Below, piece by piece: positions 1 through 64,000 of a stretch of 64,000 nucleotides of DNA. The stretch spans positions 744,001 through 808,000 of the forward strand of contig JAYWIR010000034.1 in assembly GCA_036172245.1 (NCBI GenBank), given 5' to 3'. How positions within the stretch are numbered: position 1 is the stretch's first letter; each line of letters starts with the position of its first letter. The translations under genes were made by a program, and so were the position numbers. This stretch comes from Raillietiella orientalis. Taxonomy: Eukaryota. The notes beneath the pieces are model-generated. The model did no database searches, was not told where the DNA came from, and saw nothing but the letters and a program-made list of their open reading frames with translations.

Positions 1-274
1 TGTAAAATGTACTATATTTTACACAATGCGTATGCTAATCGTGAACTGATACAAAATGCAAACTTCATTTAGCTGGCAGTAGAGGTAAAACAAATAAAAT
101 ATCAAATAGCGGATGATGGAACACTTATGATACTTGCAGTTGTGAAGAATCATATGTATGGTCTATCATTATGACGAGCAAATTAGTTCAGATACTAGTT
201 TCTATAGACTTGCTAATCTACTATCTTGCACCAACTGTATGCAGACAAAAACTTTAACTGCTTCAATTTGCTTT

Positions 275-1868
<1,594 letters not shown>

Positions 1869-2149
1869 CTAAATAGCGAGGTTATTTCATAAATTAATGC
1901 ATTAGCTACTAATGCACCGGAACTCTTGCTAATTAAAGCATTATTTCAATTAATCCATTATTAATACGATTCCATGTATGCAACACTTTAAAAATCAATT
2001 CTAAATTGTTGCTTCAAATTATTATTTGTGAGATTTATTTTGTGAAATCTGTGAAAATGAGTATTTTCAGCCTGCAGGTGGTGTGCTTATTTATAACAAT
2101 GGAATTTTCCTTTATAAATATTAACTTAAGAATAATCTCTAGAAAGTTT

Positions 2150-3150
2150 ATTGTTTCACAGATGGATGCCAGAGTTAGGAAAGTAGAAGAGTATGAGGGG
2201 AAAATATAATGGGAAATCTGGCTAAAATTTACTTGAAATGTTTCTTAAGGCATTTTCTTATGAGTGATATAAGGTAATATATGAGGTGATAGCTTTGGAA
2301 CAAGGATGATAGTCAATGCTAATCAGGAGATGAATAGAGGGGCTAGTTTTTGTCATGTTAGTCATGTTGTCATGATGGTTGACAATCATGATGAGTTAAA
2401 GTCATAGTGGAAGGGTAATATTCCTAACTGTTGAATTATGATCAACAAGGTGGACGGATATAGAAGGCAAGGGAGGGAGTTAAAGGAGATACAGGTGAAC
2501 AGGAGGATTAACGATAATACTATTTGAACGAGGAAGTATTTCATTGTATTTGGATTGAAATTAGAAGGGTCTTAGAATAAAGCTATTTTTCATTCATTGA
2601 GTCTCACAAAGTAATTTTCACATGCATTTCTTTCAAGAGAGCTATGAAAAGTGCTTTTCAGATTATGTGCAATTATTTCAAATAAGATCTGTAAAAATCC
2701 ACATATATTAAAGAGCGTTTTCTTATATAAAACTTTAAAATGGAAAGGTTTAAGCTACTTCTCTGGAAGACCATCCTTGGAAAACTTTACTTTCTTTGCT
2801 TAAAGAAAAATTATCATCCGAATCTCTTGAGACAGATACATTTGCATAATTTGTTAAGTCTCTCTCTCTAAATTTATGCATCCTTTCAGTTATCGATCAT
2901 CAGCTTTCTTGCAATGTTCAATTTATTGCACTGTTAGATGTAAATTCCATTATAGATCAATTACAATGGTACTGCACTCCAACACTTTCATATAATTAAC
3001 AGTCAGTACATATACTGACTATAGTTCAGGGATAATTGATAAATTCAAACACGTCCACTTTCATATCATATACGAAGTATGCAGAGCATTACAAATAGGG
3101 GCCATACAAAGTCTAATACATCAGTGAATAATGCACATACGGAAAACTGA
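2150..3150 (-). mobile_element. Possible highly decayed non-LTR retrotransposon (LINE) fragments
   Basis: Broken, frameshifted minus-strand reads faintly resemble LINE ORF2 motifs (PISL..K and the C-terminal KLE.LQRK..GM..L..ERL..L block). No open frame. Confidence 0.25.
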
Positions 3151-3241
3151 AACGGATTGTTTTTGGATTAATTTTGTTCTGTTCTGGAACAAATGACATT
3201 TCAAACAATTCATTACCTGTCATTAATGAATCATAAAAAGT

Positions 3242-3310
3242 CACACACACACACAGATATACATACATACACACATACATATACAGACATATATAGGTAG
3301 GTAGGTAAGT
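3242..3310. repeat. Compound microsatellite (CA)n/(CATA)n/(TAGG)n
   Basis: cacacacacacacagatatacatacatacacacatacatat...aggtaggtaggtaag seen directly. Confidence 0.85.
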
Positions 3311-5010
3311 ATGCAGGTATATTTGATCACCAGTTGTATTCTTTGTGAGAATGCATCATTAGATTTTCGAATTCATTATCCCAGAGTAAAAACGAAACGA
3401 AACTTGAAACGAAAATTCTTTACCAATATCATTATAAAAACTTATTCAGCTTTCTTTTATAAGCTTTGGGTGTCATACGGTCAAAAAAATGATACTCAAA
3501 CAATGTTCTGTTCTGTCTCCCACAGTCTCTGATCATTCCTGCGAAAGTGTGAAAGATGCATAAACAAGCATTTTGCAGTTCATTCTTGTATCTTATTACA
3601 ATCAGGATGTCCCAGTTTTCAAAGGTTTCATCTCATTCGGAAATCTGCCCAAGAAACTTCAAGAGAATTTTCATTGTACTTAAGTGCTAATAATCTTGCA
3701 ACAAGCTACTTTCATTGTCAATTATTTTTAAATTTTCAAATAGTTCAACTATTTAAATCTTGCATACAGAATTTATTGGCGATTTAGTGTCCTCGAGTTC
3801 ATGGCACTTTCGTACGTGCAGATTGGAGGACCGATCTATTATGATCTAATCTGAAAGTTTTTCAACAGTGTCCACGGATCTCTTGAGAATTGTTAAAATA
3901 CTCGAGTAACATGACACTTATTGAGTGATACAGCCAGATTGTTGACATCAATTTTGAAAATTACAGTCGTTTCCTTCTTTGCTGGAGATGAACACACTCG
4001 AGGAAGACCAGACGAATGTGCAAAAAATCTAAGTAGAGCAATCTGATGAAATATTACAAATATATAGACTCCAATATATACGTTTAGTCGCAACCATGAT
4101 CACTGAAAACGTTAATTTTTATGAATGTTACATTAAATTTCTTGGGACATCTCTCACAAATTTGATAATGAAAGCTGATGGATAAAAAATCTATCTTTTA
4201 ACATATCTCACATTTCTGAAGAAAATGTCTCCGAAACATTCGCTGGTCATTGGCCATTCATTTTTGATTCATGACATCTACAGCTGTGGTTTTTTTTTTT
4301 TAGTGAGTGGGGGGGGAATGATTTTTTTAAAGGTGCATGGGTGTATTTTGAAGATATTGATAGTGATTGTTTGTTAGTTTGTATTGAAATTGGTATGTTT
4401 GCAACATATTCTAAGTGAGAACGAGGGCGTAGATGTTATGCTCATCTTCGTGCTCACATACAGATACATGCCTAAGAATGCAATTTGTCTTTGAAGGAGT
4501 AATGCCTACTTGTGGACCCATTTTATGAACGATCTGATTTGAATAAAATGTTACACAAAGTGTGAATACTGAAAAACGTGAGATGAACATACTGCCTTCT
4601 GGAAATCACCGGTAACATGTATGAGAAATGATCGTGTCAAAGGTGCGACACTGTCAACGCGGTAATGTGTAATGTGGCCTAGAAACTTAATCAAGCACAC
4701 TCGAAAGGGAGGAACAACTTTTCAAACGATAATTTGGACATATGAAAACGATAGTACAGCTTAAGATTTTCTGTTTCGTTCCAAGATTGAGCATAGCTGC
4801 CTTTGTAGTGTCACGGTTAAGACGAAGAATTTCGGCCATTTCTTGTGTACCAGTCATATTTGCAAGTGTTTCGCTTTGATGCAGTGGTCTGATTTCTTGA
4901 AAGTACACCCGTCAGTGGAATTTACAGTTGATTTGTACAATTGAACATGAACGTAGGTCTAAGAAATCAGTTTTGAAATTGCATTAGAAAAGCAACAAGA
5001 TTCTCTGAAT

Positions 5011-6490
5011 ATGAAGTGTTTTGATTTTAAAAGTTTGTGCTTATTTTGTGAGTAAAGCAGCTCACTTAGAACATGCTCTGTTTAGATGAAAAATATTACC
5101 CCGGTGCAATTTCCGATTTTTTTAATGGAGTTCAAAAATCCAGAAATGTTTCGAGCAATAATGAGATTTCGAAAAAAACACCGATTAGAGACGCAACACC
5201 CAAAGATATCAAACCGAAAGTTAAGCATGTTTCTCTAGGTGAAGGAAATCGCAAAGTTCGGTATTTAAGAAAGGAACTGACGAACTCCGACTCCACAGAT
5301 GAATTCCGAACTGTCTTTGTAGGCAACATACCACTGACCGTTAACAAACAAAAGATTAGAAAATTATTCAAAAAATATGGTGTTGAAACAATACGATGCA
5401 AATGTAAGCCACAAATGCCAAATTCATCAAAAAAGTTAGCGAAAAACAGGTACTGGTCGATCGTATCTTGTGCTGATTATTACTTGCTGTGGTATTTTAA
5501 TAACCATTAAAATTGTGCATGCTGCAAAAGTACTTGCATTCTTACTGGGTTACTAGAAAATTAAAATCCCGTTTCTAACTTTTTGTCTCTGCACACCAGT
5601 TCTCATCAATCTTGTTTGCATAATCACCAGTTTTTATTCACCGTTTTTAGCACATCAACTGACTGTCAGCAGTGCACTTTTTCAGCATATATCAAATTTG
5701 TGTCACGTGAAGCAGCCTTAGATTCACTTGAAATGAATGGATTTATAGTGAATGACTTTCACTTACAAGTAGATCTTGCTGAAAATAGCAAAATTCATGA
5801 TCATCACAAAGCTGTATTTGTTGGCAACTTGTTACTAGGTGACTCTTGAGTGCTGCAAAATTTCAGTCTTATTTGTATTCTTTAGAGGCAGAAGAAGAAA
5901 AATTACGTGCTCACTTCTCTGAATGTGGATCCGTTCACTCTGTTCGGATTATAAGAGATCCAATCACGAAAAAAGGAAAAGGATTTGGTTATGTGAACTT
6001 TAAGGTAATTAAAAAGGAATAACAGTTGATGTAATTGTATACAGAACTGTGACAGTGTTGAGTTGGCTTTGCAATTAGATGGTACAACGTTTGAAGGCAG
6101 ATCACTGCGCATACAAAGATGCAAAAGCCAACCAAAGCTTAAAGTCAAAAAGAAGTTGGACAAAAATTCCAAGATTGAATCAACATTTCATAAGAATCAA
6201 TCTGCAAATGAAGGTTGCAATAGGAAAGGCAAACTAGTGTGCATGAAACCAAGCACTTATGATAACTGCCATATAAAGAAACCTTCACAAAAAATGCAAA
6301 AAAAGTCTGACTTTTCAGTGTCTGGTTTAAATGCGTACATTGGGTTTCAGTCAACAAAAGGGACATGCCCTAAGGTGAGCAGACATGTTTATTATGACCA
6401 AAGATTTTGTATTAATAATATCTTTAGAAGATGAGAATCACAAAGTTGGCAAAAAAGCAGCGTTGGATTGCTGAGTTGCTGAATAAATGA
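5011..6490 (+). CDS. RBM34: RNA-binding motif protein 34 (Nop12-like, two RRMs)
   Basis: N-terminal YYPGAISDFF; RRM1 RTVFVGNIP...AYIKFVSREAALDSLEMNG...LQVD; RRM2 AVFVGNL..EAEEEKLRAHFSECGSVHSVRIIRDPITKKGKGFGYVNFK..DSVELALQLDGTTFEGRSLRIQRC. In-phase introns 5450-5650, 5839-5885, 6005-6044, probably 6375-6427. Start uncertain (5011 via intron 5048-5085, or 5073); end 6490 if the last intron is spliced, otherwise 6434. Confidence 0.88.
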
Positions 6491-8793
6491 CAGAATACGA
6501 CTCCAATCTTTTCTGTCTTTCTTGTTCTAAGTTCTTTGTTTTCTGCCACAGGGATTCATTGAGTTGCTGTTGGCCATAACTGAGAGCTTGTAGGCGAGCT
6601 AACTCTAATAAGATATGCAACTGTTCAGCTCCGTATTTCTTATTATGCTGCCTCTCCTGCACAAAATCTTCTTGGATTATGAGTTGCAATGGTTCAGAAA
6701 TAGAAAATGTATTCAGGCGTGCTTTTGTCAAATAAACACGAAACAAGTGCAACAAGTTCGGGAACAGCTGAATGTTTTCCTGTGATCCATTCTGCCAAAT
6801 GATGGGAAACTGCACATCACTCTGAAAAACTACATTATAAAAATTTCAACCTTATGCACAAGAAGCTTACTCCTAACATACTGCGTCCTTCAGACAAAAT
6901 TAATACCAGAAGGTTGGTGTCATAGTCCAATCTGTGAAACTGAAAATCATAATGCAACTTTTGCCACTGAATAAGATCTTTGAGAGCTGCTACATTCTGG
7001 ATTCCTGTGTATCATCAGAGCTTGGGCACAAAATCTATTTACTACCTTTTTGGTTAAGTTGACCTGGTTCCATCTGTGTCTCATCCAAAACTAAATGGGT
7101 TCCAGAACTAAGTTGTAGTAATCCTTCTCGTAGTCTGTTGGTGTTGTAATCTTTGCTAAAAACTCTCAGTCCATTTATTACGTCTCAGATGCTCACCAAG
7201 GTATTAAGTGTGCTGTATTCAAAGTGTTCAAATTCAAAGAGAGAAAGGAACTTCTATCCACCAGCTGTTGTATAACCTCGTATAAACTAGCTGCAAATTT
7301 CTTGCTTTTAATACCACAAATGTTGAGTGCAAATTTGCCAAGAATAGTGACATTCTTATGGCTGTGACTAGAAAAAAGCTCGAACATTCCTTTACGAAAT
7401 TGTCTCACATGCTGGAGAGGAGATGACACAATAGGTATTCAGCAGCACAGGAGTCATCACAGAGCAGCCTTTGTAGCAAACAAACCAATTCAAATCGAAC
7501 TTGTTCAATGGAGTTCCCATCTTGTGGAAAAGAGTTTTAGCATACTTGAACCAGAAACTCACCTGGAACTGGAGTAGGTATGGAATCAACATAAGGATTA
7601 CAATGCATAAAAGGACATGTGAAGAGAACATGGACTACAGGAAGTAAATGATCTTGAGCTTCAGATGAATCACATAGATCCTCTAATGGAGGCATACATA
7701 AGATGCCAATGAGATCAATCAAATCATTTAATTTCCAGCTGGGATCATTGTCATAAACCTACAAAACTGACTACTATTTCTGTTTGAAGACTCACTTTTG
7801 CAACACAGCTGTGAACTTCTGGAAATGCTTGCAGTTCCACATCCCTAGAGTCACTGGTATCAGTCAGTCTGTTTTCACAGTCAAGACGGGGATGTTTTGA
7901 GTTACTGAGGCCAAGACTGTTAGAAGTAATTTTTCTCTTGTGTGTTTGCTGCAACATTTCCTGCTTTTCCACTTCATCTATTTACAAAGCTAAGGATAAC
8001 AGTCATTTCATAAAGGATATCTGTTTAGTCCATTCATTTCTTCCAGGCACAGAAATGCACACAAAACTATACCGCTGCTTAGTTACCATAGGATCCATAA
8101 ACTGGGCATCTGTGACCTGAAATACTATTATAAAATAGCTAAGTCTCGAAATTTGAGTACCTCATCATTTAAGATATCCCGAAATCTTCCTGTCTTCTGC
8201 CTTACACCACCTGCATTCTTCTCTGCTACGTTATAAACATCGAGAAAATACTCAGGATCCAGCATGTCCTGAATCATGCCTTGGAATCTCACAAGCTGAT
8301 GTTGTTTTACATGTTCACCTGTGGAACCTAGATTTAAATATGGAACCTAGATTTACCAAATCAAAATACTGAAATAAAAATATTGTTTAAATACTTGTCT
8401 CAGTGATTCCGAAGAAAGCTTCTCCGCGAAAAATTCCGTAACTCCCGTCTCCCAGCCAACTTTGCATGATATGGCATCTGGAACATTCAACATTCAGTAC
8501 TAGTTTACATCATAAAATTGTAGCGCTTGCATCAGCGCACAAAATACAGATTTTGCTAAAATAGAGGATGACTGATATCAACACATTAAAAAAATGAAAA
8601 CTGCCACTATTAAATGAAAACTTGATTCTCATTTCAGGTGATTAGTTTTAACAGTTGGTCTATAAAATTTTAAATTATTTACGAAATTTTTGATACTCTT
8701 GGAGCAGCTTGGAGTGACACTGTCCACACTCTTACCAAAAATATTATCAATGATGGTCAGTGGGCAATTGATCCAACTAATAGCAGCTGGCAT
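6438..8793 (-). CDS. MCMBP: Mini-chromosome maintenance complex-binding protein
   Basis: Spliced translation: [105 protein letters not shown], all matching remembered MCMBP blocks. Exons include 8793-8736, 8477-8395, 8346-8161, 8116-8021, ~7975-7796, 7758-7563, and from 7520 onward. Confidence 0.93.
7976..8020 (-). other. Putative U12-type (minor spliceosome) intron in MCMBP; 3' boundary uncertain
   Basis: Phase-0 donor CAG|ATATCCTTT at 8020; read-through hits TGA five codons later; branch-like TCCTTAGC at 7996-7989. Confidence 0.7.
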
Positions 8794-11700
8794 TTTCCCG
8801 CAAAATAACACAAATTCAAAACAAGGCTGCCATCACTAATTTTCATTTATATAGTTTAATAAACGTGCACAATAAATACAGCAAAGTCGTAATTCGTGAA
8901 TTCAGTTTTTTTTTATTGCACAAAAAGTTCATTTTTAAATAATTTGAATTTTCAGTTTGATCAGGTATACAAACAATTTTCATTTGTAGAACTGAAATAA
9001 GTTTATTTCAAGAATTTCCAGATAAGACGATTTGGGGAACAAACGAGCTTCAGGTAAAAAAAAAAAAAAATTCAGTCTCATTAGAACTCATTTATTGTTC
9101 ATTTGATATGTTCTGAAACAGCGTTCATATTAAAGATTCTTGATATCCTCATCTTATGATTTATCTTAAATGCTACTGACAAGTGTGCAAAATCTGTTGG
9201 GATCCCATTTCGAATGACCTTTATGTGCTTAAAAGTATTGAGAAATGTGTGTCTTTTCATATCATAAAATCCATTCAAAGGAAGAACGAGGATAGCTGAA
9301 GTCTGCGATGGCAATTTACTGGCATTGTATTTTTACGATTTTCCAAAGAATCCTTGGAATCATCATTTACATTCATCAGTTTATTCTAACCACAAATAAG
9401 CAATCAATAAGCGAATATAGTTATCATCAGAAAACACTACAAGATTATGTCAGTGCATATGAGAATTACAAAACATTTAGAATCCTATAATCTGAATATA
9501 AGGGAAGATATAGTCTGAAAATAAGTTCCGTCATTGTTAGGAAATAGTAACAAAAGGATTAGCGACTGAAAAGAGATTATTGCATTGTGAAAGCTGAAAT
9601 TTTCCTCTTTTAGGATGCTCTTACTATTTATTATTACAAGATTGCTACATTATGAATTACCAAATTAAGGATCACTGAATTTATAAGATATATAGAGTGA
9701 CATCAATAAAAAAATAAATCAGAATAACTGGTTAGAGGAAATCCCAAACAGAACAAAGAATTCTTTTACGTCTACAAAGTGCACGATAAATTAAAATAGC
9801 ATACGAATCCTTCTTCATGGATTTTCAGCATAATTTTTTGATGTACTTCACATTTCTCTTTACGGAATTTCGGGTATTAAAGTTCTTTTTGCTGTTAGAA
9901 CACTTTTCACTATTCTTAATCTGTCTAGGATTTTTGGCAGAGAGCTGCAGAATGTGAGGATTTCCAAAAATTATCTCATGACACATATAAAGAAAGTTGG
10001 GCGTGATATAGCCTCTTTCATAACGAGATTTATCGTTCTTGTTTTTTTCTTCACGAATACTCTCCCCCCAAACGATGAGGGTAAACGAATTCGATAGTCT
10101 CTGGCTCCAAGAAGACTGTGAATTCATGATTCCTGCTTTATAGAAGGGGAGTCTCTATAATCAATTGTATAGAGCCATAAGTTTATTAGGTTCATTACTG
10201 CTTGGATGAGTAGTAATGAGAGATTATCTGCAAGTCAATCTACAGTTTGAAAGCAGCTCGTTTGTAAGTAAATAAAGGATATCTTCATTTAGACTTACTT
10301 TCTGTCTCTAGGAGGAAATTTCCCTCCACCTACATTAACAATTTTGAAGTAAAACAGCAGAACAATAGCGAAACCGTTCAGCTGTGGAACACAAGTCAAC
10401 TGGAGTGTACTTTCTGCAGTGCTATGCCACAGAGACAATCATTGCACTGAAATTGTAGAAAGACTTGAATCCTTAATTCCTGAAGATTTCTTGATAGTGA
10501 ACTCCTCATCGAAAGTGCATTATTTGTCCTCTGCTTATTCCAGACAAAACTTATATTGAGGAAATCAACTTTTAATCCTCTAATCAAATATCACAACCGA
10601 TGATTGTTTACGTTTCCATCTTTTTACCAAAGTACATTCTCGAAGTATTCTTATTCAAAATGAATGGAAAATCTCAATGAATCAAAAAAGGAAATCATCA
10701 ATAAACGATTTTAAAGTAACACTGTATCATACGAACTGATGAATATGAACGCGATTTGATTTCTAGATGCTTCTACTGATGGAGCTACCACAAATAAGCT
10801 GGAAAGAAGGATCAGAATAAATAATAATGAATGACGACAGTATCTTCAAAGGCCGACCACAATAATGATATAGAAATTATAAATGACGGAAAAATGAAAT
10901 GATGTATTGATGACAAAATAATGCATCGATATACTAAATTAATTTTCAATTCCCGAATTCTAGCGTTTTCGACATTCATTATCATACTTGCTCCAAATGC
11001 GCTTCCTTACTGACATGACACTAAAAGTCAGAAAGCTGTTTATTGGCTCATTACTTCGTTTGTCTTCGTGATCCTGTGAGCAGGGGTTGCACTATTTGAG
11101 CGGCTCGTTGATCTTCGATCTACCTAGCGAAAGTTGTATCATGACGCATTTCCTTCTCTCATGCAATCCAATGGATAGAGAGATCCTCTTGGACAGATGT
11201 GCTATGAGTAAAAGACATTCACTCAAATCTCTTCGAGATTGTCAGTATTTGCTTGTTAACTTTCGAGTGAAAGAAGGGTATGCATATGTAGAAAAGGCAT
11301 GTCTCTGAATATTATAAGATCGCTTTTTCCGACGTATTCACTTAAATTTGACGAATAGTTTCTTCCTCATTCGTCGGCTTTGCAGATTTGCTCCATTGCA
11401 AGTGAGTCTCTTGTCATAATGTTGTGAACACAGTCTGTATAATTGTTAAAGCTGATTTTCACTGTCCACTACCTAGTACAGTTGCAACTTTGTCAAACTC
11501 AATGGATCTTAAAATTATACTGTAGATAACAGGCGATCACACTTGGAGATGCAACCATCTGAAATATTTCTATCACATCGAATTCCAACTTTTATTTTCG
11601 CTAGCGTATTTTTATTTTGAATTCTAAAATATTTAGAGTCCAAAATAAAAATAAATCTCTAAAATAGAGTCTCTAAAATATTTAGAGACTTGACAATCAT

Positions 11701-11899
11701 CACATATAATTTTAGATCACTAATGAAGGTTGGAGAATACTAAATAGCTATGCATCGCAATATTGCCGAAAATCTTGAAATCGGAGCTACTAAACTGAAA
11801 CGTCATCGTCTTTATATCAACAATTTTTTTCTCGTAATTCTATGAATTCCACATTCCAGAATTTATTTGAAGGATTCGGAGTAGTTATTCTCTCTCCTA

Positions 11900-12650
11900 C
11901 CTACAACATAAGCCTCTCTGATGTAGGTAATATCACCAAACAAGCTTCGTTATTGAGAGGAAGTTATTTGCAAACTGAGAAAATAATAGCAAGTTTTGAA
12001 GGTGCCATAAGCAAATTAGCAGCAAGAGCTGATTCTATATGTATCTAACGTTTAGGAATATCCTATAAAATATATCAGGATATTCAATCAGCATCTTCAA
12101 CCGTTAGTACTTGAATGCCAAAGGTCCACTTCGATACTACAGATCTTTAGCAAAAGGAAAAACGGATTTCGATCCTTTACTTCGATAAGCATTAATTCAT
12201 TAAAAGAAATATGGAGATTGTAAACTGAACTACAAAACTTGCAGCCGTAATATGACGCTTGGTGAAGGAAGTTCTGAAGGCTCACGCTCAGGTAATCATA
12301 AATTTCCAAGTGTAAGTCCGTCATAACGATTACGTGGCACTGTTCGAGGTCAGTACTCAAGCACCTTATATAACTCACCTTATTTTCTATTAACAGAAAT
12401 GAATTTGGTTTTACAGGTCTCTATAAAGGGAATAATTTGAATATGACGAAGATTTCAGATATGAAAATCATCCCGAGTTCATTTGTTTTCAAGTTCTGAA
12501 CTTAATTCAGTGGTTAAGAATCTTCTGCATCAGATGATAAAAGCTGAAGCTTTTATTGCTTGATACAATGGTGCAGAAATATTTGGTGATTTCTATATCG
12601 ACTTTTCACTTCCTTTTTATTGGATGAAAAGTAAATGCCATTTGACTAAA
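11900..12650 (+). mobile_element. Degenerate LINE (CR1/L2/Jockey-like) reverse transcriptase relic
   Basis: Decayed RT motifs appear in the expected order: SLL...EKII (~11945-11990), gatctttagcaaa (DFSK-like, ~12142), K.YG and L.KEVL..HAQVIIN (~12205-12305), gaggtcagtactc (QGSVL-like, ~12345), QWC...KCH (~12565-12640). Many stops and frameshifts. Confidence 0.45.
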
Positions 12651-12920
12651 CAGAATGTTTGATTTTGCAGCAATTTTATCTTAAATGTTTCAAAAGACTC
12701 TCTTGAATACGAATGTATGTCGTAATCAATAAATTGGATATGTGATAAAAGGATTTGAGACTTTGCATAATGAATGCAAGGGTTGCATGTAGTTTCTATT
12801 TGAACACATTTTGAATGTGTGAATAATGAAGCTAACAACAACAGTTGCAAATGGCCATCCTGCTTATATTCACAGGAAAGGTCACGTTGCGGTAAAATTC
12901 AGTCTCAAGAAAATGAAAAA

Positions 12921-13703
12921 ATGTACAGGAAATATATGAAATTACTGGATAATTGGCCCATTGATCCTACAAAAAATAACAGGTAATTAGATTTTGTTCA
13001 TATGGAAGAATGTATAGGTGTGAGATACATTGATAAAGGATGAAAATAAGATCACATTTCTGTTTGACTCAGTTTCTGTATGAATTCAGTTGTGAGTGAT
13101 TTCTTAATTCATGTTGTGCAGTTAACAAATTTTTCATTATGGTTGTTTCAGAACGGTAGAGTAACATGAAATTTTCAAGATTAACGTTAAATAATTTTCT
13201 TGAAATATGTCAGCATCAGTAGTAGTCTCTTTTGTCAGTAGCAGCTGTAGTAGTGTATCAGTAGCATTCTCATAGTAATTTTTATACTTCGTGATTTTTC
13301 AAAATTAATACTTCAGTTTCCTTGATATGATTCCTTACTGTTCCCAAAATGACTAATGTTTGTTGTACTAAGAAATTTTTTACAAAATTGGAATTTCAGG
13401 GATTTAAGTGCCTATTTGAGAAAATTTGTTGTTGCAAAATTCCGTGATAACAAAGAGAACAAAATAGATTTGGCTGGATGTGAACAGAATTATCAAAGTT
13501 TGCTTCGTATTTCCACAGACTATTACTTGAAAAAATATCCATGCTTACATGTTTCTGGAGCATTGGGTTTATCCTATGATGATTGCAGATACATTAATTC
13601 TACTAGCACCTTAGAAGCCTTGAACAAAAAGAGAAAGCTTTTTAGTTGGCTTACAGAGAAACGGAAACATGAACCAGTGAAAGACTCACCCATAGAGGCA
13701 TAA
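12921..13703 (+). CDS. UQCC2: Ubiquinol-cytochrome c reductase complex assembly factor 2 (Cbp6 ortholog), 2 exons, 121 aa
   Basis: Exon 1 12921-12982 (MYRKYMKLLDNWPIDPTKNNR), GT-AG intron 12983-13399, exon 2 13400-13703 (DLSAYLRKFVVAKFR..CEQNYQSLLRISTDYYLKKYP..GLSYDDCRYINSTSTLEAL). Parallels human UQCC2 ([52 protein letters not shown]). The ORF track shows only exon 2 with a false start. Confidence 0.9.
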
Positions 13704-13708
13704 CTAGG

Positions 13709-14737
13709 ATGTGTGGTCTGTATTTTAAAAATTGTCTTCAAAGACTTCATGTACCTGTTATGGCAAGAGAAGTTGTGGAAGGTTTGCAAATAGAGCCTAA
13801 AGGGACATACATAGATATGACATTTGGTGCTGGAGGACATACCAAAGCCTTGCTTGAAACTGACAGCACTATAAGAATAGTTACCATGGATAGAGACCCA
13901 GTATCCCATAAGCTGGCCAAAAGTCTTCAAGAAGAAGTGAAGCATCAAGTGATCCCATTAAAGGGGAAATTTAGTAACCTTCCTGCATTGTTGGATGAAA
14001 TTGGCATTTTTCCTGGTTCGGTGAATGGTTTTATTTTTGATTTGGGGTGCTCTTCAATGCAGCTGGATCAAGCAGAAAGAGGATTTTCTCATACTAAGCC
14101 AGGCCCTTTGGATATGCGTATGGACAATAGTGAAGACTCATTAACAGCTGCCGATATTGTTGCATATTGTGAGGAAGATTACTTGGCAAAAATCTTAAAA
14201 GCGTATGGAGAGGAAAGAGCTTCAAAGAAAATAGCACGTGCTATAGTAGAGAGTCGGCACATGTTGGGAAAGCTGAAACTAACAACAGAACTATCAGCAT
14301 TGGTTGCCGAAGTTTTAGGTTACAAGTATGGTTTAGATATGCTGGCGAGACCTGCTCATGTAGCAACTCGCACTTTTCAAGCATTACGAATGTTTGTTAA
14401 CAATGAAATTAATGAGCTTTCCTGTGGAATGGAGTTGGCATACTATTACCTGAAAGCCGGAGGTCGTATTGCAACCTTGTCTTTTCATTCCTTGGAAGAT
14501 CGTCTTATTAAACAACACCTCACAGGACCACAGGGTTGTATTTCCTCATCATCTCCACACGTTGCATCTCAGTGGAGAAGTCCCACTACATTTCATGATG
14601 AGGAGAGTATGAAGATGGTGATGAAAAGGCGCTGGAAACAGCTTCACAAACATGTGCAATTGCCCAATGATGATGAGGTGGCCCAGAATCCACGTTCCCG
14701 TTCAGCAAAGTTAAGAATAGCCGAAAAGTGTGATTAG
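13709..14737 (+). CDS. METTL15: Mitochondrial 12S rRNA m4C methyltransferase (RsmH/MraW family), intronless
   Basis: HVPVM, YIDMTFGAGGHT, DRDP, FDLGCSSMQLD..ERGFS..GPLDMRMD, YGEER, ATRTFQALRMFVNNE, SFHSLEDR, NPRSRSAKLR: the full RsmH/METTL15 motif set. Confidence 0.96.
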   Translation: MCGLYFKNCLQRLHVPVMAREVVEGLQIEPKGTYIDMTFGAGGHTKALLETDSTIRIVTMDRDPVSHKLAKSLQEEVKHQVIPLKGKFSNLPALLDEIGIFPGSVNGFIFDLGCSSMQLDQAERGFSHTKPGPLDMRMDNSEDSLTAADIVAYCEEDYLAKILKAYGEERASKKIARAIVESRHMLGKLKLTTELSALVAEVLGYKYGLDMLARPAHVATRTFQALRMFVNNEINELSCGMELAYYYLKAGGRIATLSFHSLEDRLIKQHLTGPQGCISSSSPHVASQWRSPTTFHDEESMKMVMKRRWKQLHKHVQLPNDDEVAQNPRSRSAKLRIAEKCD

Positions 14738-15332
14738 ATTCCCAAGGAGGTAATGTATGCTTGCTTGATTATGATCAGCAATAGATCCTATTTGTTACAC
14801 ACCAAAAACTTCTATCAATACGAATGTTTCTGTTGCATAATCTTGTTTTTGAGTCTCCATTACGGTAATTCAGTCATAATTCTTTCTTCGTTGCGGTATT
14901 GGACAAACATGGAGAACCTTAGTGGTTAATATGTGTTCTCCATTCATGCAATCAGCTACACCACAAACGGTCGGATCATTTTTATAGTTTCCCATCACCA
15001 CTGTTCCATGCGGTGGCCGATTTATTGTTAGCAGAAGCACATACATTATGTGGTCTTGCTGAAACAACGAACGTTCGTACTCAGTGACTCCTTAATTTCT
15101 GAATACATCAGATTATATGGTTGCAGTTTCGTCTTGGTCGGCGTGGAAAAGAACTTCCACTCTCTACATTGAGATTGAGATATTCTCCTATACATCCTCC
15201 CTTCTCCACATTAACATTACTGTTACAGGTTTAGATGCTCCTCGCAGTAATTGGAGATTTCATGAGAATTACACATCAGTGTAAGTCAACGAGAAGCATC
15301 ATTGATAACACTTGAATTGCAATCCAGATTGT

Positions 15333-15338
15333 AATAAA
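15333..15338 (+). terminator. Candidate poly(A) signal for the UQCC2/METTL15 transcript
   Basis: First AATAAA I could find downstream of the METTL15 stop; weak evidence in AT-rich DNA. Confidence 0.3.
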
Positions 15339-18300
15339 AGTTTATGGAAAGATTAAAGTTTTTTCTCTAAACACTGCAGTTTTTCAAAAGATTGCGTTTG
15401 CGAGCAGATCCGTGTATTTCTGAATACTACGGCAGTAGAATCATGCAAAAATGGGTGCATTCATCCAGTGGGTTCATCCGTCGTCATCAAGGTTCCATCG
15501 TGATGCTGCCTCTTCGATTCTACGCTAAAGAGAGGACTCGTGGGATCCACATTGGGAGCGATGCGATGGCATGCACCTGAATCCTGCATTTGATGCTACA
15601 TCCTGCATGTAGGATCGTTAGTCTCCTTTTGATATAGACAAACTCTGCATCTTCACAAGAATATTTGCTTCTGTAACGCAAGAAGCTTTCTTCAAGTTGT
15701 CCGAAGAAAGCAAAAATAATAAAAAAATAAAAAAACGGTATTGTGTTTTGTGTTTCTCTTTAGTCGCCGTCTTCTCGGATGCCATCGAATGGCATCCGAG
15801 GAAGTCTAATCCAAAAGATTCGCCGTAAGGTCTAATCCAAAGGATTTGAGGAAACTGGGAAGAGAGAGAGAGAGACAAAAAAAGCAATCCTTTAATTTCT
15901 AATTTCCACAGCAAAGTGTAGCATAATTGTCTTCGGTGTGTAGAAATGATGTGATTTTCCTATTCTGGCACCTGTGGATTGCAAAGGCATGAAAGCAAAT
16001 CTTTGTATAAGTGCTTTTGCAACCGATGGCGTAGGAAAAGTGTTTGCTTTCAGGCGTCTAGAATTTCTCTTCCGTCTAGAAGTCGTTCTATCGTAAACGA
16101 TTCCTTGTTCTATATTATTGTTATGGAGCGTTAATAGAGGGTTATTTTGAAATTTGTGCTCCCCACAGGCGGGGTGCTGACGTATCTATCCGTTCGTTCG
16201 TTCTTGCAGCATCGTACTTACGAATGTGGAAAAAAACTTGGAAGATGTCTGCAAGGATTTGAACTTTGGGGCTCCCCTTTTTGTAGATTTCGGTCTGCTT
16301 CTCCTCCCTCATTATTTTCCCTGTGTTGGCAGATGTTTTCTTCATCCCTGCTTCGTGATCTATTCTTCCGCCTCATTTGCTTTGATTTCTTATTTTGTTT
16401 AGCGCCTGTTTGGAGAGGTACTTTCTGCGCGCAAACGATGGATCATTTTAATTTTATGAAATGGACTGAGGCATCTTTTGGTGGTTTCATGCATGCAGTA
16501 AATCAAAAAGTTTCTCTGTTCTGGGCGGGATCGAAGAGGCCCGCTAGCTTGGTTGAGAAAGAAATGTAGATTTGATGTCATCCTCAGTCCAATTTTTCTT
16601 CCCCGTTTCCCATGTTTATGAAATAGCCTTCGATCAATTAAAGCGAAAGAATTCTTTTTGGTGCGGATCGTTTCTTTGCGGTACTTGCCCGAGCGTTCAA
16701 GAGTTGGTCCAGATTCACAATTGGCCATTTGTTTCCCGAGTAGTGATTTTTGCGCATGGTCGTAAGAAATCATCACCATTATGCTGAGTGACCGGGTCTT
16801 TATTCTTTTGTACAATGTGATTTACAGATCACGACTTACTCCCGTGTGCCGGTTGTAGTTTCTTTCTTTCTTAAACCACTCGGCTGCACTCTCGGTCAAA
16901 CCGTTGGAAAATCTCTCCGTGGTTTCTTGAAGTTTTCCGTGGATTTCTCTTCCGGTCGCGTGATTTTCTCAAGTTGTGGCTAAACACGTTTTCCTATGGC
17001 GTGGTCCGCTTCATCCCGTTTTGAACACCCGTTTCCCCCTCCACCTTGGTTCAGGACGGTGATGTCGGCAAACGGAACGAATCCGCTTTTCCGTCATTGC
17101 CATTGCTTCCGAACACTGGACGTGTTGAGCTTTCCTTTCGTGTCGACGCAAGCGTTTCTCGGTGTCCGCGGTTCCCTTGCGCATCACCGTAAATTTCGTT
17201 GCTGAGGTCTCCGTGCACAGGATTCCCGGTCAGCACGCTTGCCTCGGAGAACGGATTCGCCTGTCGAGGGGACCAGCCTCCCGTGCCGTCGGTTTTGGCA
17301 TCGGGACCTCCGCGAGTTTAAAGTCTCTCCACGTCGGCGGAGTCCCAGAGGTAGGAGGCAGGATAAGCCGCATCTCCATCGTCGTGGAGCTTGATCAATT
17401 CCCATTCGTTGGGAGTGCGTCCGGCCGTTGGCCTGATGCGATGCTCGGATGCTCCGCGATCCGCTCTGCTTTTCTGATGACTCGGAAGCACTCGGAGTAC
17501 ACGAGTCTTGCAGCAAGAAGATGTTGGGCTCAGAGGTCTGCTGCTGGTCATGTGGGTCGGATCTTTCTTCTCGCTTCGTCTGACGGTGCCCCACTCCGAC
17601 GATTCGCGTGCGTGCTATCTTCGCCCTTATTCGGGTCGTCGTCGCGGCTGCTTTCCGAGTGTTGCTGATTTTCGGTATCGAGGAACGGACGGAGGCGTGC
17701 GAACCAGAAATGGGACGAAAGGCAGGGCGACCTGTCGGACCTCGCTCGGTGGCGACCGAAGCTCTTCGCATCTTGGCCGGCAAACAAAGGAAGGTCTGGG
17801 AAGGAAGGTGCACGGCTTTCACGCACGCACCCGCAGGCTTCCTAGACCCAGCTTCGCAATTGCAAAAGTCGACTGGCGTAAGCCGCATTTGACCGTTCTC
17901 TTCCGAACGAGACGCGCGAGGAGCGGGAGCGGACACTCCCGGATGTGTCTCTTCGTCCACCTTCCTGTACGTGTGAAGGCGAAGACGAAGACTGGTGGCA
18001 TCGTCTGGGGTCCGAATTGCACGCGTCCCCGTCGTTGGTGCCCACTACAGTGGCGACTCGAACAGAAGGAACGGAATAGTTCCTCCCGACCTTCCTGTGG
18101 AGCTCCGGATTCGGGGCGACGCCAGGAAATCGCCGACGAGCTTTTGCTCCTCCGTCTCGCTACCGTCTCCCCTGCCTCCAGCTAATCCTGTTGGAGGCAA
18201 GCCTGGAGGCCTTTGTGTGGCCAAGGCACGCTTCCCTCGCACGCGCTCCCGTCTGCGGAGTCGTCAGCGACCACTGAGACACCTGCTGGATTCGTCAGCC

Positions 18301-21300
18301 AGAGATGGCGCGTGCGTCTCATGCTATTCCCGCCTGGAACGGGATCCGCTCTGATCAGCCAAATGGGAAGGAACCACGGCGGGGGAGGGAAGGAACGCTC
18401 GGGCAGAGAGCGGTGGCTTCTGTTGGGAAGCTGACCTCAGGCGGCACACTCTGTTTGGCGCTGCTGGAGCGCGCCTCCACCGCTTGGTTCCTGCATTTCC
18501 CAGAGACCGGAAGAAGTGCAAGCGAGAAAAAAAAAAAAATTCGAATGAAGAGTTTTGGCATCCCTGAAGAAGAGAGCGAGATTTTTTTGTAAGCGGCAGC
18601 TTTGACAGGACGAGAGGAGGCCTTCGCGCTCTGACCAGCATCCTTGAGAAGAGGAGCGCACCACTTCAACCCGCTTCACGGCGAGTCCCCGCAGCCTGAG
18701 GTGCTCTGCGCGCGCGCGCTTTCCCGGTGCCGAATGGCATAACCGGTCGCCGGTTGCCCTTTTCAAAAAATCAAAGGGAGTCACAGCTCCCGTTCCGGTT
18801 GACCGGCTCCACTGCGACCAAGCGCACTGCAGGGAAAAGCGGCATCCAGGCGTCCTCGGCCTCTTCTGCGTCTCCTGAAGCCTTCCGGCTGGTCTGCGGA
18901 CATATCCCTTCCTCCGACGAAGACTCGCTGCAGGGAATGCTCTCGAGTGGAGCGTTTCCTCTCCGGAGGCGCGGCGAGTGGCATGGCGGCGGCACTCCAG
19001 CGAATGTCTGCGCCATTCCTCCCATGACAGGTGGCCGGCACCCTCTTCTTCGCGGGAAAGCCGGGCGAAGGAGGATCTCTCTAATGGAGAGGGACCAGTT
19101 CCCTCCCCGACGGAGCTCCCTTGGGGGATGGAGGACGATGAGGTTTCCGTTGTCCGTTTTTCCGAGACCAAGAGTAGGGATCTTGATCCGGGAACTGCTC
19201 TCACGCCTTCCCCTCCTTTCCTGGATCTGTTGGCAGATACATTTTTCGAGCCTCTTTGAAGGGAAGGGGGAAGAAGGAGTGGAGGGTCTCCAGCACGCAG
19301 AACGCCTTGGGGTGCTGCACCGCCAGTCCGCGCCATCCTTCCTTCCCATTGCCCCTTTTCTCCCGTCCCGATGCGAGAGGGATTCCTCCCCCCCCCCCCG
19401 CTCTTCTCGTGATCTGTTCCCGAGAAAGTGGATTCACGTGACGCCGAGGGAGGTCTCCAGGGCGTGCGCGGGGGCGCAAACGCCTAACTCCGGGAGTCAT
19501 GAGGATGGGGGAGGAGCACTCGCTCGAGAGGCCTCCACTCTGCTCCCCCTTGAACTCCTCACGGGCAGCAGGGGCCATGCCGCAAACCCGTCGAAGGCGG
19601 GAAGGGAAGGACGGCCGGCTCCCAGAGTAAAACGCCTCGCTCCAGTCGCATCCCAGGAGTTCATCCCAGGAGAGACGGGTGAAGGGAACCTGGATAAAGC
19701 CCCCTCCGCTCCATCCTCCGGAGGGACCTGTGCCTCTCATAGCTTCCCGGAGGCGGGGAGCAGGAGGAGTCCAGGCGCAGCTGGCGTACGCGCGCGAGCG
19801 TTTTTTGAGAACGTTCCGTCCGACGGGCGGAAGTGGCCACCGCGAATGGAATGGAGGCAGGAAAAAAGAAGCAGCGCCTCTCCCGGAGCCACCCTTTGGC
19901 AGTGCGACGTTTCCCTCGCTCCGCGCGCGCCCTTAACCGGGACAAAAAGGGGAAGGAGTAGCTTCCGGGAACGAGTTCGCTGCCGCAACTCCCGCGTGAC
20001 TTCCCTCTCGCGCGGGGCTGGGGGAAGCGGCCCTCGACGCTACGGGATTCTCCCCCCCCCCTTCCATGCGCCTGCTGGGCATTCCCCAGTTTTCCTGGCC
20101 CTGCGCGCGTGCTCTCGGCAGGGAGGAAGGGGAATGGGGGAGCAAAGCGGCGTCCCTTCACGTCCGGAAAGCCCGCGTAGCTGAGGCGCACCCCTCGAGG
20201 GAACCATTGCAGGGAAGGGCGAGGGAGCGCACGCACTCCCCCGCCTACTCCTGTGCCGCTTTACCCTCGGGCTGTAGGGCGTCTCCGGGAAGGCCAGAGG
20301 TCGGCGGCTACCCTTCCTCTCCCGCCCGCTGATTCCTGCCTGCAACGGTGAGGCGTGGGCCCCGACTCACCGGCGGGTGGGAGAGGTGCTCGAAGGGAAA
20401 GGGAGATTTCTGCCGTTCCCTGTGCTGCCTGGCGCGTTCAGGAGATGGGATGGGAGGGTGAGGGGGAAGACGGAGGTTCCTGTGGGAGGTGGAAAGGAGC
20501 GCCCAGGATGGTGGCTGAGGTGGCAGTGGCAGTCTCTTATGCTAGCGTCGGTCGCCCGCTCCCTCCCTCCCTCCTCCTCCTCCCTTCTCGTCGCCTGGCG
20601 ACGCCGCGGCGGCCTTGGCCTTGAACTTCTCGCGTCCCGAACACCTGAGCTCGCGAGAGGCAGGACAGCCGGGAGCGAACATCTGACTCCGAAAGCAGGG
20701 AAGGCGACTGCAGGGCGCCCCATTGGCTGGCGCGGCCGCAGGTGCCTCGGGACGCCGCGGCCGGCCGGGAAAAGGCGGGAGGGACGCGAGCTCTTGCGGG
20801 AGGAAGCCAGGGAGGAGGAGCCCAGGGACCGCACCACACCGGGTGGACGGCGGCTGGGCGCTCGCCGTGCCTTCTTGGAGTCACTGCTCCCCACGGGCGG
20901 AAGAGCGCGCGTTCATGTCGGGGATCGCCTCGCTCCCCCGTCTACTCGCTGAGGAGCTCTCCTGTGAGGAGGGAAGGGGAAGGGAGGGGGATCACGAGTT
21001 TTCCGGGCCCATCCTCAGAGAGGCGGGGGAGGGGGATATTCGGGCTCTGCACGGGGGGGAACAGTCCAGGAGCATTCTGGAATTTCACCGTGCATTCCCT
21101 TCCTATCCCCCTTCTCAACCTGTGCCCTTGTCCCCCGATGAGGGGGGAGCATGGCCGCCCCGTTTCCCGCTAACGAGAATCACTTATGGCGGGAAACGGT
21201 CGGCGTGTACGGGGGGAGGGGAGGGGAAGAAGAGAGGAGAAAGAAGGGGAGGATGGTCCCTCATCTGTGCCCTAACGCAGACAGAGGACGGGCCCTCGCC

Positions 21301-22543
21301 AGGAAGACCAGGTGCTCGGAAAAGGCGCTCAACGCGCTGCTGCCCTTCCGCGTACCCAAGTTGCCGTGGGTGCTGGAGGGCTTCCCCGGAGGGCCCACCC
21401 CGCTTTGCCCCCGGAGCAGCGAAGAGGTGGGACTGCGCGCCGCCACTCCGTCTGCCTTTCCGCCTGCCTACGTAAGGTCACGCTTGGACCGTAGGGGACA
21501 GGATGGGAGGGGCGACCTCGCGCGATCGCGGCTCCCGCCCTCGGTGGGGAGGGAAGCCCCGCCCTGCCTGGCTCCTCCCCGGACAGTGGGCCTCGGAAGC
21601 TCAAAAGAGGGGCCGGAGGGCCAGTGGCCACGAAGATGCCCCCTTCCTTCCTTCAGCAAGGGAAGCTCGCGAGGAGCTTCCCTTGCTGAAGCCGGGTGAG
21701 CGGACGGGTGCTCCCCCCTTTCGGGGACGGGCGGGGTCGCCGCTGCTCCGAGGGTGTGATGCTGTCCCCTTGAAGAGGTGGACGGCGGGCCCAGTCGCCC
21801 CGGGCGGGCGGACTCCCTGACCGGGGGTTGCGGCTGAAGCCCGAGGGTCCGCCTACAGGGACCGGCGCGAGGGCATCTCCTCAGCAAAGAGACGTAACGG
21901 ACGGCTCGCTCCCTGCTGGAGGGCGTTCCTCCTCGAGAGATCAGAGCAGAAGGAGCAGCACCCTTCCTCGGCCCAGTAAAGTTTCCCTGGTTTGAAGGGG
22001 AGCGGTGGTGCGCCACCTGTCGTGGGGGGCTGCCAGGACGGTGAGCAAAGGGCAGCTGGGCGTTGGAGCGAAGCAAGGCGCCGCCATGTCCCCTCTTCCT
22101 CCTTCCTTCTCCCCCTTCGATCTCGGCGGGCATCACGCGCGCACGTGATGGGTAGGCCTTTGGGCAGCTCAGTCTTCCCTGCGGACGACGATGAAGCTGC
22201 TGCCCCGCCCCTCCTTCCCTTCCGAGAGCCAGAGAAGGGCGGCGGGGAGGCAAAAAAAAAGGGAGAATCCTGCCTGTGACTCCCATTTTTCTGCACACTT
22301 CTCCTTTCTCGCTTTCACCTCCTACTGAAACGAAGGGGGCACTGGGCCTCCTGCATTCGGGAAGCGGCCCGTCTGGGACGAAGAGGAGGGGCGGAGAGGG
22401 GGCGATAGTCTCAACCTCTCCCCCCTCCCCCCTTTTTCGTCGCTTCCCTCCCCCGCCCGTTCCTCGTGTGAGGGGTGGGGTGGGTGGAAGAGGGAGGGAG
22501 TCAAAGGTTGCCCCCACTCCGTCTCTCGGATGGTCTAGACCAC

Positions 22544-22549
22544 TTTATT
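22544..22549 (-). terminator. Candidate poly(A) signal of prospero A
   Basis: AATAAA on the minus strand in an isolated AT-rich patch ~780 nt past the stop codon. Confidence 0.6.
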
Positions 22550-23330
22550 GAAAAATAAAATCTTCTTCTCTCCTTAGGATGATTCCCTCCTCCCTCTCGC
22601 CTGCGGCCTCCTCTCCCGGGGAGGGAGCGGGAAGGGACGGTTGGGGGCGGTGGAAGGCACACGAGCTTGGCAGGATGGGCTGGGGGCGCCGTCCCCCGAG
22701 AGTGGTCCTGCGGGGACTTTGGAGCGGGGGCGGCGGCGTGGACGGGTGGGCGGGCGACCGCGGGATCGGAGGCGTTGCTGGGAGACCGATTCGCGGGTGA
22801 ACTGGGTTGGGACGGACGCGCTCCGCTCTTACGTGCGTGTGTGTGCGTGCGTGCGTGCGTGATTTCTCAAGAGCTTGCGGAAGACGGGCGTAGAGGGTGG
22901 GGCGTAGGGGGGGGGGGATCTGGAGGAGAAAGAAAAAAAAAATTTCGCTCCCCCCGTCCTCCCACTCCTCCTGGAGATGAGAGAAGAGTGGAGTGGGGGG
23001 CGTGACGTACCTCCCGTGACTAGAAGAAGGGCGCGCGCGCGCCCGGAACCGGCGTGCTCGCCTCCCCGCCGTGCGGTTTCTCCGGTAACGGGTGGCGAGG
23101 GTGGACGGGGGTGGAAGAGGGGGGCGGAAGGGGAGGACATGACTAGTGCGTTACTCGGGACGACTGCGGCCAGGAGTGGGGAGGTGGGGAAGGGGTTGGG
23201 ACGGGGAACGAGGGTCCCGCGGGTCGAAGGCACGGCGTGTGCTCCTGGCCGCTCTCGGCGTTGCGGGGGAGGACGTCGTGGAGGAGAGGACGATGGCTCG
23301 CATCCCATCCGAACCCCTGGCCTCCCTTTC

Positions 23331-25916
23331 TCACTCCAGCTGCTCCAAGAACGATGGCGCCTTGAAGTACTCGGGGACGGCCTCGTCCAGGCGGGCGATG
23401 ACCTTGTAGATGGACTTCTTCCAGGAGGGCTCCTGATCTTTCCCCGAGGCGATGGCGCTGTAAAACTCCTTGACCGTCTGCTCCATGACAGGGCAGAAGT
23501 GAGGGGGCACCTGCGAGGGAGTGCGTCCGTGAGCCCGCGGATCCGTGAGATCCCCTCCCTACCTCGATGTGGTTGTTGCGGTTGTAGTGCAGGTTGAGGA
23601 CTTTGAAGAGCTCCGAGTCCGCGGTGACGCGCAGGGCCGCCTCCGGCTGCTGCGCGCCCTCCACCACCGCCTGCCGGGCGAACTTCTCGATTTGGATGTA
23701 GTAGAACTCCCTGCGTGGGACGGGGGTGTAAGGGGGTGGGAGAGGAGGGAGAAGTGGACTACTCACCGGAAGTTGGAGAACCATTTGACCAGCTGGGCCG
23801 TGTTGTTCTTGTTGAAGCGGACGTCCGGGAAGTAGGTCTTAAGCACGGAGGAGCTGGGGTAGCGCGTCCAGAAGAACATCAACTTGGCTTTGCGCAGGTG
23901 CATGGGGGTCAGCGTCATGGACGCCTGGGGGCCCCCGTCGTAGGCCGATACCTCTACTCCAGGAGGTGGGTCCGCGTCCGGTTCGCTCTTGAGCCCGGCG
24001 AAGAAGCCGTCGGGGGACTTGCCAGGGGGGCGATGCATCCCGTGGAAGGCCGCGGCGGCGGCGCCGATCCCGTCATCACCCTGGTGAGAGCGGCCCGGGC
24101 GGAAGGCCGGGTAGCGGACAAACAGCTCCGACTGGTGCAGGCTGGGGTTCGGGATGGCGACGCTGGTGGGGAGGGGTCCCGGAAGCAGTCCCGGGGGAGG
24201 GTAGCGGGGCCGGGAGCATTCCTGGTAAGCGGAAGGAGGGGCGACAGGAGAAGCGGCGGCAGGAGAGGGTCCGTGGCAGCTGCGCGAGGGCGCCGCCGCC
24301 GCGGAGGGTCGGCCCGCGACCAGGCAGCTGTGGTAGTCTGCCACCGGGACTGCGTCGCCGCCCCCGTCCGAGAGCCTCCCGCCGCCCAGCCTCTGGACCA
24401 TCCGCGCGTCCGTGACCTTCGCTCGCTTCCTCCGCGGGCTCATCACCAGGCTGAGGGCCTCCCGTTGCTCCGCGTCTGATTCAATTTCTAGACTGGAAGC
24501 GTCCTGGCTGTTGGCGGAGTCGAAGGCGGCATCCCAGCAGTACTTGGCGCTTGACACCGGTGGGGAGTTCGCCGGGACGACGATGCGCCCCCCCTCCGGA
24601 GGAGACGTCCTGCGGATCCGGAAGCCGTTGACTGGGAACCTCTGCAGGGATTGCCTCTCCTCTCCCCGGGCGGCGCCGGGATGGCCGTCCCTGCCGCGGG
24701 CCAGGTAGCGCCCGACGACGGCGTCCACGAGCGACGACAGGGACGCGGCAATCTCCCTCTTCAACGCATCGGCCAGGTCGTCGGCGACCGCGCCCAGGTC
24801 CCTTCGGAAGGCGTCCTCCTCTCGGCGCTTGACATCCGCAGGGGGCATCGGCAGAGACGGCGCTCGCTGCTGCTGCGCCATGATGCGCTGGGCCAGGTTC
24901 AAGAACTGCCGTTCGGTGAGGGCCCCGTGACCATTGCGGGGCACCGAGAAGGGCGGCGTCAGAACGACGCCCCTGTCCTGAGACAGCGGCGTTTTCCGTC
25001 GGGAGAGGTGCTGCTGCTGCTGCTGCTGCTGCCGCCGCCGGTTCAGCCGCCGCCTCTGCCGCCGCTCCTCTTCCTCTTCGCGTTCTTCTTCTTCATCCAC
25101 GTCTTCCTCGTCCTCGTCGCCTTCCTCTTCCCCCGCTTCCTCCCTCTCTTCGTCTTCAACGGGGTCTTCCTCCTCCTCGTCCGCTTGGTCTTCCTCTTCC
25201 TCCAGTTCCTCCTCCTCGTCGTCCATGGCGTCCTCATCCTGGCGCCAGGACTGCCTGGGTAGAAGTCGCCGCTTCCGGCGCCTCTGCTGCTGCTGCTGCT
25301 GTCTCGCGGAGCACATCTCGTCGTACCTCCTCCGCATTTCAAACAACTTTTCTTCCATCATCTTCAGCTGGGATTTGAATTCTCCCTCGTCTAGACGGTG
25401 GACCGGGGGCCGGCGGGCGCCCATGTCGTGCTGGACCGGGAGGTAATGCTTCCTCTTCTTGCAGCCTCCCACGCCCGCTGCCGCCGAGCACATGCTGCTG
25501 ACGATTCCCTCCACGCGCAGCTTCTTGCAGACTTCTTCTTCCGCGCGCGGGGGTTTCTGCAGTTGCTGTTGCTGCTGTGTAGGAGGGAAAGGAGGAGGAG
25601 GAGGAGGAGGAGGGGTGGAAGAGGAAGGAGGGGGCGGAGGGGAAGGAGGAGGTCGCTCTTCGCCTGCGGCGCCTTCTTCCTTGGTTTCTTGCGCCGCCGC
25701 TGCTGCCTCGGCCGCGGACCCTACCTGCGCCCTCTCTTCCACAGCCGTCGCTTCCTCTTTCTTCGCGGGCGCAGGGGATGGGCCACATTGCTCCTCCTCT
25801 TCCTCCTTCTGGACGACCACTGGAGGGAACTTTTTCTTCTCCAGCATCTCCCGGAGGAAGTCGCCGCCGCCTCCCTTCTCGAGTGCGGGCGGTGGCACCT
25901 CACATGCCGTCGCCAT
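23331..25916 (-). CDS. pros: Prospero/Prox homeobox transcription factor, copy A (~825 aa)
   Basis: Exons 25916-23767, 23710-23563, 23510-23331 (GT-AG introns of 56 and 52 nt). Homeo-Prospero domain [100 protein letters not shown]-terminal motifs [39 protein letters not shown]. Start Met inferred; an upstream exon is possible. Confidence 0.96.
25007..25660 (-). repeat. Coding trinucleotide/low-complexity tracts in prospero A (poly-Q, poly-E/D, poly-P)
   Basis: (CTG)n and (GGA)n/(TCC)n runs on + translate to [19 protein letters not shown]... and PPPPPPP. Confidence 0.85.
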
Positions 25917-26145
25917 GGGGGAACGGAGAATGGGGACCGACGGGAAAACCGGGTGGTGCTGGTGGCGGCGGCAGAGGTTGCTGCTCCTGTTGCTCCTCGC
26001 GGGAACCAGGTGGCGCGTGCGCTCGCGGGAGCTCTCCGGACGGCAGACGCGAACCCACCACCACGCGCGCGCAGACTGCCTCCGCGCCCGCTCCTCTCCG
26101 CGATTCATAGCTCGCGGACGGACGCGCCCGGCAACGCCCCGACGG

Positions 26146-26179
26146 GTGACGTCACGCGTCGTCCCGGCCGTCTTATTGG
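26146..26179 (-). promoter_or_regulatory. Putative proximal promoter of prospero A: CCAAT box plus palindromic CRE
   Basis: CCAATAA (26179-26173) followed by CGTGACGTCAC (26156-26146), ~230 nt upstream of the inferred ATG; same arrangement upstream of copy B. Confidence 0.55.
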
Positions 26180-29100
26180 CCGCGAGGGGGTGGGGACGGT
26201 GCCGCCGAGGAGAGGAGGACAAAAGAACGGGGCGCGTGAGCTCGTGCGATCGCGCGCGCGCGCGTCGTCCTCCGTCTCCCGGAGCCTCCCGTGAGCCGCC
26301 GCCTTCCCTCACGAGCAATTTTCCCGCTTCCCGAGGCATGTCCGGGAAAAGCATCTGCCTCTCCCGCGGATGCTGGAGCGCGCTTCCTGGGATCGCGTGA
26401 CGGGGCGACGGCGGCGCGTCTCCGCGGATGCTGGGGCGACGGCGGCGGATGTGCCCTTCTTCCCACCCACCCCTTCCTCGCTCGCTCTCCCCCTCGCGAG
26501 GGGGAGGACCGGAAGTCCGCGCAGGAGGCGGCGACGGCGCTCCCCGTCCCCGCTGCCGCCTCCGCAGCGAGCGGCAAAGGCGAGGGGCTCCGGGGGGTGA
26601 CCCCTCGTCGGCTTCCGGCACGCTCCCTTCCACCGCCTTCGGAACACGGGGCCCCGGAGGCGGCGACGCTCTGGCCGTCGCTCCTTTTTTTCCGGTGGCA
26701 CCGTCTCCCGCTACCGTTCCCGGATGCTGAGGTGCGGTCCCGGCGCCTTTGGAGGCTTCCCTGCCTCCTCCCTCTTTCCTTCTGAGGCAACCCCGGACTC
26801 CGTGCGCGCGCGATCCCTCAACCGCATTCCTGAAGGATGGGGAGGAAGAGGGGAAGGGGGAGCACGTCCTCCTCCAGGATTGGAGTCTCCTCACGCGAGG
26901 GCGTGGGATGAGGGGGGGGGGAGGCACCAACTCATCTCCTCTCCCCTCCCGAGGTTACAGGAATTTCCCCCTCGACGCCCCGGGAATGCGAGGAGAGGAG
27001 CGCGCGCACGTCCCCGGGCGGTGCCTTGAGACGTCCTCCAGAGGAGGGGCGGTGTGTCTCCCTGGGCGGCTGAACAATGGGCAGCGAGGGCAACCCTTTG
27101 GACCCCGACCTCTTTGTTTTCGCGCGCCGCTGTCAGGACGCACCTGGCCAGACGTCTTGAGGAGGGCGGCGACGGCCTCCGCGGGTGACCTTGCGGAATG
27201 ACGCCCGAGGACGAGAGGGGAGGAGGAGGAAGAGGAGAAGGAGGGAGGGGTGGGTTCGGCTGGGGGAAGAAGGAAGAGGAGGAAGCGAAAAAGAGGCGGT
27301 GGAAGGGAAGGGGGGGGAGGGATTGGCTGGGGGAAGAAGGAAGAGGAGGAGGAAGGGAAGAGGAGGCAGGAGGCGCTCGTGTGTCCGAGGACTCTTGGGA
27401 AATGGGGCGGCGGGGTGTGGAGAGAGCCTGAAAGAATGAAGTGAGGAGGGAGGGGGTGACTCGTCATGGTGGGGGTGGGGGGAAGGGTCCCGCTGGTTCC
27501 GCTCTTTCACAACTCGCCGCAGCCTGCAGACCTCCGGCGCGGAACGTCTTCCTCAAACACCGCCGCCAGCTGTGGCCTCGGGGCGCGTGCGCGGCGATCG
27601 ATGAGGCACCGAACGGTCGGACGCACTTCGATCAAGCGGCGGACGGACGCGCGCGCGCTTCGAGGGTGAGGGGCGGGCGGGAAAGAGGAGGAGGAGGAGG
27701 GAGGAGGCTTCCTGCCACCTGCCTCTCGGATCTCCCGCTCTAGCATCCGGGAAACTAGAGGAAGGCTGCAAGGATGTTCCTGCGGTCCTCTCATCCTGGG
27801 GGAAGCCTGTCGGCCAGCCGTGAGGCGACTCCCTTCGTCAGTGAGCTGCCCTCTCAGGGGCACCGAACAGCGTGCAGCCTTTCTCGCTTTTCGGAAGAGG
27901 GTGAAAAAGGGGGGAGGGGAGAGTAGAGGGATCTCTGCGGCTTCATTTTTACTTCCTGAGAAGTCGCAAGGACAAGGCGACAGAAGGGGAATCCCGTGGA
28001 TTTTCATCCGCTCCTCCCCGTTTCGTCGCTACGGCGTAGGATTGGGAGTGGCCGGATCTCCAGTGCCCGCCGTGGAGAGACAGTCGCTCCCAGGATGTAA
28101 GGTTCTCTCCCTTCCCGGAGACGTCTGGGAACTTCCCTCAAGACGCGACCTTTTCGAGATCAGAGACAAGATCAGACCCGGGAGCTCCCCATCGGAAGGA
28201 GGGGTGTTCTGCCGACTCTCCCCTTCCTCCCTCCCTCCCGTTTGCTCCTCGACCCGGCCACACACGCAAGAACTCAAGGAGGGAATCGGAACTTCCGGAA
28301 GACATCGTCGGAAGGGTCAGGGAAGCCGCGGAAGTCGGGCCGGCTCCTCTGCCCCCCGTCTCTTTCCCTGCGGCTCCCAGCTTGCGCGCTCCTGGTGCTC
28401 CCGAGTCAGGGGGGGAAGGAAGGGGTTCCGGGGAGCTGGCGAAGCGCGCAGGGGCATGCACTTTTCTTCCCTCCACTCCTTTTTTGGGAGCGGAGGGGGA
28501 GGGGGATGCGCTCTTCCTGGGCTTGATCGATAGAAGGGGGCCGCGAGTGCGCGCGGGAGTTCTCAGCCGCAGGGCCTTCCTTGAGCAGCGCCGTGTGAGT
28601 CACGCGTCGGCACGCACCCGCACCTCCCCGCTGCCGTTAATCTCTCGGGGAGTATGCATACGCGGCGAGTCCGGGGGGGAAGGGGGGGCGCTTCCCCAGC
28701 TTCTTCCTGCGTCGCATGTCTCGCACGCTGCCACGTTTCCGCCTGGCAGGGGAAGGTCGGCCGGCCCCACGGCCGAGGCACCTCTGTCCCCCCCTTCCCT
28801 CTTTTCTTTCTTCCTGTCTTTCCCGATGCCTCTCTTGCGCCTCTCTCTCGCGCGGCAGTTTCCACGGTGACGGCTGCTGCGAAAGCGTCGGGAACGAAGC
28901 GCACGCGAGCGCCACCTTCTGCGGCCTCCGCGCCCGTGGGAAAGGCCTTCCACGCGGAGTATCCCTCTCCAAGGTCCGCGCTCTGGGAAGCGTGCGGCGA
29001 TGACGACAGGATCCGCGGAACGTTCCCGAAGCAGTTGTTGCGTCCCGCTCCTTTTGTCTCCCGGCGGAGGGATCGGCGGCTCCAGAGGAGAACATCTGAC

Positions 29101-32100
29101 ATCGCAGGTACATCGTCAGGCGGGCACGGCTCCCCGTCGGGCGGAACGGGGGGAATGTGGGTGGAGATCATCTTCGGCGGCGAGGTATGACGCCCGCCCT
29201 ATCGGCACCACGGGGGGAAGGCACGCGATCTTCTCCGGGATCCGGGGGCCGCGCTCCGGATCCCAGAATTTCTCCCCTGGGTGCATCTCAGGCCGGGTTT
29301 GAAAGCCGCCGTCGCCTGGATCACCAGCGTGCTCTTGACAAGATGGACGCGTGGCTGATGAGGAAGGGGGGTGCCATGGGAACAGGGTGAGCGAGCGACG
29401 TACGGGAAGGACCCCTTTTTTTTTCCTCCTTGAGGAAGGTTCTTGGCGGCGTGCATCCCTTCCGATGCTTCGAGAGAGTCGAGTGTCGGGTCCGGCTTGC
29501 GCTGTTCTGAAGGAAGCGGGTAAAGATGTAGGAGACGTTCCCCTGGAAACCAAAACGGATGGGGGAGGGGAAGTTCGCGACCGATCGCAACGCGCGGCAT
29601 TATTGGGACATTACTGTCGTCATTGTGATCGCAGAGTCCTTTGGCCGCCTGACGGGAGGCTGCTCCAGGAGATGCGTTTACTTCAAGCTGTTGCCCTGGC
29701 TACCAGGCTCCGTTGTGCCGCCGAATGCTTGAGACTTCGCCCGTTGCCACGGTTGCGCGCCACGGCTGCAAGCTCACGGGACTCTCCCCATCAGGGAGAA
29801 GCAGCTGGAAAAAAAGGAAAAAAAGCGAGCGCAGTTTTGCACTCAGATAAGCGTCTCCTTGACTACCGGATGCGAATCGCGTGAACTATGGTAGCGCGCG
29901 CGCGAGGGATCACTTGAGCGAGAGCGGGCTTGGGGGGAAAAGGGGTTCTTGGGGGAAAGCCAGAGCGCTCCCTCCGTTGTTCCAAACAGTGGGAAGCGTG
30001 GCGATTATCCTTGCCTTGCTCTGCAAGAAAGAGCGGCATGCAAGAGGGGGGGAAGGGGAGAGGAGGAAATGAGGGGAAGAAGAAGGGAACGGGATCCACT
30101 CTGCCTGCCCTCCGATTGGCAGAGAGACTCACCGGTCGGCTGCTGCCGCCGTCTCGCATCACGACAGCCACCTGAAACTCTGGACCGGGAACCCGGGATG
30201 CAGTAGGGAGAAAGAAATGAGGAGCGAAGGCGAAGCTTCGCGGGGTGACCGCGACCTCCTCCCTTCCAACCCTTCCTCTTCCTCCTCCCCCACTCCACTC
30301 TCTCCCTCGCTCGGAAGGAAAGAAAAAAACAAGAAAAATAAGCAGGAAGATTCTCCTACTCTCCCCTGAAACGGAACCGCTTTCCGCTCGTGTCCCTCAC
30401 GCCGCTCCTGAATGGGGTTCTGGGATCTCCCCTTCCTTCCTTCACGTGCACACCGCCTCTCGGGCTCCACCCCCAGCATGACGCTCTCCGCAGGGAGGCA
30501 GGGGCTCCGCGGCCGATCTGACAGGACCCAAGCACCACCGCGACTCCCGAGGAGGGAGCGCCACTCCTTCAACCGTGCTCCGGGCGAGGACAAGGACGAC
30601 AGATCTTCCACTCGTTCTGGAGAACCCGGGAATATACCGGCGGGACGGGAGAGGCCTTCCTCCTCCCGATCCCCTCTTCGCTCCCTGCAGGTCGCGGAAC
30701 GCAGATCTCGCTACACGTCACGAATGCTCCAGGGAGAGGGTCCGTCTGGGTGGATCCCAAGGTATGCGTGAAGCAAGAGCAGAAGTCCCAATATGCTGGT
30801 TCCTCTTGGAGCTCCCGGCCCCCTTCTGGAAGCCGTAATTACGGGAGAAGGGAAGGCTCGGAGGAAGGTCCCGTGAAAACAACTTGCTTGTTATCACCAG
30901 GGCAAAAGTTTCGGAAGGACTCAGGGGAGGACTGAAGACAGGAGTGGCCCAGCTTCCTTGCTCTCCCACCTACAGGCCGGCAGCAGCGTTCGTCGGACCA
31001 GCAATCGCATCCCGGAACCTCTCATAGACTCCTCTTCCTCCTCCTCGATTTCAAGGTGTTCCAAGGGAAAGAAGAAGCCTGGGAAGAAGGACGAAGTGAA
31101 GGTCGTGTCCAGACGAGATCGCATCCCGGATTGGGACTTAGGAAGCCAGGGAAACGAGGGAACTTGCTAGGAATGGGGGAACGGCAGTAGGGGTAGAGTG
31201 TGGGAAGGGTGCGCGCTGCTACTTACTCGGGGGCAAACGCACCTCCTCCCCCCACTTCCTGACGAAAGAATGGGATGAGGTGCGTTCATTGGGCTCGGGG
31301 CAGCTTCCCCGCGTCCTCTGGATTGACTGCCTCTCCTACCCCCCCCATCTCAGTCTGTGGGAGCCAGGTTAATTTCCTTTCCTGCTCTCGCCCACCCCTT
31401 CCTCCTGGCCCTTTCCCCCTCGCCTACAGGACTCTCCTTGGGTCGGAAATCGTAAAGGAAGCGAACGGGGGGGGGAAGCAAGTGAGACCCCTTGCTCCGG
31501 GTGAAGCTGCTAATTCTGCATGCTTCCAGGCAGGTGGCAGCAGGAGAGACGAGCTGCGGGGGCTCGGCGCTCGGAATGCCGTGGGCTCATGCGGTCAGAG
31601 GAAACCTTCGGAAGGAGACGGACTGGAGGGAGAGGAAGGGGGGAGGAGTCGGAATTCTCACGGCGACAGCGCCGCGGATGGAAGCGAGGGTCTCCATCCC
31701 CACCGCAGTCCTGACGCGGCCCAACGCGTTGACACGGAAGGTGCATCGTTTCGGCGTACCTGACGGAATGGAGAGGGGGTCCACTCGTTTCCATGGCTTA
31801 TCACCAGGAAAACCGGCGGAGTTCAGCCCGCTCGCTGCCCACGAGCTCTCCTGGATGACTTCACGAGCACTTTCTGGATCCGCGCTCTGTTCCACCACCT
31901 ACGGAAGGCAAAAGGGGAGAGGGTCCCATAGTCGTTGTAGCCACTCGAGTAGGCGTGCAGTATCCCGTAGGCCCCTCGAAGGCCGGGAGTCGGTCGCTCC
32001 CGGGCTCCTCTAAAACACGTATAGGTGTACACACACACGCGTACGCGTGCAGCCCTGACTATCGTGGAGCGCTCTTCTCGTACGCCCTCGACGGCGCTTC

Positions 32101-35100
32101 CGACCATTGCCAGGGGAGCTGTCGGCTTACTGGCATCGTTACTGGTCGCATGGCAAGCGAATGGTTACCGCTTGCTGGAGGCGGAAGCGTCGCGTCCGTT
32201 GGCCGGGTGACTTCTGGCTAAATCGCTTCACGGAGGTTTCCTAGGGAACGTACTTCCCAGGCAAAAGCGAGCCAGAGTAGGCGCACCCAACCAGTAAGGG
32301 GAGTGAGGAATGGAGGACACAAAGGGGTGAATGGGTTCCTCCCTACAGGGAGAGCAGCAGTAGCCTTTCCGTTCCTCTTCGCCGTCCGCCGGCGGACCGA
32401 GCGTTTCTCCAGCCCTCTTCCCTCTTCCACCCCCGCTTTCCTTGCGGGCATTCCTCCCTCGGGAAGGTGCGTCCGAGTCGCTCCGGGTAGGATCCGAGAT
32501 GGATTTCCCGGTGACCAGGGGAAGCAAGAAGGAGGGACAGCCTTCTTGGGAGGGCCACACGTGCTCCTCGTGACCCGGCGCAAGGGAGCTCTGCCCTTCA
32601 GCTGCAGGGCGTGAGATGAGCGCCGGGGCTCCTCCTCGCTATCGCGCTCCTCTTTCGAGGTCTCCCCTTTCCCAGAACGCGCGCCGCGGAAGGAAGGGAA
32701 AGGAGGGAGGAAGGAGGGGGAACCAAGGAGAGCGGGCGCAGGAAGGTCCCTCTGAAGCTCACCTGGACCGCCTCCGCGCTTCCCCCGTCTCGAGAGCGTG
32801 ACTCGGGTAGACAGTCGGGTTCGGAGCTACGCCCCTCCCCTTCCGGAGGACTCACTCGCGGAGCTGCTCGAAGATTCCCGGAGGAGCTGGGAATCACTAC
32901 GTCCCTCCGGGAAGACGAGCAGATCCCTTCCCGGGCAACCGAAGTGCCCGAAAACCCTGCGGAAGTCCCCATTCGCTGGGAAACTGCCCTCCCCCCCTCT
33001 CTATCGTTGGGAGACTGCAGGATGTCTTTTTTCCGTGCAGGCAAGAGGGGGAGGGGCATCCCGAGTGCACACCGAGAGCAGGCGGTGCGGGGAAGGTGGG
33101 GTGCACACAGAAGGGTTCTCCTGCGGGAGATCTGAGGGGTGATCTCGGCGGTGGGGCAAGAGATTGGGAGTTCGTCCCGCATCTTCCCCTGCTGGGAGAG
33201 GGGCGGGAAAAGGAATCGCCTACGAAGGCGTTTTGCAGGTCCCTCCCCCCCCCTCGTCCTCGGTAACTCGTGCTCCTCCTCACCGCTCACCCCCCTGGGA
33301 CTCGCCGGTCCCCCACTCGGGCACGGAAGCGGGAGAATAAGGCTAGCGAGTTCCCACGGCACCGGCAGGGGTCGTGGAGCTCGTCCGAGAGGACTGGAAG
33401 ACATGGACGGGGCGGGCCGCCTTTTCCCTGCCTTCCTGAGGGCGGGGGTGGTGGAAGAGGAACGCGCGCCCTCCCCCGAAGCTCCCGGAATCCGAGAGAC
33501 CGAAGGCGCTTCCGGCCGCCATTGTCTTCCCGCGCGTTCCCTCCCCCTCCCCCCTTCCTCCGCGAATACTGCTCGCCGTCCTCGGCGGCGGCGGAGGGGC
33601 GCTGGACCACACGGAGACGATCACAAAAACGCGCCAACCCCTTTTCTGGGAGGAGGAGGGAGGGAGGGGTGGAATCATGAAAAGGGGAGCTCCATCTTCC
33701 CTCACCTGGGAAGGCGCTCTCCGCGCGGGTCCGGCAGCTGCGCGCCGCTTCCCTCTCCGCATTGTCCGCGTCTTCCCGCTGCCGCTTCCGGCGGCAGCTT
33801 CCCGGCAGCAGCGGCAGCAGGAGAGGCCACCGCCGCCGCCTGGGAGGAAGAAGAAGGGGAGGGGCTCCCGCCGGGAACGCGTGCACGCGCTCGAGGGCGG
33901 CAGGGTCGTCGCAAGGAAACAAAAAGGAAGGGGGGAGGGGAAGGCGCGATTTGGCAGACGCCCGGGGCTCTTCCAAGTGGCTGCCGCCGCTACCCTTCCC
34001 TTCCTCCTCCCTCCCCCCTTCCTTCGCTCTCTTTTCCCTCTTCTCGAGCGCGCGTTCCCGCGCCGCCGCACACTTGCGCTCGTGCGCGGGCGCGCGCGCG
34101 ACGCGAGGAGTGGGGAGCGGAGGAGGGGGAGGGGTAGAGGAACCCACCGATCCCATTATCCGTGGCGCTCCTTCGATCTGCTCCGGAAAAAGCCCTCCGG
34201 GCGACAATGAGATGGGAGCGCCTTTCTCCGGACAACAATAAGATAATCACCAGACGATCTGATCAGCATCTGTGCGTCTGCAGCCATCTGCTAATCCCAG
34301 TGATGGAGGAGCTGCCCCGCCGCCTATTCTCGGCGCCCCGCTCTTCCCCCCGCAGTTGATTTAATGCAGCTTTTCATCCCGGCGCGATCCTTTTTTTTTT
34401 TTTTTTCCTCTTTCCTTTATTCGGGACGCAAGGAGGGAGAGGCGGGCGAGGTCTTGCCCGCTCCCGGCGCCGCGCTTCCCGGAGCCTTTCTTTGCGCGCA
34501 CGGTTCCCTTGAGCGCTTTGCATGTGAAAGCGGGGAGCGTGCGGGGCGCGCGTGCAGATGCCGCCGAGGTCCAGGGATGGGGATGCGGGGAGGCGGCGGC
34601 TCCTTCCTTTGAGAGTGGCAGCTCTCTGCGACGGCAGGAAACCGCCGCAGTCCTCCGGTGAACGCGCGCGCTGCCTTCCCGGGGACGCGGTATAGGGCAG
34701 GTAGGCGACAGATGTCCTGTGCCCCCCCCCTCCTTCCATGTCCGCTCGGCCCTTCCCGGAAAGGCAGGGGGAGGGGGGGGGAGCCTAGGAGAGAGGGAAG
34801 CCTAGGCATCTGGAGAGTCGGAGGCGCATCCCCCCCCTTCAGCGTCCCGTGAAGCCGGGACGGTCCCGCCGCCGTCTTCAGGAGATCTTCCGACCGGAAG
34901 CACCCGCGCTTTCCCGGAAGGCTCTCCGCATCCTTCAAGGAGCGCTAGCCCCGAGGGCACGCGAGCGTGTTTACCGCGGAGGAGGTCGGGTTACGGGGTT
35001 TATGGCTGCCGGCAGATGGGCATTTGTTTACCCTTGCCGTGATCGCGGCGTTGCTTCGCAACGGCGGCTCTCCGAAGAGGATGGGTCATTCCCCGCTGCG

Positions 35101-38100
35101 AGGGTCACCGCCACCGCCGCGAATCAGCGAGCCACCAGCGTCGCAGCGGTGGCCTCCGCCACGCCCCTCCCACGCCCGTCGTCTCCCGGTTTCCCAGGAG
35201 GAAGGGGAGGGGAGGGGACGTAGACTGGCAACCGTCCTGCTGTGTGCGTCACTCGCGAGGACCTCTTCCCCCTCCCCCGTCTCCCGGGAAACGGACGGGA
35301 GATGAGGTGATCTGCAGGCCGGTGCGCACGGAAGGAATGGGGAAGGGGGGAGGAGCAGAGGGAAAGATGCGCCGGGGGACCGGAAACCCCTCCTCCCCTC
35401 CTACTATTGTGACAGCGGCGTGGCGTCGGAAGTCACGCCAGGAGGGAAGGGGTGGCAGCCGAGCTACCCACTTGGGAAGGAAGGAGCGGCAGAGGGCCCT
35501 ATCTTCCTTCTCACGGTCTCCACTCCAGGAGGGCGCCGTCTCTTTCCCTAGCGGCTTCCGAGAGCGCCCAGAGACTCATTTCTTGAGGGTGCCGCAACGG
35601 ACGGGGGAGGGGGAGATTGGGATGGAACCCTAGAACCGGCTGTGCCTGTGGGAGAGAGAAGGGAGGAGGAGACTCTTCCGCGCCGCGCCCTTACCGAGAG
35701 TGGGGTGAGGGAAGGCAGCGCGTGTCCGGGCTCTCCTGCAACGGGAAGACCCAGACGTCCCTCGCGGACTGCTAAAGGCGGGACCGGGCTGATTTGCAAC
35801 CCTTCACTTCCCGCAGGGAGCGCCGAGAGCGCGGGCGGGCAGGCTGCCGCCCCTCGAGGGAGGATCACCCCTTGGCGCGGATCGATCAGAGAAGCGACAA
35901 AGACGTCAGGGAGATGGACGAGTCTCCAAGGAAACCGAAGCGCAGGAACGGAGGGGAAGGGGAAAGGGAGGCGGGGGGGGGGGAGGGCAAGGAAAGGAAA
36001 CGAAAGGAAAGGTGCGAGATGGGGGTGGGGAGGGAAGAGCGGAAGGGGGACAGAGAAAAGCAGGGCCCCTGTGCGATCCGACCCGGTCGGGGAAGATGCG
36101 GAGGAGGGAGAGGGGGAGGAGCGATTGTGATGCAGCGACAGCATCCCCTCCTCGCCAGGGGATTAAAAACCTTCCGCTGCTCCTTTGTCCGCCGAGGCGG
36201 AGGCTAAAAATAGAAACCGCGCTCGTCTCCATGGAAGGCGGGACGTTGGATCCAAGGGCGTCACCTCCACGCTTCTTCCTCCCTCCCCCAAGGAAAGGGT
36301 GAAAGAAAGGGGCGAAAGAAAAGGAGCAAAAACAATAACCGTGAGATCCCTGGAGGGGGAGCCCGTTCTCCCGGCGTCGTCAAGGTGAGCGCCCGGCCCC
36401 TCGGGGTGCGTTCCTGGAGGAGGTGCCAAGACGTCCATCCTCATCCCTCGTCTTCCCGGAGCGACGGTGCTTTCGACGCCTCTCCGGCGACCCCGGCGGC
36501 CTCCTCTTCCCGCCAGCGACCCGGTTTTCCCCTTCCGGAGCGGCGAAGGCGGGCGATTCTTCTCCCTGCTCCCCTTCCCCAGCCGAGACGATCTACACCG
36601 CCGCCTCCCGGATTCTGGTTTCTCCCTGCGCGAAGGAAAATGGGGCCTCCCCCGCTATGCGCTCGGGAATGTGGGTCAAGGTGCGACCACAGAGTCCGTC
36701 CGGGAAGGAGGGGGGAACGCGAACCACGACGAGCCTGCCCGTCGGAAGCGACTGCTCGGTCACGGGAGGGAATTCGGGAATACAGGAGGCCCCTTTTTTT
36801 TTTCTCCCTCCCTCTCTCCCTTCGTTTCCTCCTTTGGGAGGCGGGGACTGTGTCTCCGAATCCTCAGCGGTTTCCGCCTGGAGAAGGGGGAACACGGGCG
36901 CGCGCCTCGTTCCCAATCCGGGAGAAGATCGACCCACTCCGTGTGGTGGCAAGCAGGAGTTGGCGGTCCTGTCAACGCCCAGGACCGGGAAGCAGATGAG
37001 CAAGCGTTTCTCACTGGGATCCTCCTCATTGCTCACCCTGGTGGGGATTCCACAAAAAATCGGCGTTGCCAGGAAAGCTCCGGGCTTCGGTTGCCAAAGC
37101 CAACGGGAGGATGTGGGGGGGACAGCTTTCGGATTCCCATTCCTGGGCGCGAACTTTCGGCTTCTTCCAGGGTTCTTTTCTCTCTCCTGTGATCCAGGAC
37201 GGGGACGCTCCGGGCGGAAACACGTCGGGAGGGAGGGAAGAAGTCACTCCGGAAATCCAGGGGGCAGGACAGGGGAGCGCCTCCTCCCTGCTTCGCGGAG
37301 CGAGGCGCCTCTCGCGGTGGGGTGGCATCGCGGCGAAGGCGCCGCGACGCCGTTCCTCCTCCCCATAGGAGGGGAAGGGAGGAGTTGCGATGGCAACCTC
37401 GAGCGAGTTCGTCTGCCCAACGGAGCCGGGATGCACTCCTTGCCTCCAGGAAGGGGACGTGGCGAGGAGCTGCGATGGCACTAGACGAAGCGATCAGGAA
37501 AGGAGAGGAGGAGGAGGAAGGGAATGGGCGAAGTCCAGCGCGGGCATGGGCGGCGCTGACACGTCGGCTCCCTCGAGAGACCCGGCGGAGGCGCTGGGAT
37601 CCCAAGGGCGAGTGGAAGTCCCGTCCTCCGTCTCCCTCCCTTGCCCCGAACCGCATCTCAAGAGCTCCCTCTCCTCTTTCTCCTCCCTTTCACGGTTTCT
37701 TCTATTTCTGCTCTCCTTCCCAGACGCACTGCGGAAAGCAGAGTCTTCCCCCCCATTTTTTCTTGCAGGGAAGGGAGGGAAGAGGAGGATCCCTGGAGCC
37801 TCTGCTGCTCCCTGCCCTCGGGAGACCCGCCGACGGCGGCCCTTCCTGAGGAATCCATGAGGGTCAAAATGACGTGGTTTGCCGAGAGAGCCGGGGGAGA
37901 AGGCAGGAGGGGAACTGGGGGTGGAAAGAGAGGGGGAGGAAGAAAGGGGAAGGAAGCGATGAGCCGGCCGAGCGCGACCGCGGGTCGTGGCGGGGGCGCA
38001 GCGGGAGACCTCGGCCGCCATGCAGGTCCAAAGTGGCTGAGCATTCTTCGCGTTCCGGTCGGTATGGCAGCACGGATGGGGTGGGGCGGGAAGGGGAAAA

Positions 38101-41100
38101 AGGGGGGGGGAGGAAGGGAGGGAGGAAAAGAGGACATGCGCGTCCGCACCTTGGTCAGCTCGAAGGACCACAGGAAAGACGCGAACTCGCAACGCTGCCC
38201 GATGCTCTTCGATCTCCCCGCGGATGCTGCTGCTGTCGGAAGGGTCCGAGGTGGGGCCAGCTTGGTTAATACCCCTTGCCCTCGAGCCTGCCCTCTCTCC
38301 TTCTCCTCTGCCCCTCGTGTCTCCCGGTCTTCTTCCCGGGACAGCGCTCAGTGGCAACGGGAGTCGCCTCTGCTTTCTCCCCTCCGGGAAGGCGGTGCGA
38401 ATCGCAGTCAGCTGCGCTTCTTCCGCAGCTTTCCGTTGCCGTTGGCAACGGGCGTGTTTGTTCGTTCGGAAGGGGCAAGGGGGATTTCTCCGCGGTCCCT
38501 ACCGTCTGCGTCAGATGTTCTCTGATTTCGCACGTCGCGGCGGATAAGCAGCCGCCACAGAGGCTCTGGACCGATCCCGTCGTCTCCCTCCGCGCAGTCG
38601 CGGGATTCCAGAAGAGGGACCGCTCGGGCCAGCTGGCCCTTCCGGGAGAGGCGACCCTTTGAATCTATCCCGACGGAGTCGGAGCGCGCGCTGTGTCCGA
38701 GGGCGTCGGGGACGACCGCTCCTACTGGCAGAGCCCGGTCAGTCCCTTCCGGGATGGCACCGGAAGCGACGTGACTCCCCCCAGAGGACTCGGCAGTTCC
38801 GGTTGTGGGAGGAGGGGGGGGGGCACCTTCGGCTCGCAACTCGCGGTAGCGCCCTCGCGTGTGGAGGCTGCGGCAAGCTGGACCGGATCGCGTCGTCACT
38901 TCCATCCTGCAAGCTGCGCTCCTGCGGGAACACCTGTTCAAGGCTTCCCGACTATTTCTAAATCATATCTTAATTATCCCTTACATGCGCCGGGAGAAAG
39001 CGATCCAAGTGCGTCCCGAAAGAAGGGAATTTTTTGGCATCCCGCCAGCATCCCGATAACTTCTCGCAGCCTCCCTCTCTGCCCTTCCGGCCAGATGGAC
39101 CCCGCGAAAACCGAAAGGAAGGCCTAACGAAGGAAGAAAAAAAAAAACTCTGTAGTGTACGCACGCCGACGTAGCGAGGGTGTTGCTGGTTGGTGCCGAT
39201 GCTGCTGCCATGGTAACGGCGTTCGCACTCGCTGCCCCTCTCCTTCGGGGGAGGAGACGTGGCGTCCGGTCGAATGGCATCCATCTCGTTCCGCTTCTTC
39301 CTCTTTCCGACTCCTCCCCCCCTCCATCCCGTCCAGAATGCAGAAGGAAACCCACCGCGGAGCCGCCGCTCAGAAGGCCCGGACCCCTGGCGCGAGAGGC
39401 GAGCTCGTCCCCGCGGGGTGGGACCCGAACGCGCGCGCAGGACGCGTGGCGAAGAGGCACGGGAACCAGCACGGCGCCGCCCCCGCGTGTTCAGGCCGAC
39501 TCCGCGCGCGTCCGACGCGCCCCCTGGAACCACGAGCGAGGGGGGCGACTTCCCGAACGGCGCCGACGTTCGGGAAGGAGAACGGCCTGGAGGAAGGAGA
39601 GGAAGAGCCACGGGAAAAAACTTCCTTGAGGTCTCCCACCCACCCCACCCATTTCGCTGGAGATCCCGAGCTTCCGTGGGCTTCCCCCCAAAAAGAGGGC
39701 TTTCGCCCTGGAGACCCGAACGGACGCGCCGGCAGGAATGCTCCTTCCCTCCCTTCCTACACCATCTCAAAGGTGGCGGCGAGTCACCAAGCAGGCCTTG
39801 TCTCTGCCTCTGACCTGCCTTTCTCGCTGCTGGTGAGGCTGAGGAAAAGTCGGAAATCGCCGCCGCCGCTTCCCAGCAGACGGCAGCCCGAGCTCGGTCG
39901 CTCCTTTCAGCTCTTTCCGAAAACGGAACTGCGGTCGCCGGGTGTCCCTTCCGCGGAACCGAGCCAGCAAAGGCCCCAGCAGGAAACTCCCACGCGCGCA
40001 GTCGGAACCTGGGATGACCTTTCAGGGCGCATCTCAACCCTACCAGAAGACGAGTCTCGCACAATTTGTCGCAAGCACGTTGGTTCCTTCCTCCACGAGG
40101 ATTCCTGACACACGAAGGCTGCCCTGCTTTTAATTGAGCCATAATTGCATCCACTTCTCGCTGGGATTCGAGCTTACCGAGTCATAGCAACGGAAGAAGG
40201 GGGAGGGAAAAGAGGAGGAGGGGGGGGGGGGAAGAAAGAACGAAAGAAAAGAAGAAAAAAAAAAGAAGGAAAAAAGGCATCTTTTCTGTCACAATTAGTG
40301 ACCCTAATTTGTGCACCGTTTGAGGACGCACATCCCCTTGTCGCGCGTGTCCTGCCGCGTGTTTCTTCCTCGGCAACTTTTCTATCGAGGATGGATAGCA
40401 CGACGATGCTGCTATTAACTTTCCGATAATTCGTTCGTGACTCGATCGCGTTACGTCATCGGGCGTTATCGATCACCTCCGAGTGTTTTCGAATCCTTAC
40501 TTGGAGTTTCCTTCGTGATCGCGGCGGTCGCTTCCGCGGGAAGAAAGAAAGACACGGTACCAGCAGCAGCATCAGTGACGATCTCTCTACCAGCCTTTTT
40601 GGCTTGGCGCAGGCGGTCTCACCGCGGTGCGAACTCGGCGCCGAGCAAACGCCGGGGATCGCCAAAATTTCCGGAGTAAAGGATGGGGAGATCGGACGAT
40701 GCAGCCCTCTGACCTTGAAGTGGAGGAAATCGAATCGCATCCAGAGTCGTTTATGCGACTAAAGAACCCGACGCTCCGGATGATGCCCGTGTCGGCGTCC
40801 CTTTCGACCAGCAGGGTTCACGGGCTCAGCGAAAAGCCGGCGGAGTTTTCGAAGACTGCAGCAAGCTGCAGAAGCTGTGCCTTCGAGTCGGGTGATTGCA
40901 GCTGCGAGGAGTGGCGGTTTTGCTGATGCCGTGGTGATGATGAAGCGGCAAGGCAGAGCGGAACCGCGGTCCTCTGAACTGGCTTTTCCAGAATCCGATC
41001 TTTCGCATCAGGGTTACAGAGAGAGAAAGAGAGGCGTCGATCCGAGGTAACGGATTGGTGGTTTCATGGCTGGGAAAGGCTACCCACATTCGTCCGATTC

Positions 41101-44039
41101 CGGAGGGTCGCTCGGGTCAATTGGCACTCGTCGAGGTGCAGGCACGCGGGAGCCTCCCTCGCTGCTGTCTTGCGCTGCTTCTGCTGCCAGGGTGTCAGCG
41201 TTCAGAGGACACTCCCACGAAGATTCCTTTTCCGGCTGTTTTTCGCCCGTGATCTGGTAAAGAAGTCATTCCCAGTGCTCGTTCTCTGACTTTCACCCAG
41301 GATGACCTTTTTTCGCAACCAGCGTCCGATCTTTCCCTCACATTCATCTAGAGGTCAGAGGGAACGGAAGCTGCCGCCGCAGTGGTGCGGAAGGAGGGAG
41401 GGACAGGGAGAGAGAAAACCCTCTTGCGGCTCCACGGAACACTCGGCGGTGTGTCTTTGCACACCTCCGCGCGAAAACACCTCGTGACAAAAAGGTTGAT
41501 TTCTTCGGCACACCCCCGGTGGCGGGATCTTTGTGGTGGCTGGCAGCAGTCACTGTGCACTTCTCGTTGTTTCCTCGGAAAATCTTAAACGATGGAATCT
41601 TCAGAGGCTCTGGTTCTATTTTAGCTTTTTTTTTTTTTTGCCGTCCTGTCATTGGATGGCAGTGCGGCGGAGCTTCAATTCGTAGGGGGGTTGGGGGGGG
41701 GGGGAAAGGTGGAGAGACGGCCTTAAAGACTAGCCGGGCGCGTTGTCCCAAAAGGAAGCGCGCTCCGTCGCGGTCGCGTCCGCCTTACTTGGAGCAGGGA
41801 AAAAGGTGACCTGGAATATCGTGGCGAGCTTTCAGTTCTTTCTGGCTTGGCCGCAGCCACCCGTAGAGAGCCGACGTGTTCGTGCTCAAGTCGTCGCGCG
41901 TAACGTGGGGCACCGCGGTGACGCGCCGCTGATCCAAGAGCGATTCTGAGCACCGGTCCCGATGCGTGGATGCTGAGCGAGCTGCTTTCACTTTGGTCTA
42001 CTCTGAGCAGCCCTCTCCTGGCAACCGCAGTCCGGAGCTCTCCCGTCCGATCTCCGTGGAAGGCTGCGTGGCTGAAACCTCCACGAAACCGGTCGCAGGA
42101 TTAGGGAGAGCTCTCACTCTTCCCGAAAGGGAAAAAAAAAAATTCCGGAAGCGGGAGGGAGTCGGTGGTCTCCCTTGGAGACGGGAAAGAGCATTCCGAA
42201 AGGCGCAAAGGGTACATCGGCTGGACCCTTGAAACGCAGGGAACCTCTTCCTCCCGTCTCCCGCTTCCCTTGCAAGCGCGCCCCGCGCACAAGAGGGCGA
42301 TGATGGGCGCTGTCGGAAGCGAACTAGGATGGTCACACGAATTGGAAGATCGTGACGGGATCCAGTGGACCATTGACGCCACAACCCTCCTTTGTTTCGC
42401 CGAGCAATTCCCGATAATTCTGCTTTCAAGATGAAACTTTCACCTTGTCACAAAACGGTGAACGCCATTCGGGTGTTGGCGAAACTATCTTCACACGTTT
42501 CCAGAGCAACCGTGCGCCATCTCTTTCCGTAGTTCCGGTGGCCGGAAGAAGCCCCACCTAAAAACGTAGGAAGATGTACACACCCAGATCTCATTACCTA
42601 GTGTATTAGGATCTGGAGATGCTCATTCGGGAAGCTGCGTCAATTTGCGACTCTCATGAATGCACCAAGAATCAGTGCACCGTAAAGCGGAAGGTGAGCT
42701 TCAGGAAGAACACCTGAAAAGGATTGAATCCACACCTCTAAGAAAGAAACAAAAGCTGCACTTCCGCTTCCCAAGAGATGCGTCGCGCATAAAAGCTCAA
42801 GGTAAAAGGAACGCGGCAGTGCGTTGAAGACAGAAAAATTGAGCTACCAGAAGGACCACCAAATGAAACGCGCGGGACCACCCCAGGAAGCGACTGTCTG
42901 TCCAGGATCTCGCCCTCCCCTTTAGGCCTGCTTATCGTGAACGCGTACTCCGAAGGAGCATATGGAATTTTCTCCCACTCCCTGTGCCTTATGATTACGC
43001 TCTCAACTTTCTGGAGACAAATTCCGTTAAAACCGTTACGTCTTCCACACAAAAGAATCTCCCTAAGGAGCCTCGTGTTATTCTTAAGAAAATGATTTTC
43101 GCTGACACATTCCCCATTCAGTCGAGAGTCCGTTACTTTTGCTTTTGTTCAGTACACTAAGAAGAGGATTCGGGAGTGAAAGCAGGGAAAGGAAATAATA
43201 GTAATAATAATAAAAAAAAAAAAAAAGGAAGTCTAATACTGCTTCCAACCACTCACTTAGAAGGATTGAGAACTTTTCCGATCGCAGCTACGGTTTCAGC
43301 ACTTTCGGTGTTGAAGGAGTATTCAGGGATAAAATGGGGTTTGAAACAAAGGAAAGCAGCAGCTATTCCTCTTTTCGTCATCGCAGGAAACTTTGTATGC
43401 TCTTGTGGCCAAAAAAAAAAAAGAAGGAAAACTAGGAAATCAAGTTGCAGACGGAGATAATTTAATCGATGAACAGTTGAACCCGATGTTCGTTATTACC
43501 GATAAATAATTTTATCAGTGGAGCATGCAGCCACGTCCCGTTTCCAAGGTGGCGGAACTGACGCGTTCGAATGAAACCAAAAGTCGCGGGAGGGTGCACG
43601 CTCGCTGCTTCGCGTGCTTCCAAGGAGTTATTCCCGGATGGATTCCGGAGAGTTTACCCAGCAAATGCATTCTTCCGTAAGATCTTCGTGTAAGAATCTG
43701 TCTGAGAAGCATAAAGGGGGGGGAAGAGCAGCAACAAAAGTATGCGCGACGAAAGTATGCGGCTTGCGGTTTTCCGTGAGCACCGAGTCCCGTGTTTATG
43801 TTCCGGAGAGCGGGAATGCCATTCCTTGTTCGCCGTGAGGAGGAACCTTTTTTCTGCTTTTTTTCAACTGGGCACGAGCGTACTGCCCGTATCCAGGGAG
43901 ACCGCATCACTACCACCTCTCACTCGCATCACGTGGCTCCTACGTGGGTTTCGCATCGCCGTCGACGGGAAAACGTCCAAGTGGCAACAATGTGCTTATA
44001 AATAAAACAGAACAAGAAGGGAGGAAGGAGGGGGAGGGA

Positions 44040-44068
44040 GAGGAGGAGGAGGAGGAGGAGGAGGAGGA
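44040..44068. repeat. (GAG)n microsatellite
   Basis: gaggaggaggaggag... seen directly. Confidence 0.9.
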
Positions 44069-44615
44069 GCGGAAGGAAGGAAGGAATCTCTCAAGTAACT
44101 GCGCATTCTTCGCGTGGTTTTGGGATTGAGATTTTTGTAATTAGATTCGATCTCGGCGTCCATCCAGGCCATCGTGAAAATCAAATAAAACAAAAGGACG
44201 TATTCTTGCAGGCTGCTGCGTAAGAAGAAGTGTGCGAGCGAGCGGGGAGGGCGGGTGGAGGGTGAAAATGTGGAAAACGCTGTTCCGGCAGCTCCTTCAA
44301 AGATGAGAAACTTCACAGAAGCACAATTTTCGTTTTGTCTTTGCCAGGAGGAAATCGTTCATGCGAGGGGATCAGAACAAACAGAACCGAAGTGTCCGAA
44401 GATTCTGGGCTTCTTTTCCGTGCTGCAAGCGCTCTCGGGTAGGAGATGGAACTCTCTCGGGCGCCCGAGAAGTCCCCATTGCATTCGAGTGCAAGAATTT
44501 TTTAATGAGTGGATAATGAAGGAATCGCTCGGCTGTTTTATGAAATACACCATTCTTTGGCGATGTCCGAAGGAAAAGGAGTAGTGTGTGTGGATCCGTG
44601 CTATGTGTGCGCGCA

Positions 44616-44618
<3 letters not shown>

Positions 44619-44648
<30 letters not shown>
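44619..44648. repeat. (GT)15 microsatellite
   Basis: Uninterrupted gt run seen directly. Confidence 0.95.
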
Positions 44649-44650
<2 letters not shown>

Positions 44651-47600
44651 ACGTGTGTGTCGGGAGGGGGGTGGGGCTACGTGCACATCCCACGACGCGC
44701 CGAAGCAGGAGGCAAAGGAAAGGAAAACGGTGAAAACGCGAGCCAAGGTGGGGTGGGAGATCCTCAGCCCATTATCGATCGATCTCCCCGCGTATCGAAA
44801 GCGGGTTGAACATCCCGGATGACGAATACGGATGACGGCGAGTCTGGGCTTTGAGGGAAGATTCTCCTCTCCTTTTCTCGCGGCGCGGCGGGAAACCCTT
44901 TGGGCGACTGCTGAGGAGCCCTCGAAATGTTGATATTAATTACCGGCGGAACGATCAGAGGAGCATCAGCTGATCGCGGCTCGAACGGAGGATCACGTGA
45001 GTTCCGTGCTTTAAGGCGCGCGCTCGCGCGGCGCGTGTTTTCCTTTCTTCGCGGTTTTCCCCTCCAATTAAAATTCCAACCGGTGGAGAAATTCGATCGG
45101 AAATAAACAGGCGCCGGGGCGAAGACATCCCGTCCCATATGTCGCGTGCATTACCGTTGCGCAACCGACACCGGGCAGTTCTCCGGTCAGGCGGCGGTTA
45201 AGGCGTAGCGCCAAGCAGAAAAACGCAGGTGCTCCGCGCGCGCGCGCAAGCTCGCCGCGCGGACGGCTTCCTAGGAAGCGCCGCCGCCGCCGCCGCCGCC
45301 GAGTCCTCCTCATAACGGAAAGACGTTGCCCGAATGTTCATGTGCGTTATGGGAGGCTGGGTTGTGAGCGACTCCCCGAGGCCGCCGGTGACCATAAGGT
45401 GCGCGCGCTCGAGTCGGAACTCGAGGGGAAGGAGCAACGTACCTTCCCATCTGCCTTCGATCGAGGTGGCTGCGGATGGAGGGGACACCCACCCTCGCTT
45501 GCTGCAGAGCAGGTTCGGACCCGAGGCAGCCAGGAAGGAGAGGGTGTGTTGGTGGGGAGGGGGGGAAGGAAAGTCCTCCCGCTCTTCCTGGGAACCGGCA
45601 GCGGGAGACCGGGAGGTCTTAAAGGAGCCGCCGTCGTTTACCAGTTCCCGGCCGCAGGAGCCCTCTTAACCTTCCAGCGCGCGTGCATCTCGAGAGCGGT
45701 CGCCCACAGCTGATCGCCTGGAGCATCAGAGCGGTGCCTTTCCCCCTCTCTCCGGTCGGTCCTTCCTGCCAGGCGGAGGGGGTGATGGATGCGAGTCGGG
45801 AAGCAACGCCTGGCATCGGGAGGGAGAGAGGGACGAAGGGAAGGAGGGAGAGAGGGGAATACGCGGGAAGAGAAACCGGGAGGAGCGAGGCCCAGGGGAC
45901 TGGCTCACCGGATTCGGGGGAGACTGGACGGTCTCCTCCAGCCGCTCCGGGGCTGCTTTTCGGAAAGAAGACGGGTTCGCTCCAGGGTCGTGGACGAGCA
46001 GTGCAAGGGAAAAAGCAGGACCGCAAGCTCGCAGAGTCCCGAGAGGCGAAGACGAAAGCTGGAGGGGATCCCGAAAGTCATCCTAAACAGATGCGGTCCT
46101 TGGTAATCCCTGGGGAGGCGCTGGTGGTTCCTTCCCCCGATCCTCTCCACGGTGGATGGTGGGTCGCGAGGCCGCGAGGCGGCCGCATGCCCCGTCGGGC
46201 CACGTGGCAGGAAGCGAGAGGGAGGGGAGTCTGCCCTCCGCACCTGAACTTCGGCCGATGAAGTGAAGGGCAAAGAGCCGCCTTTGCTCTAGGGAGGAGC
46301 CAAATGAGGGCAGGTCCGACAATTCTGCACGAGAGGAGCATGTCCGTAAGCTTCCCTGCCTATGAGGATGCTGTTCCCCGAGGGTCCAGGGAGTTCCCTC
46401 CCCCTCATCTTGTCAGGAGACGCTTTTTAGACTGGTCTTTTGATCCCGAAGTTCCTCGGATGAGTCGCACCTTCCCCGTTCGGCGCTTCCAGCATCTTCT
46501 CCCCGTAAGCGCTGGCGCAGCCCTTTCCTTCCGACTGCGGGCATCCCTCCTGACCCCCGCCAAGAAGTGGGACCGTAGCGCGAGTTAGCCTGCTCCCCCT
46601 CCAGCCTAAATACAGGGGCGGAAGAGAGGCATCTGGAACGAGGACCAGATTGGACGACGGAGACCGCGGAGCCGCGTGGACTCCGACGGCCGGCTTCTTC
46701 CGAGGGGCGCAGGGGGGAGGGGGACCTGCGGAGAACCATCGATGGGGAGGCCTGTGGGAAAACCCGGAGTACTCCAGCGGCGACCTCCCTAGAAGCGGGG
46801 GAGACCCACGGGACTTTCTCCGGCCGAGGGAGTCCTTCCGTGGCCCCCGCAGGACTTTCTCCGGCGTTCGCGCGCTGACGACTGCCGCGCGGATGCGACG
46901 CGGCGTGGCGGAGAAACCGCCAAAGCGGGGAGAGCAGCTGGCGAGGCGGCGGCTACGGGATGCCGAAACGAGCGCGCGCGAGAGAGCACGTGCTGCAGGA
47001 GCCAAGGGAACCCGCATCCAGGCTTCTCGACTCTTTGGCCTACTGTTCGTGTCCTGCTCCTTCTCCGGACGCGGAGCGAGGACCTCCCTTTGGGACGAAG
47101 AGGTGCTCGCGACGGGGATGGGGGAGGAGGGCAACGGGGCGAGAGGATACCTACCGGAGACGTGCGCAGGAACTTCAACGGAGCTGCCCAAAAGCATTTC
47201 GCCGGCGACATCACAACGAGATGTCCCACCTTTGCACCCTCAAGGATCGGATGGGATCTCGGAGTGTCGCGAGGGTCGCCATTCTTTCTACCAGAGGCGC
47301 TCTTTGGCGAAGAATGCGTGTCACCAAAGGAGAACTCGAGTACCCCGGGCATTCCCGTTCGTCATATGGTCAAGGAAAGTCCATCGGGACACTGTTTTAG
47401 CTAAGGTGAACCTGCACTCCGATCAAGGTGAGGAGGAAGGATAGTCGTGTAACGGACAAATCTTCATGGTTTGGAGACCTAAGAAGGTATTATCTTCCCT
47501 GAATTATTAATCGCCGAAACCAGAAAAAAAAGAAAAGAAAAGAAAAAGGAGAGAAAAAAAGAAGAGAAACTCAGGCCGCTGGCGAGAACGCGACCCTCGT

Positions 47601-50364
47601 GCGTGGTAAACAAGCGCATGCTCTCCAAAAACTCCTCCACGGTTCCCGTGTTCTTGCCAATCATTCTGTGCATCTCTCGCTGCATCTGAAGCGAACAAGA
47701 CCCTCTTCGAAACGGTGGAAAACCGAATTACTGACTCAATTTGTAAACAGCAAAAGTGGAATCGTTAGAAGGGGCGAAGAACACAGCAGCGCCCTTCCGA
47801 GAACATCGTCCCAATGTATACAGGCACACGTCAGCATAAAAAAAAAAAAAAAGGGAGGGGAGGGGGAAGAACGGCTGCTCAAAGAAGCATCGACGAACAC
47901 GCTTATTCCTACGGATATCGGTTCTCGATCTTCCTGGAACGTATAACGATCGAGATGAGCTCTGCGGAACATTTCCAGTTTCAGAAATCGTATCTGTACC
48001 ATGATAGGTGTGAAGAGAGAAGCTTGCTCTCTCTCCGGGTGGAGTGGGGGGGGGGGAGAGAAAAACAGCGGCAGCATCAATCTCCGTGCATAAATTTTGG
48101 CTGCTGGCAAATTCGTGTTGCATGTGACGACGAAAGTCCTTGGTAGCTGCTAAGGGGTAATGGCCAGAATGAAAACAAACAATTACCTTCAAAGGCACTC
48201 TCGGCGAATGACGTCGAAGATGAATTTCAAAGGCAGGTGACCATTTTTGGTCGTTTACTCGTTATTTTGGCTCGCGACTGCTCGTTTCATTCAGCCCGTA
48301 ACGTATGTTTTCGCCGCGTGACTGCGTCCGGTCCATGCGAACGCCGTGAGCACGACAGCGGATTACTCGGTCTGAGCAAGACTGGTTTCCGAAAGTAGGG
48401 AACGTCCTCGAGCATAAGAAGCAAGACAAGTCGATGCTGCTGCTGCTGCTGCTATCCGACTGCGAAACAGCGCATCGCAAGAAAGTGCAGGGATTTTCCC
48501 CATATTCGTTTCCGTGATGATCGGTTACCACGTTTTCCTGTCCTCATTGCAAATTAGCGGGAATGAAATTACATGCGATCGCAGCGCGTTCTGTTTGTCT
48601 TTTGTGTGTGTGTGTGGGGGGGGGGGAGCGCGCTTTGCTTCTTCAGAGGCAAATCCTGGCACTATAGAACTATTGGAACAATCCGGTGCATTGTTGCGCA
48701 TGCGACGGTTGTCCGTTTCCCACCGCAACCGCTTTTCCTGCAACAATCGAAGCAGCCTATTGGGCTGCTCGCTTTCGGAACTCGTAGAAGGCGCGCGCAA
48801 AGGAAGGGGGGGAGGAGGGGGGGGGAGAAAAAAAGCAAAAAAAAAAACAAGCAACCGGCTAAACAAACGAAATGAGGCAATCAATAAAGCGAAATCGTTA
48901 TGGCGACGAAAGTGAGTGCGGAAAGGACATCTCGGCAATCTGCTCATTTCATAAACGGCTCGACTTGCTCATCTGACTGTCCAGCAGCAAGCTTTTGCAG
49001 AAAGCACGTCTTTCTCTCGACCTACGGGCGGCCGTCGGGGTTTGTCCTGCAGTTTACTCTTGATCTTCCTCCCTGAGAATAGGCAGGATCCTTCCTCTTT
49101 TTTAAGAACTGTTGCTCGTGTTGGTTGAAGGCTGACGGGTAAAGATCGCGTTCCGGGAGTCGTGGCTCCGAAGTCTTCATGCAAACCAGCAAAAACAACA
49201 ACAACAACAACGAAAAGGTTCCTAGGAAAAATAATTCCATGCAGACACAAAAAGAGGAGAGGGACGAATGTGACTGCGGCGAGGAGTTGCTCCAATAAGA
49301 AACTTTCTAGCGAAATGAAGGGGCCATCATTTGTCATCCTGCTAGCTTGTGTACAAAAGTAAATCATCATCTCCGAGATACCTAAAGCACGTCTGCAAAC
49401 TCATCAGATAAAACCATCTCTTCTCTAATGGCGTGCTCCAGAAGCCTCCTATTATGGGAGAACATTGTGATGATAATAGCGAAGATCAACCGTATGTTCG
49501 AAAATTTCATCTGTTCCTAAAGTCATCGCGAAGAATGGACCAAAGATGTTCCGAATTTTCATCTGCTCATTGTTAATGAACAATTCACTTTTTCGTCTGC
49601 CCCTTTCCATCTGTCCTTTATTATGCAATAAAGAATTTGAAACGAGGTAACGCTTTCATATATAGAAAATAGTGATTTCCTTCCGCATCCTGGAGGATGC
49701 GAGATCACATCTGGCTTCATGTACTTTTCGGCAGGTGGAGAAGTTTTTCATCTGCGGCGCATCCAGGCGAATCGTTCCTTGCAATCCCACAATGCTGTTC
49801 TCTGATCACGCAGCCGAACAGCTGGCCCAGGATGCGAGGTACAGGCGGTCACTTCCACGCGTCTTCCCACTCGGTTCGCATCCGGGTCGTGCGGAAGGAG
49901 GTGGTAGGAAATTCCAGGGGGAGGGAGAGTTCCCGGCGACGTTCTTCGCTGCCGTTCCCTGCGACGTCGCAAGACTGTCCGAGGATCTCGCACTGCAAAG
50001 TGCACTTGAGTCCTCGAAATGCTTGTTAATTGAACCGGCAGATGCCGCTGACGTCACGTGCCCTCGCAGGCTTTTGTGTATCTCAGAATTAAAAAGTCGT
50101 TCGCTCCTCCCGGGCCTCGAAACGGAGCGAAGGAAGCGGCAGTGTTCTTCTTGAGTAAGCACGCTTTCTTCGTCAGTTAAACTTCCTTTGAATTATCTCG
50201 GTAGTCAGGTGAGGCTAAACAGAGCCAGAAAATTAGAACGCATATAAAGAGATCTTTGGAACGAGCAAAGAAAGGACTGGAGAAAATTGTTATGCGTGAA
50301 AGAAAACCATATGCGCTCTGCTAACGGTCGCCGCGCTATTCAGGAGCGTCGGTTATAACTGCCT

Positions 50365-50369
<5 letters not shown>

Positions 50370-50395
<26 letters not shown>

Positions 50396-50460
50396 GAAAA
50401 GAAAAAGGAGAGAGAGAAAGAGCAGGAGGAGGAGGAGGAGAAGAAGAGAAGAGGAGGGAA
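50370..50460. repeat. Poly-A run followed by a polypurine tract
   Basis: ~26 A's then aaaagaaaaaggagagagag...gaggaggag. Confidence 0.85.
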
Positions 50461-52732
50461 ACACGCGGCTCTCTTCTCTTGAGCATTTTTTTTTTTCTCG
50501 GCAATAAAAATCTCACGAGTTTGTAGGTGAGGCATTTGGATTTCTGTCCTGCATTTTATAAGTGGGAGGAGGCACCTGAATCCAAAAAAACAAGGCGTGT
50601 GCGGTGTGTGCGCACGCGCGCGCGCGACTGCAGCGCAAACCTCCCTCCCTCCTTTGAACTCCTTCGCCCCTACTCCTTACCCATGCCTCTTACCCCTTTC
50701 TCAGACAACGGCGTCTGGGGAAAGAGCATCCTCTCGCTCGAGGAGGAAGGGGGTGGTAGACAAGGGACCATCAGGAAGAGAGAGCGCCGTAAATCTGCCG
50801 ATTCCGCGTTGGTCTCAGGAGAGCAGTCCCTCCGGGTGAGGGAAGAGCTGCTTCTGGGGAGTCCACACCAAGAGAATCTTCTTCGACTGTGTAAGGAGGA
50901 CGCGTCTGGCAGCCCCGAGACTGCGGAGAAGTCGCCCCTGAACTCGCGCAGGAGGGCGTCGGGTGCTTCCGGCACAGAGCGGTGGAGACGCGGACTCCAT
51001 GGACCCCAAGACAGGAAGAGAGAGGGAGAGAGGAAGGGGGGGGGGGAGAGAAAGAATTAGATCCTTCCCGAAAGCGCGCGCGGCATCGTCACGGGAGAGA
51101 CGCCTCCTCTTCGCATCTGCAACGCTCGTGCCCTGATCATTAGCGGGAAGCCATCCGTCAGCCGCCGTTGCCGAAACGACCATTCGACTCTCGCAGACGC
51201 CTTCTTTGTTTGTTTGTTTGTTTGTTTGCCGTCATGGCGGGAACCCCTTCTTCCTGTTGATCGGGGGTTGCCGTGGTAGCGGTAGCACAAGAGACGCCAC
51301 GAAGTGGTTTTTCTCAAGCATCTCTTTATCCCTCTGTGCTGTGATTTGGAAAGGGGGATCTAATCCTCCTCCTCCTCCTCCTCCTCTTCCACCCTATTTC
51401 CAGTCCAGGCGGGGTCGGTTTGTTTGTTGAGGACCTACTTGTGGGGAGTGCGGCAGCGACAGGGGCATCCGCAAGGGAGGGATGGCGCTGGCCTCATCGC
51501 GGAGGGCTGACGAGAAGCGGAAATCAACGCGCCTCTTTCCCTATGGTCTCCAGCATTTCTCCTCGGTCTCTCTCTCCCCCCCCCCCCAATTCCCTCGCGA
51601 CTCGCCTGCTCCCTTTCCTTCTTCTCAAGCCCCGCGCTGTCCCGTGCTCTCCCACGCGACGCGACCTGGGGATTATAGGACCGCAGCGGCCCTTCCGGGA
51701 GCCGCTGGGGTCCATGAAAGCTATCCGCCTGGCGCGCCGCTGCTTCTGCGCCTCTCCCTCTTCGGATGCCGAGGAGCGAAAGTCGGACGTGCCTCCTGGG
51801 AAGGATGGACTGGAGGTGCGCGCGCTCCCGGAAGTCGCGAGGAGATCGGGAACGCTTTAGAGCGGCTCGTCTTTCGGACCGCGACCGGGAGCAGGCGATG
51901 CATCCGCTCGGGCCGCCATCATCTCAGCATCCGGACCTCGTAAAAAAAAGAAAGGAAAGCTTCCCAGGAGGGTTCCCAGGGCAGCCCCCGGTCGAATTCC
52001 TGGTAGGGACCGTGGGCCTGCAATAGGCCGAGGAACCACTATAAGATGGGTCAGAGGAAGGGAAGGGCTGGTCCCTTCAGCCAGCCGGAGGAGGGCAGGG
52101 AGACGAGGAGTCAGCGGCGGCGGCTTCCGGGATCAGGCCGGGAAGGAAGTCCTGAGCGGAGGCGACCAGACATCGGCGACCTCTCTGGAAGGGCTAAGTT
52201 TTCAACTAGCAATAATCGTGGCTCAGTCGCCTTCCTCGCCTACGATACTGCCCGTGCGCAAGGGCGAAGGGCGAAGTGGGTGGGACGTCGGAGTTGCTTC
52301 TTTCCCTGTGGGCGCGGCTTTCTGAAGACGGCCTCCCGGTGCTGAGGGAATGATGGGGCAGCGCGCTGCCGCCTCCGCGGTTGGGACGAAAGCGGGAGGC
52401 GTAGAAGGTGCTGAAGGGTGAACGGCAGCAGCAACTGTGCGCGCGCGAGGAGTCGCTGTGGGGTCTTGACCAGGGTCGAGAGTCTCCTGCGGAAGGGAAG
52501 AGCCGGGAGTGCTGCTTTGGCACCGCCCCGTGCCGGAGCTTCGGCGACGCCATGCTGGAAGAACCTCGTCGTCCATCCTTAGGGAACAGAAAGGGTCCAC
52601 CCCAACCTCCCCTCCCTCCTTCCCGCAACCCTGCCTCGCTCCTTTCCTCATAGACAAGGAGGAAGGGGAACGCGGGACCCTAGGGCGCGCGCGACCCAGA
52701 AGCACCTCGTGGAGGTCGCAGGTGTTGCTTTT

Positions 52733-52738
52733 TTTATT
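52733..52738 (-). terminator. Candidate poly(A) signal of prospero B
   Basis: AATAAA on the minus strand ~650 nt past the stop codon in otherwise GC-rich DNA. Confidence 0.5.
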
Positions 52739-53388
52739 CGACAAGAATCTTCGCTTCGCTGGAGATCGGCGCCACTCACGGGGATGACAACTGGGAGTGC
52801 GTATGCGTGTGTGCGTGCGTGTGGGGGGGGGGGGAAGGAGAGGGGAGGGGGAAGAGGGGGATCGAGGGCAACGGGAAGGGAGGGTTGTGGGAAGGAGGGG
52901 AACGGATGCGCACGCGTGTCGTTTTTGCGTCCCACGTGCGTGCGACGCGCTTTCGAGGTTCCTCTGCTCGCTCTCAGGAACCGTGAGAGAGGGCGTCTTC
53001 CACTTACTTTTCCTCCCCATTCCCTTCTCTTGGGGTGTGGGAAGAGAGCGCAGGGAAGGGAGGGGTGGAGAGAGGTTGACTAGTTGCTGGTGGTCATTCT
53101 TCAGGCGGCACGGACTGGCGCTCTTCGTCCGTGCCCTTTCTTCTCTCTTCCTTCTTCCTGAGTGTCCTCCGGCGCTTGACCAGGAGGGCTTCAACCGCCA
53201 GGGATGTCTCGTTCCAAGAGGGGGAGACGTCAGTCCACGCTCTGCTGGTCTTTCCCGAATCTCTCGGCATTCAGGAACGTCGCCGATCGTCCGATCGGGT
53301 GTCTCGTCTCGAACGCAGGGGGAAAAGGAAGGAGGGGGGAAAGTAGGCAGGGAAAGGTCGGGCCCCTCCTGGGGGTGGACCCAACACT

Positions 53389-55820
53389 TCACTCCGCCTC
53401 GTCCAGGAACGACTTGCTCTGGAAGTAGTCGGGAATGCTCTCGTCGGAGCGGGCGATGATCTTGTAGATGGACTTCTTCCAGGAAGGCTCCCGGTCCTTC
53501 TTCTCGAAGATGACGTGGAAGAACTCCTTCACCGTCTGCTCGACGACCCGGCGGAAGCTCTCGGGAGGCTGGAGGAGAGCAAGGGGAGGGGGGTAAACGG
53601 GCGCCAGCGGGGAGACAAGCGAGGGGTGGGGGCGACGGGCTTCCCAAGCTGTCCTCCCTTCCCTCCCGCGCGCACGCGTGCCCGCCCTCAGGAGGGCGGT
53701 GGGCTCGCTCACCTGCACGCAGCTGTTCTTGTTGTAGTGGAGAGTCAGCGTGTGGAAGAGGTCCGACCCCTCGGCGACCTGGATCCTGTCCGGGCTCTGG
53801 ACTCCTTCCCCGACGAGCTGGCGGGCGTGCTTCTCAATCTGGATGTAGAAGAACTCCCGGAAGTTGGAGAACCATTTGATCAGTTGGGCGGTGTTGTTCT
53901 TGTCGAAGCGCACATCTGGGAAGAAGGACCTCAGAACCGAGGAGCTGGGATAGCGCGTCCAGAAGAACATCAGCTTGGCCTTGCGCAGGTGGGCAGGAGT
54001 CAGCGCGGAGGAGTGGATCTGGAGTTAAGGAGGAACCGACCAACCGAACGCGCTGCGCGTGCGAGGACTAGACGGGGAGGGACAGAACGGGAGTGGAGTG
54101 AAGGAGGAGAGGGAAGAAGCAGGAAGAGCCCCCTTTTCGCATTAAAGGATATTGATGGCACCGCGTCGTCCTCGAAGAGCCGGTTCCTCTTCCCGTTCCT
54201 GCAGCAAAAAGGATCTCCAGAGATGGCCTGCAGGAAGTCCTTGTTCCCTCGTGGGGATCCTCCGTAGACGGGAGGCGAATGGAGGAATCCTCCCAGGGGC
54301 GATCCGGGTGAGCTGCGGATGAGCCTGGCCGCACCTCCCAGCTTCGGGTATCCGTTGATCGGCTCGTCGAGGACGGCTGGGAGCTGCTGCTGAGTCTGCG
54401 CGTGGGCCGCCAGGGCGGCGCCCTCGACACCAGCCAAGGACATCCGGAAGGGCAGCCCCGACTTGGGCGTCAGCCTCATGTCCGTCACCTTATTGCGTTT
54501 CTTTGGAGTGACGACCAGACTGAGGGCTTCTTCCCTGGGGTCCGCGGCTTGTCCGTCGGAGCCGCTGTCGTAGTTGCTCATCGGACTAAGCTCCGGCGAC
54601 CTCCAGCTGCCGAGACAGCATCCGGCGAAGCCGCCGCCCCCCTGGGGGGAGCCCCGGGGCGTAGCCTGCCTGTCTTCGGCCGGCAACAGCAGGGGCGGCT
54701 GCTGCTGGCGCCGCCTGTCGCAGTAGAAGCCGCCGGCTCCCTCGTCGAAGGCGCGCGCCGCCACGGCAAGGCAGCACCGCCGGCTCGGAGACGGCCTGCC
54801 CTCCGACCTCGGCGCGAAGTCGCCCTCCGAAGAGGGGCGGCGCCGCCGGCGCTTGGGGAGCTCCTCTCCGAGCTCCCGGAAGTACCTCGCGACGGCGGAG
54901 TCGATGAGCTCCGTCAAGGAGGCTGCGATCTCAGTCTTGAGGTATCGGGATAGGCTCCGGAGGTCGCACGCGGCGGTCTCCAGGGAGTCCCTGCGCTCGG
55001 TCTCCTGGAAGATCCTCATGGTTCTGCCGCCACCGTCGCGCGCAGGCGAGGAGGGGGCCGCGGCGGCGGCTTCTCCGTTCTGGTGCAGCCAGATGGCCGC
55101 CGCGGGGTCGGCGCACCCGTCCCCCCCTCCTCCTCCTCCCTTCTTCGGACCCGCTCTCTTGAAGGTGTCGCTCGCAACGCTTCTCCTGCAAGGAGAGCGG
55201 CGGCATCTCGCGTCCTGGGGTGGTAGTCGGTCCGGGGACCGACGGGACCCGGAGTACCTTTTCTTCAGCAGCGAGAGGTGGTCTTCCATCAGCTGCAGTT
55301 GGCTGCGGAAGTACTCGTCGTCGTCCGCCTGCCGCCGCCGCCACTCCTCCTCATCATCATCATCATCGCGCCTCGACGACGCGTCGTGCTGAACGGGCTG
55401 GTAGAGCTTCCTCTTGCGGCACCCCCCCACAGAAGGAGAGCGCGACTGGGGGGCGGCGGCGTCCGGCAGGCGGCGCTCCAGCAGCTGCAGAAGCGCCTCC
55501 TCCCTCTCGGGGCTGCCGCCGGTGGTGTCCTTCGCCTCGGACTTGGCCGCCACCAACTTCTCCGCTCCCGCGTCGTCGTCGCGTTCCTCCTCGACGATGT
55601 GGAGACGAGGGAAGTCGTCGGACCCGGAGTTGTCGCAGTCGTAGGCGGCAGCTCCGCTCTCACCCTCGACAACCCCGCCGCCACAAAGGTGCCGCTTGAC
55701 TTCCTCCTCCTCTTCTTCCTCCTCCCCCTTCCTCGTCCCTCCTCCCTTCTTCAGGTCGTCGTCGGCATCGGCAGACACCTTCGGGTGGCTCCTGGGGACG
55801 CCCGGAGCTTCCTTAAGCAT
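53389..55820 (-). CDS. pros: Prospero/Prox homeobox transcription factor, copy B (~715 aa, more divergent)
   Basis: Exons 55820-54153, 54012-53713, 53568-53389. [89 protein letters not shown]-terminal motifs [38 protein letters not shown]. Start Met inferred from the TATA position. Confidence 0.94.
54013..54152 (-). other. U12-type AT-AC intron (140 nt) in prospero B
   Basis: Donor TCA|ATATCCTTT (54152-54144), branch site TCCTTAAC (54031-54024), acceptor CCAC| (54013). Phase-0 removal restores the frame into the homeodomain. Confidence 0.92.
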
Positions 55821-56132
55821 CGTGTCGGCTTCTCGCGCGTGGGAGCGCGCGTACTTGTCAGGGGAGGACGCTTTTCTTGGGGGAGGCTGCGGGCGTGCGC
55901 GCGGGCCGAGGAGGGGAGGAGCGAAGCGGGGTGTGAAGCTCAAAGGGATGCGTGGGGAGCGGCGGCGGCTGTGGTAGGGAGGAGAGGGATAGATCTGTGG
56001 GGTCACTGAGTAGCTAGCACCTCGGGACACACACGCGCGCGCACGCGACGCGCCAATCCCACCGACTGAGAAACGACCGACCACCTCACACGGAAACCTG
56101 CGGGATCGAGGCCGACGCCTCCAGAACACGAG

Positions 56133-56196
56133 TTATATAGGCGGTGCTCCTTGTGACGTCACGGCTCCAAGCAGCCGACCTTAGCGTTTTTATTGG
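56133..56196 (-). promoter_or_regulatory. Putative proximal promoter of prospero B: CCAAT, CRE, TATA
   Basis: CCAATAA (56196-56190), CGTGACGTCAC (56163-56153), TATATAA (56139-56133), in canonical order and orientation. Confidence 0.65.
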
Positions 56197-56423
56197 TAAG
56201 AGTTACGACCGGCAGCCCGCAGGCCGTTCTCAGGTTGCGAGGGGCAAGGAAGGAAGAAAGGAGGAGGAGTAGGGGGAGAGAAGGAGGGAGAGCAAGCAGG
56301 AGGGGGGGGGGAGAGGGAAAGGAGGAAGAGAAGAGCTGGGCAGAGTCTTTCGAGTGCCGGCTCGGACGGAGAGAAACGGTCGCGCGCGCGCTCTTTTGTG
56401 TCTGTGCGCGCGCGTGCGGGTTC

Positions 56424-56449
56424 CTCTCTCTCTCTCTCTCTCTCTCTCT
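56424..56449. repeat. (CT)n/(GA)n microsatellite upstream of the prospero B promoter
   Basis: ctctctct... run of ~13 units seen directly. Confidence 0.9.
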
Positions 56450-59400
56450 TCTTCGCGCGCGCCCGAGTGCTCCTCCCCCCCCCCTCCTTCTTTCCTTCCG
56501 CTGCTCCTCCTACCCCTCCCCTCTTTCCCTTTCCTTTTCCATCACCGTGACTTACAGTCCGTCACTAGGAGACGGGCTGCTGCTGCTGCCGAGCGATCCC
56601 GTCCGCCCAGGTCGGCGGGATCGCTCGATTGCGGAGAGGAGAGTCGCAAGGAGGCGTCGTGTGCGCCGCTACCGCCGTACGCGGAGATCCGTGCTCGCCG
56701 CCGCGCGGCGGACGGCTAGGGAGGAAGGGGAGCAGGGACGCGGCAGGATGCTGGATGGATATCGATGGGCTCCTCCTCACAACAGTGTGTGGGCTGCCGG
56801 GGAATCGCGCAGATGCGTCGCAGGGGCTGCCGGCTTCCACTCTCCTCCTCCCCCTCGCCACCTTTTTTTTTTTTTTTTTGTTTAGCTCCCCGCTCCTTTC
56901 CGAAGGAGCAAGCTCTCTGCCACCCTCCTCCCTTCCTCCTTCTCCTTCCTTACTCCTCCTCCTCCTCCTCCTCTTCACTTGTCTCCCTCCACCTTTGTTC
57001 CTCCTTTCTTCCTTCTCCTCCGACGGCGGAGCCAAGACGGCTGCGGCAGTGGGGTTCCCTGACCCTGACTTGACCTGGTCCCTTTCTGCCGCGCGCACTC
57101 CGGTACCGAAAACGAAAGTTCCGCTCTTCGACGCTCGACCCGTCAAGTGCAGCGGTCCGTGTCGTTCCGGGAGCGAAAAGGGGAAAAAAGGGGAGAAGGA
57201 AGAGGGGGGGGGGGGGAAGACGAAGAGGCGCGTCCCTTAGGCGAGAGTTGCCCATGGAGCCACTGAGCACTTCTCGGTCTCCCAGGGGTCGAGGGAATGA
57301 GGGGTTTCTCAGCCGGCTGCTCCTGGAGGACGGAAGCAGAACAGGGCGGGTGGCACACAAGGGAAGGAAGGGGGTGGACGTTCTATGCGGACTGAGGGGG
57401 GAGAGAGGAGCAGCGGGCAAGGGAGAGGTGGGGGCGAGGAGTGGAGTGGAGGGAGGGGGTCGCTTGCAGACTTTCTCCGCCTTGCGCCCTTCCCCTCCGC
57501 CTTTTTATGACGCCGGGAGTCCTCTGTGTTTCGTTCGGGAGAACCATGCCCTGAGGCGATGTCCCTCTCGCAACCATCTGCCGGCTCACGTGCGAGCCGG
57601 GAGTGGCGGACTCGCCCGCAGATCGCCCCGAAGATCGCCCGCGGGCAACAAATGAACTTATCTGCGTGACAGATCTGCTGCCTCTGGAGCCGACCGCTTC
57701 TCTCTCAGGAGCCTCCTTCGCGTCCGGAAGAACCATCGATCCTCCTTCTCCCGCGCCGTCGCCGCATTCGGACTCCGGGACCCCCTCCCCCTTCCTCCCG
57801 CTCCCGGAGGCGGTTTTCCTATGCGGGCCCGATGACGTCGTCGGCCCGATCCGGCGCCATGCAGCACGGGCTGCAAAGGGATGGGGAAGACTGTCCCTCC
57901 TTTCCTCGCCACCCCACCCGCTCCCCCATTTTTCCTTCCGACGCGCCTCCCTGTAGATCGGGCACTCCCGCTCCGCGCCGCCCCCTCGCCGTCCTGGACG
58001 AAGAGCGCGCGCGCATTCCCGCCAGGCTGTGCCCCCGAGGTTCTTTTTGGTCTGCTGACGCGCCAGCTGTGACAGCGATCTTCCTTCCCTCCCGCCTTCC
58101 TTCCTTCCTTCCTGCTCGGCCCCGATCGGGGGGAAACCCTGCGGCGCGCGCGTCCCCTTCCTGCCTCCCTCCCCCCCCCATCCTTTTCTTCCTCAACCTT
58201 TCCGCCCGCGTGTTGCTGTCTGAGAGCCGCCCGCCTGCCCACCCCTTCAGTGGCGCATCGCGTGGTTGTCCGAGAGCGCGCCGGGAGGCAGGAAGGCGAG
58301 CGGGCGCCGCCGAAGGGCCGCAGGGCACCGAAGAGGACGGGGCGAACCTGCTCGCAAGCGTGCCAACTGAGACTTCAGGGGGACTCCCGAGCGCCACCCC
58401 CTGAGGTTCCCCGGATCCTCTCGAAAGCGGGAGACATCGCCGGACATCCTCGCGGGCTCTGTCGTCGCCCTCAGCGGAGGCGGCGGCGGTTGCCTCCGCT
58501 GCCGCCTCCCCATCATCCCTCGGGCGCGCGTGCGCGGGATCCGGGATGAAATTTCACTCCGTCCCTCCCTTAGCCTTCTCCAGGAAGGGTGTGCACCCAC
58601 CTGCATCGGCTTCCGGTTCCCCGGGGGGCGCTTTGTCTCGGTCCCGGTTCCTTCCCGGCCGTGTGCCCAGGCGCCCCTCCCGGAGGAGGAGGATTTTCCC
58701 TGCACCCGAGGGTGCGTCAGCTCCCCGAGCCCGCCTCTCGGTCGGTGACCTCTGCTCCCTCCCTCCCTTTCTCAACCTACCCGGAGGGGAAGGAAGCATA
58801 CCCTAGCCGTCACCTTCCCGCGCGTCCACCAGGACGCTCGGAAAGGCGACGGCTGCCCGCTTGCCCGGCCGGAGGCTCCCTGAGGACAGTCCAGAGTCTC
58901 CCGATCGCCCCCCTGGAGGGGAGAAAGGAGGAGGGAAGGAGGAGCAGCAGCTCCTTAGGTTCGCCGCGAGCGACGACCCGCGGCGACTCCCGGAAGAATC
59001 CCGCTCCGCTTTCCGGGACGGTCTGGAGAGGACGCTACACGCTCCCGACGGCCGCTAAAGGAAAGAGGAAAGAAATTTCTACTCCCTGGGAACTCTGGAT
59101 GGATCCACCTTCGCCTGGAACGGATTCCGAGAGGGATGGTCTTGCCAGGAATCTTCTCGACTCCTGGGGAAGGAGGGCTGCCTGCCTTCCTTCGTGCTTC
59201 CCCCCTCTTCCAGTCCTGACAAGCATCCTCTTTCAGAAAAGAGCGGCGTCCAGGGACGGAAGGAAAGCAAGAAGAAGGGAGAGGAGGAACCATCAGGAGA
59301 AGACGGGGAAGTAGGGATATCCTGGAAAGGGTGGCGCTCTCCCGGAGTGAAAAGCAAAAGGGAAGAAGGGAAGCGAACCCCTGGTCAACTGCGGATGGGG

Positions 59401-62400
59401 ATCCCCCCTCCATCCCGATCCAGTCGGATCCCCAGGGGATCCCGATGGGGATTAGGGATTCCCCGGGTTTGGTGGTGCTGGGGATTTCATCCTCCCCCTC
59501 CCTTTGTTGGAACTTGGAGACCCCGATCTAAGGGATGAAGAAAGTAGGGTCCGGAGATGCCTCGTCGCTTCGTGGTGGGTGCTGGGTAAGGGCTGACTCA
59601 ACCCCGGCTCCTGTCCTACTTCCTGGATCGCCCCATCGGCAGGAGACCGTCCCTCCGGAGAGGTCTCTTCACATCCTGCCGCACTGACCCCCGGGATGGA
59701 GAGGACCCGCTCGGTAGGCGCGCCGTCACACCCCTCCGGAGGAGGAAGGAGATGCCATAGGCCCACGGGAAAGGAGGGGCGCAGTGGAGGAATCCCCAGG
59801 AAGGTGCAGCGGTAGCCCCCCTCGGACCAGTCGGGAATGCCCCCTGCCCTTCTTCGCCCCCCCTCCCTACCCTTTCACGCAGCAGCCCCAGACAGAAGGG
59901 TCCCTCCTACCGCAGGAAGGAGGTCTCGCGGACGTGATCTTCCTTCTATCTCTGGACCTCCCGACCTTCCCACGCAGGCGGTCCTCTCGCACAAAGGGCC
60001 GGTGTCTCGCTCTTCAGCTCCCAGACACTCCCAGGAGAGCATCCGGGCACTGGTCTTCTCGAAGGCGCCTCTCCTCTCGAGGCCTCGCCAATCCGGGCAG
60101 TAAGCTGCTGGAAAGAGCGGTGGCTTGGACCCGCGTCCGGTCAGTCCCCCGTCAGGGTCCGCGGAGGGCAGGGTGATGCTCGCCGGCGAAGGCGGGAGCT
60201 GCGGTTTCCCGGACACCTCCCCCCCCCCTGCTCCCCACACCTCACCCTACCAGAACCGCGGCCGAGGGCGCTGAGGAGGAGGGGGGGGGGTGAGACGAGT
60301 GCGCCCCTCCTCCTACCGCAGGCCAGCACCGCCACACCGGCGGAAGCAGCTGCGCGGCCAAAGAGATGCGCGCCTCCGGGAGCTGAGGGCGAACTCAGCG
60401 CCGCGGGCCAGCTGGTGACAGCGCAGCTCTGCTGCTCCCTCCGACGCCCGCGGAGCACTCTGGCCGGTGACGTCACCGTGGCATGTCCTCCCTCATGACG
60501 AGCAGCGGTGTGCCGGTCGATACGAGGAGGCGACCGCGAAGACGGCGGTCAACCGGCCCTTGGCAGCGACTGCGGGAAGCGGAGGCGTCCTCGGGCTCTG
60601 CGTCGGAACGAGTATGGGGGCGATCTTGCCCCCTCTCACCAGCAGGATGACCCGGCGGGGGGAGACGATCGGGGGGAGGAGAAAGAGGAGGATTCCCGTA
60701 GGAGGATGAATCGCCGCCTCTTGGAAGGAGGGGGAAAAAGACGTCCCTCGTCCCGTCTGTTTGCTTTCGGAATTGGAAGGAACTCCGAAGGGGGAGGGGG
60801 AGGCGGAGAATTCCGCTCTCCAGGGTAACAAGCAAACGCACTCCTCCTTGCCGGGCTTGAAGAGACTCTTCCGGCGGAGCGACGTTACCGGGAGCTAAGG
60901 GGTGGCTCCTTCGCGCGCGCGGACGCTTCGGTGCTACTGCCAAGATGGCAGCAGGGTGTCCAGCTGCTTCTGAGCAGGGGGTTCCCCGTGTGACTGGTGC
61001 AAGCGTCCGGTTTCCATGCGACCGGAGTCCGGTCGGGGTGTGGGAAGGGGCGACGGGATCGTTCCCGCTCCCCTCCTTCCCTTCGATGGAACGCGGCACC
61101 CTCTTGAGGCCGCTTGGTCTCGCCCGGGGGACTGACCGCACCATCCCTTCGACGTGAGGCTCTCGCTCGCGGAGACGGGCGCTATCGTCGCCGCCTGCTA
61201 TGCACCGGATGGAAGTCCCGGACGCAGCGAAGGGAGGCCGACCGCGTGGCAGCTGCTACTACTCCGGCGAGGACGGACGGCTGCGGGGCGGTGTCTCACC
61301 TGCAAGAAGTCGCCTGGGAGGTCGCCACCATACGGAGCCGGCTCCCGGAAGGGAGGGAGGAGCGCTCCACGCCAAAGACGACCCCGTCCCTACCTTCCCG
61401 TCTTTTTTTTTTTTTAATGCATTTATTGTCCCCTCCCTCCCGCTCCCGACTGCCCTAAAGCGCCGGTGATCATCCCCGCTGCTCTCCTTTTTGTTCTTTT
61501 TTGGGAACCGCGTTCCCGACTTGCAAGTTTCGTTTTTTTAGATCTCCTACCTCCCGCCCCCATCCCCGGAGTGACCGGGTGGCAGCAACGCTCTCGCTCT
61601 CGCTCACGGGAAAAGGAAGAAAAAGGTGCGGAGAGAGAAACCCGGAAGGGGGGGAGCCAGAGATGGTGGATGCGTGGTGGAGGAGGAGCGGGAAGTCTCC
61701 ATGCACTCCAGGGCGCACTCAGGGCCTGCACCGGCCGTGGAATGCCAGGCGGAAGCCAGGCGGCTGCACGCCACGCCAAAGCCGCCAGCGTCGCCGTCGT
61801 CTGACATCCCGAGCGCGTGGCCTGGCGCCGATCCACTTCCGCTCTTCTTTCGTCGTTCTGTCGGGCGCACGGAGCGGCGGCGGTCGCTCCTTCGGGCGGT
61901 CACGGGCCCGCGAGCGCCGCGAATTTCTCCCGAGAGAACGAAGAGCTTGCTGTGGCCACGCCTTCCAGCGCCTTCCGCGGAAAAGTTTCGGGAAGGCCTC
62001 AGGGTCGGCTTCCCGTTTCACCCAAGGAGAGGAGTTTCGCGGAAGCGACACCGTCGCTTTCCCTGCGTCGCACCGGTCATCTCTCTGGCGACCGATGCGC
62101 AGGGGGTATAGGCGAACAGTAGGAGGGAAAACTGATCCTCCGCTTCCAAAGTCCAGTCCAAAGAGTGGTTTCGCTGTCGGCCTGGAAACCATTTGGTAAA
62201 CGAAGCTTCCGGAATGAGAAATCGCCACTTCGCTATCGGCCATAGCGAGGGAGCCTGCTCTCGAGCGGTCCAGGCTAAATCCGTGTCAGCTGCTCTCTTG
62301 GGTTCCTCCAGCAGCGAAAGTGAAGAATGCTTCTGGTGCTTCTCCTCCAGCACGTACGGCACAAAGAGCATGAGGTTCCAGAAGTCGTCTTCTGAAAAAA

Positions 62401-64000
62401 AAACCCTTGTGATGATCCAGGGAATCGCTCGGGAGGACCCCAGAAGACCCGCTCTAGCGACTCCCTAGCGCGCAGGATGCCCAGAGGCTAACGAAGACTG
62501 CGAACCAAAGTGGGGACGAGAGTCAGTCACGGGAATTCTCTGGAGAGGACCGAAACTGCCGAATCGACCTTCAGGATCTCCAGCACCTCCCAGCATGCAG
62601 CATCCCGGATGCAGAGGGCGCGGTCCATAAGACCAGGAACCTTCCAGAGATCCACGCCTGGTTCCGCTTCTCACGAGAAGACGCACATGCACTCTTGATG
62701 GTGACAGAGTTCCCACCCAAGTGGCTGAGGAACGTTGCCTGCCCTGATCTGCAGCTTGCGATGCGGTTTGCACTCCCCTCTGTCCCACAGTATCACAGTG
62801 CTTAGACCACCTTTGACGATTTCGAAATCACCCGGCACTGGAGCGAGATGATAAACCCGCAATCGACGGGCCTGAAGCTCATTTTCGGATCCTTCGGGAT
62901 CTTGGAGGGACCAGACTCCTGGACTGTTGCGTTAACGGGCTCGTTGGCTCCAGAGTTCTTGGAACGGAGAAGACGGAAAGGGAAGGCGCCTTTCAGGGCA
63001 AGTGGTCAGCCCCCTGGTGTGAAACGTCCGAGAACGCGTCTTCGGCCTGAGCAAAAGTCCCATTACACTCACCCGGAGAGCGGTTCCTGCATCTGGACAG
63101 GAGCCAGCAGCACCGGATTGGAGTTCAGTGCTACTGCTGCAAAGTGGGGTTTCTCTTCCCTGGCCTGACGGTGGGCCCGAGCAAACAGCTCCACCTTTCT
63201 TTCTGCTCTTTGCTTGCTAGTCTGCTAGTGCAGCAGGGTGAATCAGCAGCGCACAGGTGCTGCTGCGATGGCACAGCAGACCGAACGTCTTCGACTTCTG
63301 ACCCTTCCGCTGGAGGATCCCATGGAGCTCAAAGAATGATGGGCGGGGAGGGAAACCTATAGGCGCTTCTCGCCACCACGAGGTCTGCCTAGAAGCACAC
63401 TGCGTCCAGGCAGCTCACCGGACACTCTTTGATTTCCTGTCTTGGAAAAAGTGGAAAGTCGTCTCCACTCCTCTGAGACGGGCAGCCAACCCTTCCTCAA
63501 AAAGAATAGAGGTGTACGTAGCAAACAGACGCATGATGTGGGGAAACGGATTACATCCGCGCGTGCCTCAGGTATTTGACAATCCCGAAGGAATTCGGAA
63601 CCGAATCGAGTCGGCCCCGGGACTCCCACAGAATCTCCCAGGAGAACTGGTTCCCGACCGGCTTCCCTCCTTTATAGTTGCTTCGGTACGAGGACGACGT
63701 CTTGCGCACCGGACTGCTACCATCTCGGGGGGAAGCACCAGGTTGCCGTGACGGCGGCATTGCGGGACTGCAGGAAGCTCGCGCGCGCTAACGGCCTCCT
63801 TGTTGGAGAGCGCACGCGCTGTACCAGAATCCGGAACGAAGGACGCATCTTCGCTGTTCTCCTGCATCCGCTTCACTCACGCACTTATGCTCGCCCTACG
63901 TCTGAGGAACCAGGAGATGTCGCTTCCCACACATCTTCCGGGTTGGAATCAGCCCCATGGATTGTGGCGATCGAAGGAACGTCTTGAATTCTCCCCCGAG

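Follow-up and report, generated by a model that had tools for sequence, protein, structure and literature searches.

The MCMBP gene on the minus strand of the window, the 64-kb stretch of DNA analysed here, raises the question of how its message is read past an in-frame stop codon that lies just beyond a conserved exon, and of what kind of intron carries that stop away. The gene model (Table 1) was anchored by homology at the protein level. Five of the six exon-bearing ORFs tested against Pfam matched PF09739 (MCM_bind), three scoring above the curated cut-off of 25.6 bits and the other two, at 20.7 and 20.8 bits (E ~2e-4), falling short of it, and the sixth, the ORF of the variable linker encoded by exon 4, had no match. 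With the last MCMBP exon as a query against 1.84 billion representatives we obtained 302 relatives, the best of which were only 44-47% identical; alignment of the 63 full-length ones by tblastn gave coverage from about 8493 to 6441. A homologous-protein search that used the exon ORFs as queries at 'longer' lengths returned no matches. Eight of the introns are clean, in-frame GT-AG introns (48, 44, 37, 42, 41, 41, 41 and 49 nt). The remaining intron, between exons 3 and 4, is the subject of this analysis.

Table 1. Positions in the window of the MCMBP gene, of the signals around its intron between exons 3 and 4, and of the control intron in the PROX-like gene.
Feature	Position	Strand	Description
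MCMBP gene	6438..8493	minus	10 exons, 9 introns; begins with ATG at 8493, last base of the stop codon at 6438
Exon 3	8021..8116	minus	96 nt, 32 aa, phase 0 at both ends
U12-type 5' splice site ATATCCTTT, A-type	8012..8020	minus	directly after the last conserved codon of exon 3
In-frame TGA within the MCMBP intron	8003..8005	minus	reached by reading exon 3 straight on
Branch-site-like box TCCTTAGC	7989..7996	minus	matches TCCTTRAY at 7/8 positions
Intron, favoured in-frame AT-AT reading	7976..8020	minus	45 nt, predicted; alternative ends 7982 (AA), 7979 (TA), 7978 (AG)
Exon 4	7796..7975	minus	variable basic/acidic linker
Canonical AT-AC U12 intron, PROX-like gene	54013..54152	minus	140 nt, just before the homeodomain

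Exon 3 carries the motif [VIPL]PG..W, which is present in 38 of 150 among the relatives listed, and its 3' end reads ...GTG CCT GGA AGA AAT GAA TGG ACT AAA CAG, with the last base at position 8021 of the minus strand. In all relatives the 60-100 residues that follow W-x-K-x are variable, so that a protein alignment across the exon 3-4 junction is uninformative. The frame of exon 4 is nonetheless fixed, because its ...SCVAK joins VYDNDPSW of exon 5, and the remaining exons are intact and conserved, as judged from the gene model and from the tblastn alignments of the relatives. Since a reading that continues straight on from exon 3 runs into the TGA, removal of the intron is obligatory. Among donors from 8023 on, outside conserved exon 3, we found no GT-AG or GC-AG intron that removes this TGA in frame (0 solutions). 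The first intron base begins a match to the minor-intron donor [A/G]TATCCTT, present here as ATATCCTTT. A preliminary description of the locus had proposed an obligatory intron with a perfect U12 donor, and both the stop codon and the donor bear this out. Introns with a shifted 5' cut, which would have AG-AG or TA-AG termini, were considered by eye and rejected as being without precedent.

The donor is followed, after a spacer of 15 nt, by a branch-site-like box, TCCTTAGC, in agreement with the earlier proposal of a variant branch site near the donor. The box has a G in place of the usual branch A and does not belong to the common TCCTTGAC-type variants; A7991, which is intron position 30, could bulge if G:U pairing were permitted. 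Within the window, ATATCCTTT occurs three times compared to 0.31 expected, a number reached in none of 100 shuffles, and for the combination of ATATCCTTT with TCCTTRRC 5-35 nt downstream there is one instance, compared to 0.00 expected. By itself TCCTTRRC is not enriched (seven occurrences in the window vs 10.9 expected), from which it follows that the informative signal is the pairing of donor and box, and not the box. The pairing of ATATCCTTT with TCCTTAGC is more than chance. The coordinates and counts of the preliminary description were all found to be right, and a further in-frame end, the TA at 7979 (42 nt), was added to those it had listed.

That MCMBP is a minor-intron gene in other animals had been put forward, and a comparison with the human and mouse rows of MIDB confirms it. 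File 1 of the supplement to PMC6717393 (Olthof et al., 2019) has MCMBP as a minor-intron gene in both species, with the 5' site ATATCCTTT placed directly after GAA in human and GAG in mouse, in each case a Glu codon; the branch boxes given there are CTTTTCTTAACT (human) and TTCTTCTTAACC (mouse), and the intron lengths, in file 8, are 4143 nt and 4474 nt. The accessible text of a study of patients with RNPC3 variants further reports that the U12-type introns of MCMBP are retained (PMC7612377). The mammalian intron and the one described here thus lie in the same gene and have an identical ATATCCTTT donor, but they differ in length (4143/4474 nt vs ~39-45 nt here) and in the branch box, which contains ..TTCTTAAC.. 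in human and mouse and is TCCTTAGC here. At the protein level, the relatives close their counterpart of exon 3 with W-x-K-[EDQK], an ending that fits the Glu codon in front of the human donor. The human minor intron presumably follows WVKE.

Metagenome contigs, scanned with an alignment of exon 2, yielded 80 loci, 56 of which contain the PG..W motif. An uninterrupted reading, cDNA-like or intronless, was found in 51 of these 56 loci; in three (L010, L072 and L012) the W is followed, at a distance of exactly three codons, by an RTATCCTT donor, and the other two have a GT donor at the same spot, followed by an early stop. By eye, an additional locus, L007, resembles a third GT-donor case. The interrupting sequence in L010 is a GT-AG intron of 83 nt, in which TTCTTGAC is followed by 12 nt, and that in L072 is an AT-AC intron of 322 nt with 10 nt after TACTTAAC; the intron in L012 starts with AT, and neither a branch box nor a 3' end was found within the 662 nt that remain on the contig. 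Two public relatives, P0069 (...WAKD-ISYFF...) and P0143 (...EWQSLYMF...), look as if annotation had read through such an intron. Taken together, the MIDB rows, the metagenome donors at the same position and the relatives that resemble read-through products indicate, on sequence comparison, that this position in MCMBP is an old intron site, U12-type in several lineages.

The window itself contains a second minor intron, which served as a control. It interrupts a PROX-like gene that encodes a Prospero homeodomain (animal); it opens with ATATCCTTT, has TCCTTAAC 121 nt later, ends in CAC after a further 11 nt, and joins ...EDDAVPS in frame to the downstream exon (18 aa). In MIDB, ATATCCTTT is the donor given for human and mouse PROX1 and PROX2, and the donor 9-mer of the PROX1/PROX2 minor intron and of its counterpart in the window is the same as that of the MCMBP intron. 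Unlike the MCMBP intron, however, the PROX-like intron is canonical, with TCCTTAAC and an AC end, and at 140 nt it is three times as long. As evidence that this genome splices minor introns it counts only on the proviso of a non-chimeric contig, and this proviso bears on a sharp change in composition, from a G+C content of 33-40% on the MCMBP side to about 65% on the PROX side, with the step near 17,000. The other PROX-like gene has introns of 52 and 56 nt, as counted by eye, and the presence of tiny introns on both sides of the composition step suggests one organism for both halves. An Rfam scan of the window gave a U4 gene as the sole match.

Where the MCMBP intron ends is less plain than where it begins. 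The assertion that the nearest AG is out of frame, and that there is no proximal in-frame AC, proved correct: downstream of the donor the first AC occupies 7945-7944, with none before it, and 7940 is the last base of the first AC in frame, so that canonical AT-AC or GT-AG termini are absent at a usable distance from TCCTTAGC. The in-frame ends are an AA at 7982 (39-nt intron; 7 nt after TCCTTAGC and 9 nt after A7991), a TA at 7979 (42 nt; 10 and 12 nt, respectively), an AT at 7976 (45 nt; 13 and 15 nt), an AG at 7964 (57 nt; 25 nt after TCCTTAGC), an AG at 7961 (60 nt; 28 nt after TCCTTAGC) and the AC at 7940 (81 nt; 49 nt after TCCTTAGC), each of which leaves an open protein of 544-558 aa. 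The first AG (7978..7979, minus strand) would give a 43-nt intron, out of frame, with a stop at residue 165; it lies 11 nt after TCCTTAGC and 13 nt after A7991.

To judge these ends we used the distance from the branch box, a U12 intron being expected to end some 10-15 nt past its branch A. In the accessible text of PMC3584512, the optimal distance from the U12 branch site to the 3' site is given as 11-13 nt, and 3' site choice is described as error-prone; in the control introns, the spacing from box to end is 11 nt (PROX-like), 12 nt (L010) and 10 nt (L072). By spacing, the best end would be the out-of-frame AG at 7978. Among the ends that keep the frame, the AT (45 nt) would fit the spacing better than the AA (39 nt), since the AT lies one base beyond the range of the controls and the AA three bases short of it. 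The TA has the right spacing, but it places a T at the next-to-last base, where all described classes have an A. The AG at 7978 may be a decoy, or compete with the in-frame ends, or it may be the true acceptor should one base be missing from the assembly just downstream. Use of TCCTTAGC as branch site would require a nearby 3' cut, and the intron would measure 39-45 nt whatever its exact end; on the condition that this box is used, the intron is ultra-short, as had been suggested.

Such a length is in keeping with the surroundings. Introns in two neighbouring genes measure 43, 44 and 38 nt in one and 47 and 40 nt in the other, and all of the 13 GT-AG introns modelled nearby, a set that omits one ambiguous intron of an RRM gene (108-291 nt), fall between 37 and 49 nt. 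A U12 intron of 39-45 nt therefore fits this genome. Introns of this size are also known from a protist: the minor introns of Blastocystis have a median length of 39 bp according to the accessible text of Larue and Roy (2023; PMC10639083) and a mean of less than 42 nt (Gentekaki et al., 2017; PMC5608401, in its accessible part; PMC10639083). They resemble the MCMBP intron in being about 40 nt long, mostly A-type and often in phase 0, which shows that the minor spliceosome can work at ~40 nt. Blastocystis is, however, no animal but a stramenopile, and canonical AT-AC introns make up 77% of its minor set, compared to no usable AC here. Across species, the lengths of minor and major introns are correlated, with a rho of 0.903 (PMC10639083, accessible text), and given neighbouring U2 introns of 37-49 nt, a minor intron of 39-45 nt is what this trend predicts. 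The suggestion that the locus implies a miniaturised U11/U12 geometry was therefore overstated, in view of the Blastocystis median, the correlation and the size of the local U2 introns. A search of the literature for short minor introns found no description of a ~40-nt minor intron in an animal, and the accessible part of PMC13644364 makes no mention of U12 introns.

The non-canonical termini likewise have precedents. Minor introns of the A-type (AT-AN) form a recognised class (CENATAC paper, PMC8280824). In animals, AT-AA is the commonest non-canonical minor end and AT-AT the second, as stated in the accessible text of PMC10639083; counts from four species are 20 for AT-AG, 12 for AT-AT and 8 for AT-AA (Sheth et al., 2006; PMC1557818, Table 2), and the classes rank as AT-AG, AT-AA, GT-AT and AT-AT in Physarum. 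The published AT-AA, AT-AT and AT-AG introns share with the MCMBP intron the AT start and the U12 donor and, as predicted here, a branch box and a non-AC end, but the genomes in which they were described have far longer introns.

We consider it likely that the sequence between exons 3 and 4 is a genuine, ancient A-type (AT-AN) U12 intron, orthologous to the minor intron catalogued for MCMBP in human and mouse, and compressed to ~39-45 nt. Going by established U12 splicing, U11 would pair with ATATCCTTT and U12 with TCCTTAGC 15 nt on, with A7991 bulged, and the 3' cut would fall 9-15 nt past A7991. Because no AC lies 9-15 nt after A7991, a productive cut that keeps the frame would have to take a non-canonical end. 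The reading frame suggests that this cut would more probably be made at the AT at 7976 (45 nt), so that EVEKQ would follow TKQ, with the AA at 7982 (39 nt), which would place IDEVEKQ after TKQ, as the second choice. The AG at 7978, which lies between the two, may sometimes be used as well; the message would then be shifted in frame and reach a stop 38 codons into the fourth exon. Whether the minor spliceosome of an animal removes, as a matter of routine, an intron of 39-45 nt that has just 15 nt between donor and branch box and ends in AT or AA, despite a better-spaced AG in between, is in our judgement evenly balanced. The shrinkage trend, the protist precedent and the classes of ends are already known; the MCMBP intron adds a new case.

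The same AG at 7978 lends itself to a different account, in which the intron is a 43-nt AT-AG U12 intron and the apparent frameshift reflects the deletion of one base, in the assembly or in the individual, just inside exon 4; if, for example, the AAAA run at 7968-7965 really consisted of five A's, the reading would become TKQ-MKWKKQEMLQQ... The distance of 11 nt from the box to this AG equals the spacing in the PROX control and falls within the range of all three controls (10-12 nt), AT-AG outnumbers the other non-canonical classes both in Table 2 of Sheth et al. (2006; PMC1557818) and in Physarum, and the frame after the AG is open for 37 codons. Against this account, the MCMBP coding sequence of ~1.67 kb, with 24 homopolymer runs of at least 4, needs no other frameshift, and a 1065-nt MraW-like ORF (17 homopolymer runs of at least 4) and the PROX-like ORFs, one of 1055 aa, are frameshift-free too. 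In addition, AT-AG combinations appear disfavoured in the accessible text of PMC3584512, and an assembly error on the exon 3 side is excluded by the donor, which sits at exactly the orthologous phase-0 position. We therefore regard a one-base deletion as improbable. Termination farther downstream, in a longer U12 intron ending at the in-frame AG at 7964 or 7961 (57 or 60 nt) or at the AC at 7940 (81 nt), would combine an open frame with the canonical ends AG or AC. These ends lie 25, 28 and 49 nt past the sole branch-like box, compared to the optimum of 11-13 nt (PMC3584512, accessible text) and the 10-12 nt of the controls, no second TCCTTRRC box is found closer to them, and the resulting lengths exceed the 37-49 nt of the 13 neighbouring introns, all of which makes a longer intron very unlikely.

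A minor intron that no longer works as one must also be weighed: the sequence could be a U12-like relic that is removed by the major spliceosome or by an odd route, or the gene could be a defective copy of MCMBP. Vestigial U12-like introns have been mentioned in nematodes (Sheth et al., 2006; PMC1557818), and an example of such a route can be drawn here, with a 5-nt micro-exon (7977-7973) after the AG followed by a 38-nt GT-AG intron (7972-7935); of 17 two-intron solutions, this is the only one whose second intron has the local size (38 nt). We rejected it on account of the 5-nt micro-exon and of its poor signals, since its donor, GTGGAA, and its acceptor, ...CACAAGAG, which is rich in purines, compare badly with those of the 13 local introns. 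A relic is hard to reconcile with a 9-nt donor identical to the human one and with an AT start, which is not a U2 donor, and the canonical AT-AC intron of the PROX-like gene speaks for active minor splicing; a defective copy is opposed by all other MCMBP exons, which are intact and conserved. We hold an explanation of this kind to be highly improbable, and return to a working, compressed U12 intron.

For annotation, a working intron of this kind means that gene finders will break the essential MCMBP gene unless tiny non-canonical introns are allowed; P0069 and P0143 already look as though they had been read through such an intron. If an AT-AT or AT-AA end is true, beside a better-spaced AG that goes unused, the locus would offer a compact natural substrate for the study of 3' site choice by the minor spliceosome. 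In a bolder form of the proposal, the out-of-frame AG would often be used, so that much of the MCMBP message would be destroyed and the intron would throttle this replication factor. The compressed intron, if true, would rank with the shortest U12-type introns on record for Metazoa, at about one hundredth the length of its human ortholog. One ancestral minor intron would then measure ~4 kb in mammals and ~40 nt here, which would support the view that the length of minor introns tracks the general intron length of the genome, rather than the U11/U12 machinery keeping these introns long.

Thirteen GT-AG introns modelled within 448-8493, in three genes (MCMBP, a coiled-coil gene at 448-1868 on the minus strand and, on the plus strand at about 5070-6434, an RRM gene), all measure 37-49 nt, a very narrow spread that is unusually short among animals.

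Positions of U12-type signals and other features in the window
Feature	Position	Strand	Evidence or detail
Third exact ATATCCTTT copy in the window	10274-10282	-	TAA ATG AAG on its 5' side
MraW/RsmH methylase family ORF, 354 aa, without introns	13673-14737	+	PF01795, E 8.8e-84
Second PROX-like gene	23300-26930	-	Homeo-prospero domain, E 1e-25
U4 snRNA gene	52151-52265	-	Rfam RF00015, 57.9 bits, E 2.7e-10
Canonical AT-AC U12 intron, 140 nt	54013-54152	-	ATATCCTTT ... TCCTTAAC + 11 nt, end CAC

The canonical AT-AC U12 intron directly precedes the homeodomain of a PROX-like gene and is the equivalent of the minor intron catalogued in MIDB for human and mouse PROX1/PROX2. About 30 kb away, the second PROX-like gene, which has a 1055-aa exon and two GT-AG introns (56 and 52 nt), lacks this U12 intron because its ORF runs uninterrupted across that site; the window therefore contains two PROX-like paralogues, of which only one carries the minor intron. 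The third copy of the donor-like 9-mer lies within an apparent GTAAGT...TAG interval, no branch box was found 3' of it, and no gene was recognised in the surrounding region.

G+C content is 33-42% over 1-16 kb and 58-68% over 17-64 kb. The upward step, at about 16,000-17,300, contains neither N nor a tandem repeat and marks an isochore-like boundary or else a join. Nothing in the window matched Rfam apart from the U4 snRNA gene, which is in the GC-rich part. Judged by its family, the methylase ORF presumably encodes the type of enzyme that methylates the small-subunit rRNA of animal mitochondria.

In the deposited models of two public MCMBP relatives (P0069 and P0143), a U12 intron at the MCMBP site seems, from the protein sequences, to have been translated through, giving the stretch …WAKD-ISYFF… in P0069. 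Among three metagenome MCMBP loci with a U12 donor at the same codon position, the intron is GT-AG and 83 nt long in L010, AT-AC and 322 nt long in L072, and of AT-start form in L012. We conclude that the subtype of the intron has switched between lineages at one site.

Follow-up and report, generated by a model that had tools for sequence, protein, structure and literature searches.

We identified a locus at which the genes for UQCC2 (Cbp6) and METTL15 (RsmH) abut on one strand, with 5 nt between the stop codon of the first and the start codon of the second. It lies in the window, i.e. the whole stretch of 64,000 nucleotides analyzed here (Table 1), and the same gene order is found in two hemipteran-like metagenome contigs, in which the stop and start codons overlap. 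We propose a dicistronic locus, conserved within Pancrustacea, in which METTL15 would be translated by reinitiation after termination on UQCC2, and we put the probability of this reading at roughly 0.5.

Table 1. Features annotated in the window (positions count from its first letter)
Feature	Position	Strand	Remarks
RRM-protein gene	5070-6431	+	Converges with the MCM-binding-protein gene
MCM-binding-protein gene (MCMBP)	6441-8346	-	PF09739
UQCC2 exon 1	12921..12982	+	ATG, 20 further codons and 2 bases; ends in phase 2
UQCC2 intron	12983..13399	+	417 nt, GT...AG; donor cag/gtaatt, acceptor tttcag/g
UQCC2 exon 2	13400..13703	+	TAA stop at 13701-13703 included; PF20180 match
Position aligning with the ATGA overlap of L001/L002	13661..13672	+	ACG GAA ACA TGA in the METTL15 frame (DNA and protein alignment, frame check)
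Spacer ctagg	13704..13708	+	5 nt; its AG (13706-13707) might act as a weak splice acceptor
METTL15/RsmH homolog	13709..14737	+	Single uninterrupted exon, 342 aa; TAG at 14735-14737
prospero/PROX-like gene	23766-26954	-	1063-aa open frame ending in a Homeo-prospero domain (PF05044, 90.8 bits); GC-rich half
U4 spliceosomal snRNA gene	52151-52265	-	RF00015, 57.9 bits; only Rfam match in the window at the gathering threshold

The preliminary description of this DNA had read the upstream gene as a two-exon UQCC2/Cbp6 homolog, and both the profile match and a colinear alignment bear this out. Exon 2 alone matches PF20180 (UQCC2_CBP6) in Pfam with 30.2 bits, above the curated cut-off of 27.9, over profile positions 21-70. 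The start of the domain, which is absent from this match, is provided by the 21 residues of exon 1, which encodes the YRxxxKLLxxWPxD motif conserved at the start of the family. When aligned to the homolog P0207, exon 1 shows 71% identity (12/17 residues; residues 2-18 to 5-21, E 2e-8) and exon 2 shows 37% identity over 82 aa (residues 1-81 to 26-107, E 3e-12). The spliced frame is continuous, both exons are colinear with homologs, and the resulting ORF of 122 codons starts at an AUG with A at -3.

Just 5' of the UQCC2 ATG, a TATA-like TTATATT (12864-12870), an Inr-like TCAGTC (12899-12904) and a well-matching 3' splice-site-like ttattcacag/g with its AG at 12874-12875 were noted by eye on the plus strand. 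The UQCC2 start site may lie at 12864-12904, or the gene may instead possess a non-coding exon farther upstream. An out-of-frame ATG at 12913 (plus strand), 8 nt upstream of the UQCC2 start, opens an 8-codon ORF to 12939, and the TGA of this ORF (12937-12939) forms an ATGA overlap with the ATG at 12936, which is the second Met codon in the UQCC2 frame. The short ORF is relevant only if transcription starts upstream of 12913.

The downstream gene matches PF01795 (MraW/RsmH) in Pfam over essentially its full length (282 bits, profile positions 3-308 of 309, above the curated cut-off). Its product shares 50-53% identity with arthropod proteins that are named as homologs of METTL15, and in an alignment of 16 arthropod sequences it keeps the invariant residues of the family, including the DMTFGAGGH stretch. 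Its earlier assignment to METTL15 is thereby supported.

The junction between the two genes reads ...GAG GCA TAA ctagg ATG TGT... on the plus strand, with the METTL15 ATG at 13709-13711 and an A at its -3 position (13706). The ORFs are in different frames (13701 vs 13709, a difference of 8). On re-reading, this anatomy, i.e. a 5-nt gap on the same strand between different frames with A at -3, proved to have been given correctly in every detail in the preliminary description, which had also stated that the gap can accommodate neither a promoter nor a poly(A) site; with five bases between the ORFs this holds. The pair has the layout of a dicistronic locus: two complete ORFs on one strand and no space for either element between them.

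Metagenome contigs were scanned with the METTL15 protein of the window, which yielded 15 loci, including 4 animal-like ones with 40-50% identity. These four (L001-L004) were read in detail, and L005-L015 (33-38% identity) were checked with a UQCC2 profile only. The contig L002 (1587 nt) carries a complete UQCC2 of 112 aa at 137-475 (PF20180, 65 bits, profile positions 1-89), and the TGA of this gene (473-475) overlaps the ATG (472-474) of a 356-aa METTL15 homolog as ATGA. L001 (1614 nt) begins within UQCC2, and its 48 residues are 60% identical to the C-terminus of the L002 protein; its AGAAAATGAGG junction is as in L002 and stands ahead of a METTL15 homolog of 363 aa. Thus, both contigs show an ATGA overlap of the UQCC2 stop and the METTL15 start, in the same gene order as in the window. 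L003 carries a zuotin/DNAJC2-like gene upstream of its METTL15 homolog in place of UQCC2, and L004, which contains the 3' exon only, is uninformative on the pairing. In L003, a long-branched animal contig, the two genes (122-2931) are on the same strand and about 240 nt apart. Across the 20 fetched loci, the UQCC2 profile detected no copy beyond those in L001 and L002, and L005-L015 gave no match; the matches of L001 and L002 to this profile are circular, as it was built from them. A prokaryote-genome collection was also scanned for arthropod contigs present as contaminants; the 5 loci obtained are, to judge by their titles, all bacterial RsmH, and none has a UQCC2-like ORF.

A METTL15 tree built from 46 sequences places L001 and L002 among auchenorrhynchan Hemiptera, and the UQCC2 of L002 shares 77% identity with its counterpart in the leafhopper Macrosteles quadrilineatus. 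The METTL15 of the window lies inside the arthropod clade (support 96), apart from the insects and beside two barnacles (support 95); its exact placement is unsure because of long branches throughout. The comparison with relatives proposed in the preliminary description has thus recovered the abutment in L001 and L002, though not in L003. Since order, strand and near-zero spacing are repeated in far-apart lineages, the pairing is more than chance. As judged from sequence comparison, it is conserved across distant lineages of Pancrustacea, two relatives showing it, and it is not universal, L003 and Drosophila having other neighbors. A lineage-specific retrocopy of METTL15 was ruled out, as the hemipteran-like contigs have the same neighbor. 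Fused UQCC2-METTL15 proteins were also sought: none of 80 proteins of 600-2000 aa (E <= 0.001, out of 4403 candidates) lists a UQCC2 domain, and the domain is likewise absent from all 120 near-length METTL15 matches listed.

Given that the ORFs lie 5 bases apart in the window and overlap as ATGA in two distant insects, UQCC2 and METTL15 are probably carried on one transcript. No AATAAA was found on the plus strand from 12734 to 15332. ATTAAA is present at 13957 and 14507, within METTL15, and could end a UQCC2-only mRNA. Together with an AATAAA at 15333, these two are the candidate poly(A) signals of the locus. L002 consists of a 136-nt leader, an uninterrupted UQCC2 without the intron seen in the window, METTL15 and a tail of 45 nt that closes with an A-run; in its dimensions it looks like a full mRNA, putatively of cDNA origin. 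The protein database places the L002 UQCC2 on a contig of 1596 nt, and five further UQCC2 homologs are on contigs of 925-2525 nt, mostly far above the needs of a UQCC2-only mRNA. No equal sizes were found when UQCC2-bearing contigs (1596, 1747, 925, 1705, 2525 and 1945 nt) were compared with METTL15-bearing Logan contigs. L001 extends about 80 nt beyond an AATAAA, and its 3' part is GC-rich and could belong to a neighboring gene; this contig is possibly genomic. It had been suggested beforehand that one transcript gives both proteins. The idea of a common transcript gains strength indirectly from the ATGA abutment in L001 and L002 and from the mRNA-like form of L002. We infer a common mature mRNA for both ORFs and termination-reinitiation as the mode of translation.

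In the proposed mechanism, a single promoter upstream of 12921 would give rise to a transcript with UQCC2 first and METTL15 second. Ordinary scanning would account for the translation of UQCC2. Some of the ribosomes terminating at its stop codon would remain on the mRNA and start anew at the AUG of METTL15, located 5 nt downstream in the window and within the AUGA overlap in the hemipteran copies. A low output of an rRNA methyltransferase would thereby be tied to the output of a cytochrome b assembly factor. An AUGA overlap or a gap of a few nucleotides between stop and start is the classic layout of termination-coupled reinitiation. Reinitiation past an ORF of 122 codons is normally inefficient, which counts against this mechanism here.

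Leaky scanning was considered as the main mechanism and rejected: eight AUGs precede the METTL15 start, which makes it unlikely that scanning ribosomes reach it, and an A occupies the -3 position of the UQCC2 AUG. From the UQCC2 start to 13709, these 8 AUGs compare with 7.5 +/- 2.6 expected from composition, i.e. there is no depletion, and L002 shows a mild depletion only (3 AUGs vs 6.4 +/- 2.3 expected).

Viral termination-reinitiation, as at calicivirus VP1/VP2 and influenza B M1/BM2, needs an upstream TURBS with UGGGA, a motif complementary to 18S rRNA that is found no more than about 100 nt upstream of the restart codon. The spacing is similar, stop and restart overlapping or lying a few bases apart in the viruses, as in L001/L002 (AUGA) and in the window (5 nt). 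Unlike the viral cases, none of the three sequences (window, L001, L002) has a TGGGA within 150 nt upstream, no TURBS motif of the viral type being found in any of them. Folding of the three junctions compared with shuffled sequences (z of -0.02, -0.16 and +0.41) indicated neither an unusual RNA fold nor an IRES-like structure.

The segment of the window that aligns with the ATGA overlap of the hemipteran-like contigs (Table 1) contains neither the METTL15 start nor the UQCC2 stop. AAA TGA in these contigs aligns with AAA CGG in the window, which has ACG at 13661-13663 and then TGA at 13670. The segment appears to be homologous to the hemipteran ATGA site. As the altered T is common to ATG and TGA, both signals would have been lost at once. 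After this change, whose direction we infer, the UQCC2 ORF would have become 13 codons longer and the start of METTL15 would have moved to the in-frame ATG that follows. Between the new stop and the new start there are, once more, just 5 nt, which fits selection for coupling. A more far-reaching version of the proposal is that UQCC2-METTL15 is an ancient mitochondrial translation cassette of Pancrustacea, in which a selected stop-start coupling fixes the ratio of the cytochrome b factor to the rRNA methyltransferase, and that the lineage of the window re-recruited a stop and a start after the change of the shared T. We regard this version as possible but doubtful. If it is true, the locus would be a cellular example in which reinitiation is efficient behind a long ORF with no helper element of the viral type.

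Three other accounts of how METTL15 is expressed were weighed against reinitiation. The genes could be separate overlapping units, with a METTL15 start site inside exon 2 or the intron of UQCC2 that yields a monocistronic mRNA, while the long RNA either serves UQCC2 only, METTL15 being its 3' UTR, or ends within METTL15. For loci with coexisting dicistronic and monocistronic transcripts FlyBase has standard comments (extracts of PMC4528330 supplementary Table S1), and from its comment classes internal start sites are common at fly loci. A short UQCC2 mRNA could end by way of the ATTAAA at 13957, and the eight upstream AUGs would make translation of METTL15 from the long mRNA inefficient. Compactness is also seen elsewhere in the region, which is tightly packed at 5070-8346, given that about 3 nt separate the end of the RRM-protein ORF from that of the terminal MCMBP ORF on the other strand. 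Against this account, a start site upstream of 13669 keeps upstream AUGs, and an intronic one opens a 115-codon ORF; because of the upstream AUGs, a clean METTL15 leader must begin in the last ~40 nt of the UQCC2 coding exon. It also leaves unexplained why the stop-start distance stays at 0-5 nt in three lineages, and we consider it rather unlikely.

The preliminary description had also offered alternative splicing and spliced-leader trans-splicing as routes to METTL15. In the former, promoter and exon 1 would be shared and the donor at 12982/12983 joined to an AG just upstream of 13709, so that exon 2 is skipped and METTL15 is extended at its N-terminus by the first 21 residues of UQCC2. Exon 1 can indeed be joined to 13708 in frame, and the same holds for four of the five AGs in the last 40 nt (13676, 13682, 13694, 13706). 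Such an extension would suit the short N-terminus of METTL15 in the window, whose 13 residues before the conserved HVPVM are the second shortest stretch among 104 relatives (median 59), and Drosophila CG14683 has a 5' UTR in common with another gene (excerpt of PMC4528330). Presequences of 14-18 aa also occur in METTL15 of other arthropods, though, and a purine-rich stretch precedes 13706, where TAG is a weak acceptor. A UQCC2-like N-terminus with WP[IVL]D was found in 0 of the 200 METTL15 relatives collected, and a join to the corresponding AG of L002 (467-468) is out of frame and would run into the TGA. Thus, the in-frame join stands, the acceptor is weak and relatives lend no support, which makes the alternative splice improbable. 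Trans-splicing would resolve an operon by cutting the pre-mRNA at ctag/G (13707/13708) and adding a capped leader to METTL15. It fits an AG 2 nt upstream of the METTL15 ATG and the grouping of this METTL15 with barnacles, and it is known in copepods and amphipods according to excerpts of PMC7986045; the excerpts that treat these two groups report no operons in them. The acceptor has no pyrimidine tract, and Rfam detected no leader RNA gene in the window, only the U4 snRNA, which is weak evidence since such genes need be neither nearby nor curated. Only in a species from a group such as copepods or amphipods would trans-splicing be an option. It is given as absent from insects in the same excerpts (PMC7986045), yet the hemipteran-like L001 and L002 are arranged alike; as an account of the insect copies it therefore fails, and we hold it to be very improbable overall.

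Reinitiation at a shared mRNA, the reading that we prefer, can be set beside known systems. According to excerpts of PMC9681215, sloth1 and sloth2 of Drosophila are translated from one transcript and, like the pair in the window, are nuclear-encoded mitochondrial proteins linked to complex III, with their genes on one strand and a 5-bp gap. They differ in being small paralogs of 79 and 61 aa, UQCC2 and METTL15 being unrelated in sequence, and in that sloth2 is reached by leaky scanning past a poor Kozak context, as opposed to an upstream ORF of 122 codons with A at -3 and eight AUGs in the window (PMC9681215, same excerpts). The sloth1-sloth2 locus is the closest precedent for UQCC2-METTL15. 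Drosophila CG14683 is, as we presume, the METTL15 homolog of the fly. In an excerpt of PMC4528330 (supplementary file 6, rows 148-149), CG14683 and pug have a common promoter and 5' UTR. Taking this homology as correct, CG14683 resembles METTL15 of the window in having no promoter of its own and relying on that of another gene; it differs in that its partner is pug and not UQCC2, and in that a 5' UTR is shared with a nested gene in place of abutting ORFs (PMC4528330, same excerpt). If CG14683 is the METTL15 homolog, the gene would depend on the promoter of another gene in two different ways across arthropods. The spliced-leader operons of nematodes and tunicates likewise contain tandem genes with almost no intercistronic space, but they require trans-splicing, absent from insects, in which UQCC2-METTL15 copies are arranged alike (excerpts of PMC7986045). 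The locus belongs to the known class of dicistronic or overlapping loci of arthropods, with a functionally suggestive pair of partners. The pairing itself had been put forward as undescribed, in agreement with our full-text literature searches, which returned general reviews only and no description of UQCC2-METTL15 (supplements in bioRxiv lay outside the search).

The window as a whole shows a sharp break in composition. GC content is 0.33-0.40 at 1-16000 and 0.60-0.68 at 18000-64000, with a transition of about 1 kb at 16500-17500, and the observed/expected ratio of CpG is 0.57 on the AT-rich side vs 0.88-0.89 on the GC-rich side. An assembly chimera at this break was not supported: Ns are absent, the composition shifts gradually, and animal genes are present on the GC-rich side. 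The break looks like a methylated housekeeping domain beside an unmethylated developmental domain rather than a chimera.

As described in excerpts of the review PMC7657662, UQCC2 is located together with UQCC1 at the mitoribosome exit, and the synthesis of cytochrome b depends on it, the binding of UQCC2/Cbp6 to UQCC1/Cbp3 and nascent cytochrome b being known from yeast and human work, and METTL15 methylates 12S rRNA and is necessary for small-subunit biogenesis. By analogy, both products of the locus would act on mitochondrial translation. At such arthropod loci, one of the two genes may be overlooked, or reads may be assigned wrongly, in gene prediction and expression analysis. If the pair forms one expression unit, it would offer a tractable cellular model for the translation of a second long ORF in animals, and if the genes are fused into such a unit across distant arthropods, this would represent a natural example of co-regulation between the maturation of ribosomes and respiratory-complex assembly.

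Follow-up and report, generated by a model that had tools for sequence, protein, structure and literature searches.

The window analysed here, i.e. the whole 64-kb stretch of DNA, holds two complete prospero genes on its minus strand, arranged head-to-tail 27.5 kb apart, and their reading frames were both found to be intact by motif scanning and reading of the sequence. The first-pass annotation had described a tandem prospero duplication with opposite intron content in the two copies, and this observation was confirmed. Copy A (23331..25916, minus strand) is predicted to encode a protein of 824 aa from three exons (25916-23767, 23710-23563 and 23510-23334, with the stop codon at 23333-23331), if translation starts at the Met located 20 aa upstream of a conserved LRE(M/I)L motif; further upstream Met codons of the same ORF lie at 26108 and 26354. 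Copy B (53389..55820, minus strand), the divergent copy, is likewise made up of three exons (55820-54153, 54012-53713 and 53568-53392, with the stop codon at 53391-53389) and predicted to encode 715 aa, with an uncertain 5′ end because the ORF is open upstream as far as 56132. The region as initially noted was bounded by the end of the stop codon of copy A (23331) and the ATG of copy B (55820).

The spacer between the genes (25917..53388, to which no strand applies) spans 27.5 kb of mostly 50–68% GC. None of its ORFs of at least 110 aa contained a Pfam domain save for those overlapping with copies A or B, although small or intron-rich genes could escape such a search, and ORFs of the same minimal size in the GC-rich block at 17–64 kb also gave no Pfam domain beyond those of prospero. 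A third prospero copy was not found in the 64-kb window using tblastn. The two copies are adjacent on one strand with no recognisable intervening gene, and comparison of the flanks of copy A with those of copy B revealed no DNA similarity. A METTL15-like ORF, having its best matches in insects (47–53% identity), adjoins the locus with UQCC2 beside it, an arrangement also seen in fused Timema and Clunio gene models.

The Pfam domain HPD (PF05044) scored above its curated cut-off of 25 bits in both genes, in the homeodomain as well as the Prospero parts, with 91.6 bits (profile positions 1-50, end of exon 1) and 71.5 bits (100-153, exon 3) for copy A, and 162.1 bits (1-95, exon 2) and 63.3 bits (100-153, exon 3) for copy B. 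Both proteins have the layout of the PROS class, with this domain located C-terminally in a long protein that carries conserved N-terminal blocks; these blocks (CKKRKxYxPxQH, LKxEIxxSL and EALSLVxxPxKRxKVTD) were present in the alignment of A with B, upon comparison with P0101, P0123, P0125 and P0005. A 13-residue conserved motif was retained in copy A and missing from copy B. The best database match of copy A was from Centruroides, with 43% identity over 76% of residues 380-688, and in its HPD the identity to arthropod Pros amounts to 77%. For the homeodomain exon of copy B, the best 150 of 586 matches (E ≤ 0.001, among 1.84 billion representatives) reached at most 67% identity over the full length.

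Intron content of the two copies

U12-type introns of the AT-AC kind have the 5′ splice site /ATATCCTT, the branch site TCCTTAAC located about 10–15 nt from the 3′ end and a terminal AC, and this consensus with its spacing rule agreed with the 22 environmental examples described below. Intron 1 of copy B (54013..54152, minus strand; 140 nt, phase 0) displayed the full consensus at every element, with the 5′ splice site ATATCCTTT at 54152-54144, the branch site TCCTTAAC at 54031-54024 (branch A at 54025, 12 nt from the intron end) and the terminal AC at 54014-54013. The intron is located two codons ahead of (T/A)LTP(M/A)HL, and its junction 54153/54012 is in frame. The whole pattern occurred once in the window and in none of 100 dinucleotide-preserving shuffles, while ATATCCTT had three matches in the window, that of copy B being the sole one in the GC-rich part. 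A search of the window for snRNA genes gave a single match, to a major-type U4. From these splice signals, we infer that this intron is removed by the minor spliceosome.

Retention of the intron would truncate the protein, because its 140 nt are not a multiple of three and the reading frame thereby reaches a TGA at 54002-54000, three codons into exon 2, so that copy B mRNA should encode the DNA-binding domain only after removal of the intron. No credible nested U2 intron that would form a twintron in copy B was found when splice sites were judged by eye. The in-frame GT codons within the U12 intron read GTCCCT, GTCCTC and GTTGGT, with no GTRAGT-like donor, and the frame of exon 2 meets a TAA inside the branch-site sequence, which should preclude a long isoform from copy B. 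The first-pass annotation had considered the ancestral gene to be 'splice-regulated', which presupposes the insect twintron, and that part of its proposal was not supported.

Copy A lacks the U12 intron. At the corresponding site (23921..23922, minus strand) a GCG Ala codon is directly followed by a TCC Ser codon, the deletion being exact, and P0021 and P0012, two insect-like proteins, show an identical spacing of YDG, seven residues and LTPMHL. Intron 1 of copy A (23711..23766, minus strand; 56 nt, GTGAGT...GCAG, phase 2) instead interrupts WFSNFR|EF within its Arg codon (CG|GTGAGT...GCAG|G), and is followed by intron 2 (23511..23562, minus strand; 52 nt, GTAGGG...GCAG, phase 0) at HIE|VP. 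In copy B the situation is the reverse, with NFREFF uninterrupted and the site without the phase-2 intron at 53857..53858 (minus strand), inside the CGG of TTC CGG GAG. Intron 2 of copy B (53569..53712, minus strand; 144 nt, GTGAGC...TCCAG, phase 0, CVQ|PP) precedes the last exon at the same aligned position as that of copy A and is thus common to both copies. This mapping confirmed the intron positions initially assigned. Since all remaining introns of copy A are GT-AG, that copy should need the major spliceosome only.

Age of the copies and the ancestral introns

The two proteins are 39% identical overall and 66% identical in the homeo-prospero domain, their DNA is still alignable in the HPD-coding part only, and pS between them (0.38–0.77) is near saturation, all of which points to an old duplication. 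Both copies fell within an 18-row set containing the three crustacean-named and nine insect rows, eight of the latter named (SH-aLRT 97). Three quick trees recovered them as sisters (SH-aLRT 85, 81 and 85), and the careful HPD tree placed them apart with negligible support (7/44), while an AU test on the union of A and B (p 0.5, lnL difference 0.58) neither rejected nor proved it. The copies share four rare residues, with copy B sharing at least as many with unrelated long-branch rows, and the amino-acid composition of A, B and P0125 is deviant, which could favour a grouping of A with B in the full-length tree. A phylogeny had been proposed as the means to date the duplication; the low protein identity indicates that the duplication is old, and sisterhood of A and B was neither established nor rejected by the trees.

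Copy A is the conservative copy and copy B the fast-evolving one. Their end branches measure 0.3–1.2 for A versus 1.1–2.7 for B, and residues rare elsewhere number 11 in A and 26 in B. The pN/pS ratio in the homeodomain was 0.064/0.414 (0.15), indicating that the homeodomain of copy B is under purifying selection, while the C-terminal Prospero part of the pair, with 0.281/0.384 (0.73), was almost neutral.

For the ancestral intron state, we surveyed metagenome contigs, where 173 confirmed loci gave 80 that were kept, forming 47 groups of which 36 were demonstrably genomic. An NFR intron was called upon CG|GT or AG|GT directly following the NF codons, and a U12-type 3′ end upon AC, AG or AA exactly two codons before TLTPM together with a TCCTTAAC-like branch site (at most two mismatches, 10–16 nt away). 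The phase-2 NFR intron at the position of copy A was present in 31 of the 36 genomic prospero groups (31 of all 47), and 22 of the 36 (22 of 47) had both this intron and a U12-type 3′ end at the exact site of copy B; nine of these 22 also had ATATCCTT upstream, following an open pros-like peptide. One arthropod-like contig, L046, contains all three introns in a single prospero gene, i.e. an 81-nt AT-AC intron, the phase-2 NFR|EF intron and the phase-0 last intron, thereby combining the positions that are here split between copies A and B. The U12 intron of L046 has no in-frame stop, so that its retention would add 27 aa, in contrast to the truncation expected upon retention in copy B. These two-intron groups together with L046 give good support for reciprocal loss, and both introns were very probably present in the gene before duplication, as had been proposed, a reading that relies on the similarity of the environmental relatives to arthropod Pros. 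The initial view that the U12 intron at the start of the homeodomain is of ancient origin is also supported. This intron is highly conserved, as published analyses recovered it throughout their set of insects and vertebrates and report it as one of only two minor introns kept in every one of those genomes (PMC3291851), and a published listing gives AT-AC for fly pros and U12 for human PROX1 (PMC2831892, Table 2).

Proposed history and alternative explanations

We consider it probable that an old tandem duplication of a three-intron prospero was followed by one exact intron loss per copy. A single prospero gene would have been duplicated locally, in tandem and head-to-tail, in an arthropod, probably a pancrustacean or hexapod lacking close relatives in the searched databases. 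The ancestral gene would have had three introns in its HPD-coding region, the first of the AT-AC U12 type and located two codons ahead of TLTPMHL, the second a GT-AG intron of phase 2 that interrupts the Arg codon at NFR|EF, and the third a GT-AG intron of phase 0 preceding the last exon. Exact deletions would subsequently have removed the U12 intron from copy A and the NFR|EF intron from copy B, in the order of events that we infer here.

It is unlikely that copy B is a silent or degenerating duplicate, with a U12 intron merely not yet destroyed and with copy A as the sole working prospero. Its very long branch, its excess of rare residues, the almost neutral Prospero part of the pair and the loss of the 13-residue motif would all fit with decay, and reading frames may stay open by chance in GC-rich DNA; an open frame alone is indeed a weak sign of function because long ORFs arise by chance at 65% GC, as exemplified by one of 536 aa at 52226-53833 having no Pfam match. 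However, copy B is free of frameshifts and stops over three exons (715 codons) with its conserved N-terminal blocks in one frame, its four splice junctions are all consensus with every U12 element included, the homeodomain is constrained with an intact recognition helix KWFSNFREF, and a dead copy so old that pS is near saturation should look broken. Removal of intron 1 of copy B by the major spliceosome, using GT at 54161 and AG at 54020-54019 (junction 54162/54018) with the AT-AC signals being relics, would keep the reading frame, could use a moderately pyrimidine-rich tract ahead of the AG, and has a precedent in the U12-to-U2 conversion through an activated nearby cryptic 5′ site that is among the routes described in PMC3584512. 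This is nonetheless quite improbable, as the donor GCG|GTGCCA fits GTRAGT at the first three bases only and does not resemble any of the GT-AG donors in the two genes (GTGAGT, GTAGGG and GTGAGC), as full-consensus U12 elements at the optimal 12-nt spacing are unexpected for a relic, and as the AC junction falls at the exact codon used by the 22 environmental groups.

The introns might also differ for reasons other than reciprocal losses, if A and B were ancient paralogues or if the ancestor lacked one intron and copy A gained that at NFR|EF once the duplication had occurred. The careful HPD tree does not unite the copies, and NFREF is read through in P0187, P0160 and P0234, deuterostome-like by their residues alone, as well as in P0167, P0188 and P0230 and the loci L027 and L028-L031; with such genomic fragments of other lineages, the NFR intron is not universal in Bilateria. 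We still regard this explanation as very improbable, because the majority of the environmental groups, including the very divergent L023, L034 and L036 groups (45–56% identity), share the position and phase (CG|GT) of the NFR intron of copy A, and its loss from copy B is much more likely than an independent gain at precisely this site. The adjacent location on one strand, the non-rejected union of A and B in the AU test and the low identity of the homeodomain exon of copy B to all of its best 150 of 586 matches also argue against it. That the second copy arose in assembly, by a mis-join or from a haplotype left uncollapsed, is hardly credible for two copies with such low protein identity, different intron content and dissimilar flanks.

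With duplication and reciprocal intron loss as the preferred reading, a minor-spliceosome-free paralog A next to a minor-spliceosome-dependent paralog B is a plausible consequence of the gene structures. Both copies may be expressed, possibly with some division of labour between them. It is conceivable, but doubtful, that they were subfunctionalised by spliceosome type, with copy A performing the ancestral neural function without the slow and limiting minor spliceosome and copy B having kept its U12 intron because minor-spliceosome activity sets its output; if so, the pair would represent a natural separation of prospero from a minor intron that is conserved near-universally, and the reason for retention of the U12 intron in the analysed insects and vertebrates would become directly testable. 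A conservative copy without the intron is here found beside a divergent copy with a perfect one, in one genome, and should both be expressed, differences in their expression and in their sensitivity to a loss of minor-spliceosome function would help to separate regulation from inertia as the cause of retention. The structural case is new, although duplication followed by differential intron loss is a well-known process.

Comparison with known systems

Pros tends toward a single copy, and a long-retained tandem pair is therefore uncommon. In spiders and scorpions, after their whole-genome duplication, Pros was one of only two homeobox classes reported in PMC6107062 (figure 1 legend) as having no raised copy number compared to other arthropods. 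Two horseshoe crabs, Tachypleus tridentatus and Limulus polyphemus, nevertheless had several rows named prospero-like. In Drosophila melanogaster, prospero is single-copy, in contrast to the two copies here, and its intron 2 resembles intron 1 of copy B, as both are of the AT-AC U12 type and lie where the homeodomain-coding part begins, while copy A differs by having no intron at that site. The fly twintron and its conservation have been described (PMC3291851, PMC3564746, PMC3584512); its nested U2 intron gives rise to a 29-aa longer isoform, which copy B should be unable to produce. The ATATCCTTT of copy B reads I-S-F in frame, and the insect-like long isoform P0019 has ISF... between DGLQPT and SSTLTPMHL.

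Vertebrate PROX1 and PROX2 are likewise PROS-class paralogues from one ancestral gene. They keep a U12-type intron at the start of the homeobox, given as U12 for PROX1 (PMC2831892) and as AT-AA for PROX2 (PMC2211742), so that both vertebrate paralogues retain a non-GT-AG intron whereas copy A has lost it, and they lie on separate chromosomes (1q41 and 14q24.3; PMC2211742) whereas the prospero pair studied here is in tandem. The purple sea urchin also has two tandem Prox genes, an invertebrate PROS-class pair judged to be lineage-specific in bioRxiv 10.64898/2026.09.25.754218. According to the same source that deuterostome pair is very recent, in contrast to the pair described here, which is old and has differing introns.

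Gene models and introns of the two prospero copies

Two prospero (pros) copies, A and B, were modelled on the minus strand from a motif scan of all six frames and by reading the sequence directly. Copy A (824 aa) has exons at 25916-23767, 23710-23563 and 23510-23334 with its stop codon at 23333-23331, and copy B (715 aa) has exons at 55820-54153, 54012-53713 and 53568-53392 with its stop codon at 53391-53389. The joined frames of both copies were open, each terminus being the usual ...FL(E/D)xxE, and the homeo-prospero domain (HPD; Pfam PF05044, cut-off 25 bits) was matched with 91.6 and 71.5 bits in A and 162.1 and 63.3 bits in B. No third copy was found in the window by tblastn using the A and B proteins as queries.

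Intron 1 of copy A (23766-23711, minus strand, 56 nt, GTGAGT...GCAG) cuts the Arg codon of WFSNFR/EF after its second base (slashes within peptides and splice motifs mark junctions; this phase-2 intron is hereafter called the NFR intron), and its intron 2 (23562-23511, minus, 52 nt) lies in phase 0 at HIE/VP. Coding in A runs uninterrupted through the site, two codons before TLTPM, where copy B carries an AT-AC intron of the minor-spliceosome (U12) type. This intron 1 of B (54152-54013, minus, 140 nt) starts with ATATCCTTT and has AC as its last two nucleotides; TCCTTAAC occupies 54031-54024 and places the branch adenosine 12 nt before the intron end. The junction 54153/54012 is in frame. NFREFF is contiguous in B, with the codons TTC CGG GAG unbroken, and its intron 2 (53712-53569, minus, 144 nt, GT-AG, phase 0) aligns in position with intron 2 of A. 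Sequence reading and the A-B alignment thereby confirmed the first-pass annotation, which had described a copy with only the NFR intron and a copy with only the U12 intron, both sharing the last phase-0 intron; its observation of the copies and introns, coordinates included, was right in every detail. The intron losses in A and in B were both exact, and the seven residues found in A between YDG and LTPMHL equal the spacing of the spliced insect-like database proteins P0021 and P0012.

The full pattern ATATCCTT-N(100-130)-TCCTTAAC-N(8-14)-AC occurred once in the window, compared with no occurrence in 100 shuffles, while ATATCCTT by itself occurred three times, once in the GC-rich part. The minus-strand ATATCCTT(T) sites at 8013-8020 and 10275-10282, both in the AT-rich part and the first preceded by an open frame (...GRNEWTKQ/), were rejected as further U12 introns, having no convincing or consensus branch site within 1.5 kb downstream.

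The base composition of the window shifts sharply at about 16000-17500, from 33-40% GC to a block of approximately 47 kb in which most of the sequence lies at 56-68% GC and values fall to about 49% within 42-50 kb. Copies A and B were the sole genes found in this block, with very short introns (52-144 nt) and coding GC3 of 0.80-0.84, and apart from them no ORF of at least 110 aa within 17-64 kb had a Pfam match. ORFs attributable to chance, reaching 536 aa and without a Pfam match, were seen (52226-53833, minus, and many more in 17-64 kb), some of them overlapping real exons in other frames, and open frames in this block are weak evidence of genes. An Rfam match to U4 spliceosomal RNA was located at 52151-52265 (minus), approximately 1.1 kb downstream of the stop codon of B (57.9 bits, gathering score 46, full model), with a conserved ACAGAGA-independent core AUUGCUAGUUGAAAACU and an Sm-site region reading GAUGUCUGG; it scores as major U4 and not U4atac, because just the top-scoring match of its clan was reported. 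The AT-rich part holds ordinary or housekeeping genes, including the C-terminus of an MCM-binding protein (6441-6845, minus), an RRM piece, and a UQCC2/CBP6-domain ORF (13353-13700, plus) overlapping the start of a METTL15-like methyltransferase ORF (13673-14734, plus). The best matches of the latter were insects at 47-53% identity, a stick insect first, with a shrimp at 50%. Fusions of the UQCC2 and METTL15 domains are found in some gene models of Timema and Clunio (P0285, P0306, P0307), in agreement with the adjacency seen here; either the two genes have been kept closely adjacent, or the annotation has read through from one to the other. By these matches the host is an arthropod, probably a pancrustacean or hexapod, lacking close relatives in the databases searched.

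Ancestry of the U12 and NFR introns

Metagenome contigs were scanned with an HPD alignment, which gave 173 confirmed relatives, and the best 80 of these loci were taken, with those more than 93% identical in the homeodomain exon merged to give 47 groups. Both search patterns lay within the first homeodomain exon, hence without bias for or against the downstream intron. Eleven groups were contiguous across the whole HPD and are probably transcripts, hence uninformative on introns. In 31 of the remaining 36 groups, CG/GT or AG/GT followed straight after the Asn-Phe codons, at the same phase-2 site as in A, and REF was uninterrupted in the other five (L022/L028, L027, L029, L030 and the L031 group). 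The NFR intron was accompanied in 22 groups by a U12-type 3' end, defined as a branch site resembling TCCTTAAC (two mismatches at most) 10-16 nt before the intron end, exactly two codons before TLTPM and thus at the junction site of B; the terminal dinucleotide was AC in 17, AG in four and AA in one. In nine of the 22, ATATCCTT was also present, at 81-1435 nt upstream and immediately behind an open peptide similar to the end of pros exon 1 (e.g. ...ACGYDGLAV/ or ...SIYDPSMPM/). In the remaining 13, with 128-3018 nt of upstream sequence, no convincing motif of the ATATCCTT type was found, 11 having no motif, L042 just ATATCCCC and L071 just one overlapping its own branch site. One locus, L046, carried all three introns in a single gene, namely an 81-nt AT-AC intron, a 2.7-kb phase-2 intron at NFR/EF and the phase-0 last intron. 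Judged from these environmental loci, reciprocal loss of the U12 intron in A and the NFR intron in B, as proposed in the first-pass annotation, is well supported.

The three-intron state is typical of genes with an arthropod-like homeodomain and not of all Bilateria, because genomic ORF fragments of some other lineages (e.g. P0187, P0160, P0234, P0167, P0188 and P0230, the first three with deuterostome-like residues) have the last intron and lack the NFR intron. Homeodomain identity of the 22 both-intron groups to the database protein P0136 was 67-94%. The pros U12 intron is described in PMC3291851 as conserved in every insect and vertebrate analysed there. Table 2 of PMC2831892 gives intron 2 of fly pros as AT-AC and a human PROX1 intron as U12, and the first homeobox intron of human PROX2 is given as AT-AA in PMC2211742; the record in these sources agrees with an ancestral status of the U12 intron.

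Other intron states were also encountered. The divergent relative represented by L061, L064 and L068 (about 3001-3336; 60% GC, 50% identity to P0136) codes through the homeodomain start (...GSGQQTEILTPT) with no intron and has the NFR intron (AG/GTAAGT), which is the combination of copy A in an unrelated sequence. Genomic relatives of the EGLTPHHLKKAK type (L028, L029, L030) had neither the U12 nor the NFR intron and kept the last intron. In L075 (3001-3183) and L077 (3001-3171), both with the NFR intron, the intron preceding the homeodomain closes with a pyrimidine tract and AG about eight codons further upstream, and the exons start GSHMGTSSTLTPM and GYSLSDACSSTLTPM, respectively; here the U12 intron seems to have been replaced by a U2-type or shifted one. 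The insect-like protein P0019 has a 22-aa insert, ISFFNEHNLNINQRNLSLTSVN, between ...DGLQPT and SSTLTPMHL that begins with ISF (corresponding to ATATCCTTT) and includes SLT (corresponding to TCCTTAAC), and seems to represent a long isoform whose translation runs through the U12-intron ends, like that of the fly twintron.

Age and relationship of the two copies

Over 653 aligned positions the A and B proteins agreed at 257 (39% identity); in the HPD alone the identity was 66%. The HPD of A reached up to 77% identity to other arthropod Pros, and that of B had A as its closest match, with the next at 64%. Among 1.84 billion representative proteins, the homeodomain exon of B gave 586 matches at E <= 0.001; none of the best 150 exceeded 67% identity over that exon, and two partial matches among those listed, at 81% and 74%, look like ordinary Pros. 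No B-type orthologue or close A-type one was thus on record within this search and its best 150 matches, nor was a close relative of either copy found among the best 80 of the 173 metagenome loci (top HPD identity 72% for A and 63% for B). The lineage carrying A and B has simply not been sampled.

Comparison of the A and B loci as DNA left just two alignable pieces, both HPD-coding. Nei-Gojobori pS was 0.38-0.77 in all A-B blocks (GC3 0.80 and 0.84), which indicates that the duplication is old and gives no hint of recent gene conversion; such conversion in the homeodomain part, suggested by its 85.7% nucleotide match over 154 nt, was discarded because pS there was 0.41, like the rest. Between A and B, pN/pS was 0.15 for the homeodomain part, rising to 0.73 for the Prospero-domain part. 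Copy B is the derived copy, having 26 residues that are rare elsewhere compared with 11 in A, and missing a 13-residue block present in A.

On phylogeny, by which the first-pass annotation had proposed to date the duplication, the trees were equivocal. Two quick HPD trees (SH-aLRT 85 with 130 rows and 81 with 71 rows) joined A and B as sisters, and so did a quick full-length tree (SH-aLRT 85; 41 rows by 648 columns), where they fell within an 18-row set of support 97 that included the crustacean and insect rows. In a careful HPD tree they stood apart with negligible support (7/44), and holding them together lowered lnL by 0.58 (AU test, p 0.5); the tree software also flagged the long branch of B and a deviant composition in A, B and the protein row P0125. 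Rare residues in common were discarded as proof of sisterhood, four being common to A and B, yet four to five to B and unrelated divergent rows. The strongest argument for local duplication is the adjacency of the copies on one strand.

Predicted splicing and comparison with known systems

For copy A the major spliceosome alone would suffice, because both of its introns are GT-AG. The DNA-binding domain of B can be encoded only once intron 1 has been removed; since its 140 nt are not divisible by 3, upon retention a stop is reached three codons into exon 2 (ORF 56132-54003). One in-frame GT-AG alternative was present in B (GT at 54161, AG at 54020-54019), its donor, GTGCCA, being unlike the three GT donors of A and B. 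Removal of intron 1 by the minor spliceosome is the predicted and expected route, and the division of roles suggested in the first-pass annotation, with A independent of the minor spliceosome and B gated by it, is plausible. Unlike the fly twintron, which has a nested U2 intron, intron 1 of B held no credible one, its in-frame GT codons being GTCCCT, GTCCTC and GTTGGT and the exon-2 frame meeting a TAA within the branch site.

In spiders and scorpions with whole-genome duplication, Pros is given in PMC6107062 as one of just two homeobox classes without a higher copy number than in other arthropods. The literature searched contained no description of two paired pros genes in a protostome, nor of a pros gene with the U12 intron lost beside a paralogue keeping it. 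Differential intron loss after gene duplication is familiar; A and B are a new, tidy case of it, whose interest lies in which intron was lost. The PROS-class pair of the purple sea urchin is also tandem, but is described in section 14 of bioRxiv 10.64898/2026.09.25.754218 as a very recent event, whereas the A and B pair is old.

Follow-up and report, generated by a model that had tools for sequence, protein, structure and literature searches.

An intron on the minus strand of the window (the whole 64-kb stretch of DNA analyzed here) was confirmed by its sequence signals as a U12-type AT-AC intron of a prospero gene, and judging from its site and motifs it is the ancestral prospero/PROX1 minor intron, real but ordinary. 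The gene concerned (copy B) belongs to a tandem cluster of three, and we consider it quite probable that the ancestral intron was kept in this fast-evolving copy and that its removal by the minor spliceosome is constitutive and represents the only productive route. U11 would then pair with ATATCCTTT of the copy B intron and U12 with TCCTTAAC, bulging an A, and the AC located 12 nt downstream of this branch A would serve as the 3′ splice site. Unspliced copy B RNA would yield a protein without the DNA-binding domain, the RNA itself probably being degraded or held in the nucleus, and after the duplication copy A would have lost the intron exactly, while in B and C it would have persisted, lacking a usable major intron inside it. 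We infer that splicing of copy B occurs and is constitutive, and likewise the fate of any retained RNA; two points count against U12 splicing as the sole route, namely that each motif taken singly lies within chance and that a CAG is present at −6 in both B and C. The features of copy B are given by their positions in the window:

54153..55820, minus strand: upstream coding exon, predicted start at the first ATG of the open frame (55820), contains the KVTD motif
54156..54161, minus strand: weak GT (GTGCCA) located 9 nt before the AT, matching the consensus at 4 of 9 positions, in frame with the AG at −6 (143 nt)
54013..54152, minus strand: U12-type AT-AC intron, phase 0, 140 nt, same site as the PROX1/pros intron
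54144..54152, minus strand: U12 5′ splice site ATATCCTTT, fits RTATCCTTT, complementary by eye to the 5′ end of the genome's U11
54024..54031, minus strand: U12 branch site TCCTTAAC, complementary to the genome's U12
54025..54027, minus strand: branch-site TAA, a stop in the homeodomain frame; the ORF 53389..54024 starts past it
54019..54021, minus strand: in-frame CAG, possible cryptic acceptor, 6 nt upstream of the AC and 6 nt from the branch A, likewise in copy C
53713..54012, minus strand: homeodomain exon (PF05044, E 1.2e-47; PDB 1mij_A, E 3.3e-45)
54000..54002, minus strand: TGA ending the ORF on intron retention, 287 nt before the last exon junction
53569..53712, minus strand: last intron, GT-AG, 144 nt, in frame and stop-free
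53389..53568, minus strand: last coding exon (Prospero domain), by domain match

Copy B codes for a Prospero/PROX transcription factor with a C-terminal homeo-prospero domain, as indicated by its matches to PF05044 and to the PDB entries 1mij, 1xpx and 2lmd. No Pfam family matched the upstream exon (54153..55820), and its KVTD motif is also contained in the family consensus. By inspection of the sequence, the intron starts with ATATCCTTT at 54152 and terminates with AC at 54013, and its excision fuses the 556 codons of the upstream frame with the homeodomain exon, in phase 0 and free of stops. Its position coincides with the first residue of the homeo-prospero domain, residue 1 of the homeodomain exon aligning with residue 1 of the Drosophila chain 1mij_A. 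The last A of TCCTTAAC (54025) is 12 nt from the AC end, which falls inside the optimum of 11–13 nt between branch point and 3′ end given in PMC3584512. Neither motif alone exceeds chance in the 64-kb window (three RTATCCTT found vs. 2.09 expected, one TCCTTAAC found vs. 1.68 expected), so the evidence for the intron is the combination of signals: the joint pattern of donor, branch site and AC/AG matched a single time on both strands of the window, at the copy B site. The textbook AT-AC signals and the length of 140 nt claimed in the initial annotation are thus borne out by the coordinates, the 12-nt branch spacing, the phase 0 join and the matching intron of copy C described below. Further ATATCCTT motifs are located at 8013–8020 and 10275–10282 (minus strand) of the window. 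Retention of the last intron of copy B (53569–53712) would separate homeodomain and Prospero domain by 48 additional residues.

The genome contains its own genes for the minor-spliceosomal snRNAs, all scoring above the Rfam cut-offs (U12, 98.7 bits; U11, 80.9 bits; best U6atac, 91.3 bits; best U4atac, 69.5 bits), and its U11 sequence is by eye complementary to the donor, as is its U12 sequence to the branch site. CENATAC/CCDC84 plays a role for AT-AN introns. A search of the genome for CENATAC/CCDC84 produced no candidate, and the controls likewise remained without any match. One of the U6atac genes (above cut-off) and a weak U4atac match (below cut-off) are located about 600 nt apart on opposite strands (G000:C19:2292919-2293741).

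The family search returned eight exon matches, which represent three prospero genes on the same contig (C34), all on the minus strand and within about 75 kb. Besides copy B, these comprise copy A inside the window and copy C outside it:

23331-26954 (window), minus strand: copy A, U12 intron lost exactly
23767..26954 (window), minus strand: long open frame of copy A, intron-free across the homologous site 23922|23921
23711..23766 (window), minus strand: 56-nt GT-AG intron of copy A, recognition-helix region; length in copy C about 7.5 kb, absent in copy B
23331..23710 (window), minus strand: last two exons of copy A, with a 52-nt GT-AG intron (23562-23511)
G000:C34:831117-839241, minus strand: copy C, outside the window
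G000:C34:839241..839178, minus strand: AT-AC intron of copy C, 64 nt, with the donor and branch motifs of copy B at the same codon

Excision of the 64-nt intron of copy C joins a KVTD-bearing frame to the homeodomain. The intron losses of the cluster are reciprocal, copy A being without the U12 intron and copy B without the GT-AG intron of the recognition-helix region, which is kept by A and C. The domains of A and B are 66% identical, those of A and C 68% and those of B and C 60%; compared with 24 other proteins, copy A reaches 65–77% and copy B 56–64% identity, which identifies A as the conservative copy. These are aligned values, since A has a one-residue insertion, and the sequence of A used for them carried one spurious residue. 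In a tree, A, B and C fall on one side of a branch with a support of 62/84, B and C having long branches, and at this level of support a lineage-specific triplication of prospero is likely, short of demonstrated. No orthologue of copy B with more than 70% identity was present among the best 120 of 486 matches, and none of the papers listed on tandem prospero copies and on minor-intron loss among paralogs is recognizable from its entry as describing the cluster found here. A 27-nt GT...AG upstream of the site in copy A was considered as a relic of the intron and rejected, being too short and having a translation that is by eye colinear with the end of the scorpion and insect exons. Because copy A is intron-free at the site, prospero output does not wholly depend on minor splicing; the earlier claim that the minor spliceosome alone licenses functional protein would therefore apply to copies B and C and fails for copy A. 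The window also changes in composition, with 33–40% GC in positions 1–16000, which are dense in housekeeping genes, vs. mostly 55–68% in 18000–64000 across the prospero cluster. The low-GC part contains a METTL15-like open frame (13673-14737), for which the named matches among the best 120 were all from insects at about 48–53% identity, which agrees with an arthropod lacking near named relatives but points to no particular class.

The minor intron itself is well known from other animals. According to PMC3291851, the U12 intron of prospero is one of two that were found in all insect and vertebrate genomes analyzed there. The human and mouse PROX1 and PROX2 introns listed in supplement files 1 and 8 of PMC6717393 carry a 5′ 9-mer identical to that of copy B; gene family and AT-AC subtype are the same as well, and the branch site is near-identical (PMC2831892, PMC6717393). 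They differ from the copy B intron in their length, 4.0–7.0 kb vs. 140 nt, and in its location within a tandem triplicate of which one copy is intron-free. Table 2 of PMC2831892 lists fly pros as a twintron and human PROX1 as U12, i.e., without a twintron like copy B, and by that table the U12-only state is not a new arrangement.

We further examined the best 80 of 162 metagenome loci encoding a prospero relative. A U12 branch site at the same codon is followed by a terminal AC in 26 of these 80 loci, by AG in 24 and by AA in one, whereas 28 show no U12 3′ signal and one is too short; some of the 28 are transcript-like, others are intron-free or have a major-type acceptor nearby. The U12 branch A precedes the AG by 16 nt in the AG-ending loci (L081, L085, L091, L092, L094, L095 and 18 more), which possibly have switched subtype from AT-AC. 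Locus L061 has a major-type pyrimidine tract (before position 407) and an AG 5 nt before the usual junction without any U12 branch site, possibly reflecting conversion to a major-type intron, and the genomic locus L062 is intron-free at the prospero site (position 148), a loss as in copy A. The AT-AC introns of the prospero loci L083 (162 nt) and L104 (81 nt), both ending at position 2994, are stop-free multiples of three, so that retention alone would yield a long-type protein; two mite protein models (P0154, P0158) contain a 32-residue insert similar to a retained intron of this type.

The site is best known from Drosophila, where a nested U2 intron lies within a U12 AT-AC intron that, like that of copy B, is placed at the homeodomain start, U12 splicing producing pros-S and the nested intron pros-L (PMC3291851, PMC8329584). 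Unlike this twintron, copy B has no credible nested donor, and because the TAA of its branch site (54027–54025) reads as a stop in the homeodomain frame, neither an in-frame acceptor farther upstream than the branch site nor a long exon of the insect type is feasible. Among the 120 protein matches listed, 14 long-type junctions start with Ile-Ser-Phe, i.e., the donor read as codons, and end with His, and in 10 of these 14 insect long-type proteins the branch site is translated as Ser-Leu-Thr. The sole in-frame acceptor left inside the copy B intron is the CAG at 54021–54019, which at 6 nt from the branch A is too near for U12 use given the optimum in PMC3584512. We scored donors by a crude count of matching positions against a 9-position consensus; by this count, the nine in-frame GT or GC donors of copy B between 60 nt upstream of the AT and the AG matched 3–5 positions, whereas the five homology-confirmed donors of the three prospero copies matched 6–8. 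Of the two nested candidates with 5/9 matches, one is a GC donor and the other would give a 26-nt intron. The absence of an evident twintron noted earlier for copy B thus holds up. In copy C, the homeodomain frame stays open through the branch site, but an intron of 64 nt offers little space for a nested one. The Drosophila twintron moreover uses a purine-rich intronic enhancer bound by Hrp36/Hrp38 (PMC8329584); the 140-nt intron of copy B is by eye pyrimidine-rich.

The initial annotation had also noted an acceptor CAG, in frame and 6 nt before the AC, that would add Ile-His. This CAG is indeed present at 54021–54019, yet its proposed echo of the Drosophila pros-L junction does not stand out as special, the His of this Ile-His being just the CAC that closes the AT-AC intron and the decapod acceptor lying, judging from proteins, at −5 and not −6. 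The GT at 54161 matched 4/9 positions and was outscored by 96 of the 295 GTs on the minus strand at 50–58 kb. Combined with the AG at 54019, it forms a stop-free GT-AG pair that stays in frame and alters only 2–3 residues, which makes it a likely error of gene finders restricted to GT-AG introns and possibly a minor cryptic product. The predicted mis-annotation by standard gene finders is plausible, and the resulting error would probably be small. Two approaches were tried and rejected: the open frame through the copy B intron as a sign of coding, and a genome-wide set of short U12-like introns, meant to give the background rate of an AG at −6, the latter not exceeding a reversed-pattern control (3 vs. 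6; 23 vs. 23; 16 vs. 20).

If the major spliceosome joined GT 54161 to AG 54019, or if the AT donor were joined to this AG, a second homeodomain N-terminus ending in Ile-His would result. Both junctions are in frame and stop-free, the CAG at −6 recurs in copy C, shifted twintrons have been described (PMC3564746), and decapods and spiders have short long-type isoforms annotated that take only 2–5 residues from the 3′ end of the intron. Compared with the shifted U2/U12 twintrons of PMC3564746 and of dipteran ZRSR2/Urp (PMC2831892), copy B shares a candidate in-frame GT-AG pair, displaced upstream from the U12 sites by 9 and 6 nt, and differs in that its GT is a background-level donor without a counterpart in copy C. 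In copy C, in-frame GT donors do not exceed 2/9 and the best GC donor reaches 6/9. Among the 17 AC- or AA-ending groups of related loci, four have an AG at −6 vs. 0–2 with an AG at other offsets, an excess that is weak because three of the four groups look related and 12 offsets were examined. The 6-nt spacing of AG 54019 from the branch A and the disfavoring of AT-AG pairs (PMC3584512) also argue against its use, and the acceptor at −5 deduced from decapod proteins is in a different phase from −6. Taken together, we regard this second product as very unlikely. That copy B is a decaying, barely expressed duplicate with relic intron signals appears extremely improbable. Its long branch (1.23 changes per column vs. 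a median of 0.15) and a best public match of only 70% identity (best 120 of 486 matches) would agree with decay, but both frames flanking the intron are intact (556 and 159 codons), the recognition-helix residues are those of PROX1, and the splice signals are perfect in spite of the wide divergence of the B and C introns in length and sequence, which points to selection.

A third alternative concerns the timing of expression, because the intron had been proposed to act as an on/off gate for the homeodomain. Frame analysis agrees with the claimed end of the ORF at 54000, since the retained intron is read through to the TGA at 54002–54000 before the homeodomain, and the loss of the DNA-binding domain upon retention follows from this frame arithmetic. 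That part of the proposal stands; the gate itself does not follow from it, because breaking the frame does not by itself make an intron a regulated gate, and truncation upon retention is common for introns. Under the 50-nt rule, such retained RNA would be subject to decay, although this rule may not hold in arthropods. It is conceivable, if unlikely, that retention in copy B varies by stage or tissue and thereby times the homeodomain protein, e.g., via limiting U6atac. Minor introns were proposed as switches set by the U6atac level (PMC3728624), and in such switches, as in copy B, one minor intron is surrounded by major introns and prevents the full protein if retained; that model was built on regulation measured in human cells. 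According to PMC6717393, shorter minor introns are more often retained in mouse, those of copies B and C having 140 and 64 nt, and inefficient splicing is not true of all minor-intron genes. Against regulation, no sequence feature at the copy B intron marks it, and the open donor frame is ordinary, as 45% of 10,000 shuffles are equally stop-free. Because copy A bypasses the intron, a gate could not control prospero function overall and would be limited to B and C. Intron 2 of prospero in Drosophila U4atac mutants represents a positive control for retention (PMC13550442).

Constitutive minor splicing of copy B thus remains the reading we prefer, and it has to be viewed against the isoforms of related species. 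While the twintron is limited to insects according to PMC3291851, long-type junctions were present in eight of ten non-insect arthropod clusters (three of spiders, four of decapods and one of a stomatopod; up to 15 members listed for each); among the members listed, the scorpion cluster showed the short form only and the barnacle cluster neither form clearly. Both forms are annotated for at least eight named species, including Parasteatoda tepidariorum, Stegodyphus dumicola, Portunus trituberculatus, Penaeus japonicus and Panulirus ornatus. For mouse Prox1 and Prox2, supplement file 6 of PMC6717393 has entries on the alternative use of 5′ and 3′ sites, which together with the annotated arthropod isoforms indicates that members of the family commonly splice this intron in alternative ways. 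The residues alone suggest that the nested donor is in phase 1 and that the acceptors lie at −5 in decapods and at −11 or −14 in spiders, and some of the spider and decapod long-type models may be artefacts of gene finders. Long-type junctions are annotated in the models P0211, P0218, P0142, P0172, P0234, P0250, P0269, P0283 and P0147 from spiders, decapods, a stomatopod and an isopod, and decapods have several alternative long forms. On the DNA level, locus L133 shows a full twintron layout, i.e., an AT-AC intron of 1712 nt ending at position 2994, a GT donor 25 nt past the AT and, 26 and 5 nt ahead of the AC, AG acceptors that are in frame. In titles and the openings of abstracts we found no report of a prospero twintron outside insects, most subscription papers lying outside the coverage of the search.

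Should the twintron be pan-arthropod, the lack of one in copies A, B and C represents a loss, and the missing twintron of copy B may be such a case. A further reading, to which we give little credence, would have duplication replace alternative splicing: a pan-arthropod twintron would have been given up after the triplication, copy A dropping the intron and B and C losing the nested one, so that the minor spliceosome's activity would determine the ratio of B plus C to A. Each copy would then have its own homeodomain N-terminal arm, with B and C keeping perfect U12 signals, and a ratio between genes would do what the twintron does within one gene.

As a single case, the copy B intron matters little, adding one more example of a best-known minor intron, and the interest lies in its three-copy context. 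Confirmation of the long isoforms of spiders and decapods at the DNA and RNA level would shift the twintron's origin from insects to the base of the arthropods. Neighboring paralogs with and without the same minor intron represent a natural experiment on whether such introns limit or time expression.
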